Below are positions 1 through 64,000 of a stretch of DNA of 64,000 nucleotides, in pieces. Location of the stretch: assembly GCF_041248615.1 (NCBI RefSeq), contig NZ_CP158425.1; one strand, given 5' to 3'. The DNA comes from Escherichia coli (lineage in GTDB: Bacteria; Pseudomonadota; Gammaproteobacteria; Enterobacterales; Enterobacteriaceae). How positions within the stretch are numbered: the first letter of the stretch is position 1; each line of letters opens with the position of its first letter. The notes under the pieces are model-generated. The model saw only the letters and a list, made by a program, of their open reading frames with translations, was not told the DNA's origin and searched no databases. A program made the position numbers and the translations under genes.

Positions 1-551
1 CACACTCAGCCATTAACAACCCTATGATTAACCTTCTGGCGCAGGGTCGTGCAGCGAAAATTGCACTGTTTATTTGCACCCAAACCATCTCCGACTTTAT
101 TGCTGCGGCAAGTGTTGAAACTGCCAATCGAATTACGGGGCTCTGCAACAATTATATAAGCTTGCGAGTCAACGATACTCCTACTCAGACGCTTGTTGTA
201 GAGAACTTTGGTAAGAGTGCGATAAGCACAAATATGGTCACTTATACGACCGGTTCAGAAACATCTTTGCCGCATAATAACTTCTCAGGTTCAATCTCAG
301 AAAGAAAGCAGACAACTTTAGAAGAGAGTATTCCAAAGGATCTCTTGGGTCAGGTCCCTATGTTTCACATAGTTGCCAGGCTTCAAGATGGCAGGAAGGT
401 TGTAGGCCAAATCCCTATTGCTGTTGCTGAGAAACAAATGAAGCCAAACACAACTCTGTCGGAAATGCTTTTCAAGAAGGCCGGAAAAGTTACTTTGCGT
501 CAAAATCTCGATATCAAAAATCTTAATAAATTTCTAAGGAAGTTGCATTGA
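1..551 (+). CDS. Type IV coupling protein (TraD/VirD4-like), C-terminal part; ORF open at the left window edge
   Basis: The frame has no stop from nt 3 to the TGA at 549-551. The sequence LLAQGRAAKIALFICTQTISDF resembles the conserved core end of conjugative coupling ATPases. Overlapping co-directional genes follow. Confidence 0.5.
   Translation, partial: HSAINNPMINLLAQGRAAKIALFICTQTISDFIAAASVETANRITGLCNNYISLRVNDTPTQTLVVENFGKSAISTNMVTYTTGSETSLPHNNFSGSISERKQTTLEESIPKDLLGQVPMFHIVARLQDGRKVVGQIPIAVAEKQMKPNTTLSEMLFKKAGKVTLRQNLDIKNLNKFLRKLH
484..498. promoter_or_regulatory. Palindromic operator-like site GAAAAGTWACTTTTC, copy 0 (inside the coupling-protein ORF)
   Basis: GAAAAGTTACTTTGC. Confidence 0.45.
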
Positions 552-1660
552 TGGATGAAAAAATTGTCCTGACGCGCCAGCAAATTTTAAGCTCTGCACT
601 AAAAGTCAGCAAATGTCGCTCGCTCGTAAAAAGGCGCTTTCAGTCTTTGGGTTTAAAGTACGCAGATTCTCAGGAAGTTCGAGATCGGCTAACTAAGATA
701 GAAAAAAACGCGTTTCATCATTTGGGAAAATTTTGTCAGAGCAACGATATCGATTCCCTATTCTCCATGGCAAATACCCTGTCTGAGCTTTTCCTTTTAA
801 AGGGAGAGTTGATCACGACTGATCCCTTTGGGGACCGTGAAACCAGCTACTGGTCGGTACCACAAGGTTCATGCCATGAATGGATTCAATCGCTGACCAC
901 CAGCGAAGGTCCTGAACGTAAATTCGTTAGTTTCCGTATTTCTTTCGATAACAATGACGAACGGTGTGATCTTGTAAAGAAGAATGCCCGTATGCTTGGT
1001 TGTTATCTTTTGCCTTATTTCGTCGATTTGACACGCACGGTGGGCGCATTCATTAATTTGCCAGGTAGTGTCTCTTTTAAACAAGTACAGCGCATCAAAC
1101 CCCAGATTCATCCAGAAACAACACATAGTCATATAGTTACTATTGAGGACTCTCCCTTTCTTTCTCGGTTAAAATTTAAAATCATTACTGCCATAGATCG
1201 GCTTCCTGACCCTAATGGCCTTTATACAAACACCTTTAACAGCATTATTGACCGTGCACTGCTGACTCATCTCAAAACCGAACAGGAAAAAATAGATAGT
1301 CCAAGAGTCTGCAAAAATGTGATTTCGGCTTTTGCCGACTCAACTCTTTCTCTGCCGGTGTTTAACATCGGCCTAAACGAGCAGTACAGATACTGGACGC
1401 CGTGGGGCATCAACTTTATAGAATTTTCCCGCCAGGCCGCAAAAGCAAGGACCGCTGTATTTGTTCCTGATGTGGGACAGATCGAGTGGAAAAGCGCAGA
1501 GCATAAAGAACTGGCGGAGTTAAGCCTCATCGACCAAATCATACCTAAACAGTACCACTGGCTCCTGGGTATCCCGACGATGTGGCGTAACAACTATTGC
1601 AATCACGATCAGAGGCTAGCTCTTTTTCGTGAATGGAGGGAAAGCAATGGCTGCGGATAA
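551..1660 (+). CDS. Hypothetical protein, transfer-region associated
   Basis: ATG at 551 overlaps the upstream TGA (TGATG). 369-aa ORF with no motif I recognise. Confidence 0.55.
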   Translation: MDEKIVLTRQQILSSALKVSKCRSLVKRRFQSLGLKYADSQEVRDRLTKIEKNAFHHLGKFCQSNDIDSLFSMANTLSELFLLKGELITTDPFGDRETSYWSVPQGSCHEWIQSLTTSEGPERKFVSFRISFDNNDERCDLVKKNARMLGCYLLPYFVDLTRTVGAFINLPGSVSFKQVQRIKPQIHPETTHSHIVTIEDSPFLSRLKFKIITAIDRLPDPNGLYTNTFNSIIDRALLTHLKTEQEKIDSPRVCKNVISAFADSTLSLPVFNIGLNEQYRYWTPWGINFIEFSRQAAKARTAVFVPDVGQIEWKSAEHKELAELSLIDQIIPKQYHWLLGIPTMWRNNYCNHDQRLALFREWRESNGCG

Positions 1661-2309
1661 TACAAGCAGAGCAGCAGTGCTCAGAACAATGCTTTTTTTT
1701 GGCATGGTCATTTATTTTGGTTACAGCCTGGCTTTCCAGAATACTGAGGAGCTCAAATATCAGATTACTCAGGAGGTTAATGCAAGCCGGTCCATCATAT
1801 CAAATGACCGTTGGAAGTCTGTTATTGCAAATAGTGAAGCGACTTTAAATTGGTTGGTACATGACTATAAGTTAATTGACTATCTGAATACTATTCTGAT
1901 CCCTGACACCAAAAAACCAGCCAGAGGTATTAACATTGTTGCTGAAAAATTTACCTCTATTAATTACACTATGGCCAAAAACATACCCCTCTTACTTTAT
2001 CAGTCCATTTTCCGGTGGAACTTAATCCTGGGGTGGCTAATCGTTTTTCTGCCCTATCTATTTGCCATGCTAGCAGATGGAATGTACCAGTGGAAATTGA
2101 AGAGGTACGTATTTGGTAAGGTTACAGTTCAGTTTTATCGTATTTGGTTTCGAGCATTTTGGGTGATCAGTGCTTTAACGATGGTCTACCTGGTCATGCC
2201 GAATATGTCACTATTTAACAATATCGCTCAACTTTTCCCACCAGTCGCTTTATTGATACTGGGAATTGCATTGAATCGCTTGTGGTCTAACTTTCAAAAA
2301 CTCATGTAA
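1647..2309 (+). CDS. Integral membrane protein (ICE/plasmid transfer-region type)
   Basis: GGAGGG lies 6 nt before the ATG at 1647, which overlaps the upstream gene. Several hydrophobic helices are present (MLFFGMVIYFGYSLAF, LILGWLIVFLPYLFAML, FWVISALTMVYLVM, LFPPVALLILGIAL). Confidence 0.55.
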   Translation: MAADNTSRAAVLRTMLFFGMVIYFGYSLAFQNTEELKYQITQEVNASRSIISNDRWKSVIANSEATLNWLVHDYKLIDYLNTILIPDTKKPARGINIVAEKFTSINYTMAKNIPLLLYQSIFRWNLILGWLIVFLPYLFAMLADGMYQWKLKRYVFGKVTVQFYRIWFRAFWVISALTMVYLVMPNMSLFNNIAQLFPPVALLILGIALNRLWSNFQKLM

Positions 2310-2319
2310 AGGTGGTCAG

Positions 2320-3501
2320 ATGTTAAGCAGTAAAAAAAGGAAGTCCCCTACAAATATCAAAGAATCGCTCAATGATAACGCTGACCGTTTTTATAAGATG
2401 TTTCGCATTCATACCACGGCAAAAGTTGCTATGTCGCTAATTGCCATGACCGCTGTAGGGTTTTCTTTCTACAATCTTTACGAACAATGGCAGGACGCTG
2501 AAGGGAAGAAAGACCATATAGCTGTAATACGGATTTCTGGCGAGATGGGTACCGGCTCGGAAACGGGCGATGGAACAGTGATCGCAACAGCTCTTGCCAA
2601 AGCTTACAATAATCCCCATGCCAAAGCAGTTATTATCGAGGCAGAGTCAGGTGGTGGTGGTCCCTCTGACGCCATCATTATTTACCGCCAGATAAACGCG
2701 CTTAAAAACCACCAGCCACAGATTGAACGCGTATCAGATGCCGGTTGCTCTCTTTCATCTGTAGCCGCTGACAAGAGTAACAAAACCGGGAGCACAGAAC
2801 GTGGCGATGAAGCACGGTCGAAGCAAAACTCCCTCGAAGTACTCTCCAGCGGTACCGGTCGTTTTTTCTCTGATATCGCAGACTCATATAAACCAATCAT
2901 CGTTAGTGTGAAAGGCATATGCGCATCCGCATGCTATTACGCGGTATCGCCCGCTGATGCAATTTATGCCGACAGTAATGCCCTGATCGGTTCTATCGGT
3001 GTGCGTATGGACCACTGGAATCTGTCAGAGATCATGAGCACAGTAGGCGTCAAGAATGAGCCCCTTACGGCCGGTGAGTTCAAAGATGCTCTTGACCCCT
3101 TCCACCCATTGTCCGATTCAACGAGGGAGTTCATGCAGAAGGAGATCCTGAACACGATGCATGAAAAATTTATAACTGATGTTGAACTTGGACGGGGTAA
3201 AAAGCTTCTCTCGCGTCATGATGCCGATGCTGTTTCTCTCTATTCAGGCCGTGTATGGCCAACACCTCAGGCAGTTAAGTACGGCCTGGTGGATGGAGAT
3301 CTTACGTCAGTAGAGATCCGTACACGTCTTTCAAAAATGTACTCCACTGACACGTTCAAAAACTACAATGAGCCTCATCGTAATCTCCGTTCTGCACTCG
3401 GCATGCTGATGAGCCTGTCTTCAAATATTGAGAGCCTTACCGGTACCACTACCCGCTTGGTAGAATCTGTTAATGCCACCAGCTACCCCTCTGTGAGGTA
3501 A
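2320..3501 (+). CDS. S49 family (SppA-like) serine peptidase with N-terminal membrane anchor
   Basis: The KGICASACYYAVSPADAIYADSNALIGSIGV block matches the SppA/ClpP-fold serine motif region. An N-terminal TM segment is present. A low-complexity insert lies between the two conserved halves. Confidence 0.6.
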   Translation: MLSSKKRKSPTNIKESLNDNADRFYKMFRIHTTAKVAMSLIAMTAVGFSFYNLYEQWQDAEGKKDHIAVIRISGEMGTGSETGDGTVIATALAKAYNNPHAKAVIIEAESGGGGPSDAIIIYRQINALKNHQPQIERVSDAGCSLSSVAADKSNKTGSTERGDEARSKQNSLEVLSSGTGRFFSDIADSYKPIIVSVKGICASACYYAVSPADAIYADSNALIGSIGVRMDHWNLSEIMSTVGVKNEPLTAGEFKDALDPFHPLSDSTREFMQKEILNTMHEKFITDVELGRGKKLLSRHDADAVSLYSGRVWPTPQAVKYGLVDGDLTSVEIRTRLSKMYSTDTFKNYNEPHRNLRSALGMLMSLSSNIESLTGTTTRLVESVNATSYPSVR

Positions 3502-3502
3502 C

Positions 3503-4234
3503 ATGGATGCTTTCAATCTGCTGTGGAGCATTACGGGGGTAGCTTTCATTATCCTTATTTTCGTCGTGTTGCTGTGTCTGTTGGGTTTTATGACCTCTGC
3601 CATAGCGGAACGGCGGACTGCAAAGGCAATTGAATCTGGGCTTCCTGAAGAAGCTCAGGGGCTACTTAGTGATCTCACCTTTCAGTTGTCGGCTCATAGC
3701 ACTACTCAGGTTGATCACATTCTCGTAGCCCCACATGGTATATACGTCATAGAGCAGAAAAACTACGTAGGCAAGCTCTACGGTACTCTGGAGGAAAGCC
3801 ACTGGCGGAAATGGACTCAGTCCCGAACCCTCAAGTTGCAGAACCCGTTTAAGCAAAACCAGGGGCACATCAGGGCTATTCAGTCTGCTCTTAAGGCTAG
3901 AGAACTGGAATGTATCAATGTCGTCATCATAAACGGACGTTGTAAGTTTGATGGCATCAAGCCGGAATGGTTATGTATGGGGATGGACGATTTTATCCAT
4001 AAAGTCAAACAACGACGAGGGCTACGGTTGTTCACACCGGAGTCTGTTCAGCACATCTGTTCGGTGTTGAAGTCAACAAGGAAGTCGCCAGGGCTCTATA
4101 CGGACCTTACTCATATTCACAACATAACGACAAAGTACAAAGCCCCGATGAAATTCGAGCAACGAGTAACATACATTCTGCTCAACTTTATCCATTATCT
4201 GTGGGCAAGTCTGTTCACTAAGCAGAAGCCTTAG
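3503..4234 (+). CDS. NERD (nuclease-related domain) protein with N-terminal TM helix
   Basis: VDHILVAPHGIYVIEQKNYVGKLYG...WRKW...NPFKQNQGHIRAI fits the NERD domain pattern. The start lies 1 nt after the upstream stop. Confidence 0.6.
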   Translation: MDAFNLLWSITGVAFIILIFVVLLCLLGFMTSAIAERRTAKAIESGLPEEAQGLLSDLTFQLSAHSTTQVDHILVAPHGIYVIEQKNYVGKLYGTLEESHWRKWTQSRTLKLQNPFKQNQGHIRAIQSALKARELECINVVIINGRCKFDGIKPEWLCMGMDDFIHKVKQRRGLRLFTPESVQHICSVLKSTRKSPGLYTDLTHIHNITTKYKAPMKFEQRVTYILLNFIHYLWASLFTKQKP

Positions 4235-4273
4235 CGCTCTATCATTGGTAAGGCTGTAAAATGTCTGCAAAAG

Positions 4274-4307
4274 GCCCCATCGGTAAATTGTTGGGGCTTT
4301 TTCTTTG
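4274..4307 (+). terminator. Rho-independent terminator of the rightward transfer-end operon
   Basis: GCCCCA (4274-4279) pairs with TGGGGC (4292-4297) and is followed by TTTTTCTTT. Confidence 0.55.
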
Positions 4308-4520
4308 CGTAGTTCTGATACGGTTTATCCTGTGGAGCATTATGGCCACCAGCCAGCTGGTGACTGGCCAACGCTTTGTATGACGTAGCCTACTCAGGGC
4401 AGGCTATTTTAGAGGGACCGATTTTTATCCGGGCTAATTTAGAAAGAGATAATTTGAACTTAGGCGGGCTGACCACCAGCAGAGAGGTAAATCACTAGCC
4501 GGTGATATTGACAGAAGTCG

Positions 4521-4883
4521 TCAGGGGTTTAACGCCGGAATATTTTGCCAGGCCTCCTGCAAGGTCTGCAAGACTTCTACAAGTGATAGTGACGGCCACA
4601 GGACTGTTTCCGTCATTATCACTCCAGGTGGCTCGCACTCTACTGGTACCAGAATTAAAACAACACGAGTTCCTTTTACCTGGTAGGCAAGGTTTACTGC
4701 CGGTTGGCGGTAGGAGGCCAGTACACCCTCACCATATTGAGCAGGGTTACTTGCCCAGTTCCGCACCATTGCATACACCTGAGGCATATACCGACTATCC
4801 AGATCCCCTTTGGGCCGTCTGAACGGCACGATTTCTTCTGAGCGGTAGGTGGTCGTTGTTGTATTGGTTGTCATCTTTGTCAC
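4521..4883 (-). CDS. Hypothetical protein
   Basis: GGGGAGGTG lies upstream of the ATG at 4883. Preferred over the antisense ORF 4502-4822, which has no RBS. Confidence 0.5.
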   Translation of the reverse strand: MTKMTTNTTTTTYRSEEIVPFRRPKGDLDSRYMPQVYAMVRNWASNPAQYGEGVLASYRQPAVNLAYQVKGTRVVLILVPVECEPPGVIMTETVLWPSLSLVEVLQTLQEAWQNIPALNP

Positions 4884-4939
4884 CTCCCCTGTTCGTCCAT
4901 TTAGAGTTTTAAGCTGCTTTACACATCACACTCAACTGA

Positions 4940-5224
4940 TTATTTAAGCTGGTCATCGTCTCTGGCCAGCATAGCCCAACCATTCGACTGGTTTTCGCGG
5001 GAGTAAGGATTCATTTCAAAATAACTATCTACCGCGTCGCTGTCCGCAACAGAACTGTTGTTAGCTCTCTTTGAACCCTGAACCACTACAGCATCAACCT
5101 CTGCGGCTTTCCCGTTGCGCTGTACCAGGATTTTAACCGTCTTGGGCTTACGTCTTGCGAGCAGTTTGTTGGCGATAAAAAGCACAACAATCCAGGCCAA
5201 AAGCACGTATAAAAATTTATTCAT
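4940..5224 (-). CDS. Small membrane-anchored protein
   Basis: AAGGAGGG RBS. N-terminal hydrophobic helix FLYVLLAWIVVLFIANKLL. Confidence 0.55.
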   Translation of the reverse strand: MNKFLYVLLAWIVVLFIANKLLARRKPKTVKILVQRNGKAAEVDAVVVQGSKRANNSSVADSDAVDSYFEMNPYSRENQSNGWAMLARDDDQLK

Positions 5225-5385
5225 AATGCCCTCCTTTGTATGTGATTATTATACCTGCTTCCATTGCAGGCCAAACAGGTTCGGTGTATGAAAAATAGAC
5301 TTCTCTCCGGCGTATAGCAATCTACTTACTGATCTGTTTTCGTATCAAACTGTATGGCATAACCGAGGGGCGTACGTGGTGAGTC

Positions 5386-5400
5386 AGAAAGTTACTTTTC
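5386..5400. promoter_or_regulatory. Palindromic operator-like site, copy 1
   Basis: AGAAAGTTACTTTTC, intergenic. Confidence 0.5.
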
Positions 5401-5580
5401 CGTAATAGTTAATTTCAGATCCTTCTTCCAGTTACGCTTCAGTATAAAACCGATACCCTCTAATTCAGCATCCTTCACGTTTAATACGCTTCACTTTAAG
5501 GCAGGGCTTTTCGGTTGATATGAATTCTTTTTCCGGTTGCTGGACATGGGTTTCATCCTGATAGTTAAAATTGCAGGCTA

Positions 5581-5883
5581 TCAGTCACCACCACCACCTC
5601 CTCCTCCTCCTCCTCCACCGCCACCATCACAACCACCAGCTATGCTATTTTCACCATTACAATCACCTCCGAGGGGGTTCAAATGGCTGCTCCCCTGTAG
5701 ATGGTGTCCTTGCCAGATCGAACCCGAACCAGCGCCTCCTGAGCGTCTTTGCTTGCCCTGAGGCAATTGTGCAGGCTCACCAGCACCGGCGGTCCCAAAA
5801 ATGTCCCGGGCAATTTTATAAAGAAGGTAAAAAGGTACGCCCAGCATCATAAAAAAGATTACTGAAAATATTACACGTTCCAT
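5581..5883 (-). CDS. Small membrane protein with Gly-rich C-terminus ending in a 13-Gly run
   Basis: AGGAGA RBS and an N-terminal TM helix. The C-terminal GGCDGGGGGGGGGGGGGD is encoded by an imperfect CCN repeat at 5586-5630. Confidence 0.55.
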   Translation of the reverse strand: MERVIFSVIFFMMLGVPFYLLYKIARDIFGTAGAGEPAQLPQGKQRRSGGAGSGSIWQGHHLQGSSHLNPLGGDCNGENSIAGGCDGGGGGGGGGGGGGD

Positions 5884-6315
5884 TGATGATCTCCTGTCTT
5901 GTGAGAGACCAGTTATATCAGGGTGATTCAGTATTTCCGTTTAGAAAAGAGTACTAATTTGGCCCTGTTCGATCTTAATTTGCCATCCGGGAAAAAGTCA
6001 TAGGGATAGGCCTGCCAGAGTCAATAACTTCCAGTGATCTGGAGGAGACCCCGGCTCTCTGAGCCCTCATGGATGGTACGGCTTTACCCCCTGTAAACAG
6101 ATTCACGTTCCGCAGGACAAACATCGACTACTGACGTCTCATATTTGCTGACGCTAATCCGACGTCTCATTGCCGTCTGCTTGTTTTCTTTAAAGGGTGT
6201 ATTAGACGAATATCAAATCGGAATGGTAGGGGATGTGTGGGCACCATGCCCGGCCCTCTTTGAGCATCTGAGAGATTGGAGACCTAGCCGGGTAAGATAG
6301 CTACTTTCTTACGGG

Positions 6316-6684
6316 TTACCCTTCAAATCCAAAGACGAAACGGACGCTGCCGTTCTCCACGTGGAGACGCTTTACTTCTTCGACAAATTCCTGGATCACC
6401 TCTCCGGCGTTATCGGGTGGTATGGCTGACAAAATTTCTTCCGAAGTCAGCCATGAGTATGAATGTTCACCGAATAAATCATCATCTTCGGACGGTATAT
6501 CATCAGGTAATCCGCGTAATGCGTGGATAAAAACTGCTGATGTGCTCGCCCTTTCACGATCTACATCAAATCCGAGCCAGGCAAAGTGGAGATATGATCG
6601 GTCCCCTTTATAATTGCTTGATAAATTAATCCATTTACCAGGCTTTTCTTCCCTTTGAAATCGCCAGCAGATATCAACGCCCAT
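6316..6684 (-). CDS. Hypothetical protein
   Basis: 122-aa ORF with TGGAG 7 nt before the ATG. Confidence 0.5.
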   Translation of the reverse strand: MGVDICWRFQREEKPGKWINLSSNYKGDRSYLHFAWLGFDVDRERASTSAVFIHALRGLPDDIPSEDDDLFGEHSYSWLTSEEILSAIPPDNAGEVIQEFVEEVKRLHVENGSVRFVFGFEG

Positions 6685-6848
6685 TAAGAAACTCCATTAC
6701 TATCGTTCGTATGAGATAACTATCATTTCAGAATACTATGACTTCTTCCCGTATAGAACTAATCGCTCACGCCAACTGGGCGAAGCCAACCGGTTCCGCC
6801 ACTTCGCTCATTGGTTTTTAGGCGTAAGCACTGAAGCCAGTCTCCATG

Positions 6849-7391
6849 CTAACTGGCGAGCCTGCGAAAGTCAGACTCGTTGTTATAAAGCGGCATATCG
6901 TAAGCGGTGTCTGAAATGAACATGCGGATCTGCTCAAGCGTCATGCCACAATGAAAACGGTTTACGCTCACATTGGCCCGGGGGAAGTCAGCACAAAACG
7001 CATTCAAAACATTTTCATGGACAATGCCAATGTTGATCAACGCAGCTGGCCCGTTGTCACGGAAGGATACGACACGGAATCCCCCATACCAGCCTGAATG
7101 GGAGAAAAATGAAAATGCGCCGGATGCCAGACCATTAGACAGGTCATAGCGCAATTTCCCGCACAGAGACTGGCTGTCTTTGCTGTACACGCGATTAATG
7201 AAAATACCGGGACCAACTTCTACCGGCTGCTTGTTGCTTGCTAAACACGGAAAGCCCACCAGCGAAACCTCCCTTTCTCCTGACCAGTTTACCTGATACC
7301 CGGCAGTGAGAAAGTCCGTCAGTTCTACGCCAGAAAGAGCATTAATGGCCGCGATATCGGTAGTCAAAATATTTACGTTTTTCATATTCAT
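6849..7391 (-). CDS. Hypothetical protein
   Basis: 180-aa ORF, co-directional with its neighbours; no recognisable motif. Confidence 0.5.
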   Translation of the reverse strand: MNMKNVNILTTDIAAINALSGVELTDFLTAGYQVNWSGEREVSLVGFPCLASNKQPVEVGPGIFINRVYSKDSQSLCGKLRYDLSNGLASGAFSFFSHSGWYGGFRVVSFRDNGPAALINIGIVHENVLNAFCADFPRANVSVNRFHCGMTLEQIRMFISDTAYDMPLYNNESDFRRLAS

Positions 7392-7452
7392 CTCATCTTT
7401 ATTCTAAAGTGCGTTTTTTGTCTATCAGCCCGAGGATTGAAAATTTGAATAT

Positions 7453-7890
7453 TTAATGTGACAGATAAATACCTGTCACTTTTTCAAAAACAGCCTGTAA
7501 TTGAATATCGAGAGAGTTCATTTTAAAATCCACCAGCTCACCTTTATTATCGCAAACCAAATAAAAATAGGAGTCAAATGCGTCTGTATCTTCATCTTTA
7601 AAAATACGGAAGGAATTAATTTTATCATGCCCTTCAAATTCGGCATGAATACCATAGCGAACCGAGCCGTCATCGAACTGAACAACCCGTCGTACAGAAT
7701 TAATCCGGACGTACTGTTTTAAGGCCCTCGCGAAATCGGCATTTAACGCCAACGCTCGTAAGATTGAATCAGCGGTTTCATTCTGCTTTTTACGATCGTA
7801 TTCAAATATCCCACAGCCGGTGTTACGAAAGACCGGCTGAAGAGCATTAACCAGGTTGAAGGAATCCACGTTTCTGTCGTTTCTGTACAT
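7453..7890 (-). CDS. Hypothetical protein
   Basis: 145-aa ORF with an AGGAGA RBS. Confidence 0.55.
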   Translation of the reverse strand: MYRNDRNVDSFNLVNALQPVFRNTGCGIFEYDRKKQNETADSILRALALNADFARALKQYVRINSVRRVVQFDDGSVRYGIHAEFEGHDKINSFRIFKDEDTDAFDSYFYLVCDNKGELVDFKMNSLDIQLQAVFEKVTGIYLSH

Positions 7891-7934
7891 GAGATATCTC
7901 CTGCCCCTCCGCTATACGAAGGGGCTTGATAGGG

Positions 7935-8231
7935 TTACTGCCAGGCTGCGATCACTTCTTCGCACTGGAAATGAGATAAGCACTGCTGGAGTAGAAGAGC
8001 CAGCACCGCTGTGTTAGGGACGCGATTGTTACACCACGCGTTGAAAAGCAGCTGCCATGGACCGGCATAATACCCGGCCAGTTTCTTTTTTTGTTTAGCT
8101 GTACGGCAGCGGGAAATGGCCTGCTGATAAAGGCTTTCATTCTCATCACCAGCCCGTTTTTGCAGAGTGCGATAAATATACGAATAAAGACTGTCAGAAC
8201 AGTTTGAAGCGTACGCCAGTTGTTTTTTCAT
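7935..8231 (-). CDS. Hypothetical protein
   Basis: 98-aa ORF with a GGAGG RBS. The conserved promoter motif lies at 8275-8286. Confidence 0.55.
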   Translation of the reverse strand: MKKQLAYASNCSDSLYSYIYRTLQKRAGDENESLYQQAISRCRTAKQKKKLAGYYAGPWQLLFNAWCNNRVPNTAVLALLLQQCLSHFQCEEVIAAWQ

Positions 8232-8274
8232 AATACCTCCTGTTTAGAAGTATTATATGTAAACAGCCTCAGCG

Positions 8275-8286
8275 GCTAATAACCCG
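8275..8286 (-). promoter_or_regulatory. Conserved promoter-like motif (minus strand reads ..GGGTTATTAGC)
   Basis: About 45 nt upstream of the ATG at 8231. Confidence 0.4.
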
Positions 8287-8351
8287 TAGCAATATAATTT
8301 GCATTTTTTCTATTTCTGAAGACGCTTTTTAAATTAATATTTACTGAGTTA

Positions 8352-8630
8352 TCACAACTTATTATTCTTCCCGTCTGCTGTTTTATTAATCCCCCAGTTA
8401 GTAATCACGCCAAGTCGGCGCAATTTTTCACGTTGTTCATAAATAAAAAAATCGCCAAGGCAGTCTTTTAAAACTTCACTATCCTGATATTTTATTTTTT
8501 GAAGCATCCTCGCAACTATGGCGCGTTTCAGGAATATGGCTGCATCAGACTCAAGCATTTGTGAGGACTGTCTGACGGTCTCCTGCATGTCGACGATACT
8601 GCTGAGCTTTCGTCTGACCACGCTTAGCAT
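8352..8630 (-). CDS. Hypothetical protein
   Basis: 92-aa ORF with no clear RBS; start uncertain. Confidence 0.35.
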   Translation of the reverse strand: MLSVVRRKLSSIVDMQETVRQSSQMLESDAAIFLKRAIVARMLQKIKYQDSEVLKDCLGDFFIYEQREKLRRLGVITNWGINKTADGKNNKL

Positions 8631-8814
8631 AGTGTCCGGGAACCGCTTAGCGGCTGAATGTAACCCGCAACAACGTTACGCATTGTTTTACTCACTGCAA
8701 TTTTCCATTTAAGTCTGTTTGTTCCACCAGCTGCTAACATCAGCGTTATTCATCCTGAGGTTTCGCCCGCGATTGACAGATCAGAGGCAGCATGGATGAA
8801 ATTGCCAGAGTAGA

Positions 8815-9096
8815 TCACTGCATACGCGAATAGTGGTTTGTATTCAGTTCTGCGTTTGCCTGCTTTTCCAGTGCTGTCATAACCCGGCGGAGCATCGCCA
8901 GAGCCTGAACAGGCGAGCTCCCAAACTGCACTTTCACTTCAGCCGTATCATGATCCTGAATCAGGTCGAGTATATTCACTTCGATCCCTGCCCCGTTTTC
9001 ATCTTTTGCCGTGCACTGAATACTTACCCGGGTCACCGAATCCGTCAGGACTGGCAGTGGGTTAGTTTTGTCTACGTTGATAACAGCCTTCTTCAT
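8815..9096 (-). CDS. Hypothetical protein
   Basis: 93-aa ORF immediately downstream of the ParB-like gene on the same strand. Confidence 0.5.
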   Translation of the reverse strand: MKKAVINVDKTNPLPVLTDSVTRVSIQCTAKDENGAGIEVNILDLIQDHDTAEVKVQFGSSPVQALAMLRRVMTALEKQANAELNTNHYSRMQ

Positions 9097-9161
9097 TGCC
9101 CTGTTTCCCCTTGTCCTGAAAAAGTTACCGACCCGTCCGGATGGAGGGGTCGGTCAGAAAA

Positions 9162-10346
9162 TCATGACTGTCCCTTGTTCATCTTATCAGCATGCTTACG
9201 CAGGTACTCTTTCAGGTCAGCATGAGCGTTGATGATATCGTTCATTTCATCATTGGTCAGAACAAGCGTGTAAGTATCAGTACTGACAGATTCACCTTCT
9301 TTAAGCTTGGCTTCTTCAGCAATACGTTCAAAAATCGGGATCGCGGTGTCTGCAATGACGGTCACAGTCTTTTTGTTCAGAACGCTGGACATGGAAGGTG
9401 CTTTACCTGCCGGGTTCTGTTTAGGAGCGCTGTCCTTTGGAGCTGGAGCCGGTTCCTGTACCGGTGGCGTATCCAGCGTCTCCGTATTGCTTTCATCGTT
9501 CAGTTGATCCGGTACCGGGGTGTTATCGGTAGTATCATCTGCCGGTTGCTCAGCACCGATGTTTTCCGGAGTCTGCGGATCTGCCATGCGCTCTTCTACC
9601 TTGGCAGCTTTGACGAATTTCAGCGTGTTTTTCGTCGCCTTGCCATAGATGGAGATCGCTTTGTTGATGTTATCTACCGCATCCTCACCGCTGTACATAT
9701 ACTCGTCCAGTGCAACGTACATGCTCACCTGATCGCTCACAAGCATGGTCTGTAGTTCAGAAGGCAGGTCCAGTACGCGAACCATCTGGCGAAGATGCTG
9801 CTCTGATTTACCACGTTTTTTTGCCAGTTCCGCAAAGGTCTTAGGCTCTTCTTTATCTTCAACCAGACGCTTAATTGAAAGCGCTTCAGCTACGACAGAC
9901 AGCGCCAGGTTGGAGTTGCCGGTCAGGGTGAAGAGTTCTGCTTTTGAAGCGCTACCGCGAAACTCTTCGCAGCGAATACGAGTAATGCGTTCACGCCCTT
10001 CTGCTTCCAGCTGGCGGTTTGCAATAGCGATGGAACGGATACGGCAAGCCCCCTGACGCAGTACAGGTACGCCATTAACCATCTGAACAACGATAGGCGT
10101 CACGCTGAACGGGTCTTCCATGTAGGCATCGGCCAGGCTGTTCAGGTGTTCCACAACGTGAGGCATTGAATAGTAGAGCTCGCCCATACCGGCCGTGCGG
10201 GTGTTAAAGCCTTCCTGCTCTACAACAACCGAAGGGTCAATGATAAGGCCGTTGCCTTTACGGGCACCGTTACCAGTGCGTTCCAGGTAACCACGAAGGC
10301 TGATTTCGTTGCTGTTGTTTTTTACTTCAGTTTCGATTGCGGACAT
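9162..10346 (-). CDS. ParB N-terminal domain (ParB/KorB-like) protein, paralog 1
   Basis: EGFNTR and VLRQGACR motifs are spaced as in the ParB/sulfiredoxin-fold N-domain. The C-terminal linker is acidic and Pro-rich. Palindromic operator copies lie at 10435-10449 and 10561-10575 upstream. Confidence 0.6.
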   Translation of the reverse strand: MSAIETEVKNNSNEISLRGYLERTGNGARKGNGLIIDPSVVVEQEGFNTRTAGMGELYYSMPHVVEHLNSLADAYMEDPFSVTPIVVQMVNGVPVLRQGACRIRSIAIANRQLEAEGRERITRIRCEEFRGSASKAELFTLTGNSNLALSVVAEALSIKRLVEDKEEPKTFAELAKKRGKSEQHLRQMVRVLDLPSELQTMLVSDQVSMYVALDEYMYSGEDAVDNINKAISIYGKATKNTLKFVKAAKVEERMADPQTPENIGAEQPADDTTDNTPVPDQLNDESNTETLDTPPVQEPAPAPKDSAPKQNPAGKAPSMSSVLNKKTVTVIADTAIPIFERIAEEAKLKEGESVSTDTYTLVLTNDEMNDIINAHADLKEYLRKHADKMNKGQS

Positions 10347-10414
10347 TTTTGTTCTCTTTTTTGGTTGGTTGTTTAACTGCGCTACAACACAACAATACCA
10401 GGTTCGACATTTTT

Positions 10415-10426
10415 CCTAATAGGTTG
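10415..10426 (-). promoter_or_regulatory. Conserved promoter-like motif, variant (CAACCTATTAGG)
   Basis: About 70 nt upstream of the ParB-like paralog 1 start. Confidence 0.4.
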
Positions 10427-10434
10427 CGGAGAAG

Positions 10435-10449
10435 AAAAAGTAACTTTTT
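10435..10449. promoter_or_regulatory. Palindromic operator-like site, copy 2 (overlaps the -35 position of the ParB-like paralog 1 promoter)
   Basis: AAAAAGTAACTTTTT, adjacent to the promoter motif at 10415-10426. Confidence 0.5.
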
Positions 10450-10560
10450 TTAAAAATTTTCCTGAGGCAATACTACTCGATCCGTCCGTTTTAAATCTTC
10501 ACAACAGTGGGCCGTTTTTACGTTTAAGCAAAATAACTGGTTCAGAAGGTGACTCAGAGA

Positions 10561-10575
10561 GAAAAGTTACTTTTC
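10561..10575. promoter_or_regulatory. Palindromic operator-like site, copy 3
   Basis: GAAAAGTTACTTTTC, a perfect 7+1+7 palindrome. Confidence 0.55.
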
Positions 10576-10761
10576 CGGTTGTCTGGGCCAGTGATGGGAG
10601 AGTGGCAGGACAGGAATGGCTAAACCGGTGCGGGTCTCTTGTAAGTCGCAGGGGATTCAGGAGATATAGAGGTAAACTGGTACGTTCAGTTTTTGGATTG
10701 AGCCGGGCTTTTGGCCCGGGCTTAAGGAAGCAGAAATTTGAACGAACTGGCAGGTAATGCT

Positions 10762-10938
10762 TTATGCCGCCGACAGCTGGCCGTCAGTGCTTTGCTGTTC
10801 TGGTTTGACAGTTGGGGGATAACCGGCAGTTAGCCGCTGGCATTCCGCATCACAGAAAGCCCTGAGGTTGCTGAAGACGGACTCCATGAAATCAGCATGA
10901 GCATACGAGTCTACAGGACGTGTCTTGTTATCTTTCAT
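10762..10938 (-). CDS. Small hypothetical protein (58 aa from MKDNKTRP)
   Basis: A GAGGAG RBS precedes the internal ATG at 10938. The longer track ORF (to 10992) lacks an RBS. Confidence 0.4.
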   Translation of the reverse strand: MKDNKTRPVDSYAHADFMESVFSNLRAFCDAECQRLTAGYPPTVKPEQQSTDGQLSAA

Positions 10939-11447
10939 CTTGTTCTCCTCAATCATTATTAAAACCAGCGGATTTAGTTTCTGGCGCTCCATCTGCTGAC
11001 CGGCTTTCCCAGAGAGCAGCGATGTGTCGGGTTCTTTTTCTCATTTTATCGTTTTCATCGGGCCCATCCGGGCGTATAAGAGACCGATTTGGCATGTTTA
11101 GGAAACGTACTGGCGTAATTAAAAGCTGAGGTTGGATTTGGAATAAAAGGATGCTTTTCCCGTTTGTCGGGTCTTTCGCCACCGCTGCACGATGATTCTG
11201 TCAGGCATTCTGCGCCCTCCCAGGCTGCACATCTGGAAACAAGCGTTGGGATGTTCCCTTCCCCTGCTCACCGTAGAAAGATCGGCAAGTCCCGACGGTC
11301 GTTCCGTACGAGCCGGGTCCAAATAATGAATAAATAAAACGCCGCTTCAATTGTATTGACAATAGAAGTCAGGAGGATCATAGTGTCATTCATGGTGCGG
11401 CTTTCGCACCACCGCCCCGGCGGTACCGGGCAGAACTGGAGTACCTC

Positions 11448-12392
11448 ATGAAACTTTCCCGTCAGACGACTTCTGATACTTCTGTTGATGGCCGTTCACG
11501 CGCATATGCCTGGGGCCGTGTCCATTATTTCATTATCGAACATGCACCAATGGCTGAGCTGGTCGCTATTGACGAGCTGCTGGAAAAAGCTGGCTGGAGC
11601 AATGACGGCTGTCCGAACTATGAGAAAGATGACGAGTTTGGTAATGCTGGTTACAGCTGTGGTTACTGGATCGATATTGACAGCGTGGGAAGCTTCAAGG
11701 CTGACTACAAACGTCTTAAGGGGGAGATTAGTGCGCATATCGCCTCAAAGGCGGCAGAGGTGGAGATCCGCGTACTGGACTCGATGTCCGACAAAGAATG
11801 TAAAGATGTTGCCTCGGTGGCATCTACTGTTCGCCGTGACTTACGTACGCAGTCCGAATCGCTTCATTCACTGCGTACAATCGTAACGGTTGATCATTAC
11901 AATCCCTATGTGACCACCAGCCGCCCGCTGAGCATTTCCGCCTGGACACTTATCCACGACTGTCTGAAAACAGGCACCATCAATGACGTCTGTTCACGGT
12001 TGAGTTCATTAATCCTGCACTCTGAAGCCGCGATTGCCCGTTGTAAGGGAAGCTCCGACTACTCTTCGGAACACGCTCAGCTATCGTTTTTTGCTGGTAA
12101 CGACTATGTCACCAGACGCACCCTTGTTGATGCAGCTCACGAAGAGGCTCTGCGAATGAACCGCCGCTTTGATGAACGCATTGCAATGAACGCGGATTCT
12201 GATGCCAGAAGGCTCCAGTGCGAATTCAACCTTAGCAACCATGTCGTACAGCGTAGGACCGTTGAATCTGCTCATATCCAGGCACTCAATGAAGACGTCA
12301 CCCGTTCACAGGCGGAACCACGCTGCCCTGGAAAGCTTCTTCTGAATATGACCAGTCATGAGGAAGTGCGGGACTCACTGAGCGCCTGTTAG
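11448..12392 (+). CDS. Hypothetical protein
   Basis: 314-aa ORF with TGGAG 6 nt upstream. TTGACA at 11365-11370 is a possible -35. Confidence 0.55.
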   Translation: MKLSRQTTSDTSVDGRSRAYAWGRVHYFIIEHAPMAELVAIDELLEKAGWSNDGCPNYEKDDEFGNAGYSCGYWIDIDSVGSFKADYKRLKGEISAHIASKAAEVEIRVLDSMSDKECKDVASVASTVRRDLRTQSESLHSLRTIVTVDHYNPYVTTSRPLSISAWTLIHDCLKTGTINDVCSRLSSLILHSEAAIARCKGSSDYSSEHAQLSFFAGNDYVTRRTLVDAAHEEALRMNRRFDERIAMNADSDARRLQCEFNLSNHVVQRRTVESAHIQALNEDVTRSQAEPRCPGKLLLNMTSHEEVRDSLSAC

Positions 12393-12488
12393 TCCAGCGA
12401 CACCCCCTGCGGCTCTACTACCGGGCCGCAGTCTGCTCCTGCCCAGATGGTGCCAGTGGTGTAATGAATTTGTTTAATAAGGCTAAGT

Positions 12489-13091
12489 ATGATGAATAAA
12501 GAACAACTAATCGACAAACTGGAACGCGTGGTATGTGGTCAGTACTCCTACGAAATGCAGGAGCTTGCGTATTCGGCCCTCTGCTGCATTAAAGGCACCC
12601 CGGACGACTGCGCTAAGTTCCCTGTTACGCGTCCGCTGCCTGACACCTTAGTGGACGTATGGGACGAAATCGGGCAATACCTTGGCACAGGCAAAGCCAT
12701 TGAAACTCGCAGTTGCGGCGTTTCGCTTCTGCTTCATGGACACTGCTACGATTCAAATCATGTGCTTTACTGGCGCAATGCTGGCGCACTTCCAGCAGCT
12801 TGCGATACGCCACTGGCTGGTGGGTCTCGCAAACTGTTCACCTGCTCAGCCTGTGGAGTGGACGGTCTGGATGAACCACCTGAAACCAGTTGCCACTGCT
12901 GCACAGAGGGGGCCCACTGGGTTGAGAGCAGGCTCTTCACCTCCGGGCAGGCAGACCCTGAAGAATTTAGACCCGTGGCGGTCGTGAAAGAGTGTGCAGG
13001 CTCAACGCCGGATGATCGGCTCATCTGGAGTGTGATTGAACAGCTCAACGGCGAACTGGCGGAAGGCGATAAACTATTTAAGCGACGCTGA
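12489..13091 (+). CDS. Hypothetical Cys-rich protein
   Basis: 200-aa ORF, co-directional; CSACG...CHCC cysteine cluster. Confidence 0.5.
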   Translation: MMNKEQLIDKLERVVCGQYSYEMQELAYSALCCIKGTPDDCAKFPVTRPLPDTLVDVWDEIGQYLGTGKAIETRSCGVSLLLHGHCYDSNHVLYWRNAGALPAACDTPLAGGSRKLFTCSACGVDGLDEPPETSCHCCTEGAHWVESRLFTSGQADPEEFRPVAVVKECAGSTPDDRLIWSVIEQLNGELAEGDKLFKRR

Positions 13092-13144
13092 CAGATCACG
13101 GCAGCATTTATAACAGACGAACTCCAGAATAATTTAAAGCAACC

Positions 13145-13501
13145 ATGAACATGAAAAAGCCCAAAGCTGCATTACAGAATGCCATGAAAGAAGATGTGCC
13201 AGCTGTGACACAGATTCAGATGCGATCTACGGTTTCCAGAAAGGTTCGCTATGTAAAACAGGCAAATCGAGAGGGTCTGAAATTATCTGAGTGGATGTCG
13301 CGGCATCTCGACGCTGTCTGTGATACCGCAGATGAGATTCATAAAGGCAAACGCTCAACTCCGGTTGCGCCTGGGAAGATTCCCCCAGAGGTATACCAGG
13401 TGATATACGATCAGTGCGGCGGGTTCGTGGAGTGTGATGCTAATGCCCAGGTTATCTGGGAAGCCTGCCGTAATGCCATTCTTAACGGAGACAAAGGGTA
13501 A
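13145..13501 (+). CDS. Probable ribbon-helix-helix DNA-binding protein (paralog of 38999-39256)
   Basis: VPAVTQIQMRSTVSRKVRYVKQANREGLKLSEWMSRHLDAVCD aligns with VPATAQLQMRVTPDRKLRYVNQAKAEGLGLTDWVQKHMDNVCD. The beta-strand/helix pattern is typical of RHH proteins. Confidence 0.5.
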   Translation: MNMKKPKAALQNAMKEDVPAVTQIQMRSTVSRKVRYVKQANREGLKLSEWMSRHLDAVCDTADEIHKGKRSTPVAPGKIPPEVYQVIYDQCGGFVECDANAQVIWEACRNAILNGDKG

Positions 13502-13546
13502 ACGGCAGGTATCGCCTGTCATTTTACCCTTGTGAGGACAATACTG

Positions 13547-13750
13547 ATGAACCATGAGAGCCGAACTGTATACCTGAACACGGCCATTGAGGCCCTGCTG
13601 AAAGCTGAGGCGGCTCTGAACGATCTGGCATTAGCCTATGAGCTTAAACCTGATGAAAAGGCAAGCGCATGCCATCCCAGAACCGGCACACTTTCCACTG
13701 CGTCCCAGGTAAAAAAACTCCGCCGTGTCCTTGAGAAGCAGAAGGTATGA
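13547..13750 (+). CDS. Small hypothetical protein
   Basis: GAGGAC lies 7 nt before the ATG at 13547; 67 aa. Confidence 0.4.
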   Translation: MNHESRTVYLNTAIEALLKAEAALNDLALAYELKPDEKASACHPRTGTLSTASQVKKLRRVLEKQKV

Positions 13751-14061
13751 AGGGCTGCATCAGCCAGGCCCGGATATAAATACATGCTCTGCCAGGTGAG
13801 TACCACTGCCCGGTAGCCGAATGATAAGTTTTGATTTCACGGTTGCAATTTCTCCCTCTGGCATCACTGCTCCACGATGCACCCCGATCAGCTTAGCGTC
13901 TGAAAATGAAGATGCACCGGACCTGCATGAAGCGGAACGGTGCCCAGCTGAGTGTTTGTGGGCACAATGAACCGCAATTTCATGATGGGAATGAAAGATG
14001 GCTGGTGGCCCGCTGATATGAACGCTTACCCTGCATAACGTTACTAACCACAATCTTTTCA

Positions 14062-14101
14062 CTAAAAGAAAAAAGGGTTCCTCCGCTTTAGAGGAACCCT
14101 T
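14062..14101 (-). terminator. Rho-independent terminator (leftward)
   Basis: Perfect 11-bp stem: AAGGGTTCCTC (14073-14083) pairs with GAGGAACCCTT (14091-14101). A T-run follows on the minus strand (A-run 14062-14072 on plus). Confidence 0.6.
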
Positions 14102-14138
14102 TCAAAAGGTGCCGATGGCATACTAATCCACACCCTGA

Positions 14139-14163
14139 AAAGAGGGGGGTTGCCCCCCTCTTT
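14139..14163 (-). other. 3'-terminal stem-loop of the hok mRNA
   Basis: AAAGAGGGGGG (14139-14149) pairs with CCCCCCTCTTT (14153-14163), directly after the hok stop codon. Confidence 0.5.
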
Positions 14164-14168
14164 GTCAG

Positions 14169-14327
14169 CTACTTACCGGATTCGTAGGCCAGGATAGCAA
14201 ATACCTCCCTTGTTCCGTCTTTCATCCGCAACTCGCAAAGCGAGTTTCGTGTGAGCCAGGTGAATATCAACAGCGTTAAACAAACTATTAATATGCACAA
14301 AACAATGGGTTGGTTCGGCATTTTCAT
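14169..14327 (-). CDS. hok: Hok/Gef family type I toxin (52 aa)
   Basis: [52 protein letters not shown] is near-collinear with R1 Hok (..[42 protein letters not shown]). Confidence 0.9.
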
Positions 14328-14340
14328 GGCCTTCTTCTCC

Positions 14341-14440
14341 TTGCATTTAAGCAGGCAAGAGGCTACGCTGTGTGTGACTAGCATACAGGGGCCTCGGGTT
14401 AATTGAAAAATTACTCGGGGCTTTCTGCTTTTACCACAGT
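14341..14440 (+). ncRNA. sok: Probable Sok-like antisense RNA region (boundaries approximate)
   Basis: Antisense to the hok leader. TTGCAT (14341-14346), a 17-nt spacer and TACGCT (14364-14369) form a promoter-like pair. Placement is by analogy with hok/sok loci; the 3' end was not resolved. Confidence 0.35.
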
Positions 14441-14488
14441 CAAACAGTGTTACCGCTGGCTGGGGCAAAAGCCTCCAGCACCAGCGTC

Positions 14489-14516
14489 ATTATATCACTC
14501 TGCCCTGATCAGCCAA
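14489..14516 (-). promoter_or_regulatory. hok mRNA promoter
   Basis: On the minus strand: TTGGCT (14511-14516), a 16-nt spacer and TATAAT (14489-14494), about 160 nt upstream of the hok ATG. Confidence 0.55.
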
Positions 14517-14681
14517 ACACCCTGCCTGCATAAATCATTGATTTATAATTTATTTGACATGAGTCACTTCCGGTTGTCGGAGACAGTCTTTTTACACTAA
14601 AGAAAAGGGTAACGGGCAGCTGCTTGGTCGGAACATACAGTGCAGTTCCTGCCCGTTTAATTTCCGGATGCAATGGTAGGA

Positions 14682-15287
14682 TCAGGAGGCACTGGTTCCG
14701 TTGATTAGGGAAAGCTTATGTGCCTGAATACGGCTGTATTCGAGATGGGATGGAATATTACAGATGCGCTCCAGTCGATCATGCAGCCTCGTGTAGGTCA
14801 GTCGATGAATACCGGACATTTCATCAAGTAGCCAGCGCTTGATGTAAGGGTTACAGGAAAGCCGGGCAAGATCGTCGTCATCCACTTCGTCAAAGAACCA
14901 GTACTGCTCCATCGGGACTACCTGAAATATCCACGGCCGGGGATAGTCCCCTGTGACAACCAAAAACCATGCGAGAAAGCATAGACACAGCTCAACGATC
15001 ATCAGCATCGAAAATTGCGAATAACTTAGACCAGGCACATAGGGTGAACTATCCGCAACATACCCCCTGAACAATTCCGCCACAAGGTAGCCCAATAGCG
15101 ACAAGGCCAGCATCAGGGTCAGGATTAATCCCCCATTAAACGCTACCGAAGCCTTTTGAACCCGATCAGGTGCTGTCCGGCTGCGATAGTTGGTCACTAC
15201 TCTTTCTACAAGTGCCCTTATGGCAGCCTGTTCTTTACTGACATCAGCTCCGGAAAAACCGGACGGGCTTTTATTTAATTCAGTCAT
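14682..15287 (-). CDS. Membrane protein, unknown function
   Basis: CAGGAG RBS. Two to three long hydrophobic segments (LILTLMLALSLLGYLVAELF, MLMIVELCLCFLAWFLVV). Confidence 0.55.
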   Translation of the reverse strand: MTELNKSPSGFSGADVSKEQAAIRALVERVVTNYRSRTAPDRVQKASVAFNGGLILTLMLALSLLGYLVAELFRGYVADSSPYVPGLSYSQFSMLMIVELCLCFLAWFLVVTGDYPRPWIFQVVPMEQYWFFDEVDDDDLARLSCNPYIKRWLLDEMSGIHRLTYTRLHDRLERICNIPSHLEYSRIQAHKLSLINGTSAS

Positions 15288-15502
15288 ACCCCACTCCTGT
15301 TATGTGCTCTACTGAACAAACACGTAGATCATACAGAGCTCACGGACGCACTCCTGCCAGATAAAGGAGGGAATTTGGCTGTAAGACGGTTAGCCAACAG
15401 TTCAGGTTATGCGTGGGATCCGGCCAGTCAGAAAGGATTCCGTTATTAACAGGCAAGGTTAAAGGCAGATGGACGTTGAAATTGTGGATGCTAAAAGGGG
15501 TA

Positions 15503-15784
15503 TTACTCTTTTTCCTGCATAGCGGCTTTTTCAGCCCGGGTGGCCAGGCGAGCATTTCCGAAAGGTTCACGGACAAGCAGGGGCTTCTCCTTCTTCCAGC
15601 CCCTGATAGCCGTTTCTCCAAAACGACGTGGTGCATTGCCGTTCCAGCGAGCAATCACATGATTATCATGAATTTCTATAATGACAACGGGGTGGACAAT
15701 GACCGTTGTAATGGTGGTATTTCCCATTTTGGTACGGGTTACAGACCAAACCTGCATCCCGGATTCCAGCTGGCTGATTTTCAT
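15503..15784 (-). CDS. Hypothetical protein
   Basis: AAGGA RBS. Preferred over the overlapping ORFs 15340-15654 and 15413-15826. Confidence 0.45.
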   Translation of the reverse strand: MKISQLESGMQVWSVTRTKMGNTTITTVIVHPVVIIEIHDNHVIARWNGNAPRRFGETAIRGWKKEKPLLVREPFGNARLATRAEKAAMQEKE

Positions 15785-16158
15785 ATTATATCCTTAAGCC
15801 AACACGAACTGCGCCACAAAAATTAATGTGGCGCAATTTACCATAAACAATAAACATCAGATACCCGTGAAGAGATTTCCCTTTATTTTAAAATTCTTCT
15901 GGAGAAAAAATGATATTTCCAGAAGAAGTCAGCGAAATTCAGAAACGGCCATCACAATGGTGCTGCGCTGACGCTGGCGTTCTGCCTTGCGCTGCCTGCG
16001 GCGATAGATCTATTTTGCGCTGACGTAAGGGCAGTCCTCACGGGTATACCAGCAGCAGCCGCAAGGTTCGGGCCGGGGTTTTCCGGCAAGTCCAAATGGT
16101 TTCATCAAGTCACCTTTTTAATATTTTTAATGGCAAGATACTTCCCTAACACATTGTT

Positions 16159-16470
16159 TTATCGCATATAACGCTGTTGCATAAACAGATACAGATAACC
16201 CTCAGGAGAAAACATGCAAAGGTTATCAGTGATAACCGCATCCAGATACCGAGTGTCAGTCTGTAAACGTTTTATCACCAGAAAATGTGCTGCCGCAGCC
16301 TTAATGCCAGAACTACCGTTTACAACATTATGTATACCCGCTTCGAATAACGAACGAGCATGAATTACCTTTTCCCGGGCCGCTTCGATCTCCGCATTAA
16401 TAACGCATTGCCGCGCCTGGATGACTGCCTCTCCGGTTAAATCGCGGAAATTCATTAGAGATGTGATCAT
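16159..16470 (-). CDS. Hypothetical protein
   Basis: TGGAGAG RBS. The conserved promoter motif lies at 16522-16534. Confidence 0.5.
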   Translation of the reverse strand: MITSLMNFRDLTGEAVIQARQCVINAEIEAAREKVIHARSLFEAGIHNVVNGSSGIKAAAAHFLVIKRLQTDTRYLDAVITDNLCMFSPEGYLYLFMQQRYMR

Positions 16471-16521
16471 GATTAACTCTCCAGATTATGTGGAATCATT
16501 ATAACAACTGGCATCCCGCCA

Positions 16522-16534
16522 CAAATAACCTGAG
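16522..16534 (-). promoter_or_regulatory. Conserved promoter-like motif (CTCAGGTTATTTG)
   Basis: About 52 nt upstream of the ATG at 16470. TTCAAA lies 15 nt further upstream. Confidence 0.4.
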
Positions 16535-16692
16535 AAAAATTCTTTGAAATATTCCTATATATAAGGAATTACAGTCGGAAAAGAAACGATGAAATAGCGC
16601 CGACCGCTTAAAATCGATAAATTAAAATGGACGGCACTGGAATGAAAAACTGAAAGTAGTAAGACCGTAATTATCCTTCACGGATGTAAGCT

Positions 16693-16893
16693 TTATAAGA
16701 GGAGTACTGGCAAAGCTTTGCCAAGTACTTCGGCGGTTGTGTCTACGATTTTACGGATGTCATCGATCTGCGAAGGCTTATTCAACACCACCGTAAAAAG
16801 CTCTCCTTCGTTATCAGCCTGCTCGCAGTTTCCGTATCGGCTCCCGTCGTACAGCTGCACAATACGTGACATAGAAGACTTTGTTTGTTTCAT
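16693..16893 (-). CDS. Small hypothetical protein
   Basis: AGGTG RBS; 66 aa. Confidence 0.45.
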   Translation of the reverse strand: MKQTKSSMSRIVQLYDGSRYGNCEQADNEGELFTVVLNKPSQIDDIRKIVDTTAEVLGKALPVLLL

Positions 16894-16932
16894 GGCTTTG
16901 CACCTGCTTTTAGGCAGTTTGGTTACTGGTTA

Positions 16933-17157
16933 TCAGAAGCTGGTTTCATGCGCTTCCGGCTGGGACACGAACTGGTATTTGACGCCGCCAGGCACACCTA
17001 CTGCTTCGGCAATAGAGTCGCAAAGCCGCGATAAATCATTTAGTGTCATCGGATATTCAATATCTACAGAATATAAAGCACCTGCATTTTCAGCATCTTC
17101 GATGTTTTTATACTGGGCACTAAATATAGCAATGGTCTGAATTTCGTGGTTATGCAT
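16933..17157 (-). CDS. Small protein, paralog of 23435-23674
   Basis: LYSVDIEYPMTLNDLSRLCDSIAEAVGVPGGVKYQF aligns with LFTLDIEHPMTLNDLSLLCESVADAVGAPGGIKYEI. AAGGA RBS. Confidence 0.6.
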   Translation of the reverse strand: MHNHEIQTIAIFSAQYKNIEDAENAGALYSVDIEYPMTLNDLSRLCDSIAEAVGVPGGVKYQFVSQPEAHETSF

Positions 17158-17170
17158 GAACCGGTCCTTA

Positions 17171-17199
17171 TTAAATTATAAAAGCCACCCGAGAGTGGC
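17171..17199 (-). terminator. Possible rho-independent terminator (leftward)
   Basis: GCCAC pairs with GTGGC (17184-17188 and 17195-17199), followed by TTTTATAATTT on the minus strand. The stem is short. Confidence 0.4.
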
Positions 17200-17211
17200 C
17201 TGAGTTGAAAC

Positions 17212-17415
17212 TTAAATCTGTGAAGTATTTTTGAGAGATTTTTTGCGATCCAGATGCCGGGCAACAATGGTTCCGATAACAAGTAGCATGATGACCGCAC
17301 TGAAGAAGGTGCTGTCAGGGACGCCCTGGAAAAAATCACTGAAACTGTAAACAATAAAAATCAATGCGCAAAAATAGAAAACGATACGAACATAAGGGGT
17401 AAAAAACATTTTCAT
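17212..17415 (-). CDS. Small membrane protein
   Basis: GGAAGG RBS; two hydrophobic helices in 67 aa. Confidence 0.5.
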   Translation of the reverse strand: MKMFFTPYVRIVFYFCALIFIVYSFSDFFQGVPDSTFFSAVIMLLVIGTIVARHLDRKKSLKNTSQI

Positions 17416-17553
17416 CGGTTGCCTTCCATTCAGGGAGAATTCTCAGTAATTACATCACACCTGAAGAGAAACTATTTTCGTATAAATGAGCATTTTCGAC
17501 ATATCAGAGGGGGGGTTTACTCATAAATGAGGTAGTAAGGGTCACACTTGAGG

Positions 17554-17568
17554 TGAAAGTTACTTTCC
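17554..17568. promoter_or_regulatory. Palindromic operator-like site, copy 4
   Basis: TGAAAGTTACTTTCC. Confidence 0.5.
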
Positions 17569-17594
17569 TGGCTGCGAACGAACTATCTCAAATG

Positions 17595-17888
17595 TTAGAG
17601 GTGTGCGTTCGCCTTGAGAGCCTCATGCCCTGAGGAGCTCAACTTGAGCCGATAGTATAAACCTGGCTCCAGATGGCTTGCTGGCTGGCATAACTCCACG
17701 AGGCCGAGCCGGAACAGGACCGGAGAGCTCCTGCACGTCACATCATCAGGATTCCCCATAAACGTACGCCGTTCTCTGGCCCGTCTGAAATTGCCAGAGA
17801 TATCATAGACCGTGCCGGATGCCATCCGTCGTAACACGTAAATCTGTGCCATTGTAAGCTTCTGGGCGGAACTGCTTAAACCTGACAT
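17595..17888 (-). CDS. Hypothetical protein
   Basis: GGAGG RBS; 97 aa. Confidence 0.5.
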   Translation of the reverse strand: MSGLSSSAQKLTMAQIYVLRRMASGTVYDISGNFRRARERRTFMGNPDDVTCRSSPVLFRLGLVELCQPASHLEPGLYYRLKLSSSGHEALKANAHL

Positions 17889-18178
17889 ACCTTCCCCTCC
17901 TTATATAAAACAATCCGCCAGCAGCTCGACTGGCGGACAATGTTTGACTGGCAACAGCAAGGACATACTATTTAGTGACAAGTTTGATCTTGGTTTCACT
18001 CATTCGAAGTCGAAACTCCTGAAAACCCTGCTCTACCGCTAACTCCAGCCACTCAACGGGAATGGTATAGCTACAATCAGACCCACCCAAAGCGGCATCA
18101 CAAGCGTAATCCCAGTCCTCATCCTGAACCGCCCCGGGAATCCTGGAGACTAAACTTCCTGAGAAAGAGGTAAACAGG

Positions 18179-18505
18179 ATGACTAAAAATACTCGTTTTT
18201 CCCCCGAAGTCCGTCAACGGGCAGTCCGTATGGTTCTGGAAAGTCAGAGCGAATATGACTCACAATGGGCGACAATTTGTTCCATTGCTCCAAAGATTGG
18301 CTGTACGCCGGAGACTCTGCGTGTCTGGGTTCGCCAGCATGAGCGGGATACCGGGGGCGGTGATGGAGGGCTCACCACCGCTGAACGTCAGCGTCTGAAA
18401 GAGCTGGAACGTGAAAATCGTGAACTGCGCCGCAGTAACGATATCCTTCGCCAGGCTTCCGCTTATTTTGCGAAGGCGGAGTTCGACCGCCTCTGGAAAA
18501 AATGA
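18179..18505 (+). CDS. IS3-family transposase OrfA (HTH)
   Basis: The 108-aa [22 protein letters not shown]... matches IS629/IS1203 OrfA as I remember it. An A6 run at 18497-18502 lies at the orfA/orfB junction. Confidence 0.9.
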
Positions 18506-19392
18506 TGCCACTGCTGGATAAGCTGCGTGAGCAGTACGGGGTCGGACCGCTATGCAGCGAACTGCATATTGCCCCGTCAACGTATTACCACTGTCAGCAA
18601 CAGCGACATCATCCGGATAAACGCAGTGCCCGTGCGCAGCGCGATGACTGGCTGAAGAAAGAGATACAGCGCGTATACGATGAAAATCACAAGGTATACG
18701 GTGTGCGTAAAGTCTGGCGTCAGTTGTTACGGGAAGGTATCAGAGTGGCCAGATGCACTGTGGCACGTCTCATGGCGGTTATGGGACTTGCCGGTGTTCT
18801 CCGGGGTAAAAAGGTCCGTACGACCATCAGCCGGAAAGCCGTTGCCGCAGGCGACCGCGTAAACCGTCAGTTCGTGGCAGAACGACCTGACCAGCTGTGG
18901 GTGGCTGATTTTACTTACGTCAGCACATGGCGGGGCTTCGTCTATGTGGCGTTCATCATTGATGTGTTTGCCGGATACATCGTGGGGTGGCGGGTCTCAT
19001 CGTCCATGGAAACGACATTCGTGCTGGATGCACTGGAGCAGGCGTTATGGGCCCGTCGACCGTCCGGCACGGTCCATCACAGTGATAAAGGTTCTCAGTA
19101 TGTATCGCTGGCCTACACACAGCGGCTTAAGGAAGCCGGATTACTGGCATCAACAGGAAGTACAGGCGACTCGTATGACAACGCGATGGCGGAGAGCATC
19201 AATGGTCTTTACAAAGCGGAGGTAATACACCGTAAGAGCTGGAAAAACCGTGCAGAAGTGGAACTGGCCACACTCACGTGGGTGGACTGGTATAACAATC
19301 GACGATTGCTGGAAAGGCTGGGCCATACTCCTCCGGCAGAAGCAGAAAAAGCTTATTATGCTTCCATCGGAAACGATGATCTGGCAGCCTGA
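18502..19392 (+). CDS. IS3-family transposase OrfB (DDE integrase core)
   Basis: 296 aa with the VADFTYV...HSDKGSQY...[18 protein letters not shown] signature. Probably expressed as an OrfAB fusion by -1 frameshifting (inferred from IS3-family biology). Confidence 0.9.
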
Positions 19393-19776
19393 GTTCACAG
19401 ATAAAACACTCTCCAGGAAACCCGGGGCGGTTCATCCAGTTTTGGATTCATCCCCTGGGCGTAAGCCACAGTATCGCGGGATGCGGGAGAGCCCTCAAGC
19501 TCAGCATTAGTGATCAGGTATACACCATGACTGTGCGCGAGAAGCACTTTTGGCACCAGATGTGTGCTGGCAATTTTTGAGGATGAGGGAAAGAAAACCC
19601 TACCAGCTTTACGCGCCTCTTCTTCAGTCTGTCCCTCAGCGTTAAGGAGGGCTCCCCCCGGATAGCATGCCGGGTCATAGATCTGATCTGCGGTGACCGA
19701 AAACGTTTTTGCGGTGCGAATTTCTTCGATCAGTTTATTAATATCCGCCATTTCAAATACGAGAGTGGTCACAGGC

Positions 19777-20088
19777 TTACTCTCCCTCTTCAGTGGACAA
19801 CATCAGATACTTTGTTGCCAGCAGAAGCTCTCCCACATCCTTGAGGGACAATTCAGCTTTGCCTTCTACGGCAAGCTGCAAGCGCTGTCGAATTGCATGA
19901 ACAGAATCTGAAGATAAAGATGCCATTTTGCGCAAAACGGCATTAGCCTTTTCTACAGCAGGATACAGAATTTCTGAGTTGGTATTATCTTCGTCATTAT
20001 CAAAGATAATTTCAGAATCCATATTGATGTTATCTTCAAGCCAGCTTGAAAGCACTTCAAGTAATGACATCACCTTTTCAATTTGCAT
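19777..20088 (-). CDS. Acidic hypothetical protein
   Basis: A GAGGAGG RBS precedes the ATG at 20088 (MQIEKV...). The track ORF start at 20124 lacks an RBS. Confidence 0.5.
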   Translation of the reverse strand: MQIEKVMSLLEVLSSWLEDNINMDSEIIFDNDEDNTNSEILYPAVEKANAVLRKMASLSSDSVHAIRQRLQLAVEGKAELSLKDVGELLLATKYLMLSTEEGE

Positions 20089-20137
20089 ATCGCCTCCTCT
20101 GTTAATGTGAAACAAATATAACAAAGTGGCTTACCCG

Positions 20138-20151
20138 GCTAATAACCTGAG
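20138..20151 (-). promoter_or_regulatory. Conserved promoter-like motif (CTCAGGTTATTAGC)
   Basis: About 50 nt upstream of the ATG at 20088. Confidence 0.45.
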
Positions 20152-20388
20152 CAGAAAGTTTTCGCACTTTGTTTGAAAACAACTTTTCTGCTCAGGTTAA
20201 TGTTAAAGTCGCTGTGTAAAAGATAAAGGGCACTAAAGATGATTTAAGCATCAAACAGACTAAATCGGATTCCGTCTTTTATATCGCTTTTAAAATAGAA
20301 TGAATGAAATATAAATTTAGCGTTTATGATTGAACGCTGTAGAGGTTGATTTATCCAGTGATATTCAGTTTGGGGCCTTAAAAAGGTT

Positions 20389-20619
20389 TTATTTTGGATT
20401 CGAATTACAAAGGGAGCACCGACATTTTTCTGGGGGCTCCCGCAGAGAAAAAGCGGTGAGGCTATGAAGACGAAGAGGAGGTATTCGACGAAATACTGTA
20501 TGGCCACAGGAGAGCTTCAGCACCCATATCCTGCCGTCTCGCTCGCCTGTAATGATTTCAACATGTACAACGTCATACCACGTAGTTGTATTTCTCACTT
20601 TGTTTATGCTTCCTGACAC
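20389..20619 (-). CDS. Small Cys-containing hypothetical protein
   Basis: GTG start inside the end of the upstream gene, with no RBS. CGH...CRCSLC cysteines suggest a zinc ribbon. Confidence 0.35.
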   Translation of the reverse strand: MSGSINKVRNTTTWYDVVHVEIITGERDGRIWVLKLSCGHTVFRRIPPLRLHSLTAFSLREPPEKCRCSLCNSNPK

Positions 20620-20924
20620 CGTGTGAACGCAATCTTCGTCTGGATGCGTTCATAGATGGAAAACTGCCTTTCAATGGAACCGGCATTAGACAGTAATTCA
20701 TGAAGCTCAGCAGAGTCTGTATCGGGAACGATAGCTACAGAAACTCCATATCTCCGTCCAATTTTGATTAGGTGCGCAAGCTGTTCTTTTTCGGATTCTG
20801 TGAGCATTGCCAGATCTCTTCCGGACACCTGCTCTATAAACGAACCAAGGTTTTTGGGAAAAAAGGGTTCGGCATCAGAGTTATGTGCTGGGCGCGTCTG
20901 CGGCTTATCGAAGCTATTGGGCAT
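20604..20924 (-). CDS. Hypothetical protein
   Basis: 106-aa ORF. Operator palindrome at 21074-21088 upstream. Confidence 0.45.
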   Translation of the reverse strand: MPNSFDKPQTRPAHNSDAEPFFPKNLGSFIEQVSGRDLAMLTESEKEQLAHLIKIGRRYGVSVAIVPDTDSAELHELLSNAGSIERQFSIYERIQTKIAFTRCQEA

Positions 20925-21073
20925 GAATAGAACCTATACAGTTAGAGAACTGGAGAATGGATAAAGACTCTATGAAAATCAGTTGTGCTACACTCGAATG
21001 CTAATCAAGCTTTATGATGGCTTTAGTAGGGATGGCCGTCAACTTAAACCGATAAGAAGGGAGCCATTTATCG

Positions 21074-21088
21074 TTAAAGTAACTTTCC
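21074..21088. promoter_or_regulatory. Palindromic operator-like site, copy 5
   Basis: TTAAAGTAACTTTCC. Confidence 0.5.
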
Positions 21089-21103
21089 CGGATGATGCTC
21101 TTT

Positions 21104-21331
21104 TTACGAAATAAGTTTCTCACACTCCTGTATAAGAGTCGCCCTGGAACGAGATCGACTGGCTTTGCTTAATGAAGAGCGTAGTTGATGTTCATCAACC
21201 CCATCAGCGATAAACTGACCGATTTTTGTTTCAAGCCGCTGCATTGCCTCGTAAAGCTTGGCATCCGCATTATTTTTAAGAAACCTCAGTATATAATCAG
21301 CAATAATTTGGACGGGAGTGAACTTATACAT
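21104..21331 (-). CDS. Small hypothetical protein
   Basis: AAGGA RBS; 75 aa. Confidence 0.5.
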   Translation of the reverse strand: MYKFTPVQIIADYILRFLKNNADAKLYEAMQRLETKIGQFIADGVDEHQLRSSLSKASRSRSRATLIQECEKLIS

Positions 21332-21558
21332 TATGTATCCTTAAGACGTTGTGTTAAATGATTCAAAAAAATTTATAACCAGACGTAAATTATTATACAT
21401 AAGTAAGCACTTTAGCTAACAAGCTGGAGGAGTGAATTTCGGTTAGCAACTATATTTTAGAAGCTGATTGCTGAATAGACAAAGCCCGGCTTACCGGGCA
21501 TTCATTTAATTAGATGCTAGAAATCTGACCCGTCGTCTGACTTTTATTCCAGGCAGAG

Positions 21559-22170
21559 TTAGGAACTAATAATGATGGCCTGGTCAGTTTGAGGAAGCCG
21601 GTTTCCTCTGATAAATGCAGGGTGGTTTAAACGAGAAGAAGAAATGGTCATCGCCAGAAATGTCTCTTCACGCGAACGCAGAAATTCCCCCCATGAATAG
21701 GTTTCCCATACGTCGTGAGAAAGGTCGGATTCCTTTATGTACCGGGATTGCATTGTTGGCTCAAAATCGACAGGGGCTAAACTGTCATAGGATGGATGAA
21801 CACGGTACCCCAATCCCTCCTCCGTCTGATGGTATGCATGTGCCAAAAGGACATCGTGGGAGACCAGGTCATAGTCGTTGTCCTGAACGAGCGTTTTTAC
21901 GGTATGACTAATTTCCCCAAAGCCGTCTATTTCCCAGAGCGTTATCATTGTGAACTCAGCTAAAGTTCGTGGGCTCTTTACCAGAAAGCCATTTAATGCT
22001 CGTCGCCCCTTCAGCATGCCAACGTGGTAGGTCTTGTTGGGATAGGGTTTCATTGCCACCAGCGAATCAGCTTTAAGCTCAAGTGACAATTCAGGGACAG
22101 ACACGGACATGAGAGTACACTTGTTTTTCATATGGTGAAGAATACGTGGCACAAGATGCAGATACATCAT
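21559..22170 (-). CDS. Hypothetical protein
   Basis: AAGGAG RBS; 203 aa; no recognisable motif. Confidence 0.5.
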   Translation of the reverse strand: MMYLHLVPRILHHMKNKCTLMSVSVPELSLELKADSLVAMKPYPNKTYHVGMLKGRRALNGFLVKSPRTLAEFTMITLWEIDGFGEISHTVKTLVQDNDYDLVSHDVLLAHAYHQTEEGLGYRVHPSYDSLAPVDFEPTMQSRYIKESDLSHDVWETYSWGEFLRSREETFLAMTISSSRLNHPAFIRGNRLPQTDQAIIISS

Positions 22171-22281
22171 TTTCTCCTTTTATGGATATAACTGGCAGAT
22201 CCTCAGCAGCATCAAAATAGTTAATAGACTTTTTTAATTGGTTAACCACTGTTGATTGACTTGTTTTATGTCTCTGAGAAA

Positions 22282-22848
22282 TTATTCGTTTTGTTTCTGT
22301 TCGTTATACTGCTCAAACCAGAAGACGACCGGTTTTACTACAATATGAAGCAAACCAAAACGTTCTGCGGTACGGAAATTCACGCTATATGCGCGAGCCC
22401 GTTCAACCTGTTTGGTAATTTCATTTCTCATTCCTTCAACACTAAAAGCTCCTTTAAAAAGGTTGCAGGGAGCGCATGATGGAAATAAGTTTTCTATTGC
22501 ATGCAGTTCAGGGTGCATAACCTTACCCGTACTTCGGGCAACATGAGTTACGCCGCTGCCGACCGGGGCTCTCACCAGTTCAAAGTCGCGTCGAACAGGC
22601 TCAACATGATCGGCATGCCACCCTTTTTCAGGAAGCTTGCAACCACAATAGGCACAACGCCCCCCAAATTTCATTCGCAGCTCAGCTCGCTGTATTTTAG
22701 AGATCTTATTTTTAGGTTTTGAGAACCTACCATCAGGTGATTCCGCTTTGGATAACTTTGCTGAGGGCTCAGGTAACTCAACTAAATTCCCGTTGATATT
22801 TATCACCTTGACCATATCATTTTCCGCCTTTACTAATCTCACGGGCAC
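22282..22848 (-). CDS. HNH endonuclease
   Basis: CAYCGCKL...WHADHVEPV...HAIENLFPSCAPCNLFKG is a classic HNH (CxxC...H..H...N...CxxC) signature. The start is either GTG at 22848 or ATG at 22815. Confidence 0.75.
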   Translation of the reverse strand: MPVRLVKAENDMVKVININGNLVELPEPSAKLSKAESPDGRFSKPKNKISKIQRAELRMKFGGRCAYCGCKLPEKGWHADHVEPVRRDFELVRAPVGSGVTHVARSTGKVMHPELHAIENLFPSCAPCNLFKGAFSVEGMRNEITKQVERARAYSVNFRTAERFGLLHIVVKPVVFWFEQYNEQKQNE

Positions 22849-22875
22849 AGGAGCTGGCTTAAGTAACCGCTGAAG

Positions 22876-23064
22876 TTAACAGCCACTGACTGCCTCTACC
22901 CAGACCTTCTGTTTATACTCAATAGGCCACCCCTCTTTATCTGCCCGGATGACGCAATCATTTACCGTGGTGCGTGACCGGATACGAACATCAAGCGGAA
23001 GCGAATCGTTATCCACACGAGCCTGTGCCTCATTTAAAATGCGTAAAAACATCTCTTTGGTCAT
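22876..23064 (-). CDS. Small hypothetical protein
   Basis: ATGA overlap with the upstream gene (23061-23064). Confidence 0.45.
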   Translation of the reverse strand: MTKEMFLRILNEAQARVDNDSLPLDVRIRSRTTVNDCVIRADKEGWPIEYKQKVWVEAVSGC

Positions 23065-23372
23065 TCAGATACCCCCTCAACTTTGCGAATTTTGATCAGA
23101 TGAGGGCGATTCAGTTTACAAAGTTGTTCTGTCGCTTCATCAATCGAATTGAACCGATGAGCCTCTTCGATATTTAAAGTCCAGTATTTCGCTTTCCCTT
23201 CTCCCAGATCGGACTCAAAATAATTTCGCTTTACATCCATTTTTTTAGGCCTGCCATTTATCTTGACGACATTATGTCTGTCATCAAAAAGAAATTCGTC
23301 CCCCTCAAAAGTGATTAATACAAATGGCCCCTCAGGCTTGGAAGTCCGGGGACTTCCCATTTTCAAAGTCAT
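23061..23372 (-). CDS. Hypothetical protein
   Basis: GAGAGG RBS; 103 aa. Confidence 0.5.
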   Translation of the reverse strand: MTLKMGSPRTSKPEGPFVLITFEGDEFLFDDRHNVVKINGRPKKMDVKRNYFESDLGEGKAKYWTLNIEEAHRFNSIDEATEQLCKLNRPHLIKIRKVEGVSE

Positions 23373-23434
23373 ACTTCAGCCTCTCGATAGAACTCATGAA
23401 ACCTCAAATTAAAATGGACTCACACCACACTGAT

Positions 23435-23674
23435 TCAGTATTCCTCCTGAACCCCATTAGGCTCTGTTGTGATTTCATATTTAATACCGCCAGGTGCTCC
23501 CACAGCGTCCGCGACCGACTCACACAGCAGCGAGAGATCGTTGAGGGTCATTGGGTGTTCAATGTCCAGCGTGAAGAGTTTCCCGGCTTGCTTGGCGGCT
23601 GTCTTGTCAGCATGTTCAGCATTAAAAAGGTATACGGTGTGTTTTTCCTGAGCGGGGGTATTTTGATTTTGCAT
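23435..23674 (-). CDS. Small protein, paralog of 16933-17157
   Basis: Shared PMTLNDLS.LC.S.A.AVG.PGG.KY block. AAGGA RBS. Confidence 0.6.
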   Translation of the reverse strand: MQNQNTPAQEKHTVYLFNAEHADKTAAKQAGKLFTLDIEHPMTLNDLSLLCESVADAVGAPGGIKYEITTEPNGVQEEY

Positions 23675-23804
23675 TGATGATCCTTTTGTTTAGTTCCCCG
23701 ATTCCGGGGGTGAGTGAATTAATTTAAATTTATATTTGTCTGGTTTAATTAGAACGTTTCCAGGCTATGCGTAAACAGGTAATGCAAAGGCTGTATCAAC
23801 AGGA

Positions 23805-23819
23805 TTAAAGTTACTTTTC
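23805..23819. promoter_or_regulatory. Palindromic operator-like site, copy 6
   Basis: TTAAAGTTACTTTTC. Confidence 0.5.
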
Positions 23820-23923
23820 TGGATGCAGCAACGCTTGGACATGATGTCCACATTACATCACGATCAAAGCTAAGTTTTTTTTGTATAACCCCTTCATTTT
23901 CGTGTGTTTCGCGTTTCAGACGC

Positions 23924-26308
23924 TTATACGACCTGCCTGACCATCCTCATCAGAAGGCGGTTTAACAGTCCTTTCGCTGTCGGGCGATTGCTATCGACAT
24001 AGTAAAAACCTGTTTTGGTCGTACCGTGAGCACTGCTCAGCACCCTCAGTTCCCAGATAACGTCACGGATAACGCCGCCATTTTCTGGCTTAAGGCATTC
24101 AGATAAATGGCGCATGAAACGAGCTCTTACGGCACGGTAATAGCGGAACTCCTCTGGCTGGTTAGTATTTTCTTTCACCCGGAGTCGCTGGTTACACAGA
24201 GTTAGAACTGCATCCATCATTCCCGCCTTCAGCTTCGCCTGGATCGCACCTTGTTGCTGTTCCCTCTCACCTTCGAGTAACGTTAAGATTCTTTCTCCGA
24301 GTGCCGTCTTGTTGTGTACGTGCAACTGTACACAGGCAGCTACGCATGCCCAGAATCTGAACTTTTTTATCTGTCCACGCAATTTCCGGGCTACAACCTG
24401 ACGGTATGCAGTATCGCTGAGTATTTTAAAACGCCGACTGGCAACCAGCTCTGGAAGCGACACTCTTTCGCCTATCCCCAGGCGGGAAAAGGTTTGTCCC
24501 CGTTGTGCGAGACGATGATAGACAGCGCCCTTCCCTTTTGAAATTCGGACCGCGCCATAACGAAGAAGATACTGAGCAGCAGTCGTTGGAGTAAACTCAC
24601 CGTCAGCGATGCTCTGGCGTAACCCGTCGTATTCATGCCAGATAATCCAGGACGCCGTATCTTCTTCAACAGTCAGCTCATCCTCTTCCTCGAATGCCAC
24701 GACGACAGAACTGCTCTCTCCGGTCTTTAGGCTACGTGAAGCCCTGGGGTCAGCCTGCCCGTCAAAATAGGTCATCAGCGGCAACGTATCAGTCAGTCCA
24801 TCATAAGCTGTACCGAACCGGCCTCCGGGCAGTTTCATCCAGAGTGGAGCTGGCATTGGTGTACGGGCCACAGGCAGCATGTCAGGCTCATCCTCAAGAA
24901 GGTCCAGATCGGCCTCTTCCCAGACTCTGCGATAGATCTCAATTGCCCGAAACGGGCGAGGGTTGAAACAGTGCAACGACCAGAGGAAATCAACGTGGAT
25001 CACGTTTGCTTCATGTACAAGCCGAAATTGTGGCTCAGCCATACGACGGTTATAAGCCGTATCGTCCACCTCGCCGGAAAGTAGCTTTCTGCGATGCTTT
25101 GCCGCACGTCTGGCTTCAACATAATCAAGGCTGCAACAGACATGAAAAAGACGTTCAGTCAGGGACGAAGAAAAGATATTGGGTTGAAGACGCACATACC
25201 CGCCTTCGAACACTTTACGACCGATATAATCCCGCAGGCTCCAGTCGTACTGGATCTTAGAAAGAAATCGCTGAAGACGACTTAGGCCTGCCTGATAACC
25301 ATATTTCTCAGGGTCAGTGCGAAGGAGCGTTTCCATTGAATGGTCAACCCCTACGGCTGTGCAAAGCGAGCACCCATATCTAGCCCCACAAGCTGAGGTT
25401 CGCGTGGGTTTCTCCGGCGACCAGATACACTCTCCGGTGGCGTCTTTATAAAGCGTTGCCAGGCTGAAGTTATCCGGCATAAAGCTTGGTAAAGGGAAGC
25501 GGGATTCGGAACCACAGGCCATTAGAAAAGACCAGATGTCCTGAGTGCGCCACTCCTTTACTGGATAGAGTTCACCACCGTGCTCAGTCAGGGTTACTTT
25601 CCTCGCCTGCCCTCCCATTTTGAGGATATTTCCGGCCCTTCGGGCACTTTCATCATCCCTGGAGCCCAGCATCAGGCATACCCTGCTTCGTACGGATGCC
25701 GGGGCGTTTTTTAGATAACGAGCTTTGGCCTTGCGCAGGGGGGCGATTTTGTAGTCGGTTGAGCACTGACGGGTTGAAGAATTAGTCCAGGTCGGAAGTC
25801 CACGTCCAGTCAGAATGCGGCCTACCCAGCTCTGCGTAAGAGACGGTTGGGCGACAAGGACTGTGACCGGTAGCTGGTGTTCAGCAATGAACATTCTAAG
25901 CTGGTTGAGAACCTGTGAAGCCTGATAGTGCATCTCAGGGTTTTCGATCAGCGTATCGGACATCTGAATGAAATGATGTTCGCTGATATTTGTGCCGTTA
26001 CGTACTGCCCTGATCAATGCCATCAGAAATAGGTGAAGAAGAGAATGGGAGTCTTTACCGCCACTGTATCCCACGCACATCGTCCATCCGTCCGTAATAG
26101 CCTGATAAATAGCAGATGTGGCTGACGTGACCAGAGAAGAAAGACTCACAGTCTCCTTTTCATCGGTATAGTTCAGATCGGCATCGGTTGTCAGGGTCTC
26201 CCAAACATCAGCCCATTTATCATGTTTCAAAATGGCAGCATTAGCCGCCTCAGGAAAAATAACTTCTGAGGGTAATTCAAGGAATGAGTCACTTTTTTCA
26301 ATAAACAT
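23924..26308 (-). CDS. DndC / PAPS-reductase-like PP-loop ATPase with a long C-terminal extension (794 aa)
   Basis: PP-loop motif VGYSGGKDSHSLLHL. Downstream cysteine motif ARYGCSLCTAVGVDHSMETLL resembles the DndC/IbrA family (R[FY]GC.xCT...D.SME). The roughly 330-aa C-terminal region is unassigned. Confidence 0.65.
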   Translation of the reverse strand: MFIEKSDSFLELPSEVIFPEAANAAILKHDKWADVWETLTTDADLNYTDEKETVSLSSLVTSATSAIYQAITDGWTMCVGYSGGKDSHSLLHLFLMALIRAVRNGTNISEHHFIQMSDTLIENPEMHYQASQVLNQLRMFIAEHQLPVTVLVAQPSLTQSWVGRILTGRGLPTWTNSSTRQCSTDYKIAPLRKAKARYLKNAPASVRSRVCLMLGSRDDESARRAGNILKMGGQARKVTLTEHGGELYPVKEWRTQDIWSFLMACGSESRFPLPSFMPDNFSLATLYKDATGECIWSPEKPTRTSACGARYGCSLCTAVGVDHSMETLLRTDPEKYGYQAGLSRLQRFLSKIQYDWSLRDYIGRKVFEGGYVRLQPNIFSSSLTERLFHVCCSLDYVEARRAAKHRRKLLSGEVDDTAYNRRMAEPQFRLVHEANVIHVDFLWSLHCFNPRPFRAIEIYRRVWEEADLDLLEDEPDMLPVARTPMPAPLWMKLPGGRFGTAYDGLTDTLPLMTYFDGQADPRASRSLKTGESSSVVVAFEEEDELTVEEDTASWIIWHEYDGLRQSIADGEFTPTTAAQYLLRYGAVRISKGKGAVYHRLAQRGQTFSRLGIGERVSLPELVASRRFKILSDTAYRQVVARKLRGQIKKFRFWACVAACVQLHVHNKTALGERILTLLEGEREQQQGAIQAKLKAGMMDAVLTLCNQRLRVKENTNQPEEFRYYRAVRARFMRHLSECLKPENGGVIRDVIWELRVLSSAHGTTKTGFYYVDSNRPTAKGLLNRLLMRMVRQVV

Positions 26309-26480
26309 ATATTTTCCTGAACCACGGCATATGCTGCATCACTGATATTTTTATTAGAACTTTAAAATAACTACAGCGCAACCATTTAGCGAAATTATAT
26401 TAAATCAAAATCACGCAAATTTAATTCTTAAATAGATTTAAAATAAAAACCCATTGTAATTTAATCTCCCAGCACAGCTA

Positions 26481-26930
26481 TTAGATATAGGTTGGTGGTG
26501 TAATAAAAGCCGTGACATTTGTTTTCAACTCAGACAGCGGAATTGAAGGAGTGTTAAGAGTCATGTCATCACCACAATGGCGTGGTAGAGCAGAAAGCTG
26601 AAATGAATCTTTCATCACCCTAATAACCGGGCATTCCGTACGTGCTGATGGCATTACTTCCCGCAGCATCGCTTCCTGCCTTGTGCTATCGCTATGCTTA
26701 TATTCATCCTGGTCTGTTATTTCTTGAATTTCATCTTCACCACAAAATGACCAGTTAGCGTCATAGAAGTAAAACTCAGTTAACTGAAGATCGTTTTTTT
26801 TCACGTATGTCGCCAATTTGCGGATACGCTGTTCAAGCATTGTATCTATCCGTAAGGAAACACTTTGCGGAACATCACTTGCAAAGTCATTGATGCAAAC
26901 AACGGTAGATACTATGAATTTATTGGTCAT
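26481..26930 (-). CDS. Hypothetical protein
   Basis: TGGAG RBS; 149 aa. Confidence 0.5.
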   Translation of the reverse strand: MTNKFIVSTVVCINDFASDVPQSVSLRIDTMLEQRIRKLATYVKKNDLQLTEFYFYDANWSFCGEDEIQEITDQDEYKHSDSTRQEAMLREVMPSARTECPVIRVMKDSFQLSALPRHCGDDMTLNTPSIPLSELKTNVTAFITPPTYI

Positions 26931-26981
26931 GGCAGGCTCCAGGCCACCGGGGGAACCGGTGGCTACGGTTATCAGGCAGGC

Positions 26982-27773
26982 TTATGCGCCGCAAAGGGTG
27001 TCAAGGGAAGGAAGAAGCTTGCTCAGCTTGTCGTAATCGAGCGGAGACAGTTCTGTAACGAGTTCGACCGAAAGACTGGTGTTGTCTTCTTCACTCAGAA
27101 TATAGATTCCGTCTTCTGGCTCTTTTCCGGCACATGCCTTCAGTCGTCTGTTAACGACCTCCTGGGCTGAATCCGCTACGTCGCAGCTCAGGACATAGCT
27201 TGCCACATAGCTGCTCTCACCGTGGTAATGCGTCACTTTACACAGAGCATACTGGATACCGGCTTTGTGAGCCTCATTCATGAGACGAGAAAACTGACAG
27301 CCATCCTGGTAATAGTGGGTATCCTTTGTGACCAGAATAGTCATACCCCCAAATTCATCTGTCCGGCTTTTACTGCATGTAAATGCAGCAGTAATTGTTA
27401 CCATTTCCGGGAGGTCGAATACCGACAGCACGGCAGTTGTGAGGCAAATTGCATGGTCAAGATCAATAGTCTCTCCATGAAAAACTGACAGCCCACTGCT
27501 GTTAACTTCTGTTGCGAACGACAGTTCATAATTACAGTCTGGGCAGGATGGTTGCCCAAAGCTCGGCTCTGAAGGGTCATACTCAGGGTGGTTCTCAATA
27601 ATACTGAGAATCAGCTTCTCAGTCAGAGAACAATCTGCCAGTGGCTTATCAAGCAAACGCTCACCTTCTGCAATTTCTGCTTCGGTAACGAATGTGATTG
27701 CTTCTTGTGCCATTTTAGCCTGCTCCTGAGTGCAGGGAATAATAAACGACGCCAGAGTATAATTATCTGCCAC
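26982..27773 (-). CDS. Hypothetical acidic protein
   Basis: GTG start with AAGGAG 6 nt upstream; 263 aa. The conserved promoter motif lies at 27841-27854. Confidence 0.55.
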   Translation of the reverse strand: MADNYTLASFIIPCTQEQAKMAQEAITFVTEAEIAEGERLLDKPLADCSLTEKLILSIIENHPEYDPSEPSFGQPSCPDCNYELSFATEVNSSGLSVFHGETIDLDHAICLTTAVLSVFDLPEMVTITAAFTCSKSRTDEFGGMTILVTKDTHYYQDGCQFSRLMNEAHKAGIQYALCKVTHYHGESSYVASYVLSCDVADSAQEVVNRRLKACAGKEPEDGIYILSEEDNTSLSVELVTELSPLDYDKLSKLLPSLDTLCGA

Positions 27774-27840
27774 AGTTGACTCCTTGATTATTTAATTAAT
27801 GTATTTGATGAGAAGATCATAACAAACACACTACTACCAA

Positions 27841-27854
27841 CTAATAACCTGAAG
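27841..27854 (-). promoter_or_regulatory. Conserved promoter-like motif (CTTCAGGTTATTAG)
   Basis: About 68 nt upstream of the GTG at 27773. TTCTAA sits at the -35 position with a 16-nt spacer. Confidence 0.45.
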
Positions 27855-27940
27855 TCGTTTTTTTAGAAAAAATATTAAGAAGAATATGAACACCACCTCA
27901 TCTTAAATTAATATTGTTCAGGATTAATATTCATTTTTGC

Positions 27941-27968
27941 AAATAAAAACCGCCAGACGGCGGCTTTT
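27941..27968 (-). terminator. Rho-independent terminator (works in both directions by sequence)
   Basis: CCGCC-AGAC-GGCGG stem flanked by an A-run upstream and a T-run downstream. Confidence 0.55.
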
Positions 27969-27999
27969 ATAAAGAGGGAAATATCATTGGAAGCTGAAA

Positions 28000-28257
28000 T
28001 TACTTCACGGCAGGCCGACAAATTACGCGACTGCTGTGAGCTGAAGCGAAACTTGTAGAGGAAACTATAATCACCTTTTCTAAGTCGTCGGCACTGTCGG
28101 CAATATGATGCCGAAAAGCCTCCTCTGCATCACCAGGGGAATCGGCTTCGACCGGGTAGGCCTGATCATCATCATCAAACATAATGCGCCCGGAAATGAG
28201 ATAAAGTCGGCTCAAATCTGGCGTCGCTGCGCTCGTGCTTCGTTCGTTCAGATTCAT
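28000..28257 (-). CDS. Small acidic hypothetical protein
   Basis: ACGGAGA RBS; 85 aa; Asp-rich (FDDDDQ, DSPGDAEE). Confidence 0.5.
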   Translation of the reverse strand: MNLNERSTSAATPDLSRLYLISGRIMFDDDDQAYPVEADSPGDAEEAFRHHIADSADDLEKVIIVSSTSFASAHSSRVICRPAVK

Positions 28258-28322
28258 TTTTTCTCCGTCTGTTGCTCGTAAAAAGAATGACGCCGGTTTA
28301 AAAGGCGTCGCCAGGGTTCAGG

Positions 28323-28649
28323 CTAAAACGCAGGGTTGCCATCGAGGAAGCTCATTGGCTGGCCAATAGCGGATGCCACCCTGAGAATTTCACCTGGTGT
28401 GGCATAGCGCAGCATTTCTGAGCGTCCAAATTTCTGATACTCATCTACTGACATCTTTCTCCACTCGGGGTGAGGATCTTTTCCGCACAGTGACCAGTTG
28501 CTTTCAGAGGAATCACGACGGAGAACGTACACATCAAGCGAGGCTGTAAGCCCGCTTCCATATCCCCGCTGCGCTACAATACGAACCTGAGAACCATCGT
28601 CGCGTTGCAACGTCTGGGTTAATTTCGTGATAGGATCCTGAGAATGCAT
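28323..28649 (-). CDS. Hypothetical protein
   Basis: GAGGT RBS. The promoter motif lies at 28711-28723. Confidence 0.5.
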   Translation of the reverse strand: MHSQDPITKLTQTLQRDDGSQVRIVAQRGYGSGLTASLDVYVLRRDSSESNWSLCGKDPHPEWRKMSVDEYQKFGRSEMLRYATPGEILRVASAIGQPMSFLDGNPAF

Positions 28650-28710
28650 GCCATTTACCTCGTTTTTAAAAGAATTACCGTAAGTAAATGATACCGAATC
28701 GAGAATTCTG

Positions 28711-28723
28711 GCTAATAGGTCAG
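28711..28723 (-). promoter_or_regulatory. Conserved promoter-like motif, variant (CTGACCTATTAGC)
   Basis: About 62 nt upstream of the ATG at 28649. Confidence 0.4.
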
Positions 28724-28853
28724 AAGAAAAAATATTGCATATTTTTGAAGTGTAGGATAATGATTAGAATAAAATGGCCTGAATAAATCGTTAGCTTTAA
28801 CTCTGCTTATTTCAGAAAAACTCTGAATTAGTAGTGATGGAAAACGACGCGGT

Positions 28854-28868
28854 GAAAAGTAACTTTTA
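28854..28868. promoter_or_regulatory. Palindromic operator-like site, copy 7
   Basis: GAAAAGTAACTTTTA. Confidence 0.5.
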
Positions 28869-28890
28869 CACCGCAATTCAGAAAAAAGTT

Positions 28891-29211
28891 TCAGTTAGTC
28901 ACATTACGAATAACCCGGCTTACTTTCGCATGTGCGTTCCCCTGCATGTTAAAGTAAAGCCCTCCGGGCAGACTCGTCGCCCACTTAACGCCTCGCTCAG
29001 CCATACGCTTCGGTGTTTCCAGCCAACCACGAGGAATATTGCCCGGAACGTTACCGATAACCCGTCAAATGCATGCTGCTACCCGGATGCCGCCGGGAAT
29101 ATCGCATTTGGATTCAACAATATGCATGACCTCAGATAAAGCACCATGCCGCTGGACATGATCGCCAATGTGCAACTCGATAGGAGAAGCCATTTCTGAA
29201 TCTGACTTCAT
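28891..29211 (-). pseudogene. 106-codon ORF interrupted by a single in-frame TGA (codon 49)
   Basis: AAAGGTGGA RBS and ATG at 29211. Reads MKSDSEMASPIELHIGDHVQ...GGIRVAACI-TGA(29065-29067)-RVIGNVPGNIPRGWLETPKRMAERGVKW...NVTN*. Both halves are in the same frame. Confidence 0.45.
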
Positions 29212-29491
29212 ATCTGTCCACCTTTAATTTAGAAACCGTCTAAATTACCAAATTAGTTAATCCAACAACATCTGTATCACAACCATCAATTTGTTTTTGT
29301 TGGGTCTATATCGTAGAAACAAGTGAATAATGAATACACTCGTTAATACAGACAACCGGAAATGAATGACTACCTGATTATCTCAGCGGTATATGCTAAG
29401 CCGTTAATATTGCCATTCTCTGGTGGAACCACTGCTAAATGAATAAACCGTTTGTCGCTTCAAACCACTTTATCAAAACCGTTAACTTGCA

Positions 29492-30742
29492 TTAAGTCCG
29501 ATACAGTTCGGCGAGCTCATCCAGCATGGGGTTACTCTTATATCCCGGTGCGGCCGTAAAAAGGTTTCGGGAAATCGCCAGCCACTCCATGATTTTGTCC
29601 GTCGCCAGCCAACGTCTGCCAAGTCGCTCGGCTGCGATGGGGACTTTATGCAAGCCAGCGAAGGGATCTACAACAAGATCTCCCGGCTCTGTCAAAAACT
29701 CAATCAGAAACGCTGCAAGCCTGGTAGGAGACGTTGCACCGTGCAGCGGAAAACCGAGCTCGCGGGCAATGGAATGGCAAAATCTCGTATCAGCGCAGCT
29801 ATTGCCGTAAAACAAAGTATTCTTGGGGATCGTTCCTTCTGTTTTATTTCCAAAGGAACCGCTTTTAAGCTGGTACGCCCCATCACCATAAAAGGTCGTG
29901 CGATTTTCACCGCCTGCTGCCTGCAATTTTAGATGCTGGTCTGAATGCGGTTGTAGTACACGTAAGTTGTTTGAACGAACCTTACTCGCATCATTGGTAA
30001 ACCACAGCACAGGCTCATACGATGAGCAGAGCTGCACCCGTTGCTTACATGCCCAGTGCGTTGGCGATGGGGGCTTACTGCGATTCACCCACTGAAGCCT
30101 GTCCATGAGCTCAAGCCCCAGCTTGTCACATAATGCCAGTGTCAGACGCTCCAGATACAGAGAACGTGAAGGCCTACCCCTATTAAAGCTATCTTGAGTG
30201 ATATTCAATGCCACACTTGCGCCCGGTACAAGCTGTTTCACGATCGGTTCGAGGATACGCAGAAGCCAGTCAATATAAGCCTGCTCGCCACGCCCCCCTC
30301 CGTGCCCGTAGTCTCTTGAATTTCGAAGGAGGTAAGGTGGCGAGGTCAGGCAAAGATGAATTTGCTCGGTGATATTGCTGAAGAAGGCATAGGCGTTTCC
30401 AAAAACCGATGCCCCAAGAGAAGTTGAGAAACCGACAACACAGAGCTTTTCCCATGACTCATGCAGGTTTGTTTTCGTCTTAGAGGCGTATCTCCAGACG
30501 CCCCGTTTTTCTGGAACGCGTTCGATGACCCCGGCCTGACGGAGAGTCTGCTGAAACCAGCGAACCTTATGTTTGACGCCGCTGGTTCTGGTTTTATCTG
30601 ACCCAAATTCTTTCAGTTCGTGCAATTCGGCATCCGACATGCCAGTTTTACGCTGCACTTCGCGATAAAGCTCGTCGTTGGTCAACGGCGATTCGGAGGC
30701 AGCGTAGATATGCGCAATTAAGTCCGTATTAATCGTACTCAT
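29492..30742 (-). CDS. DNA methyltransferase, beta-class N4/N6 family (SPPY motif), orphan
   Basis: Motif IV LTSPPY lies before motif I VVDPFAGLHKVPIAAERLGRRWLATD, which is the beta-class order. The first ~90 aa look like an N-terminal winged-helix domain. No adjacent endonuclease was recognised. Confidence 0.75.
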   Translation of the reverse strand: MSTINTDLIAHIYAASESPLTNDELYREVQRKTGMSDAELHELKEFGSDKTRTSGVKHKVRWFQQTLRQAGVIERVPEKRGVWRYASKTKTNLHESWEKLCVVGFSTSLGASVFGNAYAFFSNITEQIHLCLTSPPYLLRNSRDYGHGGGRGEQAYIDWLLRILEPIVKQLVPGASVALNITQDSFNRGRPSRSLYLERLTLALCDKLGLELMDRLQWVNRSKPPSPTHWACKQRVQLCSSYEPVLWFTNDASKVRSNNLRVLQPHSDQHLKLQAAGGENRTTFYGDGAYQLKSGSFGNKTEGTIPKNTLFYGNSCADTRFCHSIARELGFPLHGATSPTRLAAFLIEFLTEPGDLVVDPFAGLHKVPIAAERLGRRWLATDKIMEWLAISRNLFTAAPGYKSNPMLDELAELYRT

Positions 30743-30910
30743 CAGCCATCCTAATGGGGATACAGTTATTATATCGGCCTGATGGTTGGAAGTGAGATTA
30801 CTAAATCAGACCGATCTGGTTTGTTGAAGACTTTGCCAAATCATGCAGCACAGCTGGGCTTGCACAGAGCGAGCCGGGCTCCTTTAGCGGAGACACCTTC
30901 GCAAGTTGGA

Positions 30911-31519
30911 TTAATCAGCCTCAAGATTCTGGAACTCAATGAGCTTTTGCTCACACTCCTCCCTGCCCCACGATCCCTGCCAGTCACAGATGTCCCGGTA
31001 CTTACTTTCCAGCTTATCCATCTGTGCGAGATTAGCTGTTGCGAAGTCTGTCCATATGTCATGCCAGCAAGCGTTGTACGTAACGCCAGCTGGTGGACAA
31101 TACTCCATTGCATCAGCATTAATAATTTCAACGCGAAGATCGGTTGCAAACGAGGCTGCAACGAGGTTAATAACATCCTGTTCTTTTTCGATTACCGTGA
31201 CATGGGTTACATCGTCTTTCTGAAGAATGGCGTGGAGCACCATACCAAGACCAAGACCATTAATGAGCACCCGCCCGGTGGCTCGCTCTATAAAATCCTG
31301 GCAGGTTCGGATCTCCATCGGGGTATTGGACATCACCACATCCCAGCCGTTGGACAAGCGGCGATATCTACCGGGCGGGATAAACTCATCTGTATTACCA
31401 GTACACTCGGCACGAAGGGCGAGGGTCAGCGCCTTATCTGTGGTAATTTCGAAAGTGTCCAGTTTCCAAGTTCCGGACTTGCCGTCTTTAACGGGTAAAT
31501 CAGAAAAGCAGCTCTTCAT
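30911..31519 (-). CDS. Class I SAM-dependent methyltransferase fold protein
   Basis: RVLINGLGLGMVLHAIL...VTVIEKE...IINADAMEY matches motif I, the acidic residue after beta-2, and motif III. The start is uncertain (ATG 31519 or TTG 31531). Confidence 0.5.
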   Translation of the reverse strand: MKSCFSDLPVKDGKSGTWKLDTFEITTDKALTLALRAECTGNTDEFIPPGRYRRLSNGWDVVMSNTPMEIRTCQDFIERATGRVLINGLGLGMVLHAILQKDDVTHVTVIEKEQDVINLVAASFATDLRVEIINADAMEYCPPAGVTYNACWHDIWTDFATANLAQMDKLESKYRDICDWQGSWGREECEQKLIEFQNLEAD

Positions 31520-31674
31520 CGAGGCAACCAAAATTCCAGTAGTTTTGTTACGCTGAACCTACCACAAACCCGCTCTTAATGAAGGCATCAGGAGCGATAG
31601 CGATCTTTGAGGCATCGTTTAAAACAGCGGCATCCTGTAACAGACACCCGATATTTTTTTTAATGCCGCAGGTG

Positions 31675-31932
31675 TTAAAGGTAGCGTTGCAAAGTTGCAA
31701 CATCTTCAGGGGCAACCTCCACGCAGCTCCTGACACTGTAGTGATTTTCGCCGTTGTAGTCATAAACCCCACCGTCTTCAAAACTCAGCTGTTCAACCTC
31801 GCCAGCACACTCGGAAATCAGTGCCGTCTGGCAAGCATTTTTCTCACAATCGCTGACGAGTATACGAACATAGCTTTTCTCATGGTCGCCGTTACGGTTC
31901 TGGATCTTTACGATAAAGTGTTTTTCAGACAT
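31675..31932 (-). CDS. Small hypothetical protein
   Basis: GGAGG RBS; 85 aa. Confidence 0.55.
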   Translation of the reverse strand: MSEKHFIVKIQNRNGDHEKSYVRILVSDCEKNACQTALISECAGEVEQLSFEDGGVYDYNGENHYSVRSCVEVAPEDVATLQRYL

Positions 31933-31996
31933 TTGTGCCTCCAGCTCAGGTTGAGGTTAATTTAGCGTTGCCCCGGTTCACCGGGGCAAGAATAAA

Positions 31997-32425
31997 TCAA
32001 CCCTTAATGAAATTGTGCCCCCAGGTGTTAGGCTTAAATGCCTGCTCTTTGATATATGTTTTCATTACCTTGCAGGTTTTTTTCAGGGCTTTGGTATTGG
32101 CATCGGTTACTGGGATAAAATGGCGAGAATGACGGTTTTCCCGGTACTGCTTATCAGCGTTTGGGTCAATTGCTTCGCTTTGCAGGAGCCCTTCGTGCCT
32201 GCCAATTACTATTACGTAGTTCATTTCACCTGAAACACGATCCGTGAGTAATTGAAGGGAAATATCAGCTGCTCGCGTGGCCTGGCTTGCAGATATTTTT
32301 GCATGCAAGAAAGCCCCCTTTCTGAATTTGGCCGGAGTTAGCCCTGTAATATCCTCAACACTAAAATTAAGTGAGGAAAGAATTGAAAATAAGTCGCAGC
32401 TAATGACTTCAGTATTATTAGGCAT
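31997..32425 (-). CDS. Hypothetical protein
   Basis: 142-aa ORF, co-directional. Confidence 0.5.
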   Translation of the reverse strand: MPNNTEVISCDLFSILSSLNFSVEDITGLTPAKFRKGAFLHAKISASQATRAADISLQLLTDRVSGEMNYVIVIGRHEGLLQSEAIDPNADKQYRENRHSRHFIPVTDANTKALKKTCKVMKTYIKEQAFKPNTWGHNFIKG

Positions 32426-32519
32426 TTTACCCGTCCCCGTCCATATTCATGATACGGTAATGATACCAGGTCGATATCATTACCTAATAACTTGGTGAAA
32501 GAAAATCTGTAATTTTTAG

Positions 32520-32897
32520 TTAACTAAAATTAATAGTCTCAATACTGCTCAAGAATTCTTTTTTTACGTCCGGTGTAAAAGGTATACGTTCAATGTATTT
32601 ATAAAGTGTCGCAAATGTTTTGGGTTCAATGTTTCGGGAGATAATGTCATCAATCGGATCTTCGAACATATTGATAAAGATATCGACATGCTGCTCTCCG
32701 CTTTCTGATGCCTTTGAAAGAAGACTGACCACTTCAATGTAGCGATTATCCTGCTCTGCAATGAACAACCAGTGCCCTTCGTTAAAGGCGGGTGCAGCGC
32801 TGTAGCGTTTAACAACAATTTCTGAAAGATTATATCCTGCCTGATTCAGCAGATTATTAAAGTTGAGTTGAGTTGAAATCACGTCTAACGTTTTCAT
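32520..32897 (-). CDS. Hypothetical protein
   Basis: GGAGG RBS. The promoter motif lies at 32945-32957. Confidence 0.55.
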   Translation of the reverse strand: MKTLDVISTQLNFNNLLNQAGYNLSEIVVKRYSAAPAFNEGHWLFIAEQDNRYIEVVSLLSKASESGEQHVDIFINMFEDPIDDIISRNIEPKTFATLYKYIERIPFTPDVKKEFLSSIETINFS

Positions 32898-32944
32898 AAA
32901 ACCTCCTTTTCATCTGTACTTATTATACTGTTACCCAACCCCCA

Positions 32945-32957
32945 GCTAATAACCTCC
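32945..32957 (-). promoter_or_regulatory. Conserved promoter-like motif (GGAGGTTATTAGC)
   Basis: About 48 nt upstream of the ATG at 32897. TTCTGA sits at the -35 position. Confidence 0.45.
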
Positions 32958-33065
32958 CAGCAAATTTTCAGAAAAAAAACACCGCCTTTTATTTAAGATT
33001 GAACACATCCTTTTTAAATACCAACAATGATTATGAAACCACAATGTAAGTGAAGCGCCATTATG

Positions 33066-33080
33066 GAAAAGTAACTTTTG
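33066..33080. promoter_or_regulatory. Palindromic operator-like site, copy 8
   Basis: GAAAAGTAACTTTTG. Confidence 0.5.
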
Positions 33081-33304
33081 TGCAGCTCATAAATTTTATT
33101 TATTAGTTACGTTCCTTTGTCTTGTGGTCGAAGTTCATCAGGCGAGGCCTAAGAAGAATATGTGTGGTTTCAGCCAATGCGGTGATCGGGCATTATAATT
33201 TGGTCGGGCTATTATACGTGGGTAAAGGTAGTGGTAGGGAGAGGATCAGGTTAAATTGCATTTTCCCGGTTGCCTTCCCTGGCCTACCGGTTTCAGGTCA
33301 GACG

Positions 33305-34486
33305 CTAAGACCAGCGGTAATACTTAAAGTAGTCCTCATTTACAGCCAAAAACTCCCTTAAACCGTTCATTAATCCCTTTTCAAACGCTGTAACGATAAA
33401 CCGGTATCCGTCCAGTGTTTCAATGTAGTAGATCCCGCCCGGTGTTATTCCAACATGCAACACCTCGGCTGTCATCATAAACTGGCCTTCCGGAAAATCA
33501 TGCGACAGGTATATAAAACCCGTCGTGGCCGGTGCGGGTGTGGCATTCACTAAGACACCGTTAAACTGCTGCCCGTGCCTCGCCGGTACAAGCTCACTTC
33601 CCCTGGTTGACTTATCGAGCAGCCCCTTAACATCTTTTTGCTCTTTAGATGAGGTATAGCCCCGCACATCACTCCCATCACCTGGGCGAGAGCCGGTGCC
33701 GACATGTGCAAGACGACGGTAAGCGCTGCGCATATTGATGTGGCAGGATGCCCCGGCTCTACCCTGAAGCCTTACGCCAAAATCTTCGCAAAGTAATAAA
33801 ATCTGACGTAGCTGGTGTTCATACACGGACGCAGAAAGTGAAAGGTTGAAACTGGAAAAGGTCAGTTCTAAAACCTTTTCCCGTTTGTCATTGAAATGTG
33901 CTTCCAGCCTGATGATTGGCTTTTCCGACATTGCAAAAGCTTTGTCCGTTGCTCTGTACCGGCATTCATCTCCGAAACATTCTTCAACAACGCTGGCTAT
34001 AACCGTGTCGTGATCGCCATCTTCCGGAGCTGGCACAAAGATTTCAAATTGTGCCGGTGTCTCCGGCTCCAGCAGAACGGGATATAAACGCGGAGAATTA
34101 AGCAATGCGCATTCAGAATTAATGAGCTTAACCCAGGCGCTTTTGTCGTCCGGATCCTTAAGCTGCTGTCCAAGGTTATCGCAAAAGTCTACTATCTGAC
34201 GGGTATGCTCATCCGTGACTGCACAGATCAGGTTAAGACCATGCGTGGCCATACTCAATTCCCGGGTTCGGGACTGGGAATTGATCGACCAGGGGTTAAG
34301 TGAAAGCGAAATAGGGCTTATGGAAGGGACGACCGTCTCATTCTGCAAATCTGTAAGCTGGCAGTTCGCAGTAGGCTTCGGGGAAAGGGTACTAAATATG
34401 TAACTTGCCTGTTGTTTAGTACTGGCCTGGATATAAAACATCGCGTCCATGCTTGTATCCCGGGATGAAATTGAAAATAGCTTCAT
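33305..34486 (-). CDS. Hypothetical 393-aa protein directly downstream of the HigB-like toxin
   Basis: The start is 8 nt after the toxin stop, with a TAAGG RBS. No helix-turn-helix or other motif recognised. Confidence 0.55.
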   Translation of the reverse strand: MKLFSISSRDTSMDAMFYIQASTKQQASYIFSTLSPKPTANCQLTDLQNETVVPSISPISLSLNPWSINSQSRTRELSMATHGLNLICAVTDEHTRQIVDFCDNLGQQLKDPDDKSAWVKLINSECALLNSPRLYPVLLEPETPAQFEIFVPAPEDGDHDTVIASVVEECFGDECRYRATDKAFAMSEKPIIRLEAHFNDKREKVLELTFSSFNLSLSASVYEHQLRQILLLCEDFGVRLQGRAGASCHINMRSAYRRLAHVGTGSRPGDGSDVRGYTSSKEQKDVKGLLDKSTRGSELVPARHGQQFNGVLVNATPAPATTGFIYLSHDFPEGQFMMTAEVLHVGITPGGIYYIETLDGYRFIVTAFEKGLMNGLREFLAVNEDYFKYYRWS

Positions 34487-34494
34487 TTTTAACC

Positions 34495-34791
34495 TTAATG
34501 GATGAGCGATTTATAGTCATGTGCTGACAAATGGACATTATGTGCGCCATCATTCCATTCAAAGAATAATCGATACTTAGAGTTTACTCGAATGGAGGAA
34601 TAACGGTTTGACGTCATTCTTAAGCGTTCATAACGCAAGCTGTTGGATAATAACTCCCGCTCACTCTGGACATTATCCAGCGTTTCGAGTCGACACAGAA
34701 TCGCGTTAATAATTTCAGAAGGAATACCTGCCGTTGTTTTTCCATTACGGAAGAACTTTTCAAGCCGTCTGTCTTTAAATGAATGGATCAT
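34495..34791 (-). CDS. HigB-like toxin (RelE/ParE superfamily, plasmid-maintenance killer type)
   Basis: MIHSFKDRRLEKFFRNGKTTAGIP...RLETLD...SIRVNSKYRLFFEWNDGAHNVHLSAHDY follows the MIKSFKHKGLKLLFEKG..GVP...RL..ID...SI.V...WRI.F....GDAY.L...DYH pattern of HigB killer proteins. GGAGG RBS. Confidence 0.65.
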   Translation of the reverse strand: MIHSFKDRRLEKFFRNGKTTAGIPSEIINAILCRLETLDNVQSERELLSNSLRYERLRMTSNRYSSIRVNSKYRLFFEWNDGAHNVHLSAHDYKSLIH

Positions 34792-34840
34792 AGTTCCTCC
34801 GTAATAATTGACCTTAAAATTAAATTAAAAGGGCTTTGAA

Positions 34841-35311
34841 TTAATGAATCCCTAAAATGCGGGCGGCGACTGCCAGCTGCTTATCACTTAACTGACGCTG
34901 GTGGGTTAAAGAAGACTTAAGGCTTTCCAGAAAATTATTACTGCTGGATTGCTGGGTGATTGCATCAACCATTTTTTGATGAGATCTGCACCATGCATTG
35001 AACGCAGAGTTGTGGGCGTTTTCAGTCCTCAAACGCTCGTTTTGCAAGGATGCTGACACTTTGCGGGCAGCTTGAGCATTAATGCGGTACAGCGCATTCA
35101 GCGTGTAAGAAGTGCGGGTCGTTTCGAGGCTGTAACCCGTGGCTTTACAAGCCATACAGCGACTTCTATAAAAATGCTTACGCTCTCCCCGACCATTGCA
35201 TTTATCGCAAAGAATACGAAAAGTATATTCCGCAGTACCTTTTACAGAATCAACACAGCGGATTTTTGCGCTGGAGATTTCAATTCCACTGCGATCATAA
35301 TATTTGGTCAT
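34841..35311 (-). CDS. Zinc-ribbon protein (CxxCxGxG type)
   Basis: CDKCNGRG...CMACKATG motif. GGAGG RBS. The promoter motif lies at 35365-35378. Confidence 0.55.
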   Translation of the reverse strand: MTKYYDRSGIEISSAKIRCVDSVKGTAEYTFRILCDKCNGRGERKHFYRSRCMACKATGYSLETTRTSYTLNALYRINAQAARKVSASLQNERLRTENAHNSAFNAWCRSHQKMVDAITQQSSSNNFLESLKSSLTHQRQLSDKQLAVAARILGIH

Positions 35312-35364
35312 AATGTGATTCCTCCGGTTAGTTCTGGAGTAATCATGACAGAATGAATCTACTG

Positions 35365-35378
35365 GCTAATAACCTGAG
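35365..35378 (-). promoter_or_regulatory. Conserved promoter-like motif (CTCAGGTTATTAGC)
   Basis: About 54 nt upstream of the ATG at 35311. Confidence 0.45.
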
Positions 35379-35745
35379 AGTAAATATTTTAAAAAAACAT
35401 TGAGAGAGGGTCTGCAAATTTATACACGAAGGATTCAAATATAATTTTGTTTAAAAAATTAAGAGCATTCTGAAGTAAAAGTGCATCAAAAAGCATTCAT
35501 GGATAAATCATGTACTGGTGCCAGCCATTTAAACGCGGGCATTGTTCCGGAGTGATTAAACGGTTTAGCATCATAGATTAAAACCAAAAGGAAGGCGTCC
35601 TTCCCGTCTCGGGAATATTACTTTCCCGTTTGCAATTTAAGAGCCACTTAATGAGAAAGTAATAATTAAGTCATGCTCAACTCTACATATTACATTGAGG
35701 ATGGCGTAACAGGGTACGGCATACTACCGCACCCTTCTGAAGAGC

Positions 35746-38136
35746 TTATGTTTGAGGGAATTCTATAGCAAATGTGGCCGTGCCAGATTGACCACTTACA
35801 GCGGGAGTAACGGGATACGTGCGCTCTTCACCATTACCAAGATCCAGTGACAGCGATTTAGTTTCACCAGGCTGGACCGTAACTCCGGCAACCGTAACGC
35901 CGAACTGGGCATTTTTCTGAACAGTCAGGGTTCCGTTTAACTGTCCGGTAATGATAGAACCGTCCTGACGCCGCAACACACTGGTTCGGATGATGGCCAG
36001 CGGCGTGTTGTCCGTTGCTTTCAGTGCTACGGCTGTGGCCAGCGTCTTGAGATTATCCAGCATAATCAGATTCGCAGGCTGGTAGGTAAAATTAAGCGTT
36101 TTAGTGGTCCGGTTACCTGATTCGTCAATAGCCAGTGCCTCCAGATGATACATCTGTCCCGATTCGTCAGTGTTGGGGAAGATTCTGGGGTATTCCGGAA
36201 TAAAGACATCCTTGGATAACGGCGTGAATGCCAGGGTGACCTTTTCAGAGTTAGGTCCACCAGCGAGCTGAAGCGATGTCAGGGAAGCATCCCCAGAGGC
36301 ATCAGTAACGCTTATGCGAAGGTTCTCAAGCCCTTTAACCAGTTTTCCTTCTGCGTCTGCGCCATTAAAACTGAACGCGATAACCGGAAGCGTTGAGTCA
36401 ATTTTCAGCGGTGCATTAAGCGTTTTGGTTCCGGTGTTTCCAACAAGATCCGTGGCAGAGACGCTAACCACCGTATAATCCCCGTCCGGTAGACCAGCGT
36501 ATGAGAAGGTGGCGTTTTTGGTTTTATAATCGCTTTCACTGACGGTCACAGGCTTCAGCGTGAAAGGTTCCCCCCGGGCATTTTTAAGGGTGGCTTCGAA
36601 AACTTTGGTATCCCAGTAGCTGATGTTCCAGGCGTTGACGCGATCATTATCGGTGGCCGTCATAGTGATTGTCTTGGAGGCCTTGTTTACCTGAGCGACA
36701 TTAACCACCGGTGGGTTGTTATCCCAGATAACCGTAAAATTACCAGCAAGCGCATCGAATATGCTGTCACCATCTTTTCCCGAGTAAAGGTGCAGATACT
36801 CAAATCCTTTGTCACTGGTGTAGTTGAAGTTAACCGTCATCTCGCATGAACTTTGTCCGATAGGTATAGTGCAGAACCAGGCTGCATTTTTTACCGTTCT
36901 GAACTTTTGCACGTATGGTCGGGGTTCAGCGGTTACCTTTATGCGGCTAATGGTGGCGGTTTTAACGCTGATTGAGGCCTGAGTTAACCACTCACTGGTA
37001 TCACTCCGGTACATCTCTTTAGCCACTATCTTCGGGGCTATTTCCATCGCCGGGGCTGGAGTGAAGTTGAGGGAGTTATGATGAATTCGTCTTACTCCTC
37101 CTGCCAGAGTCTGGAATTCATGATAAGTATCCCCCACATTGGGATATATGTATTTGAAAGTATAAATATTATAAGTGCTATCGGACGTCTGGAAATTCGA
37201 GTCCGCCCAGCCATATTTGGAACCGTTAACAGCAGTAAAGTCACTTTTTTTCCTTAATACCCGTACGGAAATAGGGTTCTGGAAGACGGTCATGCCAGAC
37301 TGATAAGTGACCCATGATCCGGTAGTGGCGTCCTGCACCTGGATGATATCGTCAGGCTTAACCCGATCAATTACGCTTCGGCGGCTTAGTTCGATCCTGT
37401 TTCCCGCTTTGTCATAAAGGTAGATCCCCACTTTATATTCAGAGCGGTTTTCCGGTGCCAGGGCATTGCTGCTTGCGTCGGCGACTTGAACGGTTACGCT
37501 ACCTTCCACTGTATTAATTTCCGCTGGCTTTTTACGCTCCACTCCAGCGGCATCGGTTATGAAATATTCAGCATTAGCAAGCCCGGAACCTTTATCACTC
37601 AGTCCATTAAAGACCAGTGCCTGGACGCTGGCGTACTGCATACCGGCTGGTACTGAAGTGAAGATCGCTTCGCTGCCAAAGTTCCACCCGTTTCTCGTAT
37701 AACTTATGGTACCCGTTGCCGGAGGCGTTCGGTCAATTGCAAGCGGGTAATCCTGCCGGGAGACCTCCTTCCCTTGCAAGTCGGTAATCACCTCTCTGAG
37801 GGTGAAGCTATCTTCTCCCATCGCTGGTACGGTCAGAGTCTTGCCGTAATAATCAAAGCCTGTCGAAGATGTGGTACGGTCATCTACGGTAACCAGGCTG
37901 CTTTTCGTGCTCCAGATGAGGCTCCCGTCACTTTTCAGCAGACTGAGCGTAATATAACGGTCCAGACCGGAAATAACGGCAACGTCAAAGCTCGTTACCG
38001 GATTAATCCATACGGATGCAGGCGATACGGTCTTTTTAACGTTCAGGGTATCTTTAAAGCTGAATTCTGCGATTTCAGCGGAAGCTCCTGCGCTGAAACC
38101 TGCAAATGCAATAAGCAGGGCTAGTTTGATTTTCAT
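35746..38136 (-). CDS. Secreted large beta-rich (Ig-like repeat?) protein, paralog A
   Basis: AGGAGA RBS before the ATG at 38136. Signal peptide MKIKLALLIAFAGFSAGASA. Shares GLDRY, YYGK.L.PA.GE, GLENLRI, GGP and EYPRIFPN blocks with 43689-46109 and 50384-52840. Confidence 0.7.
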   Translation of the reverse strand: MKIKLALLIAFAGFSAGASAEIAEFSFKDTLNVKKTVSPASVWINPVTSFDVAVISGLDRYITLSLLKSDGSLIWSTKSSLVTVDDRTTSSTGFDYYGKTLTVPAMGEDSFTLREVITDLQGKEVSRQDYPLAIDRTPPATGTISYTRNGWNFGSEAIFTSVPAGMQYASVQALVFNGLSDKGSGLANAEYFITDAAGVERKKPAEINTVEGSVTVQVADASSNALAPENRSEYKVGIYLYDKAGNRIELSRRSVIDRVKPDDIIQVQDATTGSWVTYQSGMTVFQNPISVRVLRKKSDFTAVNGSKYGWADSNFQTSDSTYNIYTFKYIYPNVGDTYHEFQTLAGGVRRIHHNSLNFTPAPAMEIAPKIVAKEMYRSDTSEWLTQASISVKTATISRIKVTAEPRPYVQKFRTVKNAAWFCTIPIGQSSCEMTVNFNYTSDKGFEYLHLYSGKDGDSIFDALAGNFTVIWDNNPPVVNVAQVNKASKTITMTATDNDRVNAWNISYWDTKVFEATLKNARGEPFTLKPVTVSESDYKTKNATFSYAGLPDGDYTVVSVSATDLVGNTGTKTLNAPLKIDSTLPVIAFSFNGADAEGKLVKGLENLRISVTDASGDASLTSLQLAGGPNSEKVTLAFTPLSKDVFIPEYPRIFPNTDESGQMYHLEALAIDESGNRTTKTLNFTYQPANLIMLDNLKTLATAVALKATDNTPLAIIRTSVLRRQDGSIITGQLNGTLTVQKNAQFGVTVAGVTVQPGETKSLSLDLGNGEERTYPVTPAVSGQSGTATFAIEFPQT

Positions 38137-38269
38137 GGGTTGTCTCCTGATCAGGTTCCCCATGATACTTTTTCAGTGTTCGAGATCTTTTCGGGAAAAT
38201 AGCTAATTTTAATGTTTTTCTTTTCTGCCCGGCGGGACTTGTTTTGTTTACGTAAATGCAAAAATACAA

Positions 38270-38284
38270 GAAAAGTTACTTTTT
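38270..38284. promoter_or_regulatory. Palindromic operator-like site, copy 9 (upstream of paralog A)
   Basis: GAAAAGTTACTTTTT followed by GATAG, as in copy 12. Confidence 0.5.
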
Positions 38285-38539
38285 GATAGGGTTAAAATTA
38301 GGTTTTCCCAATTTCCAGAAGCAAGCGAAAGCAGAACTAGCTTAATAGCCATTAAAAACGCCATGCCTATTGATAAATAAAGCTCATTACATTTAATGAT
38401 TAGAGCATTTAAAACTGAATTAGCGAAAGAATTTCGGTTAGCTTTTTATTGCATGAGTGAAACAGTATTAATAATCCGGAGCCATCAGAACGTACTCTAA
38501 AGACTCCGGTATACAGATATCTTGCCAGTAAAAATGGCC

Positions 38540-38791
38540 TTACTCCTCATCATCCCCCAGCGCTTTTTTGATGGCGCGGCGGCGGGCTGCATCACCTACA
38601 CGATATCCGACTGAATATACGTCATTCAACCGGCGCAGAATAAGATTTATTTCCTCATCCTGAATGTAGGCAGGTAAACACAGAACTACGTCGCCATCTT
38701 CATCATAGACTCGAACAACTTCCTTCTGCCCATCTCGCTCGCGAATAATCTGGACATGCTGAACCCTGGTGTAATCTGGGATTACGCTCAT
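38540..38791 (-). CDS. Small hypothetical protein
   Basis: 83-aa ORF, co-directional. Confidence 0.5.
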   Translation of the reverse strand: MSVIPDYTRVQHVQIIRERDGQKEVVRVYDEDGDVVLCLPAYIQDEEINLILRRLNDVYSVGYRVGDAARRRAIKKALGDDEE

Positions 38792-38823
38792 TTTAAATAT
38801 CTCTCTTTAATTGTTGTTACCAG

Positions 38824-39027
38824 TTAGCTATAAGCCGGTTTATTCAGGTACTCAGTGTTCTGCACAGCAATCGCCTGTTCGTGGATCATTAACACTGCTG
38901 GGCGGGCTTTAAGGCGCTTGCTGGTGAGAAAACGCTTCACTTCTTTAAGTTCGCTGCCAGCCGACAGCATATTGAAGACATGCTGTTTGAGACTGTTGTT
39001 ATTTTTGGCCACTTGTTTCTCCATCAT
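38824..39027 (-). CDS. Small hypothetical protein
   Basis: The start ATG at 39027/39024 overlaps the end of the upstream gene. No strong RBS. Confidence 0.35.
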   Translation of the reverse strand: MMEKQVAKNNNSLKQHVFNMLSAGSELKEVKRFLTSKRLKARPAVLMIHEQAIAVQNTEYLNKPAYS

Positions 39028-39256
39028 CTTTGTACATGGTTGTGTCGGGCTGGCCTGCCAGATCACACACGTTATCCATATGCTTTTGGACCCAGTCTGT
39101 TAGACCCAGGCCTTCGGCCTTTGCCTGATTGACGTAACGCAGTTTCCGATCAGGGGTAACCCGCATCTGTAGTTGTGCCGTCGCTGGAACCGCCTCTTTC
39201 AGGGCGTTAAGGCCCCTCTGATCACGGGCCTGATTTGATGGTTTACCGTTTGGCAT
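38999..39256 (-). CDS. Probable ribbon-helix-helix DNA-binding protein (paralog of 13145-13501)
   Basis: See the alignment given under 13145-13501. Confidence 0.5.
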   Translation of the reverse strand: MPNGKPSNQARDQRGLNALKEAVPATAQLQMRVTPDRKLRYVNQAKAEGLGLTDWVQKHMDNVCDLAGQPDTTMYKDDGETSGQK

Positions 39257-39680
39257 CTGAGGTATCGCTCTCCCGGCGAGCGGTGGACGACTCTAATTCT
39301 TTTGCGATTGCTTTATCTACGGCATCCAGCTGCATAGCAAACTTGATTTCAAGCGAACAGCGTAATGCCTTCAGGGCGCGTTCTTTGGTGCTGTATTGTG
39401 GTATGCCGTTCTGGCTACCATTCATGCCTCGCATGCGGCGGGAGGTTGCATCGACAACCTCTCCCTCTTCCCGTGTGCCGTGAACCGTAGTTCCGCTCCA
39501 TGTCGGATAAACAGTGCCAGTGGCGGTGTTGAAGCTCCAGCCGTTTTGGTATTCCCCCGAGACCTCTGGTACGGGCATATCGCGTTCAACGCTATAGTCA
39601 GACCAGCGTAAAGCGCGGTTTATTCTGGCCTGTGCCACCAGCTCATCATAGGCGGCTTGTTCTTTTTTATTCATCGCCAT
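39243..39680 (-). CDS. Hypothetical protein
   Basis: AAGGAG upstream; 145 aa. Confidence 0.5.
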   Translation of the reverse strand: MAMNKKEQAAYDELVAQARINRALRWSDYSVERDMPVPEVSGEYQNGWSFNTATGTVYPTWSGTTVHGTREEGEVVDATSRRMRGMNGSQNGIPQYSTKERALKALRCSLEIKFAMQLDAVDKAIAKELESSTARRESDTSDAKR

Positions 39681-39783
39681 TTAGGGCAATCTCCTTAAAG
39701 GGGAATTAGGTGTTATATCGGTACGTAAGTGCTTTTCAGGCCTAATCTCTGACAAGGCCTGATGTGCCAGACTGCCGTTGCAT

Positions 39784-40308
39784 TCACCGTTTTATGGCGG
39801 TTGACTGAGCCTCATTAAGAGCCGCAATTAGTTCAGGCGAAGTCGGCTCCAGATTTTTGGAAGCGTTCAGCAGCTCCTTAAGTGAAGAGATTTCCTTTGG
39901 CTCTACCTGGTTTGCTTCAGGAGCCGTTTTTTGAACTTCATCCAGAGTACGCTGTGCACCGTTATCCAGCACCAGCACACCCCCAGCACGAATTTCTGAA
40001 ATGGTGCGCACCGTATACATCATTTTATCCCAGACACGGCTACCAACCTCGATCCCGGAATCAGCTACTTTTTTTTCATTATGCTTTTGAAAAATTTCTT
40101 CTAACCATGTGGTGAAGCGCTTTCCAAAAGTATTGGCGGCTAAAGAAGTGCAGGAATAAACCTGTTCGACCTGTTTTGTTCCATTTTTATCAGTGAATGT
40201 AATGAGACCGATTCGTCCACTGTTAACAGTGTAAAAGCGAGGTTGAAAGCCAGCTTTGAGAAGGTTTTCAATAGCTGAAAAAAAATCTTTTTTGAGCATC
40301 GGTTTCAA
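39784..40308 (-). CDS. Hypothetical protein
   Basis: TTG start with AAGGA 8 nt upstream (alternative ATG at 40299); 174 aa. Confidence 0.45.
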   Translation of the reverse strand: MKPMLKKDFFSAIENLLKAGFQPRFYTVNSGRIGLITFTDKNGTKQVEQVYSCTSLAANTFGKRFTTWLEEIFQKHNEKKVADSGIEVGSRVWDKMMYTVRTISEIRAGGVLVLDNGAQRTLDEVQKTAPEANQVEPKEISSLKELLNASKNLEPTSPELIAALNEAQSTAIKR

Positions 40309-40566
40309 GATGGTTTTCCTTTTATGCCCGGTGCCGCCGGGACGGTGGCATTAAATATACGCCATGTAAGTAAATTAATTTTTACCCATTTGATTGTCAA
40401 TACAAACAAAAAATAAACCATGTTTATTATTTTACCAGCGATGCTATTTTAAAGTCCGTCTAAAATAAAAAACCAAAAAGTTAAATTTGAAGCCATCCTT
40501 CCTAAATTCATTTCTTGCGCATATTAGCCCCTGCTTTAAGTATATAATTTTTGAAAAAGTTGTCTG

Positions 40567-40579
40567 GAGGTTATTAGCT
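40567..40579 (+). promoter_or_regulatory. Conserved promoter-like motif (GGAGGTTATTAGC), rightward copy
   Basis: About 50 nt upstream of the ATG at 40629. TTTGAA lies 16 nt upstream of TATTAG. Confidence 0.45.
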
Positions 40580-40628
40580 CGTGCATCTGGATTGTTAATA
40601 TAAAGCCAACACAGAAAAGGAAAACAAA

Positions 40629-41393
40629 ATGTATAAATTAGTATCTCCTCGTGAACTGACTGAGATTATTACCGGTTTACTGCTTAAACCTGAACTCCTT
40701 GGTGAGCTGGACTCACCAGAAAAGCATCGGATGTTTATGGCAGATTTAGGCCGGGTGGTGGCAGAACATTGTGGAGGTCTGGTAAACAGCGTCGTCTTGC
40801 CAGGAGCTGAAGTTACAGTGCCGGATGGGTTACCGCTTAACGGCCAGCCAGTACGTTATCTCGGAATCAAAGAGAGCATCCCTCACCTCCTTGTAGAGCC
40901 TGATGCTTCCTTACCTTCGCTCGCTAAAAACGTCTGGATGTATGCAGATCCTGAAGGCTGGAAAGAACATTTTGGAGCTGAGGAAGACTGCCTTACTCAT
41001 GAAATGATGCAGCTGTTCCGTAAAGGTATCCAGGCTCTTCAGAAGGAGCATGATACCCCTGAAATTAGCCTCACACTTCAGGACTGGCGCCTGGAGGAGG
41101 AAACACTGAGAGAAGAGGACAGTCAGGCCTATCAGGTCAGCGTTACCGGCCAACATAACATCCACTGTGAAGTTGTTAACAAGGAAGGTAACCCCTGTTT
41201 TGGTGTCATGTTCGAAATCGATCAGGGTGTGCCTGCCTTACACATCAACACCGGCGGGGATATGTTGCTCCACATTCATTGCGCCCATAACGGACTCGTT
41301 CTGACCCCTGATGCAAGCGGTCAGCGATTTGAGAAGGCTCCCGTTGACCGCTTCGCTTATAACAGCCCATCCCTGCTGTTGTCTGCCGACTAA
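40629..41393 (+). CDS. Hypothetical protein
   Basis: AAGGAAA RBS. The promoter motif (plus orientation) lies at 40567-40579. Confidence 0.55.
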   Translation: MYKLVSPRELTEIITGLLLKPELLGELDSPEKHRMFMADLGRVVAEHCGGLVNSVVLPGAEVTVPDGLPLNGQPVRYLGIKESIPHLLVEPDASLPSLAKNVWMYADPEGWKEHFGAEEDCLTHEMMQLFRKGIQALQKEHDTPEISLTLQDWRLEEETLREEDSQAYQVSVTGQHNIHCEVVNKEGNPCFGVMFEIDQGVPALHINTGGDMLLHIHCAHNGLVLTPDASGQRFEKAPVDRFAYNSPSLLLSAD

Positions 41394-41473
41394 CCAAGGC
41401 CAAATCTGAATTGTCCTGTTTAAGTAACCAACCCGCTGCCGCCAGGCGGGTAAATCCTCTTAATGGAGTTTTA

Positions 41474-42235
41474 ATGCAAATCTCAACTGAAGTTCTGAAC
41501 GTCTTATCTCGCTGCCGTGCTGAAGGGAACTTTCTTTTCCTGGCCGACCAGCTCGACCGCAGCATTTATGTTAAGACAAACAAAGTGCTGGAAGCTGCCG
41601 GTGGCAAATGGAACCGAAAAGAGCAGGCACATATTTTTACGGCGGATGCAGCTGAGCGTATCGAGCAAATCATTCTGACAGGTTCGGTCGACATCCCACG
41701 TGATTTGTTCAATTTCTTCCCTACCCCTGAGAATTTAGTCACAGATATGGTTCTACGCGCTGAACCAGCTGCCGGGGAACGTGTTCTGGAGCCTGAGTTT
41801 GGTGATGGCCGCATTCTGAAAGCCTTAAAACTGGCGGCTCCGGATGCATTGATTACCGGGATCGAATTGAACGATGAGCGATTCCTTGCAGTGAAGAACG
41901 ATAGTGTCCTTAGCACAGGGGCCGAGCTGGTGCATACCGACTTTCTTGGGTACCAGCCCGATGAAACTTTTGATGTTATCGTTATGAATCCACCATTCCT
42001 TAAACGCTCTGACGTTAAACATGTCATGCATGCCATCGCAATGCTCGCTAAGCGAGGTCGCTTACAGGCCATTCTGTCAGCTGGGGTATTGTTCCGGGAA
42101 GACACACTGACAAAAGCGCTCAGGGAGCGAGTCAAACAACTTGGCGGACAAATTTCGCCTCTTCCGGATGATACATTTAGGGAGTCCGGAACAAAGGTCA
42201 AAACAGCCCGCCTTGAAATTGATCTTCGCCGCTAA
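41474..42235 (+). CDS. N6-adenine-type DNA methyltransferase (NPPF motif), orphan
   Basis: Motif I VLEPEFGDGRIL and motif IV FDVIVMNPPF. ATG at 41474 is preceded by TGGAG. Paralogous to the C-terminal half of the IS-disrupted gene at 54842-55913. Confidence 0.7.
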   Translation: MQISTEVLNVLSRCRAEGNFLFLADQLDRSIYVKTNKVLEAAGGKWNRKEQAHIFTADAAERIEQIILTGSVDIPRDLFNFFPTPENLVTDMVLRAEPAAGERVLEPEFGDGRILKALKLAAPDALITGIELNDERFLAVKNDSVLSTGAELVHTDFLGYQPDETFDVIVMNPPFLKRSDVKHVMHAIAMLAKRGRLQAILSAGVLFREDTLTKALRERVKQLGGQISPLPDDTFRESGTKVKTARLEIDLRR

Positions 42236-42328
42236 CTGACAAGCAACCGGAAAGAAATCTTAATACGAGTAGCCGGTTAAAGTTACCTGACCGGCTTAAC
42301 TGACTAAATCAATAAAGAGTGAACAGAA

Positions 42329-42592
42329 ATGACGCATACTGCCGTTTCTCAGGCTAATAGTGCTTTGCAGCTACCCACGCTGGAGCATGTCTACGCACTT
42401 CTGAAAGCAAATTGTAAACCTGACCGCTTTGACGGGCGTGACGGACCCGTGTGGGGCCAGGAATACTCGTGGAATCTGGCAAAAGATCGCTTACAGGATC
42501 TGGAGAAATACGGTAAGGCATATGTCTCCCGTCATGAAGACCGTATGGGGGAAGGATTTAGTTTTGGTCCTGACCTGTTAATTATTCGCTAA
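42329..42592 (+). CDS. Small hypothetical protein
   Basis: 87-aa ORF, co-directional. Confidence 0.45.
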   Translation: MTHTAVSQANSALQLPTLEHVYALLKANCKPDRFDGRDGPVWGQEYSWNLAKDRLQDLEKYGKAYVSRHEDRMGEGFSFGPDLLIIR

Positions 42593-42612
42593 CGCTCTTA
42601 AGGCCTGATGAT

Positions 42613-43224
42613 ATGGTAAGCACAACTGGAAAAAATATGTTTTCAAAGCCTATGACCACTTTCACACCAGAACGTATTGAACAAATTTTGGAATTTTCCG
42701 AGGGTAGTAACCCAAGCGAAGCAATGAGTCTTAGAGCTGACGAAGTTGCTGTACTGGCACGTATTGGAAAGGCAGTTATGTCGATTGCGCCTGTTTATCA
42801 GTGCGAGTTTTGCCACCATGACGCAACCGGGCAACTTCAGTGGCACTGGGAAGATGTGAACAAAGCTTTTTATGATAAATACGATCCAGACAGACGCGGA
42901 AGACGTCGAATCCTCTATACCGCCCCGCCGATGCCTTTAGTTTCGGCTGACCTGCTTAACATGGCTTCATCTGCTATTGAAGACTTGCTCACTAACAAAG
43001 ACAGAAGTGGTGCGGGAATGTGGAATGACATTCCAGAACAGCTACGACGCGCAGCAGAACTGGTAATGGATAATAGCCGGGCCGCTGAAATAGAAGCGAT
43101 GCTGATGCGTCTTTATGTAGAATGTGACACCGGTGAGCGCAGAGGCAACGGCAGTCAATCTGGCGTAGCAATGCCTTCGTGGCAAACCGTTGAAGAGGCA
43201 CGTGTGTTGCTGGGGGTGAAATGA
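42613..43224 (+). CDS. Hypothetical protein
   Basis: 203-aa ORF, co-directional. Confidence 0.45.
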   Translation: MVSTTGKNMFSKPMTTFTPERIEQILEFSEGSNPSEAMSLRADEVAVLARIGKAVMSIAPVYQCEFCHHDATGQLQWHWEDVNKAFYDKYDPDRRGRRRILYTAPPMPLVSADLLNMASSAIEDLLTNKDRSGAGMWNDIPEQLRRAAELVMDNSRAAEIEAMLMRLYVECDTGERRGNGSQSGVAMPSWQTVEEARVLLGVK

Positions 43225-43688
43225 TGCAGTTCTCGCCAGGGCAGTTTGTAATTCACAACAAGAAGCGCCTTGCGGAACGAAGGTAGACGTACTGACTGAG
43301 GTTCACTCCCCTCTCGACTGGTGGCGTAATACCGCCAGGTTTTGATTCATATATGCCGTCCGTTAACGCATTTATATCTGTCATACCTAATTTATCCTGA
43401 TTCTTTTTTACACAAAGTAAAAGCATCACTTAATGCGATATGTGGATGCCGATAGTTTCAGGCTAATGTTATAAGTTTTGCAATCGTTGCCAGTTTGGAT
43501 ACCACAGCAATGTCAGATGTAATTCCAAAAAGAAAGATTTACGTCCTGAACGCACAATAAGGTTTGTCGAAAGGCAAATTATAGATTTGTAATTTCGAGC
43601 ACCATATGGAGAAGTTTTTTATACTTTTACGAACATAGTGACCTTTAGGAAAAGCTTAAAATAACACCAAACCTAAAGGGGAATAAGA

Positions 43689-46109
43689 ATGAAACATCTC
43701 GCTTTTATTACTGCTGTAGCCGGACTCGGTATGTCTGTTCAGGCCCCAGCTCAGATATATGAATCGGCCTTTAAGGACACGAACGGTATTGAGATCCACG
43801 CCCCGTCTTCTCGTCTTATGCTTAATCCGGCATCACCGGTAACTTTGACACTTATTTCAGGTCTTGATCGTTTCGTTAATGTCAAAGTCACGAAAGACAC
43901 TGGAACTGTCATTCTTAATACTACGACTACACGGACGGGTGTATCAGACCGACTAACAGCTGCTGACGGTAGTGAGTTCTACGGCAAAAAAGTAACTTTG
44001 CCTGCTTTGGGTGAAGGCAAATTTGTCGTTCAGATAAACGTGTTAGATCTCAATCAGAAGCCTGTAGCGACCTATAACTATAACTGGCTAATTGATGTCA
44101 CCCCTCCAGCGGCAAATGCTCTTACCGCTAATACTGGTTCTGGCTCTACCGCTGGTGACGTGTGGAAGCTTGGATTAGAGGCAACGGGGCAGTATGACTT
44201 CACCTCTTCGGGCGTAAGTGATGCAAATGGTATTGATAAGGGCCTAATATATATTTACAGGCAGGACGGTAGCCTCTACAGCACTACACAGATGCAGTAT
44301 GACGTATCCGGCCAAAAGATGTACCACACTTACTCTAAGAATTCAGTTAAGGGAACCGGAATACCAGACAGCAACCTGGATGAAGACTTTACTGCAAAAG
44401 TTGTTATCTTCGATAACGCAGGTAATAGCCGAACGCTGCCAACTCAAAAATTTCGCTACGACAACACGCTGGGTGAGATGACACTGTGGGCCGTTCATGA
44501 TCCAAATACGTCTTCCAGCGTCGTACCCGGGGTTTCTAATTATCCGGCTTACAAAGCCGGTATGGTCGTTAACGAAAACCCTATTCGATTAGTCTACCGG
44601 ATCCCAAAATCTAACTACCGTGCTTATTCAGAAGGTGGGCTTCAGTTCATCAATCAATATTCCGCCCCCAAAGAGATAGCTGTAGACAGCACTTATGCTT
44701 ATGTTGAAATGACTCTTCCCTATGGCTCAATTAATGGGGATATGGCTCGTATGGCGAACTTTGGCCAGTGGGGAGGGTATTATCCGTCATACAGCCTCGT
44801 TCTAAACCCATCTGCAAACCAAACGCCTGCATTTGCGGGTACCTGGGTAGATTTCCTCGATGATAAGGGGAACTGGGTTAAGTGGAAGGATTTTGAGAGT
44901 GTGGCTTCATCACGACTGCCAATTAAAATTTCCCGACTTCGTTTTAACGTTGAAGCCCGGCCCTTTGCACAGGAGATCGGCGGTAAGGCGACCTGCACCA
45001 TTCCGGCAGGAAAAACCTCGTGTGAAGCGCCTGAGACGTTTGATATGGCCTTGGGTACCCAGGGCTACAATAGAATCCTTTACTTCGTTCGCAGCATCAG
45101 CAATCCCATTTTGCGGTCTGAGCAATGGATTATGACACGCTGGAACAATAAACAACTGCCGGTAATAAACTCGATATCATATGACGAGACTAACAAGCAG
45201 CTGGATGTACTGGCGTCACTTGAAGGCGATGGTAACTGGTTCGACTCGGTCTCATTGAGGGAATTTTATCTTTCCGATAAGAACACCGGTACCCGGATGT
45301 CACCAACAGGCGTAATCAAATCTCGTATCTCAGGTAACTACACGATTGCTTATGATTTATCCCGTCAGTCTGAAGGAAAATACAACGTTGAGGTCAACAT
45401 CAGGGACTTCTTCCAGAACCAGACCAATAAAACTTTCGGAGAAATTGCTCTGGATAACACTCCTCCGACAGTGGCCATAACATTCGACGGAAAGCCGGTA
45501 AAAGACGATACGGTAGTGTACGGCCTGGAGAACCTCAGGATCGCTCTGGCAGATAATCTGACAACCCCGAGGATAACCCGTCTTCAGCTCGTAGGTGGCC
45601 CCACAGCTGATAACGTTGAGCTTACGTGGTCACCGGCAGGCAAAGATACATACATGCCTGAGTATCCGAGGCTGTTCCCAAATTTCGAACCATCTGAAAA
45701 TTATTCAATTAGCGTAACAGTTGCCGATAGTCAGTCGAATACCAAAACCTATACTCAGAAGTTCAGTTATCTACCGAATAACCTTGTGCAGTTACATAAT
45801 CTACGCACATTGTCGGTCAGTTCACCTCTCAAAACGACAGATGGCGTACCACTTGCGTACCTGTCCACTAACGTTCTGCGTAAGACAAATGGAGAAATTG
45901 CTAAAGGGGTCCAGAACGCAACGCTGACTGTGCGGAAGGATGCAGCCTTCGGTATTAAATTTAATGGGGCACAGGCGGCTCCAGGCGAGTCAGTTGAGGT
46001 GCAAATAGATATGGGCCAGGGGGATAATCTTCTGTTACCCGTTTATCCTTCCGAAAATGGGAAAGTTGGCACCTCAGAATTCATGATTCAGATCGACGAG
46101 TTGAAGTAA
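43689..46109 (+). CDS. Secreted large beta-rich (Ig-like repeat?) protein, paralog B
   Basis: AGGGGA RBS. Signal peptide MKHLAFITAVAGLGMSVQAPA. Long collinear similarity to 50384-52840, for example RFNVEARPFAQEIGGKATCTIPAGKTSC against RFNVQARPYDQKITGGATCSIPAGSTTC. Confidence 0.7.
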   Translation: MKHLAFITAVAGLGMSVQAPAQIYESAFKDTNGIEIHAPSSRLMLNPASPVTLTLISGLDRFVNVKVTKDTGTVILNTTTTRTGVSDRLTAADGSEFYGKKVTLPALGEGKFVVQINVLDLNQKPVATYNYNWLIDVTPPAANALTANTGSGSTAGDVWKLGLEATGQYDFTSSGVSDANGIDKGLIYIYRQDGSLYSTTQMQYDVSGQKMYHTYSKNSVKGTGIPDSNLDEDFTAKVVIFDNAGNSRTLPTQKFRYDNTLGEMTLWAVHDPNTSSSVVPGVSNYPAYKAGMVVNENPIRLVYRIPKSNYRAYSEGGLQFINQYSAPKEIAVDSTYAYVEMTLPYGSINGDMARMANFGQWGGYYPSYSLVLNPSANQTPAFAGTWVDFLDDKGNWVKWKDFESVASSRLPIKISRLRFNVEARPFAQEIGGKATCTIPAGKTSCEAPETFDMALGTQGYNRILYFVRSISNPILRSEQWIMTRWNNKQLPVINSISYDETNKQLDVLASLEGDGNWFDSVSLREFYLSDKNTGTRMSPTGVIKSRISGNYTIAYDLSRQSEGKYNVEVNIRDFFQNQTNKTFGEIALDNTPPTVAITFDGKPVKDDTVVYGLENLRIALADNLTTPRITRLQLVGGPTADNVELTWSPAGKDTYMPEYPRLFPNFEPSENYSISVTVADSQSNTKTYTQKFSYLPNNLVQLHNLRTLSVSSPLKTTDGVPLAYLSTNVLRKTNGEIAKGVQNATLTVRKDAAFGIKFNGAQAAPGESVEVQIDMGQGDNLLLPVYPSENGKVGTSEFMIQIDELK

Positions 46110-46117
46110 CTACCCGG

Positions 46118-46149
46118 AGCCGACAGTAAAACTGACGGCTTCAATTTTA
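46118..46149 (+). terminator. Probable terminator after paralog B
   Basis: AGCCGACAG (46118-46126) pairs with CTGACGGCT (46132-46140) with one A-A mismatch, followed by TCAATTTTA. Confidence 0.4.
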
Positions 46150-46210
46150 CTGCCCTCCTCGACTCCGATCAGCCAGTACGTCTTCAGAGATTCGCAAGGA
46201 AGAACCGAAA

Positions 46211-46225
46211 GAAAAGTTACTTTAA
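46211..46225. promoter_or_regulatory. Palindromic operator-like site, copy 10 (at the edge of the iteron array)
   Basis: GAAAAGTTACTTTAA. Confidence 0.45.
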
Positions 46226-46276
46226 TCGTACGTTTCCAGCGATGCTTTCAAAAGACAATGCATACTCGTTGATTAC

Positions 46277-48112
46277 GACAATGGGAGTGAGTGTCGAACC
46301 CCTTGAGTAAGGATACTTGGTAAATATACAGCCCCGGGGATTCTCTTCCTTCAACCGGGGATGACAACGGGAGTGAGTCCGGCAACTCACACCTGTTGTC
46401 ACTTCTCTGACATATCGTCATACGAGCTTACTCAAGCGCATCCACAAAGATGGGATCGTTTTGAATCTAAACTGGTACTGGTTAGCCAGTCACTTGCATC
46501 TACTCCCCCGTCGATATTTAAGTGACAATTGTAGTGATCTGCAATACTGGTGTCTCAGAAACACTGACGACGGTAGAGACTCAATACCCTAACCCCTGAC
46601 AACAGAAGTGAGCTTAGAGGTGTTACGCTGCTGTCACCTAATGCTTGGGAATTGCCTGACTCACAACCATTGTCATCCGGAGCTACTGATTAACGTTGAA
46701 CCGCTGGACTTTAATGACAGTGGTAGTGATGGATAGGCTCATTTCCATTGTCGTCATTTTATCGGACAAGCCTCTTCGTCCTACAGGTTTAAGCTGACAA
46801 TGGTAGTGATTGGATGATCTCACTACTGTTGTCACTCAGTTCTTTGAGCGGACCCTTCCCTCGGTTGGTCGGCATTAACAACGGTAGTGACTCGATTGGC
46901 TCACTGCCATTGTCATCGTGTAAATGACGTACCTTATCAGCTCAGCTGAAAGCAATGACAACGGTAGTGACTCTAATTGCTCACTGCCATTGTCGTCGTG
47001 TCTATTGAGAGCCTTATCAGTGCACCTGAAAAGCAATGACAACGGTAGTGATTCTAATGGCTCACTACCGTTGTCACCGTGTGTATTGAGAGGATGGTCC
47101 ACCTAACTGGACGTATATGACAATGGTAGTGACTTTAATAGCTCACTACCATTGTCGGTGTGTGAATTGAGAGGATGAGCAGCTCAGCTGTACGTCCATG
47201 ACAATGGTAATGACTTAATGAGCTCACTACCGTTGTCACCCTGTTAATTAAGAGGCTCATCTGCTCTTCTGGAAGGCTATGACAACGGAAGTGACTTGCT
47301 GGGCTCACTGCCATTGTCGCCGTATGAATTGAGAGGATCATCCGCTCTTCTGGATGGCAATGACAACGGTAATGACTTAATAGGCTCACTACCATTGTCA
47401 CCCTGTGAATTGAGAGGATGATCTGCTTAACCAGACGGCCATGACAACGGTAGTGACTTTCTGGGCTCAATACCGTTGTCACCCTGTGAGTTAAGAGGTT
47501 GACCCGCTCTACTGGACGGCCATGACAACGGTAGTCACTTTCTGGGCTCACTACCGTTGTCACCCTGTGAGTTAAGAGGTTGACCCGCTCTACTGGACGG
47601 CCATGACAACGGTAGTCACTTTCTGGGCTCACTACCGTTGTCGCCATATAGAATGAGAGGAGCATCAGCTCAACTGAACGGCAATGACTACAGTAATGAG
47701 CTGGATGAAGCATAACCATTGACATCTGGCCCAACCGGAAGCCGTATTCGCCAATCCAATCGAGATTCACAATGGCCGTGACTCGCCGCATTAAGTTCCG
47801 GTGTCCTCCCAAAGCTGAACGCACACTCGGAGGACAATGACAATGCCAGTAAGGTACACATCATTACCATTGTCACTATAGCTACCAGAGAAGCCGGGAT
47901 TTGAATGTCGATGGTAGTGAGTGGGTCAACTCACTGCCATTGTCACCCCGTTACGATATTTTCCGTTGGATGTACTGGCCAATGAAGTAAAGCGTAGAAA
48001 CCGGGTGTTAACAGGTGACTCAGGAGAAAGCGTTGAATTTCGCAATCTCGATCTACATAGGGTGGTAGAGAACAATGACAACGGTAATGACTTTTGACTC
48101 ATTACCGTTGAC
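46277..48112. repeat. Array of about 20 inverted iteron pairs (RepA-site palindromes) downstream of repA
   Basis: Each unit is GACAAYGGTAGTGA, 8-10 nt, then TCACTRCCRTTGTC. The arm sequence equals the direct iterons at 49496-49593 and 49919-50017. Confidence 0.85.
46796..47685. repeat. Core of the array: 11 tandem units of 80-81 bp
   Basis: Left arms start at 46796, 46877, 46957, 47038, 47119, 47200, 47281, 47362, 47443, 47524 and 47605. The spacers between pairs are also conserved. Confidence 0.9.
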
Positions 48113-48187
48113 GTGAAAGAGCGGGCTGGGACTAACGAAAATCGAAGAAGTAATTTAGCACCCGGAGCCTAAACCGCCGGGTTAACT

Positions 48188-49276
48188 TTAGCTGGCGTTG
48201 CTGTTCTTTTTCTGGCTTCGAAGACTACGAATATAGCGCAGTTCTTCAGCGGTTAAATCATGGACGGTAAGAACATCATCGCCGTCAATCGGGTCAGCTG
48301 GTGGGCATAACTCACCTTCTAAAACAGAAGACCCTGAGTTCTCTTCTTCATCTTCAACCACTTCTAAAGGAGGCTGAGTATTGTTCAAATTCAGATCGGG
48401 ATCCCGCTTATGAATCTGGAAGTATACTTTTCCGTCTTTCTTAATTTCGGTGTACTTGAGGTATCCTATCGATGCCAACTCTTCAAGAGCCTTTCTCACG
48501 GTAGCATTCTGACTATTTGCTCGTGTTTTGAGGTTCAGACGATTTTTCAGCCGAGTAAGGGATATCGGTATAGGATTTGGCGGTAATGACTCTATGAACG
48601 TATAGAGAGCCTGGGCGCTTTCCTTCTTGGCCAACTCCTTAATTGCCTTCAGCTGCATCAAAACCTTATGATCGTATTGATAGAGCTCGAAAATCTTAGG
48701 ATCAACCTGAAGGACAACCTGATCTGATTCCGGGTCTAACAGGGCAGACTGTACCAGATGCGTTGTATAGACTTTGGACGAGTTATTACTGGTGAACGAC
48801 AAGGTAACGGATGCTAACCTGCGTAAGGAGGCGTCTATACGTTTTCTGGACGCTGTAGATGAGCGATAATTTTCAGGCGTACATAGCTTGAGGAATTCAG
48901 TGAATTTTAAGCTTATCGTGTCATTGTTAATCGGATGATTGGCATAGGTTCGAATGATGCCCATCCACGTCTTAAAATCTACTGACATATTAAGACGCTC
49001 ACCGACAATTGAAATATTGGTGAACCCCTCGCTCTCCATTAAAGAGAGCGTCTGTAACTCTTTCGTTGCGTCAAAGCCAACCGTTTTATATTCCCGATTT
49101 TGACGCCCCACACTCTTTGGTGATGGGACGAACAGCCCGAGCCGCATCAAAGCAATAGACTGCACCGTACGGTTGCTGTTAGGACGCAAAATGATGTCTT
49201 TACCTGATTCTTTCTCTCTAACAGAGAAAGCCCTGGTGACCAGGTCCTGCTGCTCAGTATCTTTCTCTTTAGTCAT
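48188..49276 (-). CDS. repA: Replication initiator RepA, P1/RepFIB type, with an acidic C-terminal extension
   Basis: [28 protein letters not shown] and [31 protein letters not shown] align with the P1 RepA blocks [28 protein letters not shown] and [31 protein letters not shown] (from memory). Iterons flank the gene on both sides. Confidence 0.85.
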   Translation of the reverse strand: [362 protein letters not shown]

Positions 49277-49339
49277 AATTAGTTATCACTGAATGTGTAA
49301 ACAGATTGGTGAATAGTAAGCCCCAGCGAACTCTATGTC

Positions 49340-49490
49340 ACTGGATGGATCATTGTGATGATCCATATCTGTGCATAAGTTCTACCTAAAAAAACGACTC
49401 CACTCATTAAAACTTGGCAAAAACTCTTTGCATACAATGACCTGCAACTCTTATCAACAACGGATCAGATCAAGTTAAAAAGATCTAATG
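49340..49490. promoter_or_regulatory. GATC-rich repA promoter/origin-proximal region
   Basis: GATC at 49348, 49360, 49463, 49468 and 49482. Palindrome GGATCAT-TGTG-ATGATCC at 49347-49364. AT-rich. Confidence 0.5.
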
Positions 49491-49495
49491 AAAAG

Positions 49496-49593
49496 TCACT
49501 ACTATTGTCGCTCTGATCACTACTGATGTCAAAAAACTCATTACCAACGTTATAATAATCACTACTAATGTCAAAATAATCACTACTGTTGTC
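49496..49593. repeat. Origin iteron set 1: five direct repeats at exact 21-bp spacing
   Basis: TCACTACTATTGTC (49496), TCACTACTGATGTC (49517), TCATTACCAACGTT (49538), TCACTACTAATGTC (49559), TCACTACTGTTGTC (49580). Confidence 0.85.
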
Positions 49594-49796
49594 ACTGATC
49601 ACGTCTCAGGCCTTGTGCCGTCTGGCCTGGAGGCAGCGGGGATCTCTTTTGATCTATCAGGAACACTAAGGTACTAATTATTGGAACTACCTTGTGGAAA
49701 ATGGGGATAAATAAATGCTTAGTTCTTATACAGGTCTCAACTTGCCTCCCTGATAAAAACTGTCGTCAAAGCTAAATCACAGCCACAGGCATTTTC

Positions 49797-49805
49797 GGTG
49801 GATAA
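49797..49805. promoter_or_regulatory. DnaA-box-like sequence
   Basis: GGTGGATAA is the reverse complement of TTATCCACC, an 8/9 match to TTATCCACA. It lies between the two iteron sets. Confidence 0.3.
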
Positions 49806-49918
49806 ATTTTTGAGAAATAGAAGCATACATGCAGACTCGTGTCGCAAGTAATTGAAAGTAATGATTTATTTAAATAATGCGAGTCACCTTACCTCACAGT
49901 GGAAGTTTAAGTCTAACC

Positions 49919-50017
49919 TCACTACCATTGTCACTTAAAATCATTACCAACGTCGAAATAGTCTCTACCATTGTCTTTTAAGTCACTCCCGTTGTCACTT
50001 ATGTCGCTACTGTTGTC
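49919..50017. repeat. Origin iteron set 2: five direct repeats at 21-22-bp spacing
   Basis: TCACTACCATTGTC (49919), TCATTACCAACGTC (49941), TCTCTACCATTGTC (49962), TCACTCCCGTTGTC (49983), TCGCTACTGTTGTC (50004). Confidence 0.85.
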
Positions 50018-50245
50018 AGTGACAATGCTCCAGCCCAGTAACCATGCGGCCTACAGCGTACCGGGATCTTCTTTGTACTCTCTGGCACCTTTGGGATCAT
50101 TTATTGGATCTACATGAGGGATAAAATCTTTTGACGATTTCGTAGTGCAGTTATACCAGCGACTTAGCAAGACAAAAGCTGCAATTTAGTGACGAGTTAC
50201 TAGTCTGCCCAACAAGAGCAATGCAGAGAAGATATGTGGTGAAAT

Positions 50246-50279
50246 GACCATGGTAGTGAGTCTAATCACTACCATGGTC
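50246..50279. repeat. Isolated inverted iteron pair
   Basis: GACCATGGTAGTGA (50246-50259), 6 nt, then TCACTACCATGGTC (50266-50279). Confidence 0.8.
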
Positions 50280-50383
50280 CGCAGTAAGCGTTACTTACGC
50301 AATGAACGTCGGACTGATTTGCAACAACATGGGCTACGGCGCATCAGAAGGCGGCCGTTGTGCTTCAGCAAAACAGCCCTGCT

Positions 50384-52840
50384 TTATTTTAATTCTTCAA
50401 TGTTAATCATGAACTCAGATCTGCCAGTAAGGCCGGATACAGCAGGGAAAATAGGAAAGCTACGGCTGTCCCCGAGCCCCAAATCCAGTTGAAGCTCTTT
50501 GCTTTCACCTGGCATCGCAGAAACGCCATTTACAGTCACGCCGAATGCAGCGTCCTTACGGACAGTAAGCACTGCGTCCTGAAGCCCTGTAGCGATTGAA
50601 CCATCCTTTTTACGCAGCTGGCTGGCATACAGAACAGCCAGAGCAGTATTGTCAGATGTTTTGAGAGAAGCATTGACAGCTAAGGTTTTCAGATTCTCTA
50701 GCCTGACGAGATTGTTTGGAAGGTAGTTAAATTCGACTGAGCTTTCTTTAACGTTGTTCATCTCATCTTTGGCCTGAACTGTGAGAGTGTATGTTTCGCC
50801 TTCATTAAGAGACGGAAAGATCTTGGGATAATTAGGTGCATACAGGTTGTTTCCCAGATTCACCCAAGACAATTCCACCGCATCAGAAACAGGGCCACCG
50901 CGAAGAGTCATACGGCTTAAGGATGGTTTAGTTAGAGCATCGGTGAGCTGTATACGGACGTTCTCCAGCCCATATACTGTTACGTTTTTGCTGATCGGTT
51001 TTCCTTCGTAGCTAATACTTACAGATGGTGCTGTATTATCAACGACAACTGTTTGATAAGGGAGGTTACCGGTATTGTTGAATGTATCTTGGGCATTAAT
51101 CACCACGTTATAACTGCCTTCTGGTACCTCTTTCATGTTGAACTCATACGTGTAGTTCCCAGACGCCATATTTCTACCTGTTTGTTTGCCGGTTACGCTT
51201 ATTTCTGCGTTGTTACGGTTTTTATCTGACAACCAAACTCGATTTACATAAACATGGTCGAAATATGAACCATCTCCAGGTTGATTCACGTAAACCTGGA
51301 GAATGTTGGTGGTTTCATTGTAATCAAATCCAGTGACGGAGGGACCCAGTGTATGCCAGGCTATATTCTCCCATATAGGGGCAAAGAAGGTTGCTTCGGT
51401 GGTTGACCTTACTTCATAGCCACTATGAAGATAACCGGTAGTGCCATTTATAATATCCTGGGGCAAAGAGACGGTACAGGTTGTTGAGCCAGCTGGAATA
51501 CTGCATGTTGCTCCGCCAGTGATTTTTTGATCATATGGCCTGGCCTGTACATTGAATCGGATATTAGTAAGTTTTATAGGCATATCAGATGCCTTGAACA
51601 GGTTCCAGTTTACGCTGTTGAACCATGTTCCATCAGCCTTTTGTCGTTCTATGGGTGAACTTCCCCAAGCCGGACTCTTTACAGAGGCAGGATCCCAGTT
51701 GAGCCAGCTGGCATACTGACCAAGATCTCCTCCAGACCATTGATATGTATTCACAGGTCTATAGTAGTTTCCATCTAAGGCACCCTGTGGCAGCTTAACT
51801 TCCACGTAGACATAGGTGGCATCTTCGGAAAGGACCTGTACTCCGCCATAGTTATTGGTAATGCTCATGCCACCATTTCGATATGGCTTCCAGTTAGTTC
51901 TTGGGATACGTATAACCAACTTGTAGGGGTTTTCCAGCACTGTAAGGCCTCGTTTAAACGGGACGTATCCCGAAGAAATGCCGGGTACAACACTGGTGCT
52001 TACACGTGAGTCATGAACTGCAAATGGCGTAAATTCTCCCATTTGATCGTCATATAAAAACCGCTGGGGAGGAATGTTAAGCGTATTTCCTGCCAGGTCC
52101 GTAACGATGAAATTGAAGGTGAATTCTTCATCAAGATCACTTGAGGGCATGCCAGCCTGGGTGTTCATATCTTTAATCCACGGATAGAACGCACGTTTAT
52201 TGGCTGTGTCATAACTCAGGTTATTGTCGGAGACCACAGAACCATTACTTCGTTTAATGACAAGACGGATCTTGTCAATTCCACTAGCATCCTCAATACC
52301 GTCTGCAAATATAGAAAACTGGCCACTACCGCCTCGGCCCAACTCCCAAAGTGGCCCAGAAAGTACCATGTCGTAACCTGCGTTTTGACTCGGATAAATA
52401 CTCTTATAGCGTGGAGGAGTTGTATCAACGATGAAATGATAAGTAGATGTGCTCACTACAGTCTGGCGAATATCCAGAGTTTCATTGACTACAGTAAAGG
52501 TCCCTTCTCCGAGCGCCGGTAGAACCATATCCTTTCCATAGTATTCTGTTCCATCGGCAGCAACGATACGATCTGCAACGCTCGTTTTGGTCGAGACGGA
52601 GGAATACATAACCTTTTTATCGCTGTCTCGTGTGACCGTCACTCGCTCGTACCGATCAAGACCCGATATCAAGTTCAGAGTCAAAACACCAGCGGGATTA
52701 AGATATGTTTGTGTTGCAGGTTTGATATTCCGAACAGCCTTATTGGTATCTGTAAATGAGTAGCTAAATACCTGAGCATGTGCCGAAGATACAGTAGCAA
52801 GGGCAGTTGCAACCATGCAGCCAATTAGAGTTTTACGCAT
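50384..52840 (-). CDS. Secreted large beta-rich (Ig-like repeat?) protein, paralog C
   Basis: GGAG RBS. Signal peptide MRKTLIGCMVATALATVSSAHA. C-terminus SEFMINIEELK against SEFMIQIDELK in paralog B. Confidence 0.7.
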   Translation of the reverse strand: MRKTLIGCMVATALATVSSAHAQVFSYSFTDTNKAVRNIKPATQTYLNPAGVLTLNLISGLDRYERVTVTRDSDKKVMYSSVSTKTSVADRIVAADGTEYYGKDMVLPALGEGTFTVVNETLDIRQTVVSTSTYHFIVDTTPPRYKSIYPSQNAGYDMVLSGPLWELGRGGSGQFSIFADGIEDASGIDKIRLVIKRSNGSVVSDNNLSYDTANKRAFYPWIKDMNTQAGMPSSDLDEEFTFNFIVTDLAGNTLNIPPQRFLYDDQMGEFTPFAVHDSRVSTSVVPGISSGYVPFKRGLTVLENPYKLVIRIPRTNWKPYRNGGMSITNNYGGVQVLSEDATYVYVEVKLPQGALDGNYYRPVNTYQWSGGDLGQYASWLNWDPASVKSPAWGSSPIERQKADGTWFNSVNWNLFKASDMPIKLTNIRFNVQARPYDQKITGGATCSIPAGSTTCTVSLPQDIINGTTGYLHSGYEVRSTTEATFFAPIWENIAWHTLGPSVTGFDYNETTNILQVYVNQPGDGSYFDHVYVNRVWLSDKNRNNAEISVTGKQTGRNMASGNYTYEFNMKEVPEGSYNVVINAQDTFNNTGNLPYQTVVVDNTAPSVSISYEGKPISKNVTVYGLENVRIQLTDALTKPSLSRMTLRGGPVSDAVELSWVNLGNNLYAPNYPKIFPSLNEGETYTLTVQAKDEMNNVKESSVEFNYLPNNLVRLENLKTLAVNASLKTSDNTALAVLYASQLRKKDGSIATGLQDAVLTVRKDAAFGVTVNGVSAMPGESKELQLDLGLGDSRSFPIFPAVSGLTGRSEFMINIEELK

Positions 52841-52994
52841 ATGATGCTCCGGGAATAGGTTATAGCCTTATTCTACGGATTCAGCCTACAAGGTCCGGTC
52901 GGATAAAGTGATAATTTGCCTGTTAAAAGAGACATCAAGTGAGAAAGCAACCAACGTACAGAATGCAAAATGGCGGCAGTGCATCTGGATGACG

Positions 52995-53009
52995 CAAAAG
53001 TAACTTTTT
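52995..53009. promoter_or_regulatory. Palindromic operator-like site, copy 11 (upstream of paralog C)
   Basis: CAAAAGTAACTTTTT. Confidence 0.5.
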
Positions 53010-53059
53010 GTATCCACTTTTTTGGATTTTAGCCTTCAAAATGAGTATTCAACCAATCA

Positions 53060-53074
53060 TAAAAGTAACTTTTG
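53060..53074. promoter_or_regulatory. Palindromic operator-like site, copy 12 (upstream of paralog C)
   Basis: TAAAAGTAACTTTTG followed by ATAG. Confidence 0.5.
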
Positions 53075-53212
53075 ATAGACGCTGCTCCTTTATGTTTGCC
53101 AATTGTGCTGATATGTTTGTAAATTCAAGGAAGCGAGATTTTAAAAGCATCTGTTGAGTCAAATTTATGTAAAATAACAGGGAAACCATCACTTCTAGGT
53201 TGAGGAAACCCA

Positions 53213-53839
53213 ATGTTATACATGCTCTTATGCTGTTTTCTGATGCTCAACAGTACATTCGTTATGTTCAGAGCAATGTCTGCAATAAGTAAAGGATCCG
53301 CTAAAGAAAACCGGTCTGAAATATCGCTGATAGTCCTAGCAACACTTGGAATCGCATCACCATTCATTGTCGCAATGATTACTATTAATGAAAGTATGAC
53401 ATCTAAAACAGTAACAGATTTTTCTTTGGGTGCTCAGTGGTACGGAATGGTTTCAGCGGTAGCGCTAATGGGGTTATATGCTCGACGCGTTTGGAAAGAG
53501 AAGAAGTCCTTATTTACTGGCGCTTTCCTGGCCTCTTCCTTAATGGCCTTTATTTTTACTGACAGCCTTGTTTTCGTATCCCAGAAGGACACCGGCGTTC
53601 TGGCTACTTTCGTACTCGATAAAAACGCTGGAGATATTGATTGTAGTCGCCCGGCTATGATTGTCCATTACAGTAAAGGTGTTCCAACGGACTGGCGTTG
53701 CCCAACCAGTATCATGTTGATGGCGTATTCTTCATATCCTTTTTTACCCTGGCCTGAGTATAGCCATGGTACCAGCCAGTCTCTTACGGTTGTTATTGAT
53801 ACATTTATGGAAAACGCTGTTAATCTCAGCCAAAAATAA
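53213..53839 (+). CDS. Polytopic membrane protein
   Basis: GAGGAA RBS. At least five hydrophobic segments. Confidence 0.55.
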   Translation: MLYMLLCCFLMLNSTFVMFRAMSAISKGSAKENRSEISLIVLATLGIASPFIVAMITINESMTSKTVTDFSLGAQWYGMVSAVALMGLYARRVWKEKKSLFTGAFLASSLMAFIFTDSLVFVSQKDTGVLATFVLDKNAGDIDCSRPAMIVHYSKGVPTDWRCPTSIMLMAYSSYPFLPWPEYSHGTSQSLTVVIDTFMENAVNLSQK

Positions 53840-53844
53840 AAAAT

Positions 53845-53866
53845 AAACCTCTCTAGTGAGAGGTTT
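53845..53866. terminator. Bidirectional rho-independent terminator
   Basis: AAACCTCTC-TAGT-GAGAGGTTT, a 9-bp stem between convergent genes. A-run before it and T-run after it. Confidence 0.65.
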
Positions 53867-53896
53867 TATAAACCTGAGCCACCAATCTAATTAACT

Positions 53897-54178
53897 CTAT
53901 ATTTTTGTTTTAGCTTTTTTAAAGATAGACTTACCGAATAAAACAGCAATTATAGAGCAAAGGCCTGGCGTTAGGACAAAAGCTAATAATGCACTGCCAA
54001 AACTTGTCATTTCAGGCACCAGGAACCAGCTGATAGGCCACGTCAGGGCTGGTAAATTTAGCGGATCATAAAGCGCATGTAGAGCGCTTAACACACAGTA
54101 AAGTGCTAAAAAGCAAACTAGATAAACAACGATCCACATTTTAATTTGCTCAGCAATTTCAAATTTTGGACTGCCCAT
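53897..54178 (-). CDS. Small membrane protein
   Basis: 93 aa with three hydrophobic helices. Overlaps the upstream gene by 20 nt. Confidence 0.5.
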   Translation of the reverse strand: MGSPKFEIAEQIKMWIVVYLVCFLALYCVLSALHALYDPLNLPALTWPISWFLVPEMTSFGSALLAFVLTPGLCSIIAVLFGKSIFKKAKTKI

Positions 54179-54620
54179 GCTTTACCTCAGTGGCTGAATA
54201 TTGATGGTTAATATCTTTAATCACCCGTAAGCACTTAGTGCATACCTTAGTTCGATTTGTCTGCTTGTCCAGAGTGTATTTAACTTCAAGTTGACCTCCA
54301 GCATTAAGCAAAGTGAGCATCTCATCTTCTAACACGCTTCGGTAAATGGTCTTGGCCGAGAGTGTGCCCGGTAAAGAGTACTCAACATAATTGTTTGAAA
54401 CTCTTACCGATTTAGGGATTTTACCACTGAGCTGGGTTTCATTCGTTGAAGGCATTACAGTTACTTTAATCACAGTTGCCGGTGACCAGAAATCCTGATA
54501 ACGCACTTTATGAATTTTATCAGCTCTAAGGCCTAACCACACATTTCCGGCGATAAGAACAATAAGCAATCCATAAACTGATCGTCGAATGTTACGCCTT
54601 TTAATCACAATGTCCCCCAT
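54159..54620 (-). CDS. Membrane-anchored hypothetical protein
   Basis: 153 aa with an N-terminal TM segment YGLLIVLIAGNVWLGL. Exact start uncertain. Confidence 0.5.
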   Translation of the reverse strand: MGDIVIKRRNIRRSVYGLLIVLIAGNVWLGLRADKIHKVRYQDFWSPATVIKVTVMPSTNETQLSGKIPKSVRVSNNYVEYSLPGTLSAKTIYRSVLEDEMLTLLNAGGQLEVKYTLDKQTNRTKVCTKCLRVIKDINHQYSATEVKHGQSKI

Positions 54621-54668
54621 CCCTCAAATATCATTCTAAATAACTGCACCAGGATATCATGAGCGTAA

Positions 54669-54845
54669 TTAATAGAATTCTTCATAACCGGGGTTTTCAG
54701 TTGAGTTTGCGGACTCTTTACTTTGCGGTTTCTCACCCTCTAGTTGAGTATCCCTGACAGGCTTGGATTTACCCATGCTCCTCTGAAAGGTATCCATAAC
54801 AAACTCAATATCTTCTTCTGGCAGGCTGGTGGGTTGGTTGCTCAT
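54669..54845 (-). CDS. Small hypothetical protein (58 aa, below the track cutoff)
   Basis: ATGA overlap with the stop of the methyltransferase gene (54842-54845). Reads MSNQPTSLPEEDIEFVMDTF...NPGYEEFY*. Confidence 0.35.
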   Translation of the reverse strand: MSNQPTSLPEEDIEFVMDTFQRSMGKSKPVRDTQLEGEKPQSKESANSTENPGYEEFY

Positions 54846-55967
54846 AGGACTTCCTCTTGTTGAATACGTTCGGCGTACAGGATGCGAACCGAAACGGTCG
54901 TGTTTTCAAACTCGTTCTCAAAAACGTCCATCCATTCCGTCCGGAATTCTTCCCCCAAAAGGTTATCGAGCCCCTGAAGAGATAATGGAAGAACGGCTGC
55001 TAGAGATCCCCCGGCTGCGAGATGAGATGCAGCTGCCTGGAGATGCCGCCTGGCCCGGTTATCGGCAAAAGGTGGGTTCATCACGACATAATCAAACTTC
55101 TTCTGTTGATTAGACTTAGACCATGTGAGGAAGTCAGCTTCTGTCGTATCGTATCCCTTAGCCCGGGAGATAAGGCAATTCAAAGTATCAAGCTCGATGC
55201 CAGTAACGATCACACCGGCAGGGAATGATTTAAGCAAATCCGCATGGCCAATATTAGGCTCCAGGAGGGTATCCCCTTCCCCTGCACCAAGCAGGGAAGA
55301 TACATATTCGCTGATTCGGCAAGATGAAGGGTAAAACTGATGCGATACAATATCAGGCATCTCCCCTATCTGGCCGATGTAACGAATAACCTCACACGGA
55401 TCATAGGAAAATGTCACATCGTATTTTGTTACTGTTGCCCCTAAGAACCGAAGGGTGTCAGCGGCAACACTCGAAGATTTGCGTTCGGCGAGAGACCCTA
55501 AAGATGTCCAGCAACTCCATTTATTGTCCCCGTCATTTTTAAACATCAGTTCAGAAAGCTGCATCCGGGTATCAAAGTCGATGCACTGCTTAAGTACAGG
55601 GAATGCCTCCAAAGATTTCTTGCTATGAGCCATACGGTCGGCAGGTAATGCCAGCGGTACGATAGCTGATAAAATATTGTTAAGCCGCTCGGCGATATCA
55701 GGGTGGACGTCAATATGCATTGATCCATTTTTGTAAACCCTGAAACGAATACTGTTGCCATCGATGCAGATCCATTTTCTGAACCCCTCATGTTCGACCA
55801 ACGCCTCAACCAATGATTTGGTGTTATGGATCGCCTTCACCTGTTCGCCACGGAAGAATGCGCATATAACGCGGAGCTCGCTCAGCGGTGAAATGCCAGA
55901 CTCTTTAAAATCCTGAACCGCCCCGGGAATCCTGGAGACTAAACTTCCTGAGAAAGAGGTAAACAGG

Positions 55968-56294
55968 ATGACTAAAAATACTCGTTTTTCCCCCGAAGTC
56001 CGTCAACGGGCAGTCCGTATGGTTCTGGAAAGTCAGGATGAATATGACTCACAGTGGGCGGCAATTTGTTCCATTGCCCCAAAGATTGGCTGTACGCCGG
56101 AGACTCTGCGTGTCTGGGTTCGCCAGCATGAGCGGGATACCGGGGGCGGTGATGGTGGGCTCACCAGCGCTGAACGTCAGCGTCTGAAAGAGCTGGAACG
56201 TGAAAATCGTGAACTGCGCCGCAGTAACGATATCCTTCGCCAGGCTTCCGCTTATTTTGCGAAGGCGGAGTTCGACCGCCTCTGGAAAAAATGA
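55968..56294 (+). CDS. IS3-family transposase OrfA
   Basis: 108 aa; differs from copy 1 at a few residues ([18 protein letters not shown]). Confidence 0.9.
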
Positions 56295-57181
56295 TGCCAC
56301 TGCTGGATAAGCTGCGTGAGCAGTACGGGGTCGGACCGGTATGCAGCGAACTGCATATTGCCCCGTCAACGTATTACCATTGTCAGCAACAGCGACATCA
56401 TCCGGATAAACGCAGTGCCCGTGCGCAGCACGATGACTGGCTGAAGAGAGAGATACAGCGCGTATACGATGAAAATCATCAGGTGTACGGTGTGCGTAAA
56501 GTCTGGCGTCAGTTGTTACGGGAAGGAATCAGGGTGGCCAGATGTACAGTGGCGCGCCTCATGGCGGTTATGGGACTTGCCGGTGTTCTCCGGGGTAAAA
56601 AGGTCCGTACGACCATCAGCCGGAAAGCCGTTGCCGCAGGCGACCGCGTAAACCGTCAGTTCGTGGCAGAACGACCTGACCAGCTGTGGGTGGCTGATTT
56701 TACTTACGTCAGCACATGGCGGGGCTTCGTCTATGTGGCGTTCATCATTGATGTGTTTGCCGGATACATCGTGGGGTGGCGGGTCTCATCGTCCATGGAA
56801 ACGACATTCGTGCTGGATGCACTGGAGCAGGCGTTATGGGCCCGTCGACCGTCCGGCACGGTCCATCACAGTGATAAAGGTTCTCAGTATGTATCGCTGG
56901 CCTACACACAGCGGCTTAAGGAAGCCGGATTACTGGCATCAACAGGAAGTACAGGCGACTCGTATGACAACGCGATGGCGGAGAGCATCAATGGTCTTTA
57001 CAAAGCGGAGGTAATACACCGTAAGAGCTGGAAAAACCGTGCAGAAGTGGAACTGGCCACACTCACGTGGGTGGACTGGTATAACAATCGACGATTGCTG
57101 GAAAGGCTGGGCCATACTCCTCCGGCAGAAGCAGAAAAAGCTTATTATGCTTCCATCGGAAACGATGATCTGGCAGCCTGA
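56291..57181 (+). CDS. IS3-family transposase OrfB
   Basis: 296 aa, near-identical to copy 1 OrfB. Confidence 0.9.
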
Positions 57182-57900
57182 GTTCACAGATAAAACACTC
57201 TCCAGGAAACCCGGGGCGGTTCAATCCACCCTTAATTTCTGCCAGGGGTATTTAGACGGCTCGCAAACTCCGGTAGTGATCATGCGGGTGGAGAACCCAA
57301 AAGCTTTGTTTGTCTTGTGACTGCGGCTCAGAGACTGGAAGACGTCGTAAACCCTTTCTTTAATAAATTGATTGCGGTCATTAAGCAAAGCAACGACTGT
57401 GCCCACTACAGCGTCAGCTGTGAAATCAGGGATCACCTGAGGCGGCATAATATAACGGTCGGCCGTAAACTGCTTATCCCATTCGTTACGTTTGGCATCC
57501 GACATGATAGGCAAAACATCAGTGAGTGCCATAACGCGTTTCCAGTATTCTGATCTCAGAGCGTTTTCTGCGAACAAGGCATCCGCTTCTGAGATGCTGT
57601 GGTTGTAGCCTGAGAGATAAGAATAAAGTTTCTGGTGATTGTGGGTTTTGAACTGGACAGCCATGAGTTTCAACAAGCAGAGTTCATCATTATAGGACTC
57701 AACAAGATCCGCGATAATGCCGAGCTCTTTGCGCATATCTGGAAGAAATGTTTCAGGAGAGCTAACCACCAGGCTATGAGAGGTTGTTAAAGCCAGTACG
57801 CTGTGACCTGCATTATCGGGTTTAGCTTCAGAATCAAGAGATGACATTTTACCGGTCCTTTAGAAAAAACTTTTACCAGGATAGCAACGTCGCTCAGTAA

Positions 57901-57914
57901 CCTAATAGGTTCAG
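57901..57914 (-). promoter_or_regulatory. Conserved promoter-like motif, variant (CTGAACCTATTAGG)
   Basis: About 54 nt upstream of the ATG at 57847. Confidence 0.4.
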
Positions 57915-57978
57915 TGACACGAAAAAGTTTTTTATGTCTCTGAATAAAACTTAAAGATGTCAACTCATAGAAAGAAGC

Positions 57979-58005
57979 AAAAAAAAAGCCCCGCATAAAC
58001 GGGGC
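57979..58005 (-). terminator. Rho-independent terminator of the ParB-like paralog 2 gene
   Basis: GCCCC (57988-57992) pairs with GGGGC (58001-58005). Nine U follow on the minus strand (A-run 57979-57987). Confidence 0.65.
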
Positions 58006-58094
58006 AAGAACGATACATGGAGGTTTAAAAAAGGCGGGCAAAAAGCCTGAATCCTTAATGACTCTGACAAAACCAGCACTTTGCCAAAAGTAAA

Positions 58095-59258
58095 TTATTC
58101 TGCGTCCGGCTGTGGGTCAGTATCCTGATCGGTCTCTTCCCCTGCCTTCTTAGCATTTTTTTTACGTGGGTATTTTGGCTTCTCACCATTAAGTTTTGCC
58201 TGACGATTCTCCGCACGGCGAAGCTGCTTGTTCTCTGATTCTGTGATCTCTTTTGAAAGATTTCTCAACATCTCCAGAGTACTGCGGTTCAACGTAATGT
58301 TGATTTCTTCGTCAGCACTTGAATCTGTCAGCTCCGGCAATTCAATATCCCCCAGTTTCTGTAATAAGCTGGTGGTGATGAGTTTGACGCCTTCTACGGC
58401 TTTTGTGGCAATAACCGGCGGAATCCGTGCTGGCTTGAAGTCTGAAGGTCTGACTCGTACCTGACCATGTTGGGTTTTTTTCACCGTGATGCCATTCGCA
58501 TCGGCCTGCTCAAGTTCTGCGATCATCTTCTTGATACGTGAAATTGCTTCTGTTTCGCCGAGCTCATCGATCAGTGAAAGCACGTTAACATACGAAATAG
58601 CGTCAGCATGAATCCATTTCTTGATAACAACAGAACAGGTTGTCAGGCGGATAAGAGAACTGATGGTCGTCGGGCTTTTATTTTCACGTTGAGCAATTCG
58701 TTCGAGTGACCAGCCAGCAAGAGAATGTAGGCGACGATAGGACTCGCCAAGCGCAACAGGAGAAAGCGCAAGACCACGGTTACCATCAATGGTCGCGAGC
58801 TCACAGCCAATTTCATCTTCTTTAATCTCAACGCAAAGGATTGTGATGTCATGATCTTCATCACATGCCATCATTGCGGCTTTTAAACGGCAGTGCCCCT
58901 GGCGAACAAAAGGTACCCCATCAATGACACGTACTCGGATAGGGTCTACATAGTCACCTCGAATGTAGGCATTCTTGATGTTGTAGATGTGTTCTTCAAC
59001 CTCAGGGAGCTTATAGTAATCGTCACCCATTCCCATTTCGCGGGAGTTGAAGCCTGGCGTGACCTGAATTACTGAAGGGTGGATAGCCCATGCTTTCTGG
59101 TCACTTACTTCAGTACAAAGTTCAGGGTTTGCATCACGGAACTGTTTAAGCCCAGTGACGTAACGGCCTGTGCCAGTAACTACTGAAAAGGCAACATGGG
59201 CCGTTTTAAAGACCTTGTCATTAGCTTGCTGTGTAGGTTCTGTCAGTAAAACACTCAT
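58095..59258 (-). CDS. ParB N-terminal domain (ParB/KorB-like) protein, paralog 2
   Basis: PGFNSREMGMGDDYY and FVRQGHCRLKAAMMA are collinear with paralog 1 (EGFNTRTAGMGELYY, VLRQGACRIRSIAIA). ACGGAG RBS. Confidence 0.6.
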   Translation of the reverse strand: MSVLLTEPTQQANDKVFKTAHVAFSVVTGTGRYVTGLKQFRDANPELCTEVSDQKAWAIHPSVIQVTPGFNSREMGMGDDYYKLPEVEEHIYNIKNAYIRGDYVDPIRVRVIDGVPFVRQGHCRLKAAMMACDEDHDITILCVEIKEDEIGCELATIDGNRGLALSPVALGESYRRLHSLAGWSLERIAQRENKSPTTISSLIRLTTCSVVIKKWIHADAISYVNVLSLIDELGETEAISRIKKMIAELEQADANGITVKKTQHGQVRVRPSDFKPARIPPVIATKAVEGVKLITTSLLQKLGDIELPELTDSSADEEINITLNRSTLEMLRNLSKEITESENKQLRRAENRQAKLNGEKPKYPRKKNAKKAGEETDQDTDPQPDAE

Positions 59259-59534
59259 AGGGGCTCCGTTACATTTTTCTGCTTACTTTCTGCGTAGCGG
59301 GGATACTACCGAAAAAAAAATTCATAATTTTTCGCAAAAAAGGTACTTTTTGAGCCTATTCTGATTTTTTACAAAAAAAGGTGGCTCCCCATTACTTGTG
59401 ATGGCATAAAAATCGCTTCATAAACAAATACATAAATCCAAAACATAAAGTTCAGGTATAAGTGAGGAAAAATCTTATAAATCCGAAATGCTGAAAGTCA
59501 AAACTGTGCGTCTTAAACAACTTTTTTTTGCTCC

Positions 59535-59547
59535 CTAAGTTATTAGT
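59535..59547 (+). promoter_or_regulatory. Conserved promoter-like motif, variant (CTAAGTTATTAGT), rightward copy
   Basis: About 80 nt upstream of the dam-like ATG. Confidence 0.35.
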
Positions 59548-59627
59548 TAAAGCCCGTGGTTAGGTACGATACCAGCACCTAAATTTCTCTCTCAGGTATA
59601 GACACTTTGACTCGACATCTCAGACAC

Positions 59628-60440
59628 ATGCCGATAATCAAATGGGCTGGTGGAAAAACGAAACTGATGCCTTTCATCAGCCATCACTACCCACACGATC
59701 ATAGTTGCCGGTGGGTAGAACCCTTTATAGGCGGTGGTGCCGTTTTTCTGAACATGTTTGCACAAAATGCATTGCTTGCAGATAGCAATCCAGACTTGAT
59801 CAACCTATACAGGACTATTCAAAGACAGAAAACTAACTTTATAAATCAGGTCCAAAACTTGGCGGATAAAACCTTTGTCGAAAAGGACTACTATGAGATG
59901 AGGGACCGTTTCAACAAAACCTGTATTTCTGGTCAATCGCTTCAAAGAGCGGCTTTGTTTTACTCCCTGAATCGCCTGGGCTATAACGGTATGTGCCGCT
60001 ATAACTCAGAAAGAATCTATTCAGTGCCGTGGGGGAAACATACAGAACTGAAGCTTGACCTCAATAAAATAGACTACCTTTCATTTCGTCTTTCAGGTAT
60101 TGAACTGATCACCGCTGGTTTTGAGGAGACTCTGGCCGCAACCGGTGAAGGAGATCAGATTTACTGTGATCCGCCATATGACAAAACAAGCAAAACTAGT
60201 TTTGTCAGTTACGATGGTAAACCGTTCAGCCAAAGCGACCACGTGCTGTTAGCAAATATGCTCGTTGACGCTCACAGAAAAGGCGCTGCTGTTGCGATAT
60301 CAAATAGCCTGACATCATTCACTTTGGGCCTCTATGAAGAGCGTGGATTCGTCATACACAGACTCAGCGCTTACCGATCCGTAGGAAGTAAGCCGAATAC
60401 ACGGAAAACGGAAACAGAAATACTGGCCGTGCTGAAATAG
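59628..60440 (+). CDS. dam: Dam-family (D12 class) DNA adenine methyltransferase
   Basis: IKWAGGKTKL...VEPFIGGGAVFLN...YNGMCRYN...IYCDPPY is collinear with E. coli Dam (LKWAGGK...VEPFVGAGSVFLN...YNGLCRYN...VYCDPPY). The track ORF starts at TTG 59607; the ATG is at 59628. Confidence 0.85.
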   Translation: MPIIKWAGGKTKLMPFISHHYPHDHSCRWVEPFIGGGAVFLNMFAQNALLADSNPDLINLYRTIQRQKTNFINQVQNLADKTFVEKDYYEMRDRFNKTCISGQSLQRAALFYSLNRLGYNGMCRYNSERIYSVPWGKHTELKLDLNKIDYLSFRLSGIELITAGFEETLAATGEGDQIYCDPPYDKTSKTSFVSYDGKPFSQSDHVLLANMLVDAHRKGAAVAISNSLTSFTLGLYEERGFVIHRLSAYRSVGSKPNTRKTETEILAVLK

Positions 60441-60448
60441 AGTAAATT

Positions 60449-61306
60449 CTAATCAACTAGGCTAATCCATTCCTCAAAAGTTAATACCTCAGGGTAAGTT
60501 CGTTGAACATAAGGTATAAACTGAAGCTCTTCTATTCTCCGGTCGCCCCTCTTTCCTTCGCAAATAAATGAAATGAGTCCTTGCTGAGAAAGGCCAGTAA
60601 GGACGCTCATAAGTCTTATATTTAGACTTTTAAGCTGTAAGTCGTTATTAATGTCCTCCACTTTATGAGAGCTCTGGCCTGAACGTTTAAGATACTCGTA
60701 AACCATGAAATTCGAATTTCGTCGTTTTAACAATTTTTCGGTTATGCATTCCTGAATGAAGTCGCCAAGAGCATCTAAAAGCGGACTGAGAACTACCGGG
60801 AAAGTTAATGTGTAACTTTGAGAAGTTTTAGACAAAGTGAATGAGTTTAGAAAGCTAAAGTTTAGTCTCTTTTTTGAATATGGAACATAAGCGACAAGAG
60901 TAGTCGACATAACAGTAAGTAAAGCTTCAAGATGGTTCACTGTTATTAAAGTGGTTTTATCTGTATTTCTAAGATTATGGAAATCAATAAACGCTACTCT
61001 TGAACGGCTAAGCCAATCTTGTACTTTAATGTCGATAGAAAATTGCGAGATATGATTTGAACATTCATTTTGGGTGATAGGGCATGCAGACGAAAGATGG
61101 TTATGGATTATCATGCATAGCACAAAAAAAGGAAAACGGCAGGCTGTGGGGCATTGAAAACCGGTTAAAGAAAGCTTAGACGTTTCATATGCGCTTACCG
61201 GAAAAGTAACTTTTCTTAACGTTGGCTTTGACGATGTTCTTGCATTTTTACAAATGAAACCGAGACCCAGATCATTGTGCATTTTAAAGTCCATCTCCAT
61301 CATCAC
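60449..61306 (-). CDS. Hypothetical protein
   Basis: AAGGTG lies upstream of a cluster of ATGs at 61297-61306; 285 aa; AT-rich. Contains operator palindrome copy 61201-61215. Confidence 0.45.
   Translation of the reverse strand: MMMEMDFKMHNDLGLGFICKNARTSSKPTLRKVTFPVSAYETSKLSLTGFQCPTACRFPFFVLCMIIHNHLSSACPITQNECSNHISQFSIDIKVQDWLSRSRVAFIDFHNLRNTDKTTLITVNHLEALLTVMSTTLVAYVPYSKKRLNFSFLNSFTLSKTSQSYTLTFPVVLSPLLDALGDFIQECITEKLLKRRNSNFMVYEYLKRSGQSSHKVEDINNDLQLKSLNIRLMSVLTGLSQQGLISFICEGKRGDRRIEELQFIPYVQRTYPEVLTFEEWISLVD
61201..61215. promoter_or_regulatory. Palindromic operator-like site, copy 13 (inside ORF 60449-61306)
   Basis: GAAAAGTAACTTTTC, a perfect palindrome. Confidence 0.45.
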
Positions 61307-61537
61307 CTTTTAGCCTTAACTGTATGGTATTGGTATACAAAAAATTAAAATTATAATTAATAAGATTATCATTTTTTTACAATAGAAAAGGTTCTGATAG
61401 AGGGGAATTTAAATGTAAAAGATTTATACTCGCAGATCTTTATGAGGGATAAAACCCATTGCGTAAGCAACAATATTACGTGAGTGAGTCCTAACGACAG
61501 TTAAAGTCTTGGCTCTATATTTAAGCAGCAAAAACAT

Positions 61538-62254
61538 TTAACTGTCTTGGAGTTTATTTAACTTAAAAACTGTTATTGCAGCATAATTTTTCGAATCAAA
61601 TTCATAGAATTTTCTGACTTTTCCAGTCAAATGATAACGTTCACCCAATAAAATGTGATCCTGTTTATCGGCCGTTAAAGCGATCCCGTCATTTCTAACT
61701 TTACCAGTAAATGTAAAAAAATAACTCCCTTTACTTTTTGCGTACGCGGCCCTGACTTCAGTAAATGTTAGTTCAATGCTTATGACCTGGCCGATATTGT
61801 AGCTATGTTTTAAAATTTCTTGTTCATTTTCCGGAGTTTCAGACAACATCACATCAAAAGTTGTAAAGAAACAATCCAGCTGGCGTTCTGTCAAGAAACG
61901 GTTATTGTCTAATTGCGCCAATATACTATTAGAAAACTTAGTGTTAGCCTTTTTTGCTTTCTCAATAAGGACGTGGTTTCTGGATTTCCATGCTTCGAGT
62001 GTTGGGTTAACACGCAGTTCCGGAATGTTATCGAGAAAGGTAATTGGCTCTAGTGCCACTAATTTTTCAATAATGGGTCCAACTGTTTGTACCCCATGAC
62101 ACTTTTCACATAAATCAGCCCCTTTGTGGCCTGTGCCCGCACATTCGTTACATTCTCTTTCGATAGGTGCATAATAATTTCCATCTCCGTTAAGTGATAC
62201 ATTCACTGAGGCTGGTACCATATGACCATCAAGAGTAAAGAAAAGAGATTTCAT
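61538..62254 (-). CDS. Zinc-ribbon (CxxCxGxG) protein
   Basis: CNECAGTGHKGADLCEKCHG motif. Overlaps the upstream gene by 4 nt. Confidence 0.5.
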   Translation of the reverse strand: MKSLFFTLDGHMVPASVNVSLNGDGNYYAPIERECNECAGTGHKGADLCEKCHGVQTVGPIIEKLVALEPITFLDNIPELRVNPTLEAWKSRNHVLIEKAKKANTKFSNSILAQLDNNRFLTERQLDCFFTTFDVMLSETPENEQEILKHSYNIGQVISIELTFTEVRAAYAKSKGSYFFTFTGKVRNDGIALTADKQDHILLGERYHLTGKVRKFYEFDSKNYAAITVFKLNKLQDS

Positions 62255-62451
62255 TTTCGAAACACCTCCAAACGTGCCTCTACGATTGCTACAGCTTCTT
62301 TCACAGTTTTTTCATAGTGGTCATGCCCTTCAGGAAATTGATCAAAACGTTTACCGTGTTCTAACTCTTCCATGTTGCGTTTAAGGACTTCATGAGTTAG
62401 AAGCAAATCACTATAATTATCGATAAGAGTCAGCTTTATAGGTTTAATCAC
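62251..62451 (-). CDS. Small hypothetical protein
   Basis: GTG start with GAGGA 8 nt upstream; 66 aa. Confidence 0.45.
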   Translation of the reverse strand: MIKPIKLTLIDNYSDLLLTHEVLKRNMEELEHGKRFDQFPEGHDHYEKTVKEAVAIVEARLEVFRK

Positions 62452-62468
62452 TCAACTAATCCTCGTTT

Positions 62469-63524
62469 TTAATATTCCTTAAGGAGATCTCGAATTTCCA
62501 GAAGCTCTTCTAATTTTGGTTTAGAAACAATGATTGCTGTATTTTCGTCGTTAAGTAAAGACAATAAAATATTTAGCTTTTCATCATTCAAGATTATTTG
62601 AACACCATCATTGGAAAATATTACATTATTACTATTAACATTTTTGAACAAGTGTGCACTATCTCTACCAAATTTTAGTTCTGTTTGAGTATTCGTTATA
62701 GATTCCGTATGTGTACTTTCCACAAGCTCAAGAAATTCAGATTTTAGCCGTTCTGTTTTCTTATGCGAGAGGCGCTTAATACCCAAAGTCTTACGAGTGA
62801 CTGCCGAATTTTTCTTTTCTGGTCCGCCTTTATTTAAGGTGTCTGGTCCTGCTCCAGCTGCATTGTGTTCAGGTATGCCTACAATTTTGCTCGTTGTAGT
62901 CTCAATATTCTTAACGCCAGGTAAGAAACCTTCTATATGTTTTAAAACCATTTTGTGATCGTTGGAATATTTTAACATTATTTCAATGGCGAGCGTTTTT
63001 TTGATTAGATTTAGGCTAATCAAACGTTGAAGCTCTAATGGCATATCAAGGATTTTTAGCATATTACGAATTGCGGTAGTTGATCGTTGATATCGCATTG
63101 CTAGTTCTTCAACCGAATACCCGAGACTAACAGCATGAGCTAATGCATGAGCTTGCCCAACCGGATTTAGCCCATTGCTTCTGTTACCATCGAGGTTCTC
63201 AAGGTATTCTTCAATTTCGTTTTTATAATCGATTAGGATAACAGATAATTTTGGAATATTAGCACCTTCAGAAATTGCTAATTTTAAGCCATGAAAACGA
63301 GTATGACCTTGACGAACTAAATATTTACCTTTTCTTTTTACGACCTTGATCATATCAACCTGCCTTCCTTCCTTAAAGGCTTGTTTGATTGACACAATCA
63401 TCGACTTGACAGGTTCTTGTTCGTAACACAAATCTCCGATTACCGCCTCTCGGGGATTAAATCCCTTTTCAATTTCAACTAGATTAGTATCCACTTCAAT
63501 GACTGTATGTTTGCTGTTGTTCAT
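62469..63524 (-). CDS. ParB N-terminal domain (ParB/KorB-like) protein, paralog 3
   Basis: KGFNPREAVIGDLCY and LVRQGHTRFHGLKLA motifs. GGAGG RBS. AT-rich codon usage compared with paralogs 1 and 2. Confidence 0.6.
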   Translation of the reverse strand: MNNSKHTVIEVDTNLVEIEKGFNPREAVIGDLCYEQEPVKSMIVSIKQAFKEGRQVDMIKVVKRKGKYLVRQGHTRFHGLKLAISEGANIPKLSVILIDYKNEIEEYLENLDGNRSNGLNPVGQAHALAHAVSLGYSVEELAMRYQRSTTAIRNMLKILDMPLELQRLISLNLIKKTLAIEIMLKYSNDHKMVLKHIEGFLPGVKNIETTTSKIVGIPEHNAAGAGPDTLNKGGPEKKNSAVTRKTLGIKRLSHKKTERLKSEFLELVESTHTESITNTQTELKFGRDSAHLFKNVNSNNVIFSNDGVQIILNDEKLNILLSLLNDENTAIIVSKPKLEELLEIRDLLKEY

Positions 63525-63752
63525 ATCTTCCTCCTGTTTACTACATGATACATGAACCTCAAATTTGCCAAATAGGGCTGATACATCTAAAAGGTAAACT
63601 CAAAAAATTTGCTTAATAAAATTAAAATAAAAACTGTCTTGAATAAAACAATGATAGTAGACCCTCGTTCATTTCCGTTTGCGATCTGTAGATATTGTTA
63701 AAGGAGCGCTATTCCTTGTTTTATATGGACTTATCATTGTTTTCAACAGGAT

Positions 63753-63802
63753 AGATCAATTCTTTAGATCACTAAAGATCAATAGAGTTCAAGTAAAGAT
63801 CA
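63753..63802. repeat. Four AGATCA motifs phased at 11-12 and 21 bp
   Basis: AGATCA at 63753, 63765, 63776 and 63797. Confidence 0.5.
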
Positions 63803-63848
63803 CGGCATCTTTAACTCATTGATTATAGTGACTTTATGAAAGGATCCG

Positions 63849-63945
63849 GCATTCGGATGCATGCGAAAAGCATTTGAATGAATAAGGAAGGCATTTACTG
63901 GAATGCTTATGGCATTTAGGTTAATGCGTAAAAAGCATTTGCAAG
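63849..63945. repeat. Five direct GCATT(T/C) repeats at 21-23-bp spacing (cut by the window edge?)
   Basis: GCATTC at 63849; GCATTT at 63870, 63891, 63912 and 63935. Each is followed by a (G)AATG-like submotif. Confidence 0.55.
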
Positions 63946-64000
63946 AATATGTTATAAACAGTTTGCCAAATGAAAATCTTATCACCGACGAGTTAAGTTA

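Follow-up and report, generated by a model that had tools for sequence, protein, structure and literature searches.

The terminal 64 kb of the Escherichia coli resistance plasmid p14408_M1 (IncHI2, MOB-H) form the window, i.e., the whole stretch of 64,000 nucleotides analyzed here. The region studied belongs to the backbone that IncHI2 plasmids share. In the reading that we regard as somewhat probable, M1, M3, M4, and M5, from three structural classes, are genes for solitary (orphan) DNA methyltransferases, M2 is an unrelated SAM-fold gene, and all five stand outside restriction-modification (R-M) systems. With regard to their role, we lean slightly toward methyltransferases that would be silent in vegetative growth and serve in a conditional, transfer-linked anti-restriction, M5 supplying GATC methylation.

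Plasmid Setting

Positions 45000-64000 of the window show 100% identity to positions 219073-238073 of the record NZ_LT599829.1 (p14408_M1; IncHI2A replicon, MOBH relaxase), and the RefSeq CDS coordinates of the methyltransferase genes agree with those of the original prediction, which had correctly assumed a conjugative element: it is an IncHI2 plasmid with a MOBH relaxase. At least 80% of the segment 29000-45000 is covered in 942 plasmids, and each gene is found at an identity of at least 95% in about 1000-1100 records from six or more genera. The genes are scattered across 31 kb and both strands, M3 and M5 being opposite in direction to M1, M2, and M4 (Table 1).

TABLE 1. Features of the window considered in this study.
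Feature	Position	Strand	Description
Small HNH-motif ORF	22282..22848	-	Adjoins no methyltransferase; 6.6 kb from M1
M1	29492..30742	-	Orphan DNA methyltransferase of the beta class, 416 aa; Mrr_N-type winged helix at the N-terminus, M.PvuII-like catalytic domain, SPPY
M2	30911..31519	-	202-aa class I SAM-fold protein, immediately upstream of M1, same strand
254-aa acidic ORF	40629..41393	+	80 bp upstream of M3, same strand
M3	41474..42235	+	253-aa gamma-class (M.TaqI-like) N6-adenine-type methyltransferase module, NPPF
M4, 3' fragment	54842..55913	-	Codes for the NPPF methyltransferase module
IS629/IS1203-type IS3-family element	55914..57223	+	1310 bp, splits M4; ATCC duplication at 55910-55913 and 57224-57227
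M4, 5' fragment	57224..57847	-	Codes for most of the DUF4942 domain
ParB-HTH-like gene	58095..59258	-	387 aa; directly upstream of M4, divergent from M5; orthologue of R27 R0042
M5	59628..60440	+	270-aa alpha-class Dam homologue, DPPY; predicted specificity GATC
284-aa basic, low-GC ORF	60449..61303	-	Convergent with M5, 8-bp gap; models as Rep-like double winged helix

Methyltransferase Genes and Their Classes

In a six-frame scan of the window, the motif [DNS]PP[YFWH] was confined, among ORFs of at least 100 aa, to M1, M3, M4, and M5. The coordinates and motifs originally given for these four genes hold; the original total of five should be reduced by one, as M2 is at most a putative methyltransferase. 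The claim that their number is high holds in a relative sense only.

M1 matches the Pfam families N6_N4_Mtase (PF01555; 9e-22) and Mrr_N (PF14338), and it carries SPPY at residue 134 and motif I (DPFAG) near its C-terminal end, an arrangement that marks the beta class. Its catalytic domain matches the N4-cytosine enzyme M.PvuII (PDB 1boo; E = 2.3e-39), and its product is predicted to be N4-methylcytosine. Unlike M.PvuII, which is part of the PvuII R-M system, M1 contains the additional N-terminal winged helix and has neither a PvuII-like nuclease nor a C-protein nearby, and hosts carrying M1 show no m4C motif (PMC6981164 supplement). Members of the M1 family occur in 2278 plasmid records; among these are large Klebsiella, Vibrio, Providencia, and Pseudomonas plasmids, with identities of 45-52%.

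M3 exceeds the Pfam cut-offs for both N6_Mtase and MTS and contains NPPF at residue 172. Its top PDB match is M.TaqI (1.2e-6), in an alignment limited to the catalytic domain that takes in the FxxTP segment preceding motif I. M3 and the last 215 aa of M4 are paralogues (27% identity, 1e-12), and M4 combines the same M.TaqI-like module with a DUF4942 domain. The inactivation of M4 by IS629 was recognized correctly in the original prediction: the inserted IS3-family element has 25-nt inverted ends that are 92% complementary, its counterparts in matching plasmids are labelled IS3 or IS1203 family transposase, and the frame comes back as a 563-aa ORF only on removal of the element together with one 4-bp copy of ATCC. 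The restored M4, a single residue away from its intact counterpart in pSSE-ATCC-43845, matches DUF4942 in Pfam (2.6e-22), and carries NPPF at residue 486. Another copy of the IS629-type element lies at 18125-19434.

M5 belongs to the Pfam D12 class (1e-48), with DPPY at residue 181, and aligns over its full length with E. coli Dam (2e-39), the DNA-contact segments YNG.CRYN and VP.G being conserved; Dam and DpnM are alpha-class D12 GATC enzymes. The M5 orthologue of the IncHI2 plasmid pMS7884A is 99% identical to the REBASE entry M.Sen2050ORF235P (GATC, putative) (PMC6981164 supplement). In contrast to E. coli Dam and DpnM, M5 is plasmid-encoded and redundant with the host Dam, its orthologue in the IncHI1 plasmid R27 is under transfer-linked HtdA control, and its GATC specificity is a predicted one.

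Methylation During Ordinary Growth

PacBio sequencing of E. hormaechei MS7884 at 37 °C revealed the same motifs in derivatives with and without pMS7884A (PMC6981164 supplementary note 5, tables 6-7), in which all five genes are intact and 92-99.6% identical to the window copies. An IncHI2 plasmid with five intact genes thus added no m6A or m4C motif in this published isogenic comparison. Similarly, in S. Senftenberg with pSSE all motifs were assigned to chromosomal enzymes (PMC5347186 Table 1); in pSSE M3 is identical, M4 is intact, M5 is truncated by IS903B, and M1 has a single-base frameshift. Methylation of GATC by M5 could go unseen because it is masked by the host Dam, to which >98% methylation of GATC is due in the usual hosts (PMC6981164 supplement). 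For ordinary growth, the methylomes thus lack new modified motifs, an outcome that the original prediction had named as refuting it, and they lend no support to constitutive protective methylation of specific sites, with GATC as a possible exception. From the lack of an added motif at 37 °C it follows that an anti-restriction role must be conditional, either conjugation-coupled or low-temperature, or that the role differs. The self-protection by anti-restriction that had been proposed originally may apply in a conditional, conjugation-coupled form like that of M.EcoGIX, which is partly backed by expression data for R27.

Conservation and Expression in R27

M4 and M5 are common to R27 and IncHI2 plasmids and are full-length in both groups despite a divergence to 70% identity and saturated synonymous sites. 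With pN values of 0.18-0.19 and pS values of 0.73-0.84 (pN/pS ~0.2-0.26), both genes are under purifying selection between IncHI1 and IncHI2. The whole block of the 284-aa ORF, Dam, the ParB-like gene, and the DUF4942-methyltransferase gene is conserved in R27 next to its replicon; the ParB-HTH-like protein, which matches Pfam HTH_ParB and TIGR00180, is 75% identical to R0042. A temperature of 25 °C favours IncHI transfer, and under this condition the Dam orthologue R0041 was 7.8-fold upregulated in an htdA-derepressed R27 plasmid, as were its neighbours R0040 (18.6-fold) and R0042 (3.4-fold) in the derepressed plasmid (PMC7366339). R0037-R0042 are co-regulated by HtdA, R0042 is induced in conjugation-promoting conditions, and the orphan cytosine methylase R0154 of R27 is 4.7-fold up at 25 °C relative to 37 °C (PMC7366339). 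However, the M4 orthologue R0043 does not rise along with transfer: derepression changes it 1.5-fold, and its level at 25 °C is below that at 37 °C (PMC7366339). This counts against a transfer-linked anti-restriction role, and so does the finding that the literature searched gave no report of activity for M1, M3, or M4.

Proposed Role in Conjugative Transfer

In the mechanism that explains these observations best, M1, M3, and M4 would stay silent, or almost silent, while cells grow vegetatively and would act, if at all, in transfer conditions or transiently around conjugation, so that plasmid DNA, either pre-methylated or quickly methylated, could escape the restriction enzymes of the recipient. 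In this respect they may be functionally akin to the IncI1 enzyme M.EcoGIX, which is likewise silent in culture. M5 would be the source of GATC methylation; redundant in Dam-positive enterobacteria, it might be of benefit in Dam-poor hosts, against DpnII/MboI-type enzymes, or at the GATC-rich replication control regions of the plasmid. The genes are located on the relaxase side of oriT, at distances of 25-60 kb, and their early entry into the recipient, which would depend on the polarity of IncHI transfer, is putative. The opposite direction of M3 and M5 relative to M1, M2, and M4 also speaks against this mechanism. M4 and M5 are non-essential for plasmid survival, since both have been lost naturally by IS insertions.

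GATC Methylation and a Possible Role in Replication Control

An epigenetic role in replication control, at least for M5, is an alternative that we consider unlikely: with this enzyme both IncHI2 replicons, and perhaps transfer promoters, would stay GATC-methylated regardless of the Dam level of the host, and initiation or sequestration would thereby be tuned in the way known from other Dam-dependent replicons. GATC clusters sit exactly at both replicon control regions of the window. Nine sites are found in 49348-49654 upstream of repHI2, in overlap with iterons spaced by 21 bp and with an inverted repeat close to the promoter, and six are found in 63683-63846 just ahead of a RepB-family gene, at a background of 1.05 sites per 300 bp (Poisson P for at least 7 sites in 300 bp ~1e-4). 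Moreover, M5 is located between the two replicons beside the Rep-like winged-helix ORF and ParB-like genes, in agreement with the placement of the conserved block beside the R27 replicon and with the common control of R0037-R0042 by HtdA. Against this role stand the nearly complete methylation of GATC sites by the host Dam and the stable maintenance of pSSE with its truncated M5; furthermore, it covers M5 only and leaves out M1, M3, and M4, and no experiment that ties IncHI replication to Dam was obtained from the literature searched.

Substrates of M2, M3, and M4

Quite unlikely, in our judgment, is that M3 and M4 (and M2) modify protein, RNA, or a small molecule and that DNA is acted on by M1 and M5 only. 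A non-DNA substrate of M3 and M4 is conceivable because their best NCBIfam match is the protein methyltransferase PrmC, far below the cut-off. For M3, NCBIfam places PrmC/HemK-type protein glutamine methyltransferases and rRNA methyltransferases first, none of them anywhere near its cut-off, and MTS is a general domain of small methyltransferases. Neither M3 nor M4 has space for a separate target-recognition domain, and hosts with intact M3 and M4 show no m6A motif.

M2 has a GxGxG SAM-binding loop; motif IV was not found on inspection of the protein, and searches against Pfam and NCBIfam gave nothing above threshold, the best sub-threshold match being polyamine aminopropyltransferase. Its AF2 model (pLDDT 94.1) has an aminopropyltransferase-like fold, with spermidine synthases on top in Foldseek (E 4e-6, TM 0.4-0.5), and homologues of ~50% identity occur in Aeromonas and metagenomes, some of them named spermidine synthase in the source. 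M2 thus models closest to a spermidine-synthase-like SAM-fold protein, and its identity as a DNA methyltransferase is putative.

For M3, in contrast, the nearest solved relative is the DNA enzyme M.TaqI, FxxTP segment included, and the N6_Mtase cut-off is exceeded. M3 is also ~30% identical to genes annotated as class I SAM-dependent methyltransferase next to ssb/psiB in IncF leading regions, where homologues of the M3/M4 type neighbour the DNA-handling genes ssb, psiB, and parB and antirestriction genes.

Search for Restriction Partners

Restriction enzymes are notoriously hard to spot from sequence and often lack detectable homologues. At least one of the genes might therefore belong to a cryptic R-M system, the nuclease being either an unannotated neighbour or the DUF4942 domain, which M4 would then carry as a Type IIG-like fusion, but we consider this most improbable. 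No nuclease family was found beside any methyltransferase gene when ~45 neighbouring ORFs were compared with Pfam, PADLOC, and NCBIfam, although most of these neighbours have no recognizable family. The HNH ORF that had been singled out as lone and distant from the methylases is a real ORF with a weak Pfam HNH match (1.3e-4) and weak PtuB-like matches only in PADLOC.

Two neighbours were considered as candidates. The 284-aa ORF, of low GC content and with a basic product, converges closely with the Dam gene, a pairing kept in R27. It was considered as a cryptic DpnII-like nuclease; its model, the one built for a neighbouring ORF and of moderate confidence, is a Rep-like double winged helix with no match to a nuclease fold, and it is intact in the stably maintained pSSE, where M5 is truncated. 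The 254-aa ORF, for which no match was obtained in Pfam, PADLOC, NCBIfam, or the PDB, was ruled out as a partner of M3; R27, which has no close M3, encodes two paralogues of it (61% and 33% identity), and it is intact beside the frameshifted M3 of CP061234. More generally, the IS knockouts of M4 in the window and of M5 in pSSE are tolerated with identical or nearly identical neighbours intact, and the original statement that no restriction endonuclease was recognized beside the genes is borne out.

No relative with a solved structure was found for DUF4942. Its invariant residues include only two acidic ones and no lysine, and it therefore lacks a PD-(D/E)XK signature; M4 furthermore has no C-terminal target-recognition domain. 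On pESBL, DUF4942 occurs as a stand-alone protein with 27% identity (6e-18) to the domain of M4, and its gene is close to nikA/oriT with no methyltransferase module attached.

That the genes have lost all present function and decay as passengers, as the silent methylomes and the IS insertions and single-base frameshifts in M1, M3, M4, and M5 of individual plasmids might suggest, is hardly credible given the intact copies in ~1000 plasmids, the low pN/pS of the full-length M4 and M5, and the nature of the two frameshifts that were inspected closely (M1 in pSSE, M3 in CP061234), both single-base homopolymer deletions that may be sequencing errors.

Comparison With Known Systems

In function, M1, M3, and M4 are best compared with the plasmid-borne, single-strand-specific methyltransferases M.EcoGIX and M.BceJIV, which are small, without partner nuclease, and, although transcribed, silent in laboratory methylomes; an action on entering DNA is proposed for them (PMC7736820). 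M.EcoGIX is silent in culture and is reported to protect the entering strand (Fomenkov et al., 2020, PMC7736820). It is, however, a beta-class DPPY enzyme of 227 aa (pESBL 54782-55465) to which M3 and M4 are not homologous, as BLASTP aligns nothing beyond the surroundings of motif IV, at E values no better than 0.004; for the IncHI2 genes, specificity for single strands, promiscuity, and a dependence on orientation would be extensions by analogy.

Several nuclease-less methyltransferase genes on one large conjugative resistance plasmid are also known from pKAZ3, which encodes five orphan methyltransferases including a cytosine methylase shown to protect against restriction (Dimitriu et al., 2024, PMC11602122), and the gene families most enriched in leading regions include orphan methyltransferases (Samuel et al., 2024, PMC11541004); the IncF relatives of the M3/M4 module beside ssb lie in such regions. 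Unlike these, the IncHI2 genes are dispersed on the relaxase side of oriT and outside any defined leading region, and protection, demonstrated for one gene of pKAZ3, is a proposal for them. The set of orphan methylases in the window is of a known kind and represents an ordinary, conserved trait of IncHI2 plasmids.

Plasmid Context and Gene Layout

Window positions 45000-64000 match positions 219073-238073 of NZ_LT599829.1 at 100% (megablast), the record of the 238 kb plasmid p14408_M1 of E. coli NRZ14408, which has an IncHI2A replicon, a MOBH relaxase and MPF_F. The gene coordinates of the original prediction coincide with the RefSeq CDS coordinates of this record. Positions 29000-45000 are covered at at least 80% by 942 plasmids from Escherichia, Salmonella, Enterobacter, Klebsiella and Citrobacter, and because of this coverage the region is assigned to the IncHI2 backbone and not to cargo. 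The Tra1 relaxase operon (mobI, mobH, traD) ends less than 4 kb into the window, the oriT is expected upstream of mobI, about 6.5 kb ahead of the window start, and a second RepB-family replicon and Tra2 start directly past the window end. The region around the replication gene repHI2 is flanked by three genes for Ig-like-domain proteins, a class reported to be required for IncHI conjugation (PMC6764697).

Some further features were observed. The three ParB-HTH-like paralogues share 26-32% mutual identity, and the one at 58095-59258 is the orthologue of R0042 of the sister IncHI1 plasmid R27. The second IS629-type copy aligns over 1310 bp to the copy within M4 (score 1268/1310), and the adjoining 378-bp ORF is apparently a truncated form of a 492-bp DUF3085 gene found at the same position in pSSE-ATCC-43845 (pSSE) of S. 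Senftenberg.

Features of the window and their positions.
Feature	Position	Strand	Remarks
NERD (nuclease-related domain) protein	3503-4234	+	Pfam 1.1e-21; end of relaxase/coupling-protein operon; conserved in R27
Co-directional gene array	4521-40299		~36 kb; downstream of relaxase/coupling-protein operon
ParB-HTH-like paralogue	9162-10346	-	within the array
hok	14169-14288		within the array
Second IS629-type copy	18125-19434
ORF adjoining second IS629-type copy	19395-19772		378 bp
DndC-like protein	23924-26308	-	794 aa; PADLOC DndC 4e-38; TIGR03183 6e-34 (below cut-off); Pfam PAPS_reduct
M1, beta-class gene	29492-30742	-
M2, SAM-fold gene	30911-31519	-
RelE/HigB toxin	34495-34791		within the array
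Ig-like-domain protein	35746-38163	-	~800 aa
254-aa ORF	40629-41393	+	upstream of M3
M3, gamma-class gene	41474-42235	+
Ig-like-domain protein	43689-46109	+	~800 aa
repHI2	48188-49276
GATC cluster	49348-49654		nine sites, over 21-bp-spaced repHI2 iterons and promoter inverted repeat
Ig-like-domain protein	50384-52840	-	~800 aa
M4, split DUF4942-methyltransferase gene	54842-57847	-
IS3-family element splitting M4	55914-57223		1310 bp; inverted ends of 25 nt
ParB-HTH-like paralogue	58095-59258	-
M5, Dam homologue	59628-60440	+
284-aa ORF	60449-61303	-	convergent with M5
ParB-HTH-like paralogue	62469-63524	-
GATC cluster	63683-63846		six sites (AGATCA repeats), just ahead of RepB-family gene starting past window end

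Four DNA Methyltransferase Genes and a Look-Alike

In a six-frame search of the window, M1, M3, M4 and M5 were the only long ORFs to contain the motif [DNS]PP[YFWH], and the same genes passed an orphan-methyltransferase motif test (motif I plus motif IV [DNS]PP[YFW], with Pfam and PDB support), which M2 failed. The five methyltransferases of the original prediction are thus reduced to four DNA methyltransferase genes, which fall into three classes and of which one is inactivated; M2 is a look-alike. M1 is solidly placed in the beta class by sequence comparison, in line with the predicted SPPY motif, which lies at residue 134: it combines a Pfam N6_N4_Mtase domain (9e-22) with an N-terminal Mrr_N winged helix, its SAM loop is close to the C-terminus, and its PDB support is the N4-cytosine enzyme M.PvuII (2.3e-39). 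M2 contains a GxGxG loop and no motif IV was found in it; all of its Pfam and NCBIfam matches are sub-threshold, with polyamine aminopropyltransferase as the best, and the closest matches of its structure model (pLDDT 94.1) are spermidine synthases. Judged by this model, M2 is a SAM-fold or decarboxy-SAM-fold protein with an aminopropyltransferase-like fold, so that the predicted SAM fold holds, but the methyltransferase assignment, in view of the missing motif IV and the spermidine-synthase-like model, is not supported.

The predicted NPPF motif of M3 is present at residue 172, and the Pfam families N6_Mtase and MTS exceed their cut-offs. Its closest solved relative is M.TaqI, with an alignment confined to the catalytic domain, and the length of M3, 253 aa, leaves no space for a separate target-recognition domain. 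M4 consists of DUF4942 (2.6e-22), the extra N-terminal domain that had been predicted, followed by an M3-paralogous module (27% identity, 1e-12); it ends ~75 aa past NPPF, again without space for target recognition. Its inactivation by IS629 is borne out as well: once the inserted element and one of the two ATCC copies of a 4-bp duplication are deleted, the reading frame is again open over 563 aa, and the resulting ORF differs in one residue from the intact gene of pSSE. The M3/M4 module is ~30% identical to a 'class I SAM-dependent methyltransferase' whose gene, in IncF leading regions, lies beside ssb, parB and psiB, and a stand-alone DUF4942 gene is found near oriT in pESBL. M5 matches Pfam D12 (PF02086) at 1e-48 over 252/253 profile positions and E. 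coli Dam at 2e-39, with the DNA-contact segments KWAGGK, YNG.CRYN, VP.G and DPPY conserved. On these alignments M5 is, as expected from its DPPY, a full-length Dam homologue of the alpha class with predicted GATC specificity; its orthologue on pMS7884A, an IncHI2 plasmid of E. hormaechei, is 99% identical to the putative GATC enzyme M.Sen2050ORF235P of REBASE (PMC6981164 supplement).

Distribution and Selection

Each of the genes is present at at least 95% identity in ~1000-1100 plasmid records, and M1-like proteins of 45-52% identity occur on large plasmids of Klebsiella, Vibrio, Providencia and Pseudomonas. M1, M2 and M3 are absent from R27, which keeps a block comprising the 284-aa ORF, Dam, the ParB-like gene, the DUF4942-methyltransferase and a 58-aa ORF at 60-75% identity. 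Between R27 and IncHI2, M4 and M5 show a pN of 0.18-0.19 at a pS of 0.73-0.84, where synonymous sites are saturated, which indicates that both proteins are under maintaining selection, though single plasmids survive their loss. The 'cytosine methylase' R0154 of R27 has no orthologue among the five, being a separate Dcm-type gene (R27 141140-142567). Because R27 has this gene of its own, IncHI1 and IncHI2 differ in their methylase sets and share only M4 and M5. R0154, itself an orphan, adjoins thermonuclease and phospholipase-D family genes.

Methylomes and Expression

Derivatives of E. hormaechei MS7884 with and without the 330-kb IncHI2 plasmid pMS7884A were sequenced by PacBio by Roberts et al. 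(PMC6981164). All five genes are intact on this plasmid (identical residues: M1 407/416, M2 185/202, M3 252/253, M4 560/563 and M5 267/270). GATC, one Type I pair and CAGCNAC were common to both derivatives (PMC6981164 supplementary note 5, table 6), and the sole extra motif was found in the strain without IncHI2 (PMC6981164). In S. Senftenberg ATCC 43845, whose plasmid pSSE has an identical M3 and an intact M4, all six m6A motifs were assigned to chromosomal genes (PMC5347186). These published methylomes, from hosts that carry intact genes, thus contain no plasmid-specific motif, and because of the MS7884 pair and the S. Senftenberg data, M1, M3 and M4 are taken to exert no detectable site-specific m4C or m6A methylation in ordinary growth; a GATC signal of M5 is masked by host Dam. 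Constitutive protective methylation is not supported by these data, as no new motifs appear in ordinary growth, an outcome that the original prediction itself had named as refuting.

RNA-seq data on R27 (PMC7366339) bear on conditional expression. R0041, the Dam orthologue, has a low level of expression, with 80 normalised reads at 25 °C and 144 at 37 °C. When transfer is derepressed by the htdA mutation, it increases 7.8-fold at 25 °C, and its neighbour R0040 increases 18.6-fold in the same mutant. The ParB-like R0042 is abundant and is reported by the authors as induced under all conjugation-promoting conditions; R0043, orthologous to M4, shows no induction (1.5-fold), and the level of R0154 at 25 °C exceeds that at 37 °C 4.7-fold. 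Transfer-coupled expression is therefore plausible for some genes, and not shown for all.

Comparison with M.EcoGIX

The genes are most likely solitary methyltransferases of the plasmid backbone, and in the favoured model conditional methylation would shield plasmid DNA from recipient restriction around transfer. The precedent for this is M.EcoGIX, the 227-aa single-strand-specific plasmid methyltransferase of pESBL, which is culture-silent and partner-less and protects the entering strand (PMC7736820); orphan methylases are generally enriched in leading regions (PMC11541004). Enzymes of the M.EcoGIX type are silent in vegetative methylomes although the gene is intact, and the same is seen for the IncHI2 genes in the MS7884 pair. 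Homology of M3 and M4 to M.EcoGIX was rejected by direct comparison, since BLASTP against the pESBL methylase matches the PP[YF] neighbourhood only (E 0.004 and 0.98), and the likeness is for this reason an analogy and not membership. M1, M2 and M4 are oriented towards the expected oriT, M3 and M5 away from it; no statement on the transfer polarity of the MOB-H oriT or of IncHI plasmids was found in the literature searched.

Alternative Explanations

A serious rival to anti-restriction, in the case of M5, is a role in replication control, which is suggested by the clustering of GATC in the control region of each replicon. The clusters comprise nine and six sites against a background of 1.05 sites per 300 bp, and this distribution suggests that replication control may be Dam-sensitive. 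M3 and M4, in turn, may act on a non-DNA substrate.

Type II restriction-modification is rejected, as M4 and M5 are found IS-interrupted with flanking genes unchanged and neither a nuclease family nor a nuclease fold was detected. Around M4, knocked out in the window by its IS, the neighbours are unchanged, and in pSSE the last 23 codons of M5 are lost to IS903B while the 284-aa ORF is still intact. Frameshifts in M1 (pSSE) and M3 (CP061234) were discarded as natural knockouts: they are single-base deletions in G or T runs with no other change and, as possible sequencing errors, were given no weight, so that IS insertions alone are relied on. Among ~45 neighbouring ORFs compared with Pfam, PADLOC and NCBIfam, no restriction nuclease was found beside any methyltransferase; the families recovered were RelE/HigB, DnaJ-type zinc fingers, ParB-HTH, DUF6012, DUF5417, NERD, a weak HNH and DndC-like. 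With negative family scans and tolerated IS knockouts, the predicted lack of an adjacent endonuclease is upheld, and a nuclease beyond the reach of such scans may still be present. The lone HNH gene placed 7 kb from the nearest methyltransferase was recovered as a weak match, 6.6 kb from M1.

Two ORFs have a nuclease-like size and position. The 284-aa ORF is an unlikely nuclease, given its modelled winged-helix fold and its intact state where M5 is cut in pSSE. For the 254-aa ORF neither a family nor a PDB match was found, 241 unannotated relatives emerged from an exhaustive HMMER search, and R27 has two paralogues of it, though it is without a close M3, for which reason it cannot be an M3-dependent nuclease and was dismissed as a cryptic partner. 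The shared '90% cluster' of M3 and this ORF in a cluster look-up is taken as an artefact, as BLASTP finds no similarity between them. A nuclease domain fused to M4 in a Type IIG-like manner is unsupported, since a profile search of the PDB found no solved relative of DUF4942 and its invariant residues contain no PD-(D/E)XK-like set. The NERD protein, 25 kb from the nearest methyltransferase, is not considered as a partner.

A Co-Directional Array on the Relaxase Side of oriT

Within the co-directional array, 46/50 non-IS annotated genes lie on the minus strand, so that transcription runs in the direction of the relaxase operon and of oriT. Nearly all are small and without family match; those with a family include hok, DUF957, DUF6012, a ParB-HTH paralogue and a RelE/HigB toxin, and the array also holds M1, M2 and the DndC-like gene. 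Its gene polarity is typical of a leading region, and its position is on the relaxase side of oriT. A search of 20 further ORFs against Pfam found no known anti-defence family in the array, only ParB-HTH, DUF5417 and NERD. The DndC-like part of the 794-aa protein covers the N-terminal 300 residues and the C-terminal 400 aa are without known function; no dndA, B, D or E was found near the gene. The protein shares 75% identity with its R27 counterpart, at a low pN, and is shortened to a 470-aa ORF in pMS7884A; it could add another function in DNA modification or anti-defence to the M1/M2 array.

We regard it as unlikely that MOB-H IncHI plasmids have their true leading or establishment region in this array and that transfer through the relaxase operon brings it in first, with M1, M3 and M4 as culture-silent establishment-phase methyltransferases equivalent to M.EcoGIX from unrelated enzyme classes. 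This speculative reading draws on gene orientation and a few hallmark families. A survey of 2026 reports no peak of known anti-defence genes for MOB-H plasmids and no complete anti-defence system for the IncHI1 group, which includes R27 (PMC13478746); the leading-region reading, if true, would explain both the missing peak and the lack of a complete system in surveys that place the leading region across oriT.

Significance

The finding brings no new principle, as large conjugative plasmids are well documented to carry orphan methylases, five of them on one plasmid have been reported earlier (PMC11602122), and the genes described here are already annotated in ~1000 public records. Among the major vehicles of mcr-1, mcr-9, carbapenemase and ESBL genes are the IncHI2 plasmids, which move among Escherichia, Salmonella, Enterobacter, Klebsiella and Citrobacter. 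Their conserved partner-less methyltransferases are obvious candidates for one part of the answer to how MOB-H plasmids manage in the absence of known anti-defence genes.

Follow-up and report, generated by a model that had tools for sequence, protein, structure and literature searches.

The window analysed here, a 64-kb stretch of DNA with the identity of an IncHI2 plasmid backbone, carries a conserved trio of genes coding for a zinc-ribbon protein (ZnR), a HigB-like toxin and a large protein, hereafter Big, which takes the place of HigA in higBA loci and has no known family (Table 1). We propose that the trio is a non-canonical, IncHI-specific HigB module in which the N-terminal part of Big would neutralise HigB, with ZnR and the C-terminal domain of Big in accessory functions; we hold this explanation to be a real possibility, somewhat short of probable. 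The three minus-strand open reading frames that a first-pass annotation had proposed from the letters of the sequence were all found, and 8 nt separate the higB stop codon from the ATG of Big, as described there.

Table 1 Features of the trio and its upstream region (positions within the window).
Feature	Position	Strand	Remarks
Big, 393 aa, in HigA's place in higBA loci, without known family	33305..34486	(-)	
Big aa 299-393, mobile beta-rich C-terminal domain ending YRW(S)	33308..33592	(-)	most conserved part of Big
Big aa 246-298, poorly conserved linker	33593..33751	(-)	pLDDT 35-55; 16% identity to the L006 lineage
Big aa 1-245, tandem duplication	33752..34486	(-)	unit of ~115-130 aa, beta-hairpin-plus-helix modules
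HigB-like toxin (RelE/ParE superfamily), 98 aa, basic	34495..34791	(-)	PF05015 match
ZnR, 156 aa, basic zinc-ribbon protein	34841..35311	(-)	N-terminal zinc ribbon and C-terminal four-helix region
Promoter-like element: GGTTATTAGC, 17 nt, TGT-CATGAT (extended -10-like hexamer)	35342..35374	(-)	putative promoter
Terminator-like hairpin 3' of the upstream Ig-like gene	35589..35605	(-)	consensus match only

Assignment of the small protein to the HigB family, suggested initially by its terminal sequence patterns, is borne out at the profile level. Residues 4-88 cover positions 2-88 of the 91 positions of the Pfam profile HigB-like_toxin (PF05015) with 65.7 bits and an E value of 5e-18, the gathering score being 27 bits. 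A second match is that to phrog_3066 ('toxin of TA system', E 9e-18), and the protein aligns end to end with the P. vulgaris HigB structures 4mct and 4ypb. It has 98 residues in every lineage and a pI of 9.4-10.3, and a GGAGG ribosome-binding site lies 5 nt 5' of its gene. Its sequence is 100% identical across IncHI2, 85-90% identical to IncHI1 and still 60% identical to the most distant lineage, a distance at which ZnR has fallen to 34% and Big to 30%. With a dN/dS of 0.04-0.07, higB is under stronger constraint than either of its neighbours. Constraint, constant length and slow divergence relative to the neighbours speak against the earlier suggestion that the toxin might be an orphan or decayed. 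A further homologue (P0035) is 58% identical and is located on a contig too short to show its context; P0039, which is among the truncated HigB/ZnR clusters, comes from a frameshift-rich long-read assembly.

The catalytic residues, which the first-pass annotation had recommended to check, are only partly conserved. In P. vulgaris HigB, His54, Asp90, Tyr91 and His92 are critical (PMC5027501). Two of these four are kept in the plasmid protein (D92 and Y93), while H54 is replaced by E55 (E or K in the subfamily) and H92 by K94 (K throughout the subfamily); the C-terminus carries an additional KSL(I/V)H. Given the replacement of both histidines, HigB could be catalytically weak or repurposed. It might not arrest growth at all and act as an attenuated member of the RelE fold, such as a regulator that binds RNA or ribosomes and needs no antitoxin, the trio then having another joint function in IncHI plasmids. 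The missing HigA, the missing operator palindrome and a promoter class common to many non-TA operons (see below) would fit this alternative as well as the replaced histidines and the altered C-terminus do. However, RelE itself cleaves with Lys, Arg and Tyr and without any His, and D92, Y93 and R74 are invariant. P0042, a closer canonical relative that has a HigA partner, likewise has a Glu at the position of H54, and the very strong constraint and the basic charge suit a ribosome-binding toxin. We thus regard a HigB without toxic function as improbable, bearing in mind that neither activity nor inactivity can be deduced from the residues, because catalysis varies within the RelE family.

The first-pass annotation had seen no canonical HigA in the locus, and this was confirmed: the gene downstream of higB is that of Big, which has no HTH, and a comparison of all reading frames in 8 lineages revealed no conserved small HTH antitoxin ORF that had been overlooked. 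An antisense ORF that overlaps higB at its 5' end is open only in part of the lineages. Pfam searches detected no HTH, RHH, AbrB, Phd/YefM or Panacea/DUF4065 domain in Big or ZnR. In the case of P0042 an HTH_3 gene follows the toxin gene, which is the normal arrangement. In principle, an orphan HigB could be kept in check in trans if the plasmid, at another locus, or the host chromosome encoded a canonical HigA or XRE antitoxin, and 'HigB-HigA' has been listed for IncHI2 plasmids (PMC6978640). We find this hardly credible. Annotations of the 241-kb reference plasmid pMS8345A include no HigA or XRE antitoxin apart from a HipB-like regulator, which is located beside HipA and is the partner of the latter; a host-encoded antidote is implausible because plasmids with the trio occur in many genera.

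The evidence agrees best with the other possibility raised at first sight, namely that HigB has a non-canonical partner in one of its neighbours. The trio is present in the same order in every lineage examined (IncHI2, IncHI1A/B, L009, L025, L026/27, L006/11 and L036), several of which are metagenomic and IncHI-like, and it is intact in 10/10 GTDB species-representative genomes carrying this HigB subfamily. At least 80% of the trio is present in 1257 of the 1308 plasmids with any part of it. Purifying selection acts on each of the three genes (dN/dS 0.04-0.15), and in about nine lineages they were never found apart. Since the trio is intact in L006 and L026/27, where its flanks are rearranged or different, it represents a module and not just synteny; the co-occurrence is nevertheless partly a matter of inheritance because all lineages are IncHI-type backbones. 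In the region of the trio, TA genes are surrounded by methyltransferases and further genes of the establishment type, a setting of plasmid TA genes that has been discussed in the literature (PMC11541004). A leading-region location of the trio is not claimed, the mobI and MobH relaxase genes being about 40 kb off.

As proposed in the first-pass annotation, the three genes appear to form one unit behind a common promoter-like element, which ends 31 nt before the ATG of ZnR. The motif noted there at 35365-35378 is real, recurrent and conserved 5' of the trio in divergent lineages, and its role is presumably that of a promoter. The blocks TTATTAGCC and TCTGTCAT(G/T)AT are kept 5' of the trio not only in IncHI2 and IncHI1 but also in lineages further away. 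Seven copies of GGTTATTAG-N16-19-YANNNT (the latter a -10-like hexamer) are present in the window versus 0.05 expected, and elements of the type found at the trio are common to at least six other operons. Judged by its sequence, the element belongs to a promoter class that is common to many IncHI backbone operons, many of them unrelated to TA systems; in a generic sigma-70 scan it scores under the threshold. The predicted terminator-like hairpin further upstream (7-bp stem with 4 GC pairs, then TTTTGGTTTT) would be the upstream limit of the transcription unit. A palindromic operator, as usual for autoregulated TA loci, was not detected in 35300-35620, the sole inverted repeat being an AT-rich palindrome, and this counts against a reading of the trio as a TA module. 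A literature search on the promoter decamer and the trio accessions yielded nothing relevant.

Big is composed of a duplicated N-terminal part, a linker and a mobile C-terminal domain. Alignment of residues 18-114 against residues 150-245 by hhalign gave a probability of 96% (E 4.7e-9) for the duplication, and the second repeat (residues 131-245) has a pI of 4.3-5.1 in 8/10 lineages. Homologues of residues 1-245 occur only together with this HigB trio. The C-terminal domain shows 56-72% identity where the remaining parts of Big show 16-64%. It has stand-alone homologues of 110-145 aa (reciprocal tblastn E ~1e-7); no toxin was found in their genomic contexts, and a narrow alignment of the stand-alone family recovered one metagenomic locus. 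No match to a known fold was obtained for Big or ZnR, with structure models of moderate confidence only (pLDDT 71 and 68). In some RefSeq records (PGAP) the third gene starts at Met79 and codes for a 315-aa 'flavin reductase'. The 393-aa reading frame is the right one because residues 1-78 are conserved at the protein level (dN 0.26 versus dS 1.13 for the window against L002, IncHI1B). The label itself has neither Pfam nor NCBIfam support for Flavin_Reduct (FMN-binding split-barrel) and was rejected.

We favour Big as the neutraliser of HigB because it is in the position of HigA, with a gap of 8-15 nt after higB in every lineage, and because residues 1-245 are specific for the trio, in contrast to ZnR and to Big's C-terminal domain, both of which also occur without HigB. 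Moreover, Big is acidic in most lineages (pI 5.2-5.9) versus the basic HigB, ZnR being basic, too. Finally, two independent natural truncations of Big both retain residue 1 to about residue 245 next to an intact HigB: an IS21 element is inserted at about residue 249 in TY20019p_286K, and an integrated element of E. hormaechei codes for a 242-aa form. The C-terminal domain, which both variants lose, is dispensable in them. The charge argument fails in the L006/L011 lineage because Big is basic there (pI 8.2-8.9). The ribosome-binding site of Big is weaker than that of HigB. This is uncommon in antitoxins, which are needed in excess, and counts against Big, as does the position of ZnR at the head of the operon, the classic antitoxin-first layout.

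In the mechanism that we assume, one promoter would transcribe all three genes and HigB, as a basic RelE-fold protein, would cleave mRNA in the manner of a ribosome-dependent endonuclease. The acidic Big, which is probably coupled to HigB in translation, as the narrow gap suggests, would hold the toxin inactive via its residues 1-245. The mobile C-terminal domain of Big and ZnR, the latter as a nucleic-acid-binding third component, would have accessory functions, for instance in regulation, in sensing or in binding nucleic acids; the purpose of the module would be plasmid addiction, abortive defence or both. A literature search found no paper in which the trio genes were tested.

The zinc ribbon with CxxCxGxG motif that the first-pass annotation had recognised in the upstream protein is present, with C35xxC38xGxG as the one exact copy (C35DKCNGRG) and C52xxC55 (CMAC) as the second cysteine pair. 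The profile DnaJ_CXXCXGXG (PF00684) stays under its Pfam threshold in ZnR (20.6 versus 32.7 bits) and reaches at most 26.3 bits in the homologues; the cysteine pattern predicts a single zinc centre of the DnaJ or anti-TRAP type and not a DnaJ domain. ZnR is strongly basic in all lineages, its C-terminal four-helix region (residues 79-153) was modelled with high confidence, and homologues exist in phages without HigB. ZnR itself could be the antitoxin if it contacted DNA with its basic part or its zinc ribbon and HigB with its C-terminal helices, Big being unrelated or accessory. Such a function would suit a small protein that is encoded first in the operon behind a strong GGAGG ribosome-binding site, is present wherever this HigB is and is intact in both natural truncations of Big. 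MqsA, a zinc-binding antitoxin for a RelE-fold toxin, provides a precedent, and the MqsR-MqsA pair resembles the trio in that such a toxin goes together with a zinc-binding protein and the TA architecture is not the standard one. However, MqsA is encoded 3' of the toxin gene and has a C-terminal XRE-HTH, whereas ZnR is encoded 5', has no detected HTH and is unrelated in sequence. We regard ZnR as a rather unlikely antitoxin.

Much the same low probability applies, in our view, to a genuinely tripartite system that depends on both neighbours, with ZnR for example as a chaperone, adaptor or regulator of the Big-HigB complex, or to a defence-type system in which a trigger is sensed by ZnR or by Big's C-terminal domain and HigB is then released. 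The joint purifying selection on three unseparated genes with changing flanks could be explained in this way, as could the joining of a trio-specific part to two mobile domains, the use of a DnaJ/anti-TRAP-type zinc ribbon, which is a protein-binding module, and the establishment-type surroundings. Yet none of the three proteins matches a family of the PADLOC-DB v2 defence models, two natural variants do without the C-terminal domain of Big, and a trigger or sensor function is not apparent from the sequence. Toxin-antitoxin-chaperone (TAC) systems are likewise tripartite operons around a HigB-type toxin, with a SecB-like chaperone and a HigA that bears a chaperone-addiction extension. Their third gene is located downstream and that of the trio upstream, and neither SecB or another chaperone family nor HigA was found in the three trio proteins; the link to chaperones consists in the DnaJ-type CxxCxGxG of ZnR, which is under threshold and forms a predicted single zinc centre.

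Returning to Big as the neutraliser, the trio can be compared with higBA of Rts1/Proteus vulgaris. Both are plasmid-borne and have a basic PF05015 toxin of similar size (92 aa in Rts1 and 98 aa in the trio) with the D-Y pair in the active site, and in both the presumed partner follows within a few nucleotides 3' of the toxin. While HigA is an XRE-HTH protein of about 100 aa, Big has 393 aa, is acidic and multi-domain, and has no HTH. Unlike higBA, the trio is always found with an upstream zinc-ribbon gene, has H54 and H92 replaced and lacks a palindromic operator; the small XRE-HTH HigA after the toxin and the operator, by which a canonical higBA is defined, are both absent. Modular non-canonical antitoxins are large, multi-domain proteins fused to accessory or sensor domains. 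Big resembles them in that the toxin is of a common family and the partner combines a system-specific part with domains found elsewhere; in contrast to them, no known antitoxin domain was detected in Big or ZnR. A more far-reaching version, which we consider unlikely but worth stating, is a new tripartite class of HigB systems: Big would be a large acidic antitoxin of a duplicated fold not described before, possibly with two HigB molecules bound, one to each repeat. Its mobile C-terminal domain and the basic ZnR would make toxin release dependent on a signal, be it loss of the plasmid, the entry of a competing element or infection by a phage.

IncHI1 and IncHI2 plasmids are carriers of multidrug resistance in typhoid Salmonella; in E. 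coli, Salmonella and Enterobacter they bring along mcr-1 and ESBL genes. More than 1,250 of the sequenced plasmids covered by the search have the trio. If its function is addiction or defence, the trio would aid the persistence of IncHI plasmids and be a target for plasmid curing. Two protein families without a function, one of them mislabelled 'flavin reductase' in RefSeq, would gain one, and a non-HTH, multi-domain partner and a third component would be added to one of the best-studied toxin families. Should the tripartite class be real, the core backbone of IncHI plasmids would provide an antitoxin fold without precedent, together with a novel function in maintenance or defence.

Three consecutive minus-strand ORFs encode a zinc-ribbon protein (ZnR), a HigB-like toxin (HigB) and the protein Big, exactly as the first-pass annotation had described them, and together they form a module, here called the trio. 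The window consists of IncHI2 plasmid backbone. Over segment 33000-35700 it shows 100% identity to E. coli pMS8345A and to numerous other plasmids with sizes of about 200-290 kb. Part of this segment is found in 1,098-1,308 plasmids of Escherichia, Salmonella, Enterobacter, Klebsiella and Citrobacter, almost all of which are conjugative (MOBH/MPF_F); at least 80% of the locus is present in 1,257 of the 1,308 plasmids that have any part of it. The gene order is identical in IncHI2 (96-100% nucleotide identity) and in IncHI1A and IncHI1B (about 70%), and it is also kept in further genomic and metagenomic lineages in which Big has 52, 48, 47, 39 and 30% identity. A back-translated search with one genome per GTDB species returned the full trio in all ten genomes that have this HigB subfamily. 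The distance from the higB stop codon to the ATG of Big is 8-15 nt in all lineages and the gap between ZnR and higB 36-63 nt; the flanks vary. An Ig-like gene lies upstream in the window; loci L026 and L027 have different genes there, with an Ig-like gene downstream in L026, and in L006 the upstream genes include an HNH gene. L009 and L025 carry a TacA/GNAT pair as a downstream insertion, and this part of the IncHI backbone thus gathers toxin-antitoxin-type genes. These TacAT-like pairs (a TacA1-type antitoxin and a GNAT acetyltransferase) directly follow Big in L009 and a methyltransferase gene in L025. On the 3' side of the trio follows a long series of small hypothetical genes, all in one direction, together with DNA methyltransferases, hok and a gene of the PAPS-reductase family. 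An array of ~36 kb in this part of the window consists mostly of small same-strand hypothetical genes, interrupted by two DNA methyltransferases, a PAPS-reductase-family protein, an HNH endonuclease, DUF957, DUF3085 and DUF6012 proteins and hok. It looks like an establishment or anti-defence region of a plasmid; at ~40 kb from mobI and the MobH relaxase gene, it is at most a candidate leading region of IncHI transfer.

Features of the trio locus, its surroundings and related loci
Feature	Sequence	Position	Strand	Remark
ZnR	window	34841-35311	minus	156 aa, ORF
HigB	window	34495-34791	minus	98 aa, ORF
Big	window	33305-34486	minus	393 aa, ORF
Big C-terminal domain	window	33308-33592	minus	aa about 299-393
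Ig-like (DUF4165/Big_3) gene	window	upstream of trio		805 aa
Terminator-like hairpin	window	35605-35589		after the 805-aa Ig-like gene
Decamer-hexamer element	window	8252-8284	minus	
Decamer-hexamer element	window	20115-20147	minus	
Decamer-hexamer element	window	27816-27849	minus	
Decamer-hexamer element	window	32922-32954	minus	
Decamer-hexamer element	window	35342-35374	minus	upstream of trio
Decamer-hexamer element	window	40569-40601	plus	
Near-copy of element	window	about 16530	minus	
Near-copy of element	window	about 21424	minus	
Small-gene array	window	about 4500-40300		pMS8345A 8978-44795
ZnR-like paralogue	window	61538-62254	minus	238 aa, 'zinc finger-like' protein
TacAT-like pair	L009	6295-7046		
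TacAT-like pair	L025	6401-7158		
Stand-alone C-domain homologue	L012	4935-5498		
Stand-alone C-domain homologue	L044	about 2829-3164		

The assignment of the 98-aa protein to the HigB family holds: it matches Pfam HigB-like_toxin over the whole domain with 65.7 bits (threshold 27), is also placed in a PHROG family 'toxin of TA system' and aligns over its full length with solved structures of P. vulgaris HigB. In the latter protein His54, Asp90, Tyr91 and His92 are critical (Schureck et al., PMC5027501). The equivalent residues here are E55, D92, Y93 and K94, i.e. the aspartate and the tyrosine are kept and both histidines are replaced; across the subfamily D92, Y93 and K94 are invariant, position 55 is E or K, and a C-terminal extension of four residues, given as KSL(I/V)H, is present. 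RelE functions without histidines, and P0042, a more canonical relative that is followed by an HTH_3 gene, also has a glutamate at the His54 position; the residue pattern therefore leaves the activity of HigB undecided. The replaced histidines would suit a non-toxic, repurposed protein, a reading that we consider rather improbable. An earlier suggestion that the toxin gene might be decayed does not agree with the sequences, from which it is clear that higB is not decaying: the protein has exactly 98 aa in 10 of 10 lineages, dN/dS versus IncHI1 is 0.04-0.05 (ZnR, 0.08-0.10; Big, 0.11-0.15), and at a distance at which ZnR and Big have fallen to 34% and 30% identity HigB still shows 60%. HigB is basic (pI 9.4-10.3), which is what one would expect of a RelE-type protein that binds ribosomes.

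A canonical HigA, the lack of which the first-pass annotation had noted, was found neither in the full PGAP annotation of pMS8345A, the sole XRE-type regulator of which adjoins HipA, nor as an other-frame ORF conserved across eight lineages of the locus. Likewise, Pfam, NCBIfam, PHROGs and PADLOC gave no HTH and no other family for Big, in agreement with the initial impression, and no family was common to 15 Big-family members in a scan at E up to 10. RefSeq/PGAP calls of Big are inconsistent (315 aa from Met79, 381 or 393 aa). Residues 1-78 are conserved at the protein level (motif MKLF.I..RD..DAMFYIQASTKQQAS.IF; dN 0.26 versus dS 1.13), and the long ORF is therefore real. Its frequent product name 'flavin reductase' (WP_164846946 and relatives), borne by the 315-aa records, is unsupported: no such domain was detectable in any of the 15 members. 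The family is tiny, with 20 clusters in 5.8 billion proteins and 38 profile matches among 1.84 billion representatives. An AF2 model (pLDDT 71, pTM 0.63) has three parts: four beta-hairpin-plus-helix modules (aa 1-240), a linker modelled at low confidence and a beta-rich C-terminal domain. Residues 18-114 are homologous to residues 150-245 (hhalign, probability 96%, E 5e-9), and the N-terminal 245 residues therefore represent a tandem duplication. The C-terminal domain is the best-conserved part of Big and represents a mobile domain family that is uncharacterised and absent from Pfam. Stand-alone proteins of 110-190 aa contain it too. Homologues of this kind with 110-145 aa share the motif F(D/N/S)GV..A...G..F.....F.DG..I.T.E(I/V)V..G....Y(I/V)ET..G.R(Y/F)L(I/V)...N..Y(F/Y)...(Q/R)WS, and reciprocal tblastn (E about 1e-7) confirms the relationship. 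No toxin gene adjoins the stand-alone homologue in the two contexts examined, a metagenomic contig and a Vibrio chagasii plasmid; on the latter, 9 nt separate it from the Dcm methyltransferase gene that follows.

Natural rearrangements have occurred at the trio locus. Two independent variants lack the C-terminal domain of Big and have HigB and ZnR intact: an S. Paratyphi B IncHI2 plasmid in which IS21 is inserted after about aa 249 (L016, NZ_PP024953.1) and an IncHI1-like element integrated in the E. hormaechei chromosome with a Big of 242 aa (L018, CP077392.1). In a third variant (L017, NZ_KX084394.1) ZnR and HigB are gone along with the first two-thirds of Big, all lost through an ISApl1-mcr-1 insertion. 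An IncHI1B plasmid (L002, NZ_AP023312.1) has a copy of mcr-1.1 at 2 kb upstream of the trio.

We assume, tentatively, that the trio is a non-canonical HigB module, the most economical reading, and that Big would neutralise HigB through its trio-specific duplicated N-terminal region. The evidence is circumstantial. Big is favoured because it occupies the HigA position in tight coupling to higB, because the duplicated region is the only one exclusive to this HigB and survives the natural truncations, and because Big is acidic in most lineages (8 of 10, pI 5.2-5.9; repeat 2, pI 4.3-5.1; basic in the L006/L011 lineage) as opposed to the basic toxin. That ZnR, in the classic upstream position, is the antitoxin appears rather unlikely. 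Both of its halves are basic in every lineage (pI 9.3-9.8). Over its entire length it shows homology to the N-terminal half of proteins of roughly 310 aa (phrog_4046) from Pbunavirus F8 and SPM-1, an Erythrobacter phage and BcepNazgul. The two of these that were scanned, from F8 (ORF012) and Erythrobacter phage L02, carry an additional C-terminal DUF6011, and no annotated toxin neighbour is present at either locus. As a uniformly basic member of a family that phages and plasmids use in the absence of toxins, ZnR more closely resembles a component that binds nucleic acids or acts as an adaptor. A truly tripartite mechanism would suit the constant company of the three genes; we give it the same low probability as a ZnR antitoxin. 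The window also encodes a ZnR-like paralogue between ParB-like genes, adjoining a Dam methylase, collinear with ZnR and built in the same way (CxxCxGxG ribbon, helical region, ...L(S/T)(D/E)(K/R)QL motif) and weak pairwise similarity (E 0.009).

The conserved promoter claimed in the first-pass annotation corresponds to part of an element that reads GGTTATTAGC, then 17 nt, then TGT-CATGAT. Both blocks are indeed kept in front of the trio in the different lineages; their role as a promoter is predicted from sequence. The same decamer, GGTTATTAG(C/T), is found in the -35 position, with exactly 17-18 nt between it and a TATAAT-like hexamer, which often has TGT in front of it. Decamer and spacing recur before five or more other operons of the window (seven matches of the pattern versus 0.05 expected by chance). 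The elements sit just 5' of many small IncHI backbone operons, which points to a promoter class common to them, possibly one that depends on a factor, and to a candidate regulon under a plasmid or host factor. A generic sigma-70 scan did not call the trio element because the decamer, not TTGACA, fills the -35 position. No palindromic operator was found in the trio promoter region, and no literature on the decamer.

HigB, for which a RelE/ParE toxin annotation already exists, belongs to a well-known toxin family; we found no functional study of these genes. New are the strictly conserved three-gene architecture around HigB, the absence of HigA, two partner families (ZnR and Big) with no known fold or function, and the internal duplication and mobile C-terminal domain of Big. 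With more and more non-canonical antitoxins being described, the trio is conceptually unsurprising; part of its appeal lies in the clinical weight of IncHI plasmids.

What the first reader, a model, noticed from the sequence alone, without database searches (positions are those of the whole stretch)
35746..52840. Three divergent paralogs of an ~810-aa secreted protein bracket the replicon
The ORFs at 35746-38136 (-), 43689-46109 (+) and 50384-52840 (-) all begin with a cleavable-looking signal peptide. They are collinear over their whole length, sharing FKDT/FTDT, GLDR[YF], YYGK, LPA[LM]GEG, D.TPP, RFNV.ARP, C[TS]IPAG..[ST]C, DNT.P.V, YGLENLRI, GGP, [EN]YP[RK][IL]FP, NL..L.NLKTLA and AAFG[VI] blocks. 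Paralogs B and C converge on the repA/iteron module, ending at 46109 and 50384. Nucleotide identity is low, so the duplications are old and all three copies have stayed intact. A and C have the GAAAAGTWACTTTTC palindrome followed by GATAG upstream. I cannot place the family. Its composition is beta-rich and resembles bacterial Ig-like adhesins. A surface role is possible (recipient recognition, mating-pair stabilisation, exclusion or an adhesin), but that is speculation.
Basis: partly seen in the sequence, partly recalled or inferred. Interest (0 to 1): 0.65.

Follow-up and report, generated by a model that had tools for sequence, protein, structure and literature searches.

The report
Three Ig-like plasmid mating proteins
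The three genes are intact, old copies of a known family of exported, immunoglobulin-like proteins that help large resistance plasmids transfer between bacteria; they are uncharacterised on this plasmid type (IncHI2) but are not a new kind of protein.

Summary
The window is IncHI2 plasmid backbone, 100% identical to E. coli p14408_M1. ORFs A (35746-38136 -), B (43689-46109 +) and C (50384-52840 -) are collinear 796-818-aa paralogs, 28-42% identical. Each has a Sec-type signal peptide. B and C converge on repHI2 and its iterons.

The family can be placed. All three carry Pfam DUF4165 + Big_3_2 + Big_3_3, the architecture of RSP2 from the IncHI1 plasmid R27. Published work shows RSP2 is secreted, binds flagella and conjugative pili, and raises conjugation about 100-fold in liquid at 25 C.

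- A is RSP2's closest relative (39% identity) but not its orthologue: plasmid p8025 carries an A-type gene and an RSP2 remnant together.
- B and C have 82-86% identical counterparts in IncHI1. There B is a remnant, and in R27 C is cut by IS30.
- IncHI plasmids therefore share four paralogue types and keep different subsets.
- Within IncHI2, dN/dS is 0-0.10.
- IncC and pCAR1 carry the module inside their tra operons; in IncC it is shown to be fused to an RSP-like C-terminal part. An Aeromonas plasmid has four copies next to an rsp homologue.

The upstream palindrome is real but occurs plasmid-wide.

Verdict: new, uncharacterised members of a known kind.

The parts
35746..38136 (-). Paralogue A, 796 aa (RefSeq WP_000694550, 'Ig-like domain-containing protein'). 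It is the closest IncHI2 relative of R27 RSP2.
   Evidence: ORF and annotation. Pfam DUF4165 18-136, Big_3_2 138-257, Big_3_3 540-696. 39% identity to RSP2 over 788 aa, E 1e-174. AF2 pLDDT 85.1. dN/dS 0.05.
43689..46109 (+). Paralogue B, 806 aa (WP_000681217). In IncHI1 (R27, pHCM1) it survives only as a 198-aa C-terminal remnant. It is intact in p8025.
   Evidence: 86% identity to the R27 remnant. 75% identity to the p8025 copy. 9 synonymous and 0 nonsynonymous differences from pEho7-1.
50384..52840 (-). Paralogue C, 818 aa (WP_001572417). It is 82% identical to the 818-aa pHCM1 protein. In R27 that gene is interrupted by IS30.
   Evidence: AF2 pLDDT 83.8. dN/dS 0.10.
38077..38136 (-). Signal peptide of A (MKIKLALLIAFAGFSAGASA | E)
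   Evidence: The model has low pLDDT over residues 1-19.
43689..43751 (+). Signal peptide of B (MKHLAFITAVAGLGMSVQAPA | Q)
52775..52840 (-). Signal peptide of C (MRKTLIGCMVATALATVSSAHA | Q)
   Evidence: The model has low pLDDT over residues 1-22.
36844..36873 (-). Invariant C-x8-C loop of A (CTIPIGQSSC). These are the only two cysteines of the mature protein, so a disulfide is likely.
   Evidence: The same loop, with the preceding VEPRxYxQ motif, occurs in RSP.
44994..45023 (+). C-x8-C loop of B (CTIPAGKTSC)
51476..51505 (-). C-x8-C loop of C (CSIPAGSTTC)
35749..36393 (-). C-terminal third of A (domain 6, flexible linker, domain 7). This is the part best conserved among the paralogues.
   Evidence: Per-domain identity is 38-57% here against 15-22% in domains 2-5. 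Low-confidence linker at 697-705.
45459..46106 (+). C-terminal third of B (domain 6, linker, domain 7)
50387..51034 (-). C-terminal third of C (domain 6, linker, domain 7)
38270..38289 (.). Palindrome GAAAAGTTACTTTTT followed by GATAG, 136 nt upstream of the A start codon
52995..53078 (.). Two palindrome copies (52995-53009 and 53060-73, the second followed by GATAG). They lie 157 and 222 nt upstream of C, in the divergent intergenic region shared with the gene at 53213-53839.
43987..44001 (.). Palindrome copy inside the B coding sequence (codons for YGKKVTL). B has no copy upstream. The position inside B is kept in p8025.
46211..46225 (.). Palindrome copy 104 nt downstream of the B stop codon. 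A copy sits at the equivalent place in R27 and p8025.
46277..50279 (.). Context, not part of the family: the RepHI2 replicon bracketed by B and C. It comprises repHI2 (48188-49276, minus strand) and iteron arrays on both sides.

Best explanation
A, B and C are three anciently diverged members of the RSP2 family of plasmid 'Big' proteins. They act as accessory surface components of the IncHI (MOBH relaxase, F-type mating-pair-formation) conjugation system.

The proposed path has three steps.
1. Each precursor crosses the inner membrane through Sec. The signal peptide is removed and the single C-x8-C pair is oxidised in the periplasm. This step is inferred from the sequence.
2. The roughly 85-kDa chain of about seven Ig-like beta-sandwich domains reaches the cell exterior only when the plasmid's type IV secretion and pilus machinery and the large partner protein RSP are present. 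This is shown for R27 RSP2 and inferred here. The rsp gene is present on this same plasmid.
3. Outside the cell the proteins decorate H-pili and flagella. They lower motility and stabilise donor-recipient contact, which raises transfer mainly in liquid and at low temperature. This is shown for RSP2 and, for conjugation at 25 C, for the fused IncA/C homologue. It is inferred here.

The conserved C-terminal third (domain 6, linker, domain 7) is the likely common docking part. The strongly diverged domains 1-5 probably give each paralogue its own target. That last point is inference.
For: Family membership:
- All three have the same three Pfam domains at the same positions as RSP2 (RSP2 domains in PMC8730810).
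- Full-length homology to RSP2 is 39% for A, 32% for B and 35% for C.
- In the neighbour-joining tree the A clade is sister to the RSP2 clade.

Export:
- Every family member inspected, and RSP itself, has a canonical Sec signal peptide. For the short forms with a single C-x8-C pair, for the long forms and for RSP, the cysteine positions leave an even number in the mature chain.
- There is no transmembrane segment, lipobox or beta-barrel.

Link to the conjugation system:
- The host plasmid is MOBH/MPF_F and carries rsp in its Tra2 region.
- 2741 of the 3058 plasmid records with a family member are typed conjugative.
- Seven of the eight plasmids inspected in detail are MOBH/MPF_F. The eighth, the Aeromonas plasmid, is typed MOBH and mobilizable, with no mating-pair type given.
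- In IncC the gene lies between traA and dsbC-traC. In pCAR1 it lies directly after traL-E-K-B-V.

Link to RSP:
- In the IncC 1828-aa protein, residues 1 to about 810 are the family module and residues 822-1819 align to RSP 372-1405 (E 1e-63).
- In Aeromonas pSS332-218k, four tandem family genes are followed after 17 nt by a full-length RSP homologue (E 3e-132).
- RSP residues 162-545 match family domains 4-6 (hhalign probability 96%, E 1.4e-9).
- RSP co-precipitates RSP2 (PMC8730810).

Function of characterised relatives:
- Deleting rsp2 lowers liquid mating about 2 logs. RSP2 needs RSP, TrhA and TrhH to reach the medium, and binds flagella and pili.
- The pKAZ3 long form is secreted and is needed for transfer at 25 C but not at 37 C.

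The genes are in use: dN/dS is 0.05, 0 and 0.10 for A, B and C, at or below the value of every neighbouring gene compared (0.10-0.58).
Against: - No experiment exists for A, B or C. All function is transferred from relatives that are 25-39% identical.
- A is not the orthologue of rsp2. B and C are further still from it.
- In the model plasmid R27, C is cut by IS30 and B is a remnant, yet R27 conjugates. B and C are therefore dispensable there.
- The three genes lie outside the tra regions, next to the replicon.
- The published type IV secretion export model sits uneasily with a Sec signal peptide. The route across the outer membrane is unknown.
- The pKAZ3 homologue did not affect motility.
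Confidence: 0.6

Rival explanations
1. They are general adhesins or biofilm and colonisation factors. They help the host cell stick to surfaces, other cells or animal tissue, with no specific part in DNA transfer.
For: - The models are chains of Ig-like domains, like bacterial adhesins. There is weak sequence and fold similarity to the SiiE BIg domains.
- The genes lie outside the tra operons of IncHI2.
- R27 transfers with only one intact member.
Against: - The family is found almost entirely on conjugative plasmids, and every plasmid inspected carries a MOBH relaxase (and the typing in the locus calls).
- In IncC and pCAR1 the gene sits inside the mating-pair-formation operon.
- The module is fused or adjacent to RSP, which is required for R27 conjugation.
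- The two relatives that were tested have conjugation phenotypes.
Confidence: 0.15
2. They protect or restrict the mating apparatus rather than promote mating. By coating pili they would block pilus-specific phages, or they would act in surface exclusion between cells that carry related plasmids. The paralogue diversity would come from an arms race.
For: - RSP2 binds the pilus.
- A-type proteins evolve faster than B or C. Against p8025, dN is 0.34 for A, 0.20 for B and 0.13 for C. A-type identities range from 99% down to 53% among related plasmids.
- Different plasmid lineages keep different paralogue sets.
Against: - Deleting rsp2, or the pKAZ3 homologue, lowers transfer from the donor. Loss of an exclusion or shielding factor should not do that.
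- None of the three matches a PADLOC defence model.
- Within IncHI2 the genes are under purifying selection, not diversifying selection.
Confidence: 0.08
3. They stay in the periplasm or at the outer membrane as structural or assembly parts of the transfer channel. Their appearance in culture supernatant would then be a by-product of shed pili or vesicles.
For: - They have a Sec signal peptide and a disulfide pair.
- A disulfide isomerase gene is linked to the family: dsbC lies directly downstream in IncC, and htdT sits in the IncHI Tra2 region.
- RSP was detected in the periplasm (PMC6764697).
- RSP pulled down TrhH, a homologue of the outer-membrane-complex protein TraH.
Against: - Immunogold labelling placed RSP2 on flagella and pili outside the cell. 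It is an abundant band in the cell-free secretome.
- Members can be lost (B in IncHI1, C in R27) without abolishing transfer.
Confidence: 0.07
4. They are redundant leftovers of old duplications with no present function.
For: IncHI1 has lost B, and R27 has also lost C. p8025 carries only an internally deleted RSP2-type gene.
Against: - All three are intact in most IncHI2 records. 850 records cover at least 80% of the 18.5-kb region, and those listed are annotated with three Ig-like genes.
- dN/dS is 0-0.10, with 49 synonymous against 8 nonsynonymous changes over 7.3 kb.
Confidence: 0.03

Closest known systems
RSP2 (ORF R0055, 794 aa) of the IncHI1 plasmid R27 (Huttener et al. 2022, mSphere, PMC8730810)
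   Same: - Same length class and the same DUF4165 + Big + Big_3 layout.
- Collinear homology over the whole protein: 39% for A, 32% for B, 35% for C.
- Signal peptide, the C-x8-C loop and the conserved C-terminal third.
- Encoded in the same 15-kb neighbourhood between the two tra regions, on a MOBH/MPF_F plasmid that also has rsp.
   Different: - None of the three is its orthologue. p8025 has an A-type gene and an RSP2-type remnant side by side, and the gene slots differ.
- RSP2-type genes at 80% identity or more occur in about 291 plasmid records and not in IncHI2. This agrees with the paper's statement that IncHI2 lacks rsp2, although that survey used nucleotide BLAST and could not see the paralogues.
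- Domain 1 of RSP2 resembles C (58%) more than A (33%).
The roughly 1830-aa Big protein of IncA/C plasmids (ALG87338.1 of pKAZ3; WP_000606835 in pSH111_166) and the 1982-aa protein of pCAR1
   Same: The N-terminal 800 aa or so are the same module, 25-34% identical, with the same three Pfam domains. The pKAZ3 protein is secreted and needed for conjugation at 25 C.
   Different: - The IncC protein carries a further 1000 aa or so that are homologous to the C-terminal part of RSP. The extra C-terminal region of the pCAR1 protein was not compared with RSP.
- There is a single copy, encoded inside the tra operon.
- These long forms make a separate major branch of the tree.
RSP (R0009, 1432 aa), the IncHI conjugal transfer protein (Huttener et al. 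2019, PLoS Genet, PMC6764697)
   Same: - It has a Sec signal peptide.
- A central part (residues 162-545) is homologous to family domains 4-6, including the VEPRxYxQ motif and the C-x8-C loop.
- It is secreted, binds flagella and pili, and is required for conjugation.
   Different: - It has no DUF4165 or Big_3_2 domains.
- It has a long C-terminal part of roughly 900 aa that A, B and C lack.
- It is encoded within Tra2.
Giant BIg-repeat adhesins such as Salmonella SiiE
   Same: Beta-sandwich BIg domains. There is a weak profile match to SiiE (E 9e-5) and a fold match (TM 0.41 on the target).
   Different: SiiE is a type I secretion substrate with a C-terminal signal and 53 near-identical repeats. 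A, B and C have an N-terminal Sec signal, about seven dissimilar domains and no repeat structure.
PrgB (aggregation substance) of Enterococcus pCF10, and TraN/TrhN of F-like systems. These are functional analogues only.
   Same: They are plasmid-encoded surface proteins that stabilise mating pairs. The Ig-like domains of PrgB appear among the fold matches (8beg).
   Different: There is no sequence homology. PrgB is anchored to the cell wall and TraN is an outer-membrane protein. No TraN domain was found in A, B or C.

Membership tests
RSP2 family (plasmid DUF4165/Big proteins) | Domain layout DUF4165 (N-terminal), then Big_3_2, then Big_3_3 at about residues 540-700, in a protein of about 800 aa | tested here: met
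   All three domains score above the Pfam gathering cut-offs in A, B and C, at matching positions. RSP2 has DUF4165 at 23-142, a Big domain at 143-254 and Big_3 at 537-693.
RSP2 family (plasmid DUF4165/Big proteins) | Full-length sequence homology to R27 RSP2 | tested here: met
   A: 39% over 788 aa, E 1e-174. B: 32%, E 3e-106. C: 35%, E 2e-121.
RSP2 family (plasmid DUF4165/Big proteins) | Encoded on a MOBH/MPF_F conjugative plasmid that also encodes RSP | tested here: met
   p14408_M1 is typed IncHI2A, MOBH, MPF_F. Its rsp gene is at record positions 24976-29280.
RSP2 family (plasmid DUF4165/Big proteins) | Export signal | tested here: met
   A rule-based check finds a Sec signal peptide in A, B and C, in RSP2 and in 10 other members. 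SignalP was not available.
RSP2 family (plasmid DUF4165/Big proteins) | Release to the medium dependent on RSP, TrhA and TrhH; binding to flagella and pili; a conjugation defect on deletion | not testable with these tools
   Known only for R27 RSP2 and, in part, for the pKAZ3 homologue.
rsp2 orthologue (same gene as R27 R0055) | One-to-one orthology: no co-occurrence with a true rsp2 gene, and the same gene slot | tested here: not met
   p8025 carries an A-type gene (61% to A, 38% to RSP2) together with an RSP2-type remnant (92% to RSP2). A lies next to the hyp156/RelE genes, whereas RSP2 lies next to the B remnant. The best IncHI2 match to RSP2 is 38%.
RSP (R0009) family | Homology over the C-terminal part of RSP (residues from about 520 to 1432) | tested here: not met
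   Only family domains 4-6 match RSP, at residues 162-545. A, B and C end at about 800 aa and lack the part that the IncC long form shares with RSP.
Type I-secreted giant BIg/RTX adhesins (SiiE type) | No N-terminal signal peptide; a C-terminal secretion signal or RTX repeats; many near-identical repeats | tested here: not met
   A Sec signal peptide is present. Pfam finds no RTX or repeat domains. Similarity to SiiE is limited to about one BIg domain by sequence and a few by fold.
Type V (autotransporter, intimin/invasin) adhesins | A beta-barrel translocator or anchor domain | tested here: not met
   Pfam finds no barrel domain. The AF2 models consist only of sandwich domains.
TraN/TrhN mating-pair stabilisation proteins | TraN domain, cysteine-rich outer-membrane protein | tested here: not met
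   There is no TraN match and only two cysteines in each mature protein. trhN is a separate gene on the plasmid.
Anti-phage defence system components | Match to a PADLOC model | tested here: not met
   No family matched for any of the three at E up to 0.01.

The most novel reading that the evidence does not exclude
IncHI plasmids may run a split, modular adhesin. RSP would be the common stalk. The roughly 800-aa paralogues (types A, B, C and RSP2) would be interchangeable heads. Each head would dock through its conserved C-terminal domains 6-7 and present its diverged domains 1-5 to a different target, such as flagella, pili or the surfaces of different recipients. IncC plasmids, and by architecture pCAR1, would have the same device as one fused polypeptide. 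Different plasmid lineages keeping different subsets of heads would then tune where and with whom they mate. The plasmid-wide palindrome would tie A and C, but not B, into a shared backbone regulon.
Probability: 0.2. Interest if true: 0.6.

Novelty: new member of a known kind. Interest (0 to 1): 0.4.

Why it matters
IncHI2 plasmids are major carriers of mcr-1 and other resistance genes. RSP-type surface proteins are already being tested as vaccine and nanobody targets (PMC11268884).

The literature states that IncHI2 lacks rsp2. That is true for the gene itself, but these plasmids carry three intact, selected paralogues of the same family. Work on R27 has sampled only one of four paralogue types, because R27 has lost B and C. 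Any plan to block IncHI transfer through these proteins has to allow for likely redundancy and for the low identity between types.

The fusion with RSP in IncC, and the adjacency to an rsp homologue in Aeromonas, give independent genomic support for the reported RSP-RSP2 interaction. They also suggest which part of the protein does the docking.

The signal peptides present in every member inspected call for a second look at the proposed type IV export route.

Tried and rejected
- **A as the rsp2 orthologue.** My first reading was that A is a fast-evolving orthologue of rsp2 that the literature had missed. It had the best identity (39%), the same neighbourhood and the same strand. I rejected it after finding p8025, which carries both types, and after mapping the gene slots.
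- **Second homologue search.** The search run with the three-sequence alignment returned the same 19 proteins as the search with A alone, so it added nothing.
- **NCBIfam.** It has no model for the family, and none for RSP or RSP2.
- **PADLOC.** No match.
- **PDB by sequence.** Only a weak SiiE match.
- **Promoter scans.** No consensus sigma-70 promoter was found upstream of A or B. The only match near C is on the opposite strand.
- **Fixed promoter next to the palindrome.** Aligning the sequence downstream of each palindrome copy showed no promoter-like element at a fixed distance by eye.
- **Palindrome in the literature.** A full-text search for the palindrome string found nothing relevant. 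A search for IncHI2 transposon-mutagenesis work on conjugation also found nothing useful.
- **Context of two distant members.** It showed only unannotated plasmid backbone.
Full report
**1. What the window is**

The 18.5-kb stretch around the finding is 100% identical to many IncHI2 plasmids. The whole window corresponds to positions 174074-238073 of E. coli plasmid p14408_M1 (NZ_LT599829), typed IncHI2A, MOBH relaxase, F-type mating-pair formation. RefSeq annotates the three ORFs only as 'Ig-like domain-containing protein'. The gene between B and C is repHI2.

**2. Check of the observation**

- ORFs of 796, 806 and 818 aa lie at the stated coordinates.
- They align end to end. A/B and A/C are 28% identical and B/C 42%.
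- Most of the listed motifs are present. Several are exact only in B and C.
- Each N-terminus has a basic n-region, a hydrophobic core and an AXA cleavage site after residue 20-22. None has a lipobox or a later membrane-spanning segment.
- Each mature protein has exactly two cysteines, in an invariant C-x8-C loop. That fits an oxidising compartment.
- DNA similarity among the three genes is undetectable apart from 77 nt between B and C.
- B and C end on either side of repHI2 and its iteron arrays.
- The palindrome followed by GATAG sits 136 nt upstream of A and 222 nt upstream of C, with a second copy 157 nt upstream of C.

**3. Placing the family**

Pfam finds DUF4165, Big_3_2 and Big_3_3 in all three proteins, well above threshold and at matching positions. 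The literature describes exactly this layout for RSP2, the 794-aa product of ORF R0055 of the IncHI1 plasmid R27 (PMC8730810).

That paper reports the following for RSP2:
- It is found in the cell-free secretome.
- It is pulled down with the 155-kDa Big protein RSP.
- It needs RSP, the pilin TrhA and TrhH to reach the medium.
- It labels flagella and conjugative pili by immunogold.
- It reduces motility.
- Its deletion lowers liquid mating at 25 C by about two logs.

The paper also shows that an 1843-aa IncA/C protein with the same domains is secreted and is needed for transfer at 25 C but not at 37 C.

I located rsp2 in R27 at 57498-59882. A is 39% identical to it over 788 residues (E 1e-174). 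B and C are 32% and 35% identical.

**4. The paralogues are old, and there are four types**

C is 82% identical to an 818-aa protein of pHCM1. In R27 that gene is cut by IS30. B is 86% identical to a 198-aa C-terminal remnant in R27 and pHCM1. The order C, rep, B is shared.

I first took A to be a fast-evolving orthologue of rsp2. That does not hold. Plasmid p8025 (RepHI1B type, MOBH/MPF_F) carries all of the following together:
- an A-type gene (61% to A, 38% to RSP2) directly upstream of a C-type gene;
- an intact B-type gene;
- an internally deleted RSP2-type gene (92% to RSP2) in the RSP2 slot next to B.

The gene slots of A and RSP2 also differ. IncHI backbones therefore share four paralogue types:
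- IncHI2 keeps A, B and C.
- pHCM1 keeps RSP2 and C.
- R27 keeps only RSP2 intact.

RSP2-type genes at 80% identity or more occur in about 291 plasmid records, and the best IncHI2 match to RSP2 is 38%. The published statement that IncHI2 lacks rsp2 is therefore correct for the gene itself. That survey was a nucleotide BLAST listing hits of 85% or more, so it could not see the paralogues.

A neighbour-joining tree of 168 family modules, without support values, puts the A clade next to the RSP2 clade and B next to C. The four copies of the Klebsiella plasmid pKp6001 form a clade of their own. The roughly 1830-aa long forms sit on a separate major branch.

**5. The genes are in use**

Between the window and the Enterobacter IncHI2 plasmid pEho7-1 the counts are:

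| Gene | Synonymous differences | Nonsynonymous differences | dN/dS |
|---|---|---|---|
| A | 31 | 5 | 0.05 |
| B | 9 | 0 | 0 |
| C | 9 | 3 | 0.10 |

These values are at or below those of every neighbouring backbone gene compared (0.10-0.58). At greater distance, against p8025, A changes faster: dN is 0.34 for A, 0.20 for B and 0.13 for C.

**6. Structure**

AlphaFold2 models of C (pLDDT 83.8) and A (pLDDT 85.1) show the same plan:
- a disordered signal peptide;
- about seven beta-sandwich domains;
- a short low-confidence linker (residues 718-723 in C, 697-705 in A) before the last domain.

Per-domain identities show that the C-terminal third (domain 6, linker, domain 7) is the best conserved part among paralogues, at 38-57%. 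Domains 2-5 fall to 15-22% between A and B or C.

**7. Links to the transfer machinery and to RSP**

- 3058 PLSDB plasmid records carry a family member, and 2741 of them are typed conjugative.
- Seven of the eight plasmids I examined in detail are MOBH with F-type mating-pair genes. The eighth, from Aeromonas, is typed MOBH and mobilizable.
- In IncC the single 1828-aa member lies between traA and dsbC-traC. In pCAR1 a 1982-aa member follows traL-E-K-B-V.
- In the IncC protein, residues 1 to about 810 are the family module. Residues 822-1819 align with RSP residues 372-1405 (E 1e-63). The long form is therefore the family module fused to the RSP C-terminal part.
- In the Aeromonas caviae plasmid pSS332-218k, four tandem 787-803-aa members are followed after 17 nt by a full-length RSP homologue (27% over 1427 aa, E 3e-132).
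- A profile of the family matches RSP residues 162-545, covering domains 4-6 with the VEPRxYxQ motif and the C-x8-C loop (hhalign probability 96%, E 1.4e-9).
- The plasmid of this window has rsp in Tra2.

Fusion, adjacency and shared descent support the reported physical RSP-RSP2 interaction on independent grounds. They make a joint function with RSP the most likely one for A, B and C.

**8. Export route**

RSP, RSP2, the long forms and every short member inspected begin with a Sec-type signal peptide. For most members, RSP included, the cysteine positions leave an even number in the mature chain.

The published model has RSP leaving through the type IV system by way of a periplasmic intermediate (PMC6764697). 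The sequences fit a two-step route:
1. Sec carries the precursor to the periplasm, where it is oxidised. A DsbC-type gene is linked: htdT in IncHI, and dsbC directly downstream in IncC.
2. A pilus-dependent step takes the protein across the outer membrane.

The second step is inferred.

**9. The palindrome**

The core AAAGTWACTTT occurs 15 times in the window, where shuffles predict about 0.2 matches to the longer 15-nt pattern and essentially none to the core. Eleven copies are intergenic and lie 91-222 nt upstream of the first gene of a minus-strand gene or gene group.

Copy numbers elsewhere:

| Locus | Copies |
|---|---|
| Tra2 half of the same plasmid (50 kb) | 13, several inside genes |
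| R27, rep/rsp2 stretch (30 kb) | 7 |
| R27, Tra2 stretch (45 kb) | 13 |
| pKp6001 (32 kb) | 12 |
| p8025 (42 kb) | 9 |
| IncC, pCAR1, Aeromonas loci | 0 |

In pKp6001 three of the four paralogues have a copy 30-80 nt upstream. B has none upstream. It has one inside the gene and one just after it, and both positions are conserved in p8025.

The motif looks like the operator of a regulator that acts across the IncHI backbone. It is not a private feature of A and C. I found no description of it in the searchable literature.

**10. Verdict**

The family is known and partly characterised, so these are new, uncharacterised members of a known kind.

Points worth carrying forward:
- the four-type paralogue picture, with different subsets kept in different lineages;
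- the fusion and adjacency with RSP;
- the signal peptides found in every member inspected;
- the backbone-wide palindrome.

Noticed in passing
window 486, 5388, 10437, 10563, 17556, 21076, 23807, 28856, 33068, 38272, 43989, 46213, 52997, 53062, 61203 (11-mer start positions); also L012, L003, L011, L006, L007: The palindrome AAAGTWACTTT, often extended to GAAAAGTWACTTTTC, is strongly over-represented on every IncHI-type backbone examined, at roughly one copy per 3-5 kb. It is absent from the IncC, pCAR1 and Aeromonas loci. In the window 11 of 15 copies lie 91-222 nt upstream of the first gene of a gene or gene group. It looks like the operator of an undescribed backbone-wide regulator. No literature match was found.
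   Followed up: partly
window 18121-19438 and 55910-57228: Two IS3-family copies, 98.3% identical and in direct orientation, bracket 36.5 kb that holds all three paralogues and the RepHI2 replicon. The right-hand copy splits a DUF4942 gene: 54842-55840 and 57221-57847 both match the single 558-aa R27 protein.
   Followed up: partly
L003 (R27) 3926-6085, 10630-11479; L002 (pHCM1): The model plasmid R27 has lost two family members. The C-type gene is cut by IS30 and the B-type gene is reduced to a C-terminal remnant. Experiments on R27 therefore test only one of the four paralogue types.
   Followed up: yes
L010 (Aeromonas caviae pSS332-218k) 4110-17906: Four tandem family genes, separated by about 10 nt, are followed by a 1399-aa RSP homologue. 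All five look like one operon, downstream of traD and a DUF4400 gene.
   Followed up: yes
L003 12499-14883 (RSP2) compared with window C and A: Domain 1 (DUF4165) of RSP2 is 58% identical to that of C but only 33% to that of A. Domains 2, 3 and 5 of RSP2 are closer to A. This suggests either domain exchange between paralogues or faster change of domain 1 in A.
   Followed up: partly
window 46786-47737: The replicon has about 12 copies of an 81-bp unit, each holding an inverted pair of iteron-like sequences (TGACAACGGTAGTGA ... TCACTACCGTTGTCA). The mechanical ORF at 47135-47824 lies wholly inside this array and is probably not a gene.
   Followed up: no
L006 (Klebsiella pKp6001) 9828-17313 and 25439-27871: This plasmid has its own expansion of the family. 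Three tandem 800-801-aa copies are 72-74% identical to each other. A fourth copy of 810 aa, 52% identical to them, lies across parAB. The copies form a clade separate from the IncHI1 and IncHI2 types.
   Followed up: partly
window 29492-30742, 41474-42235, 54842-55840, 59628-60440: Several orphan DNA methyltransferase genes, one of them Dam-family, are scattered through this non-tra backbone region with no adjacent restriction gene annotated.
   Followed up: no
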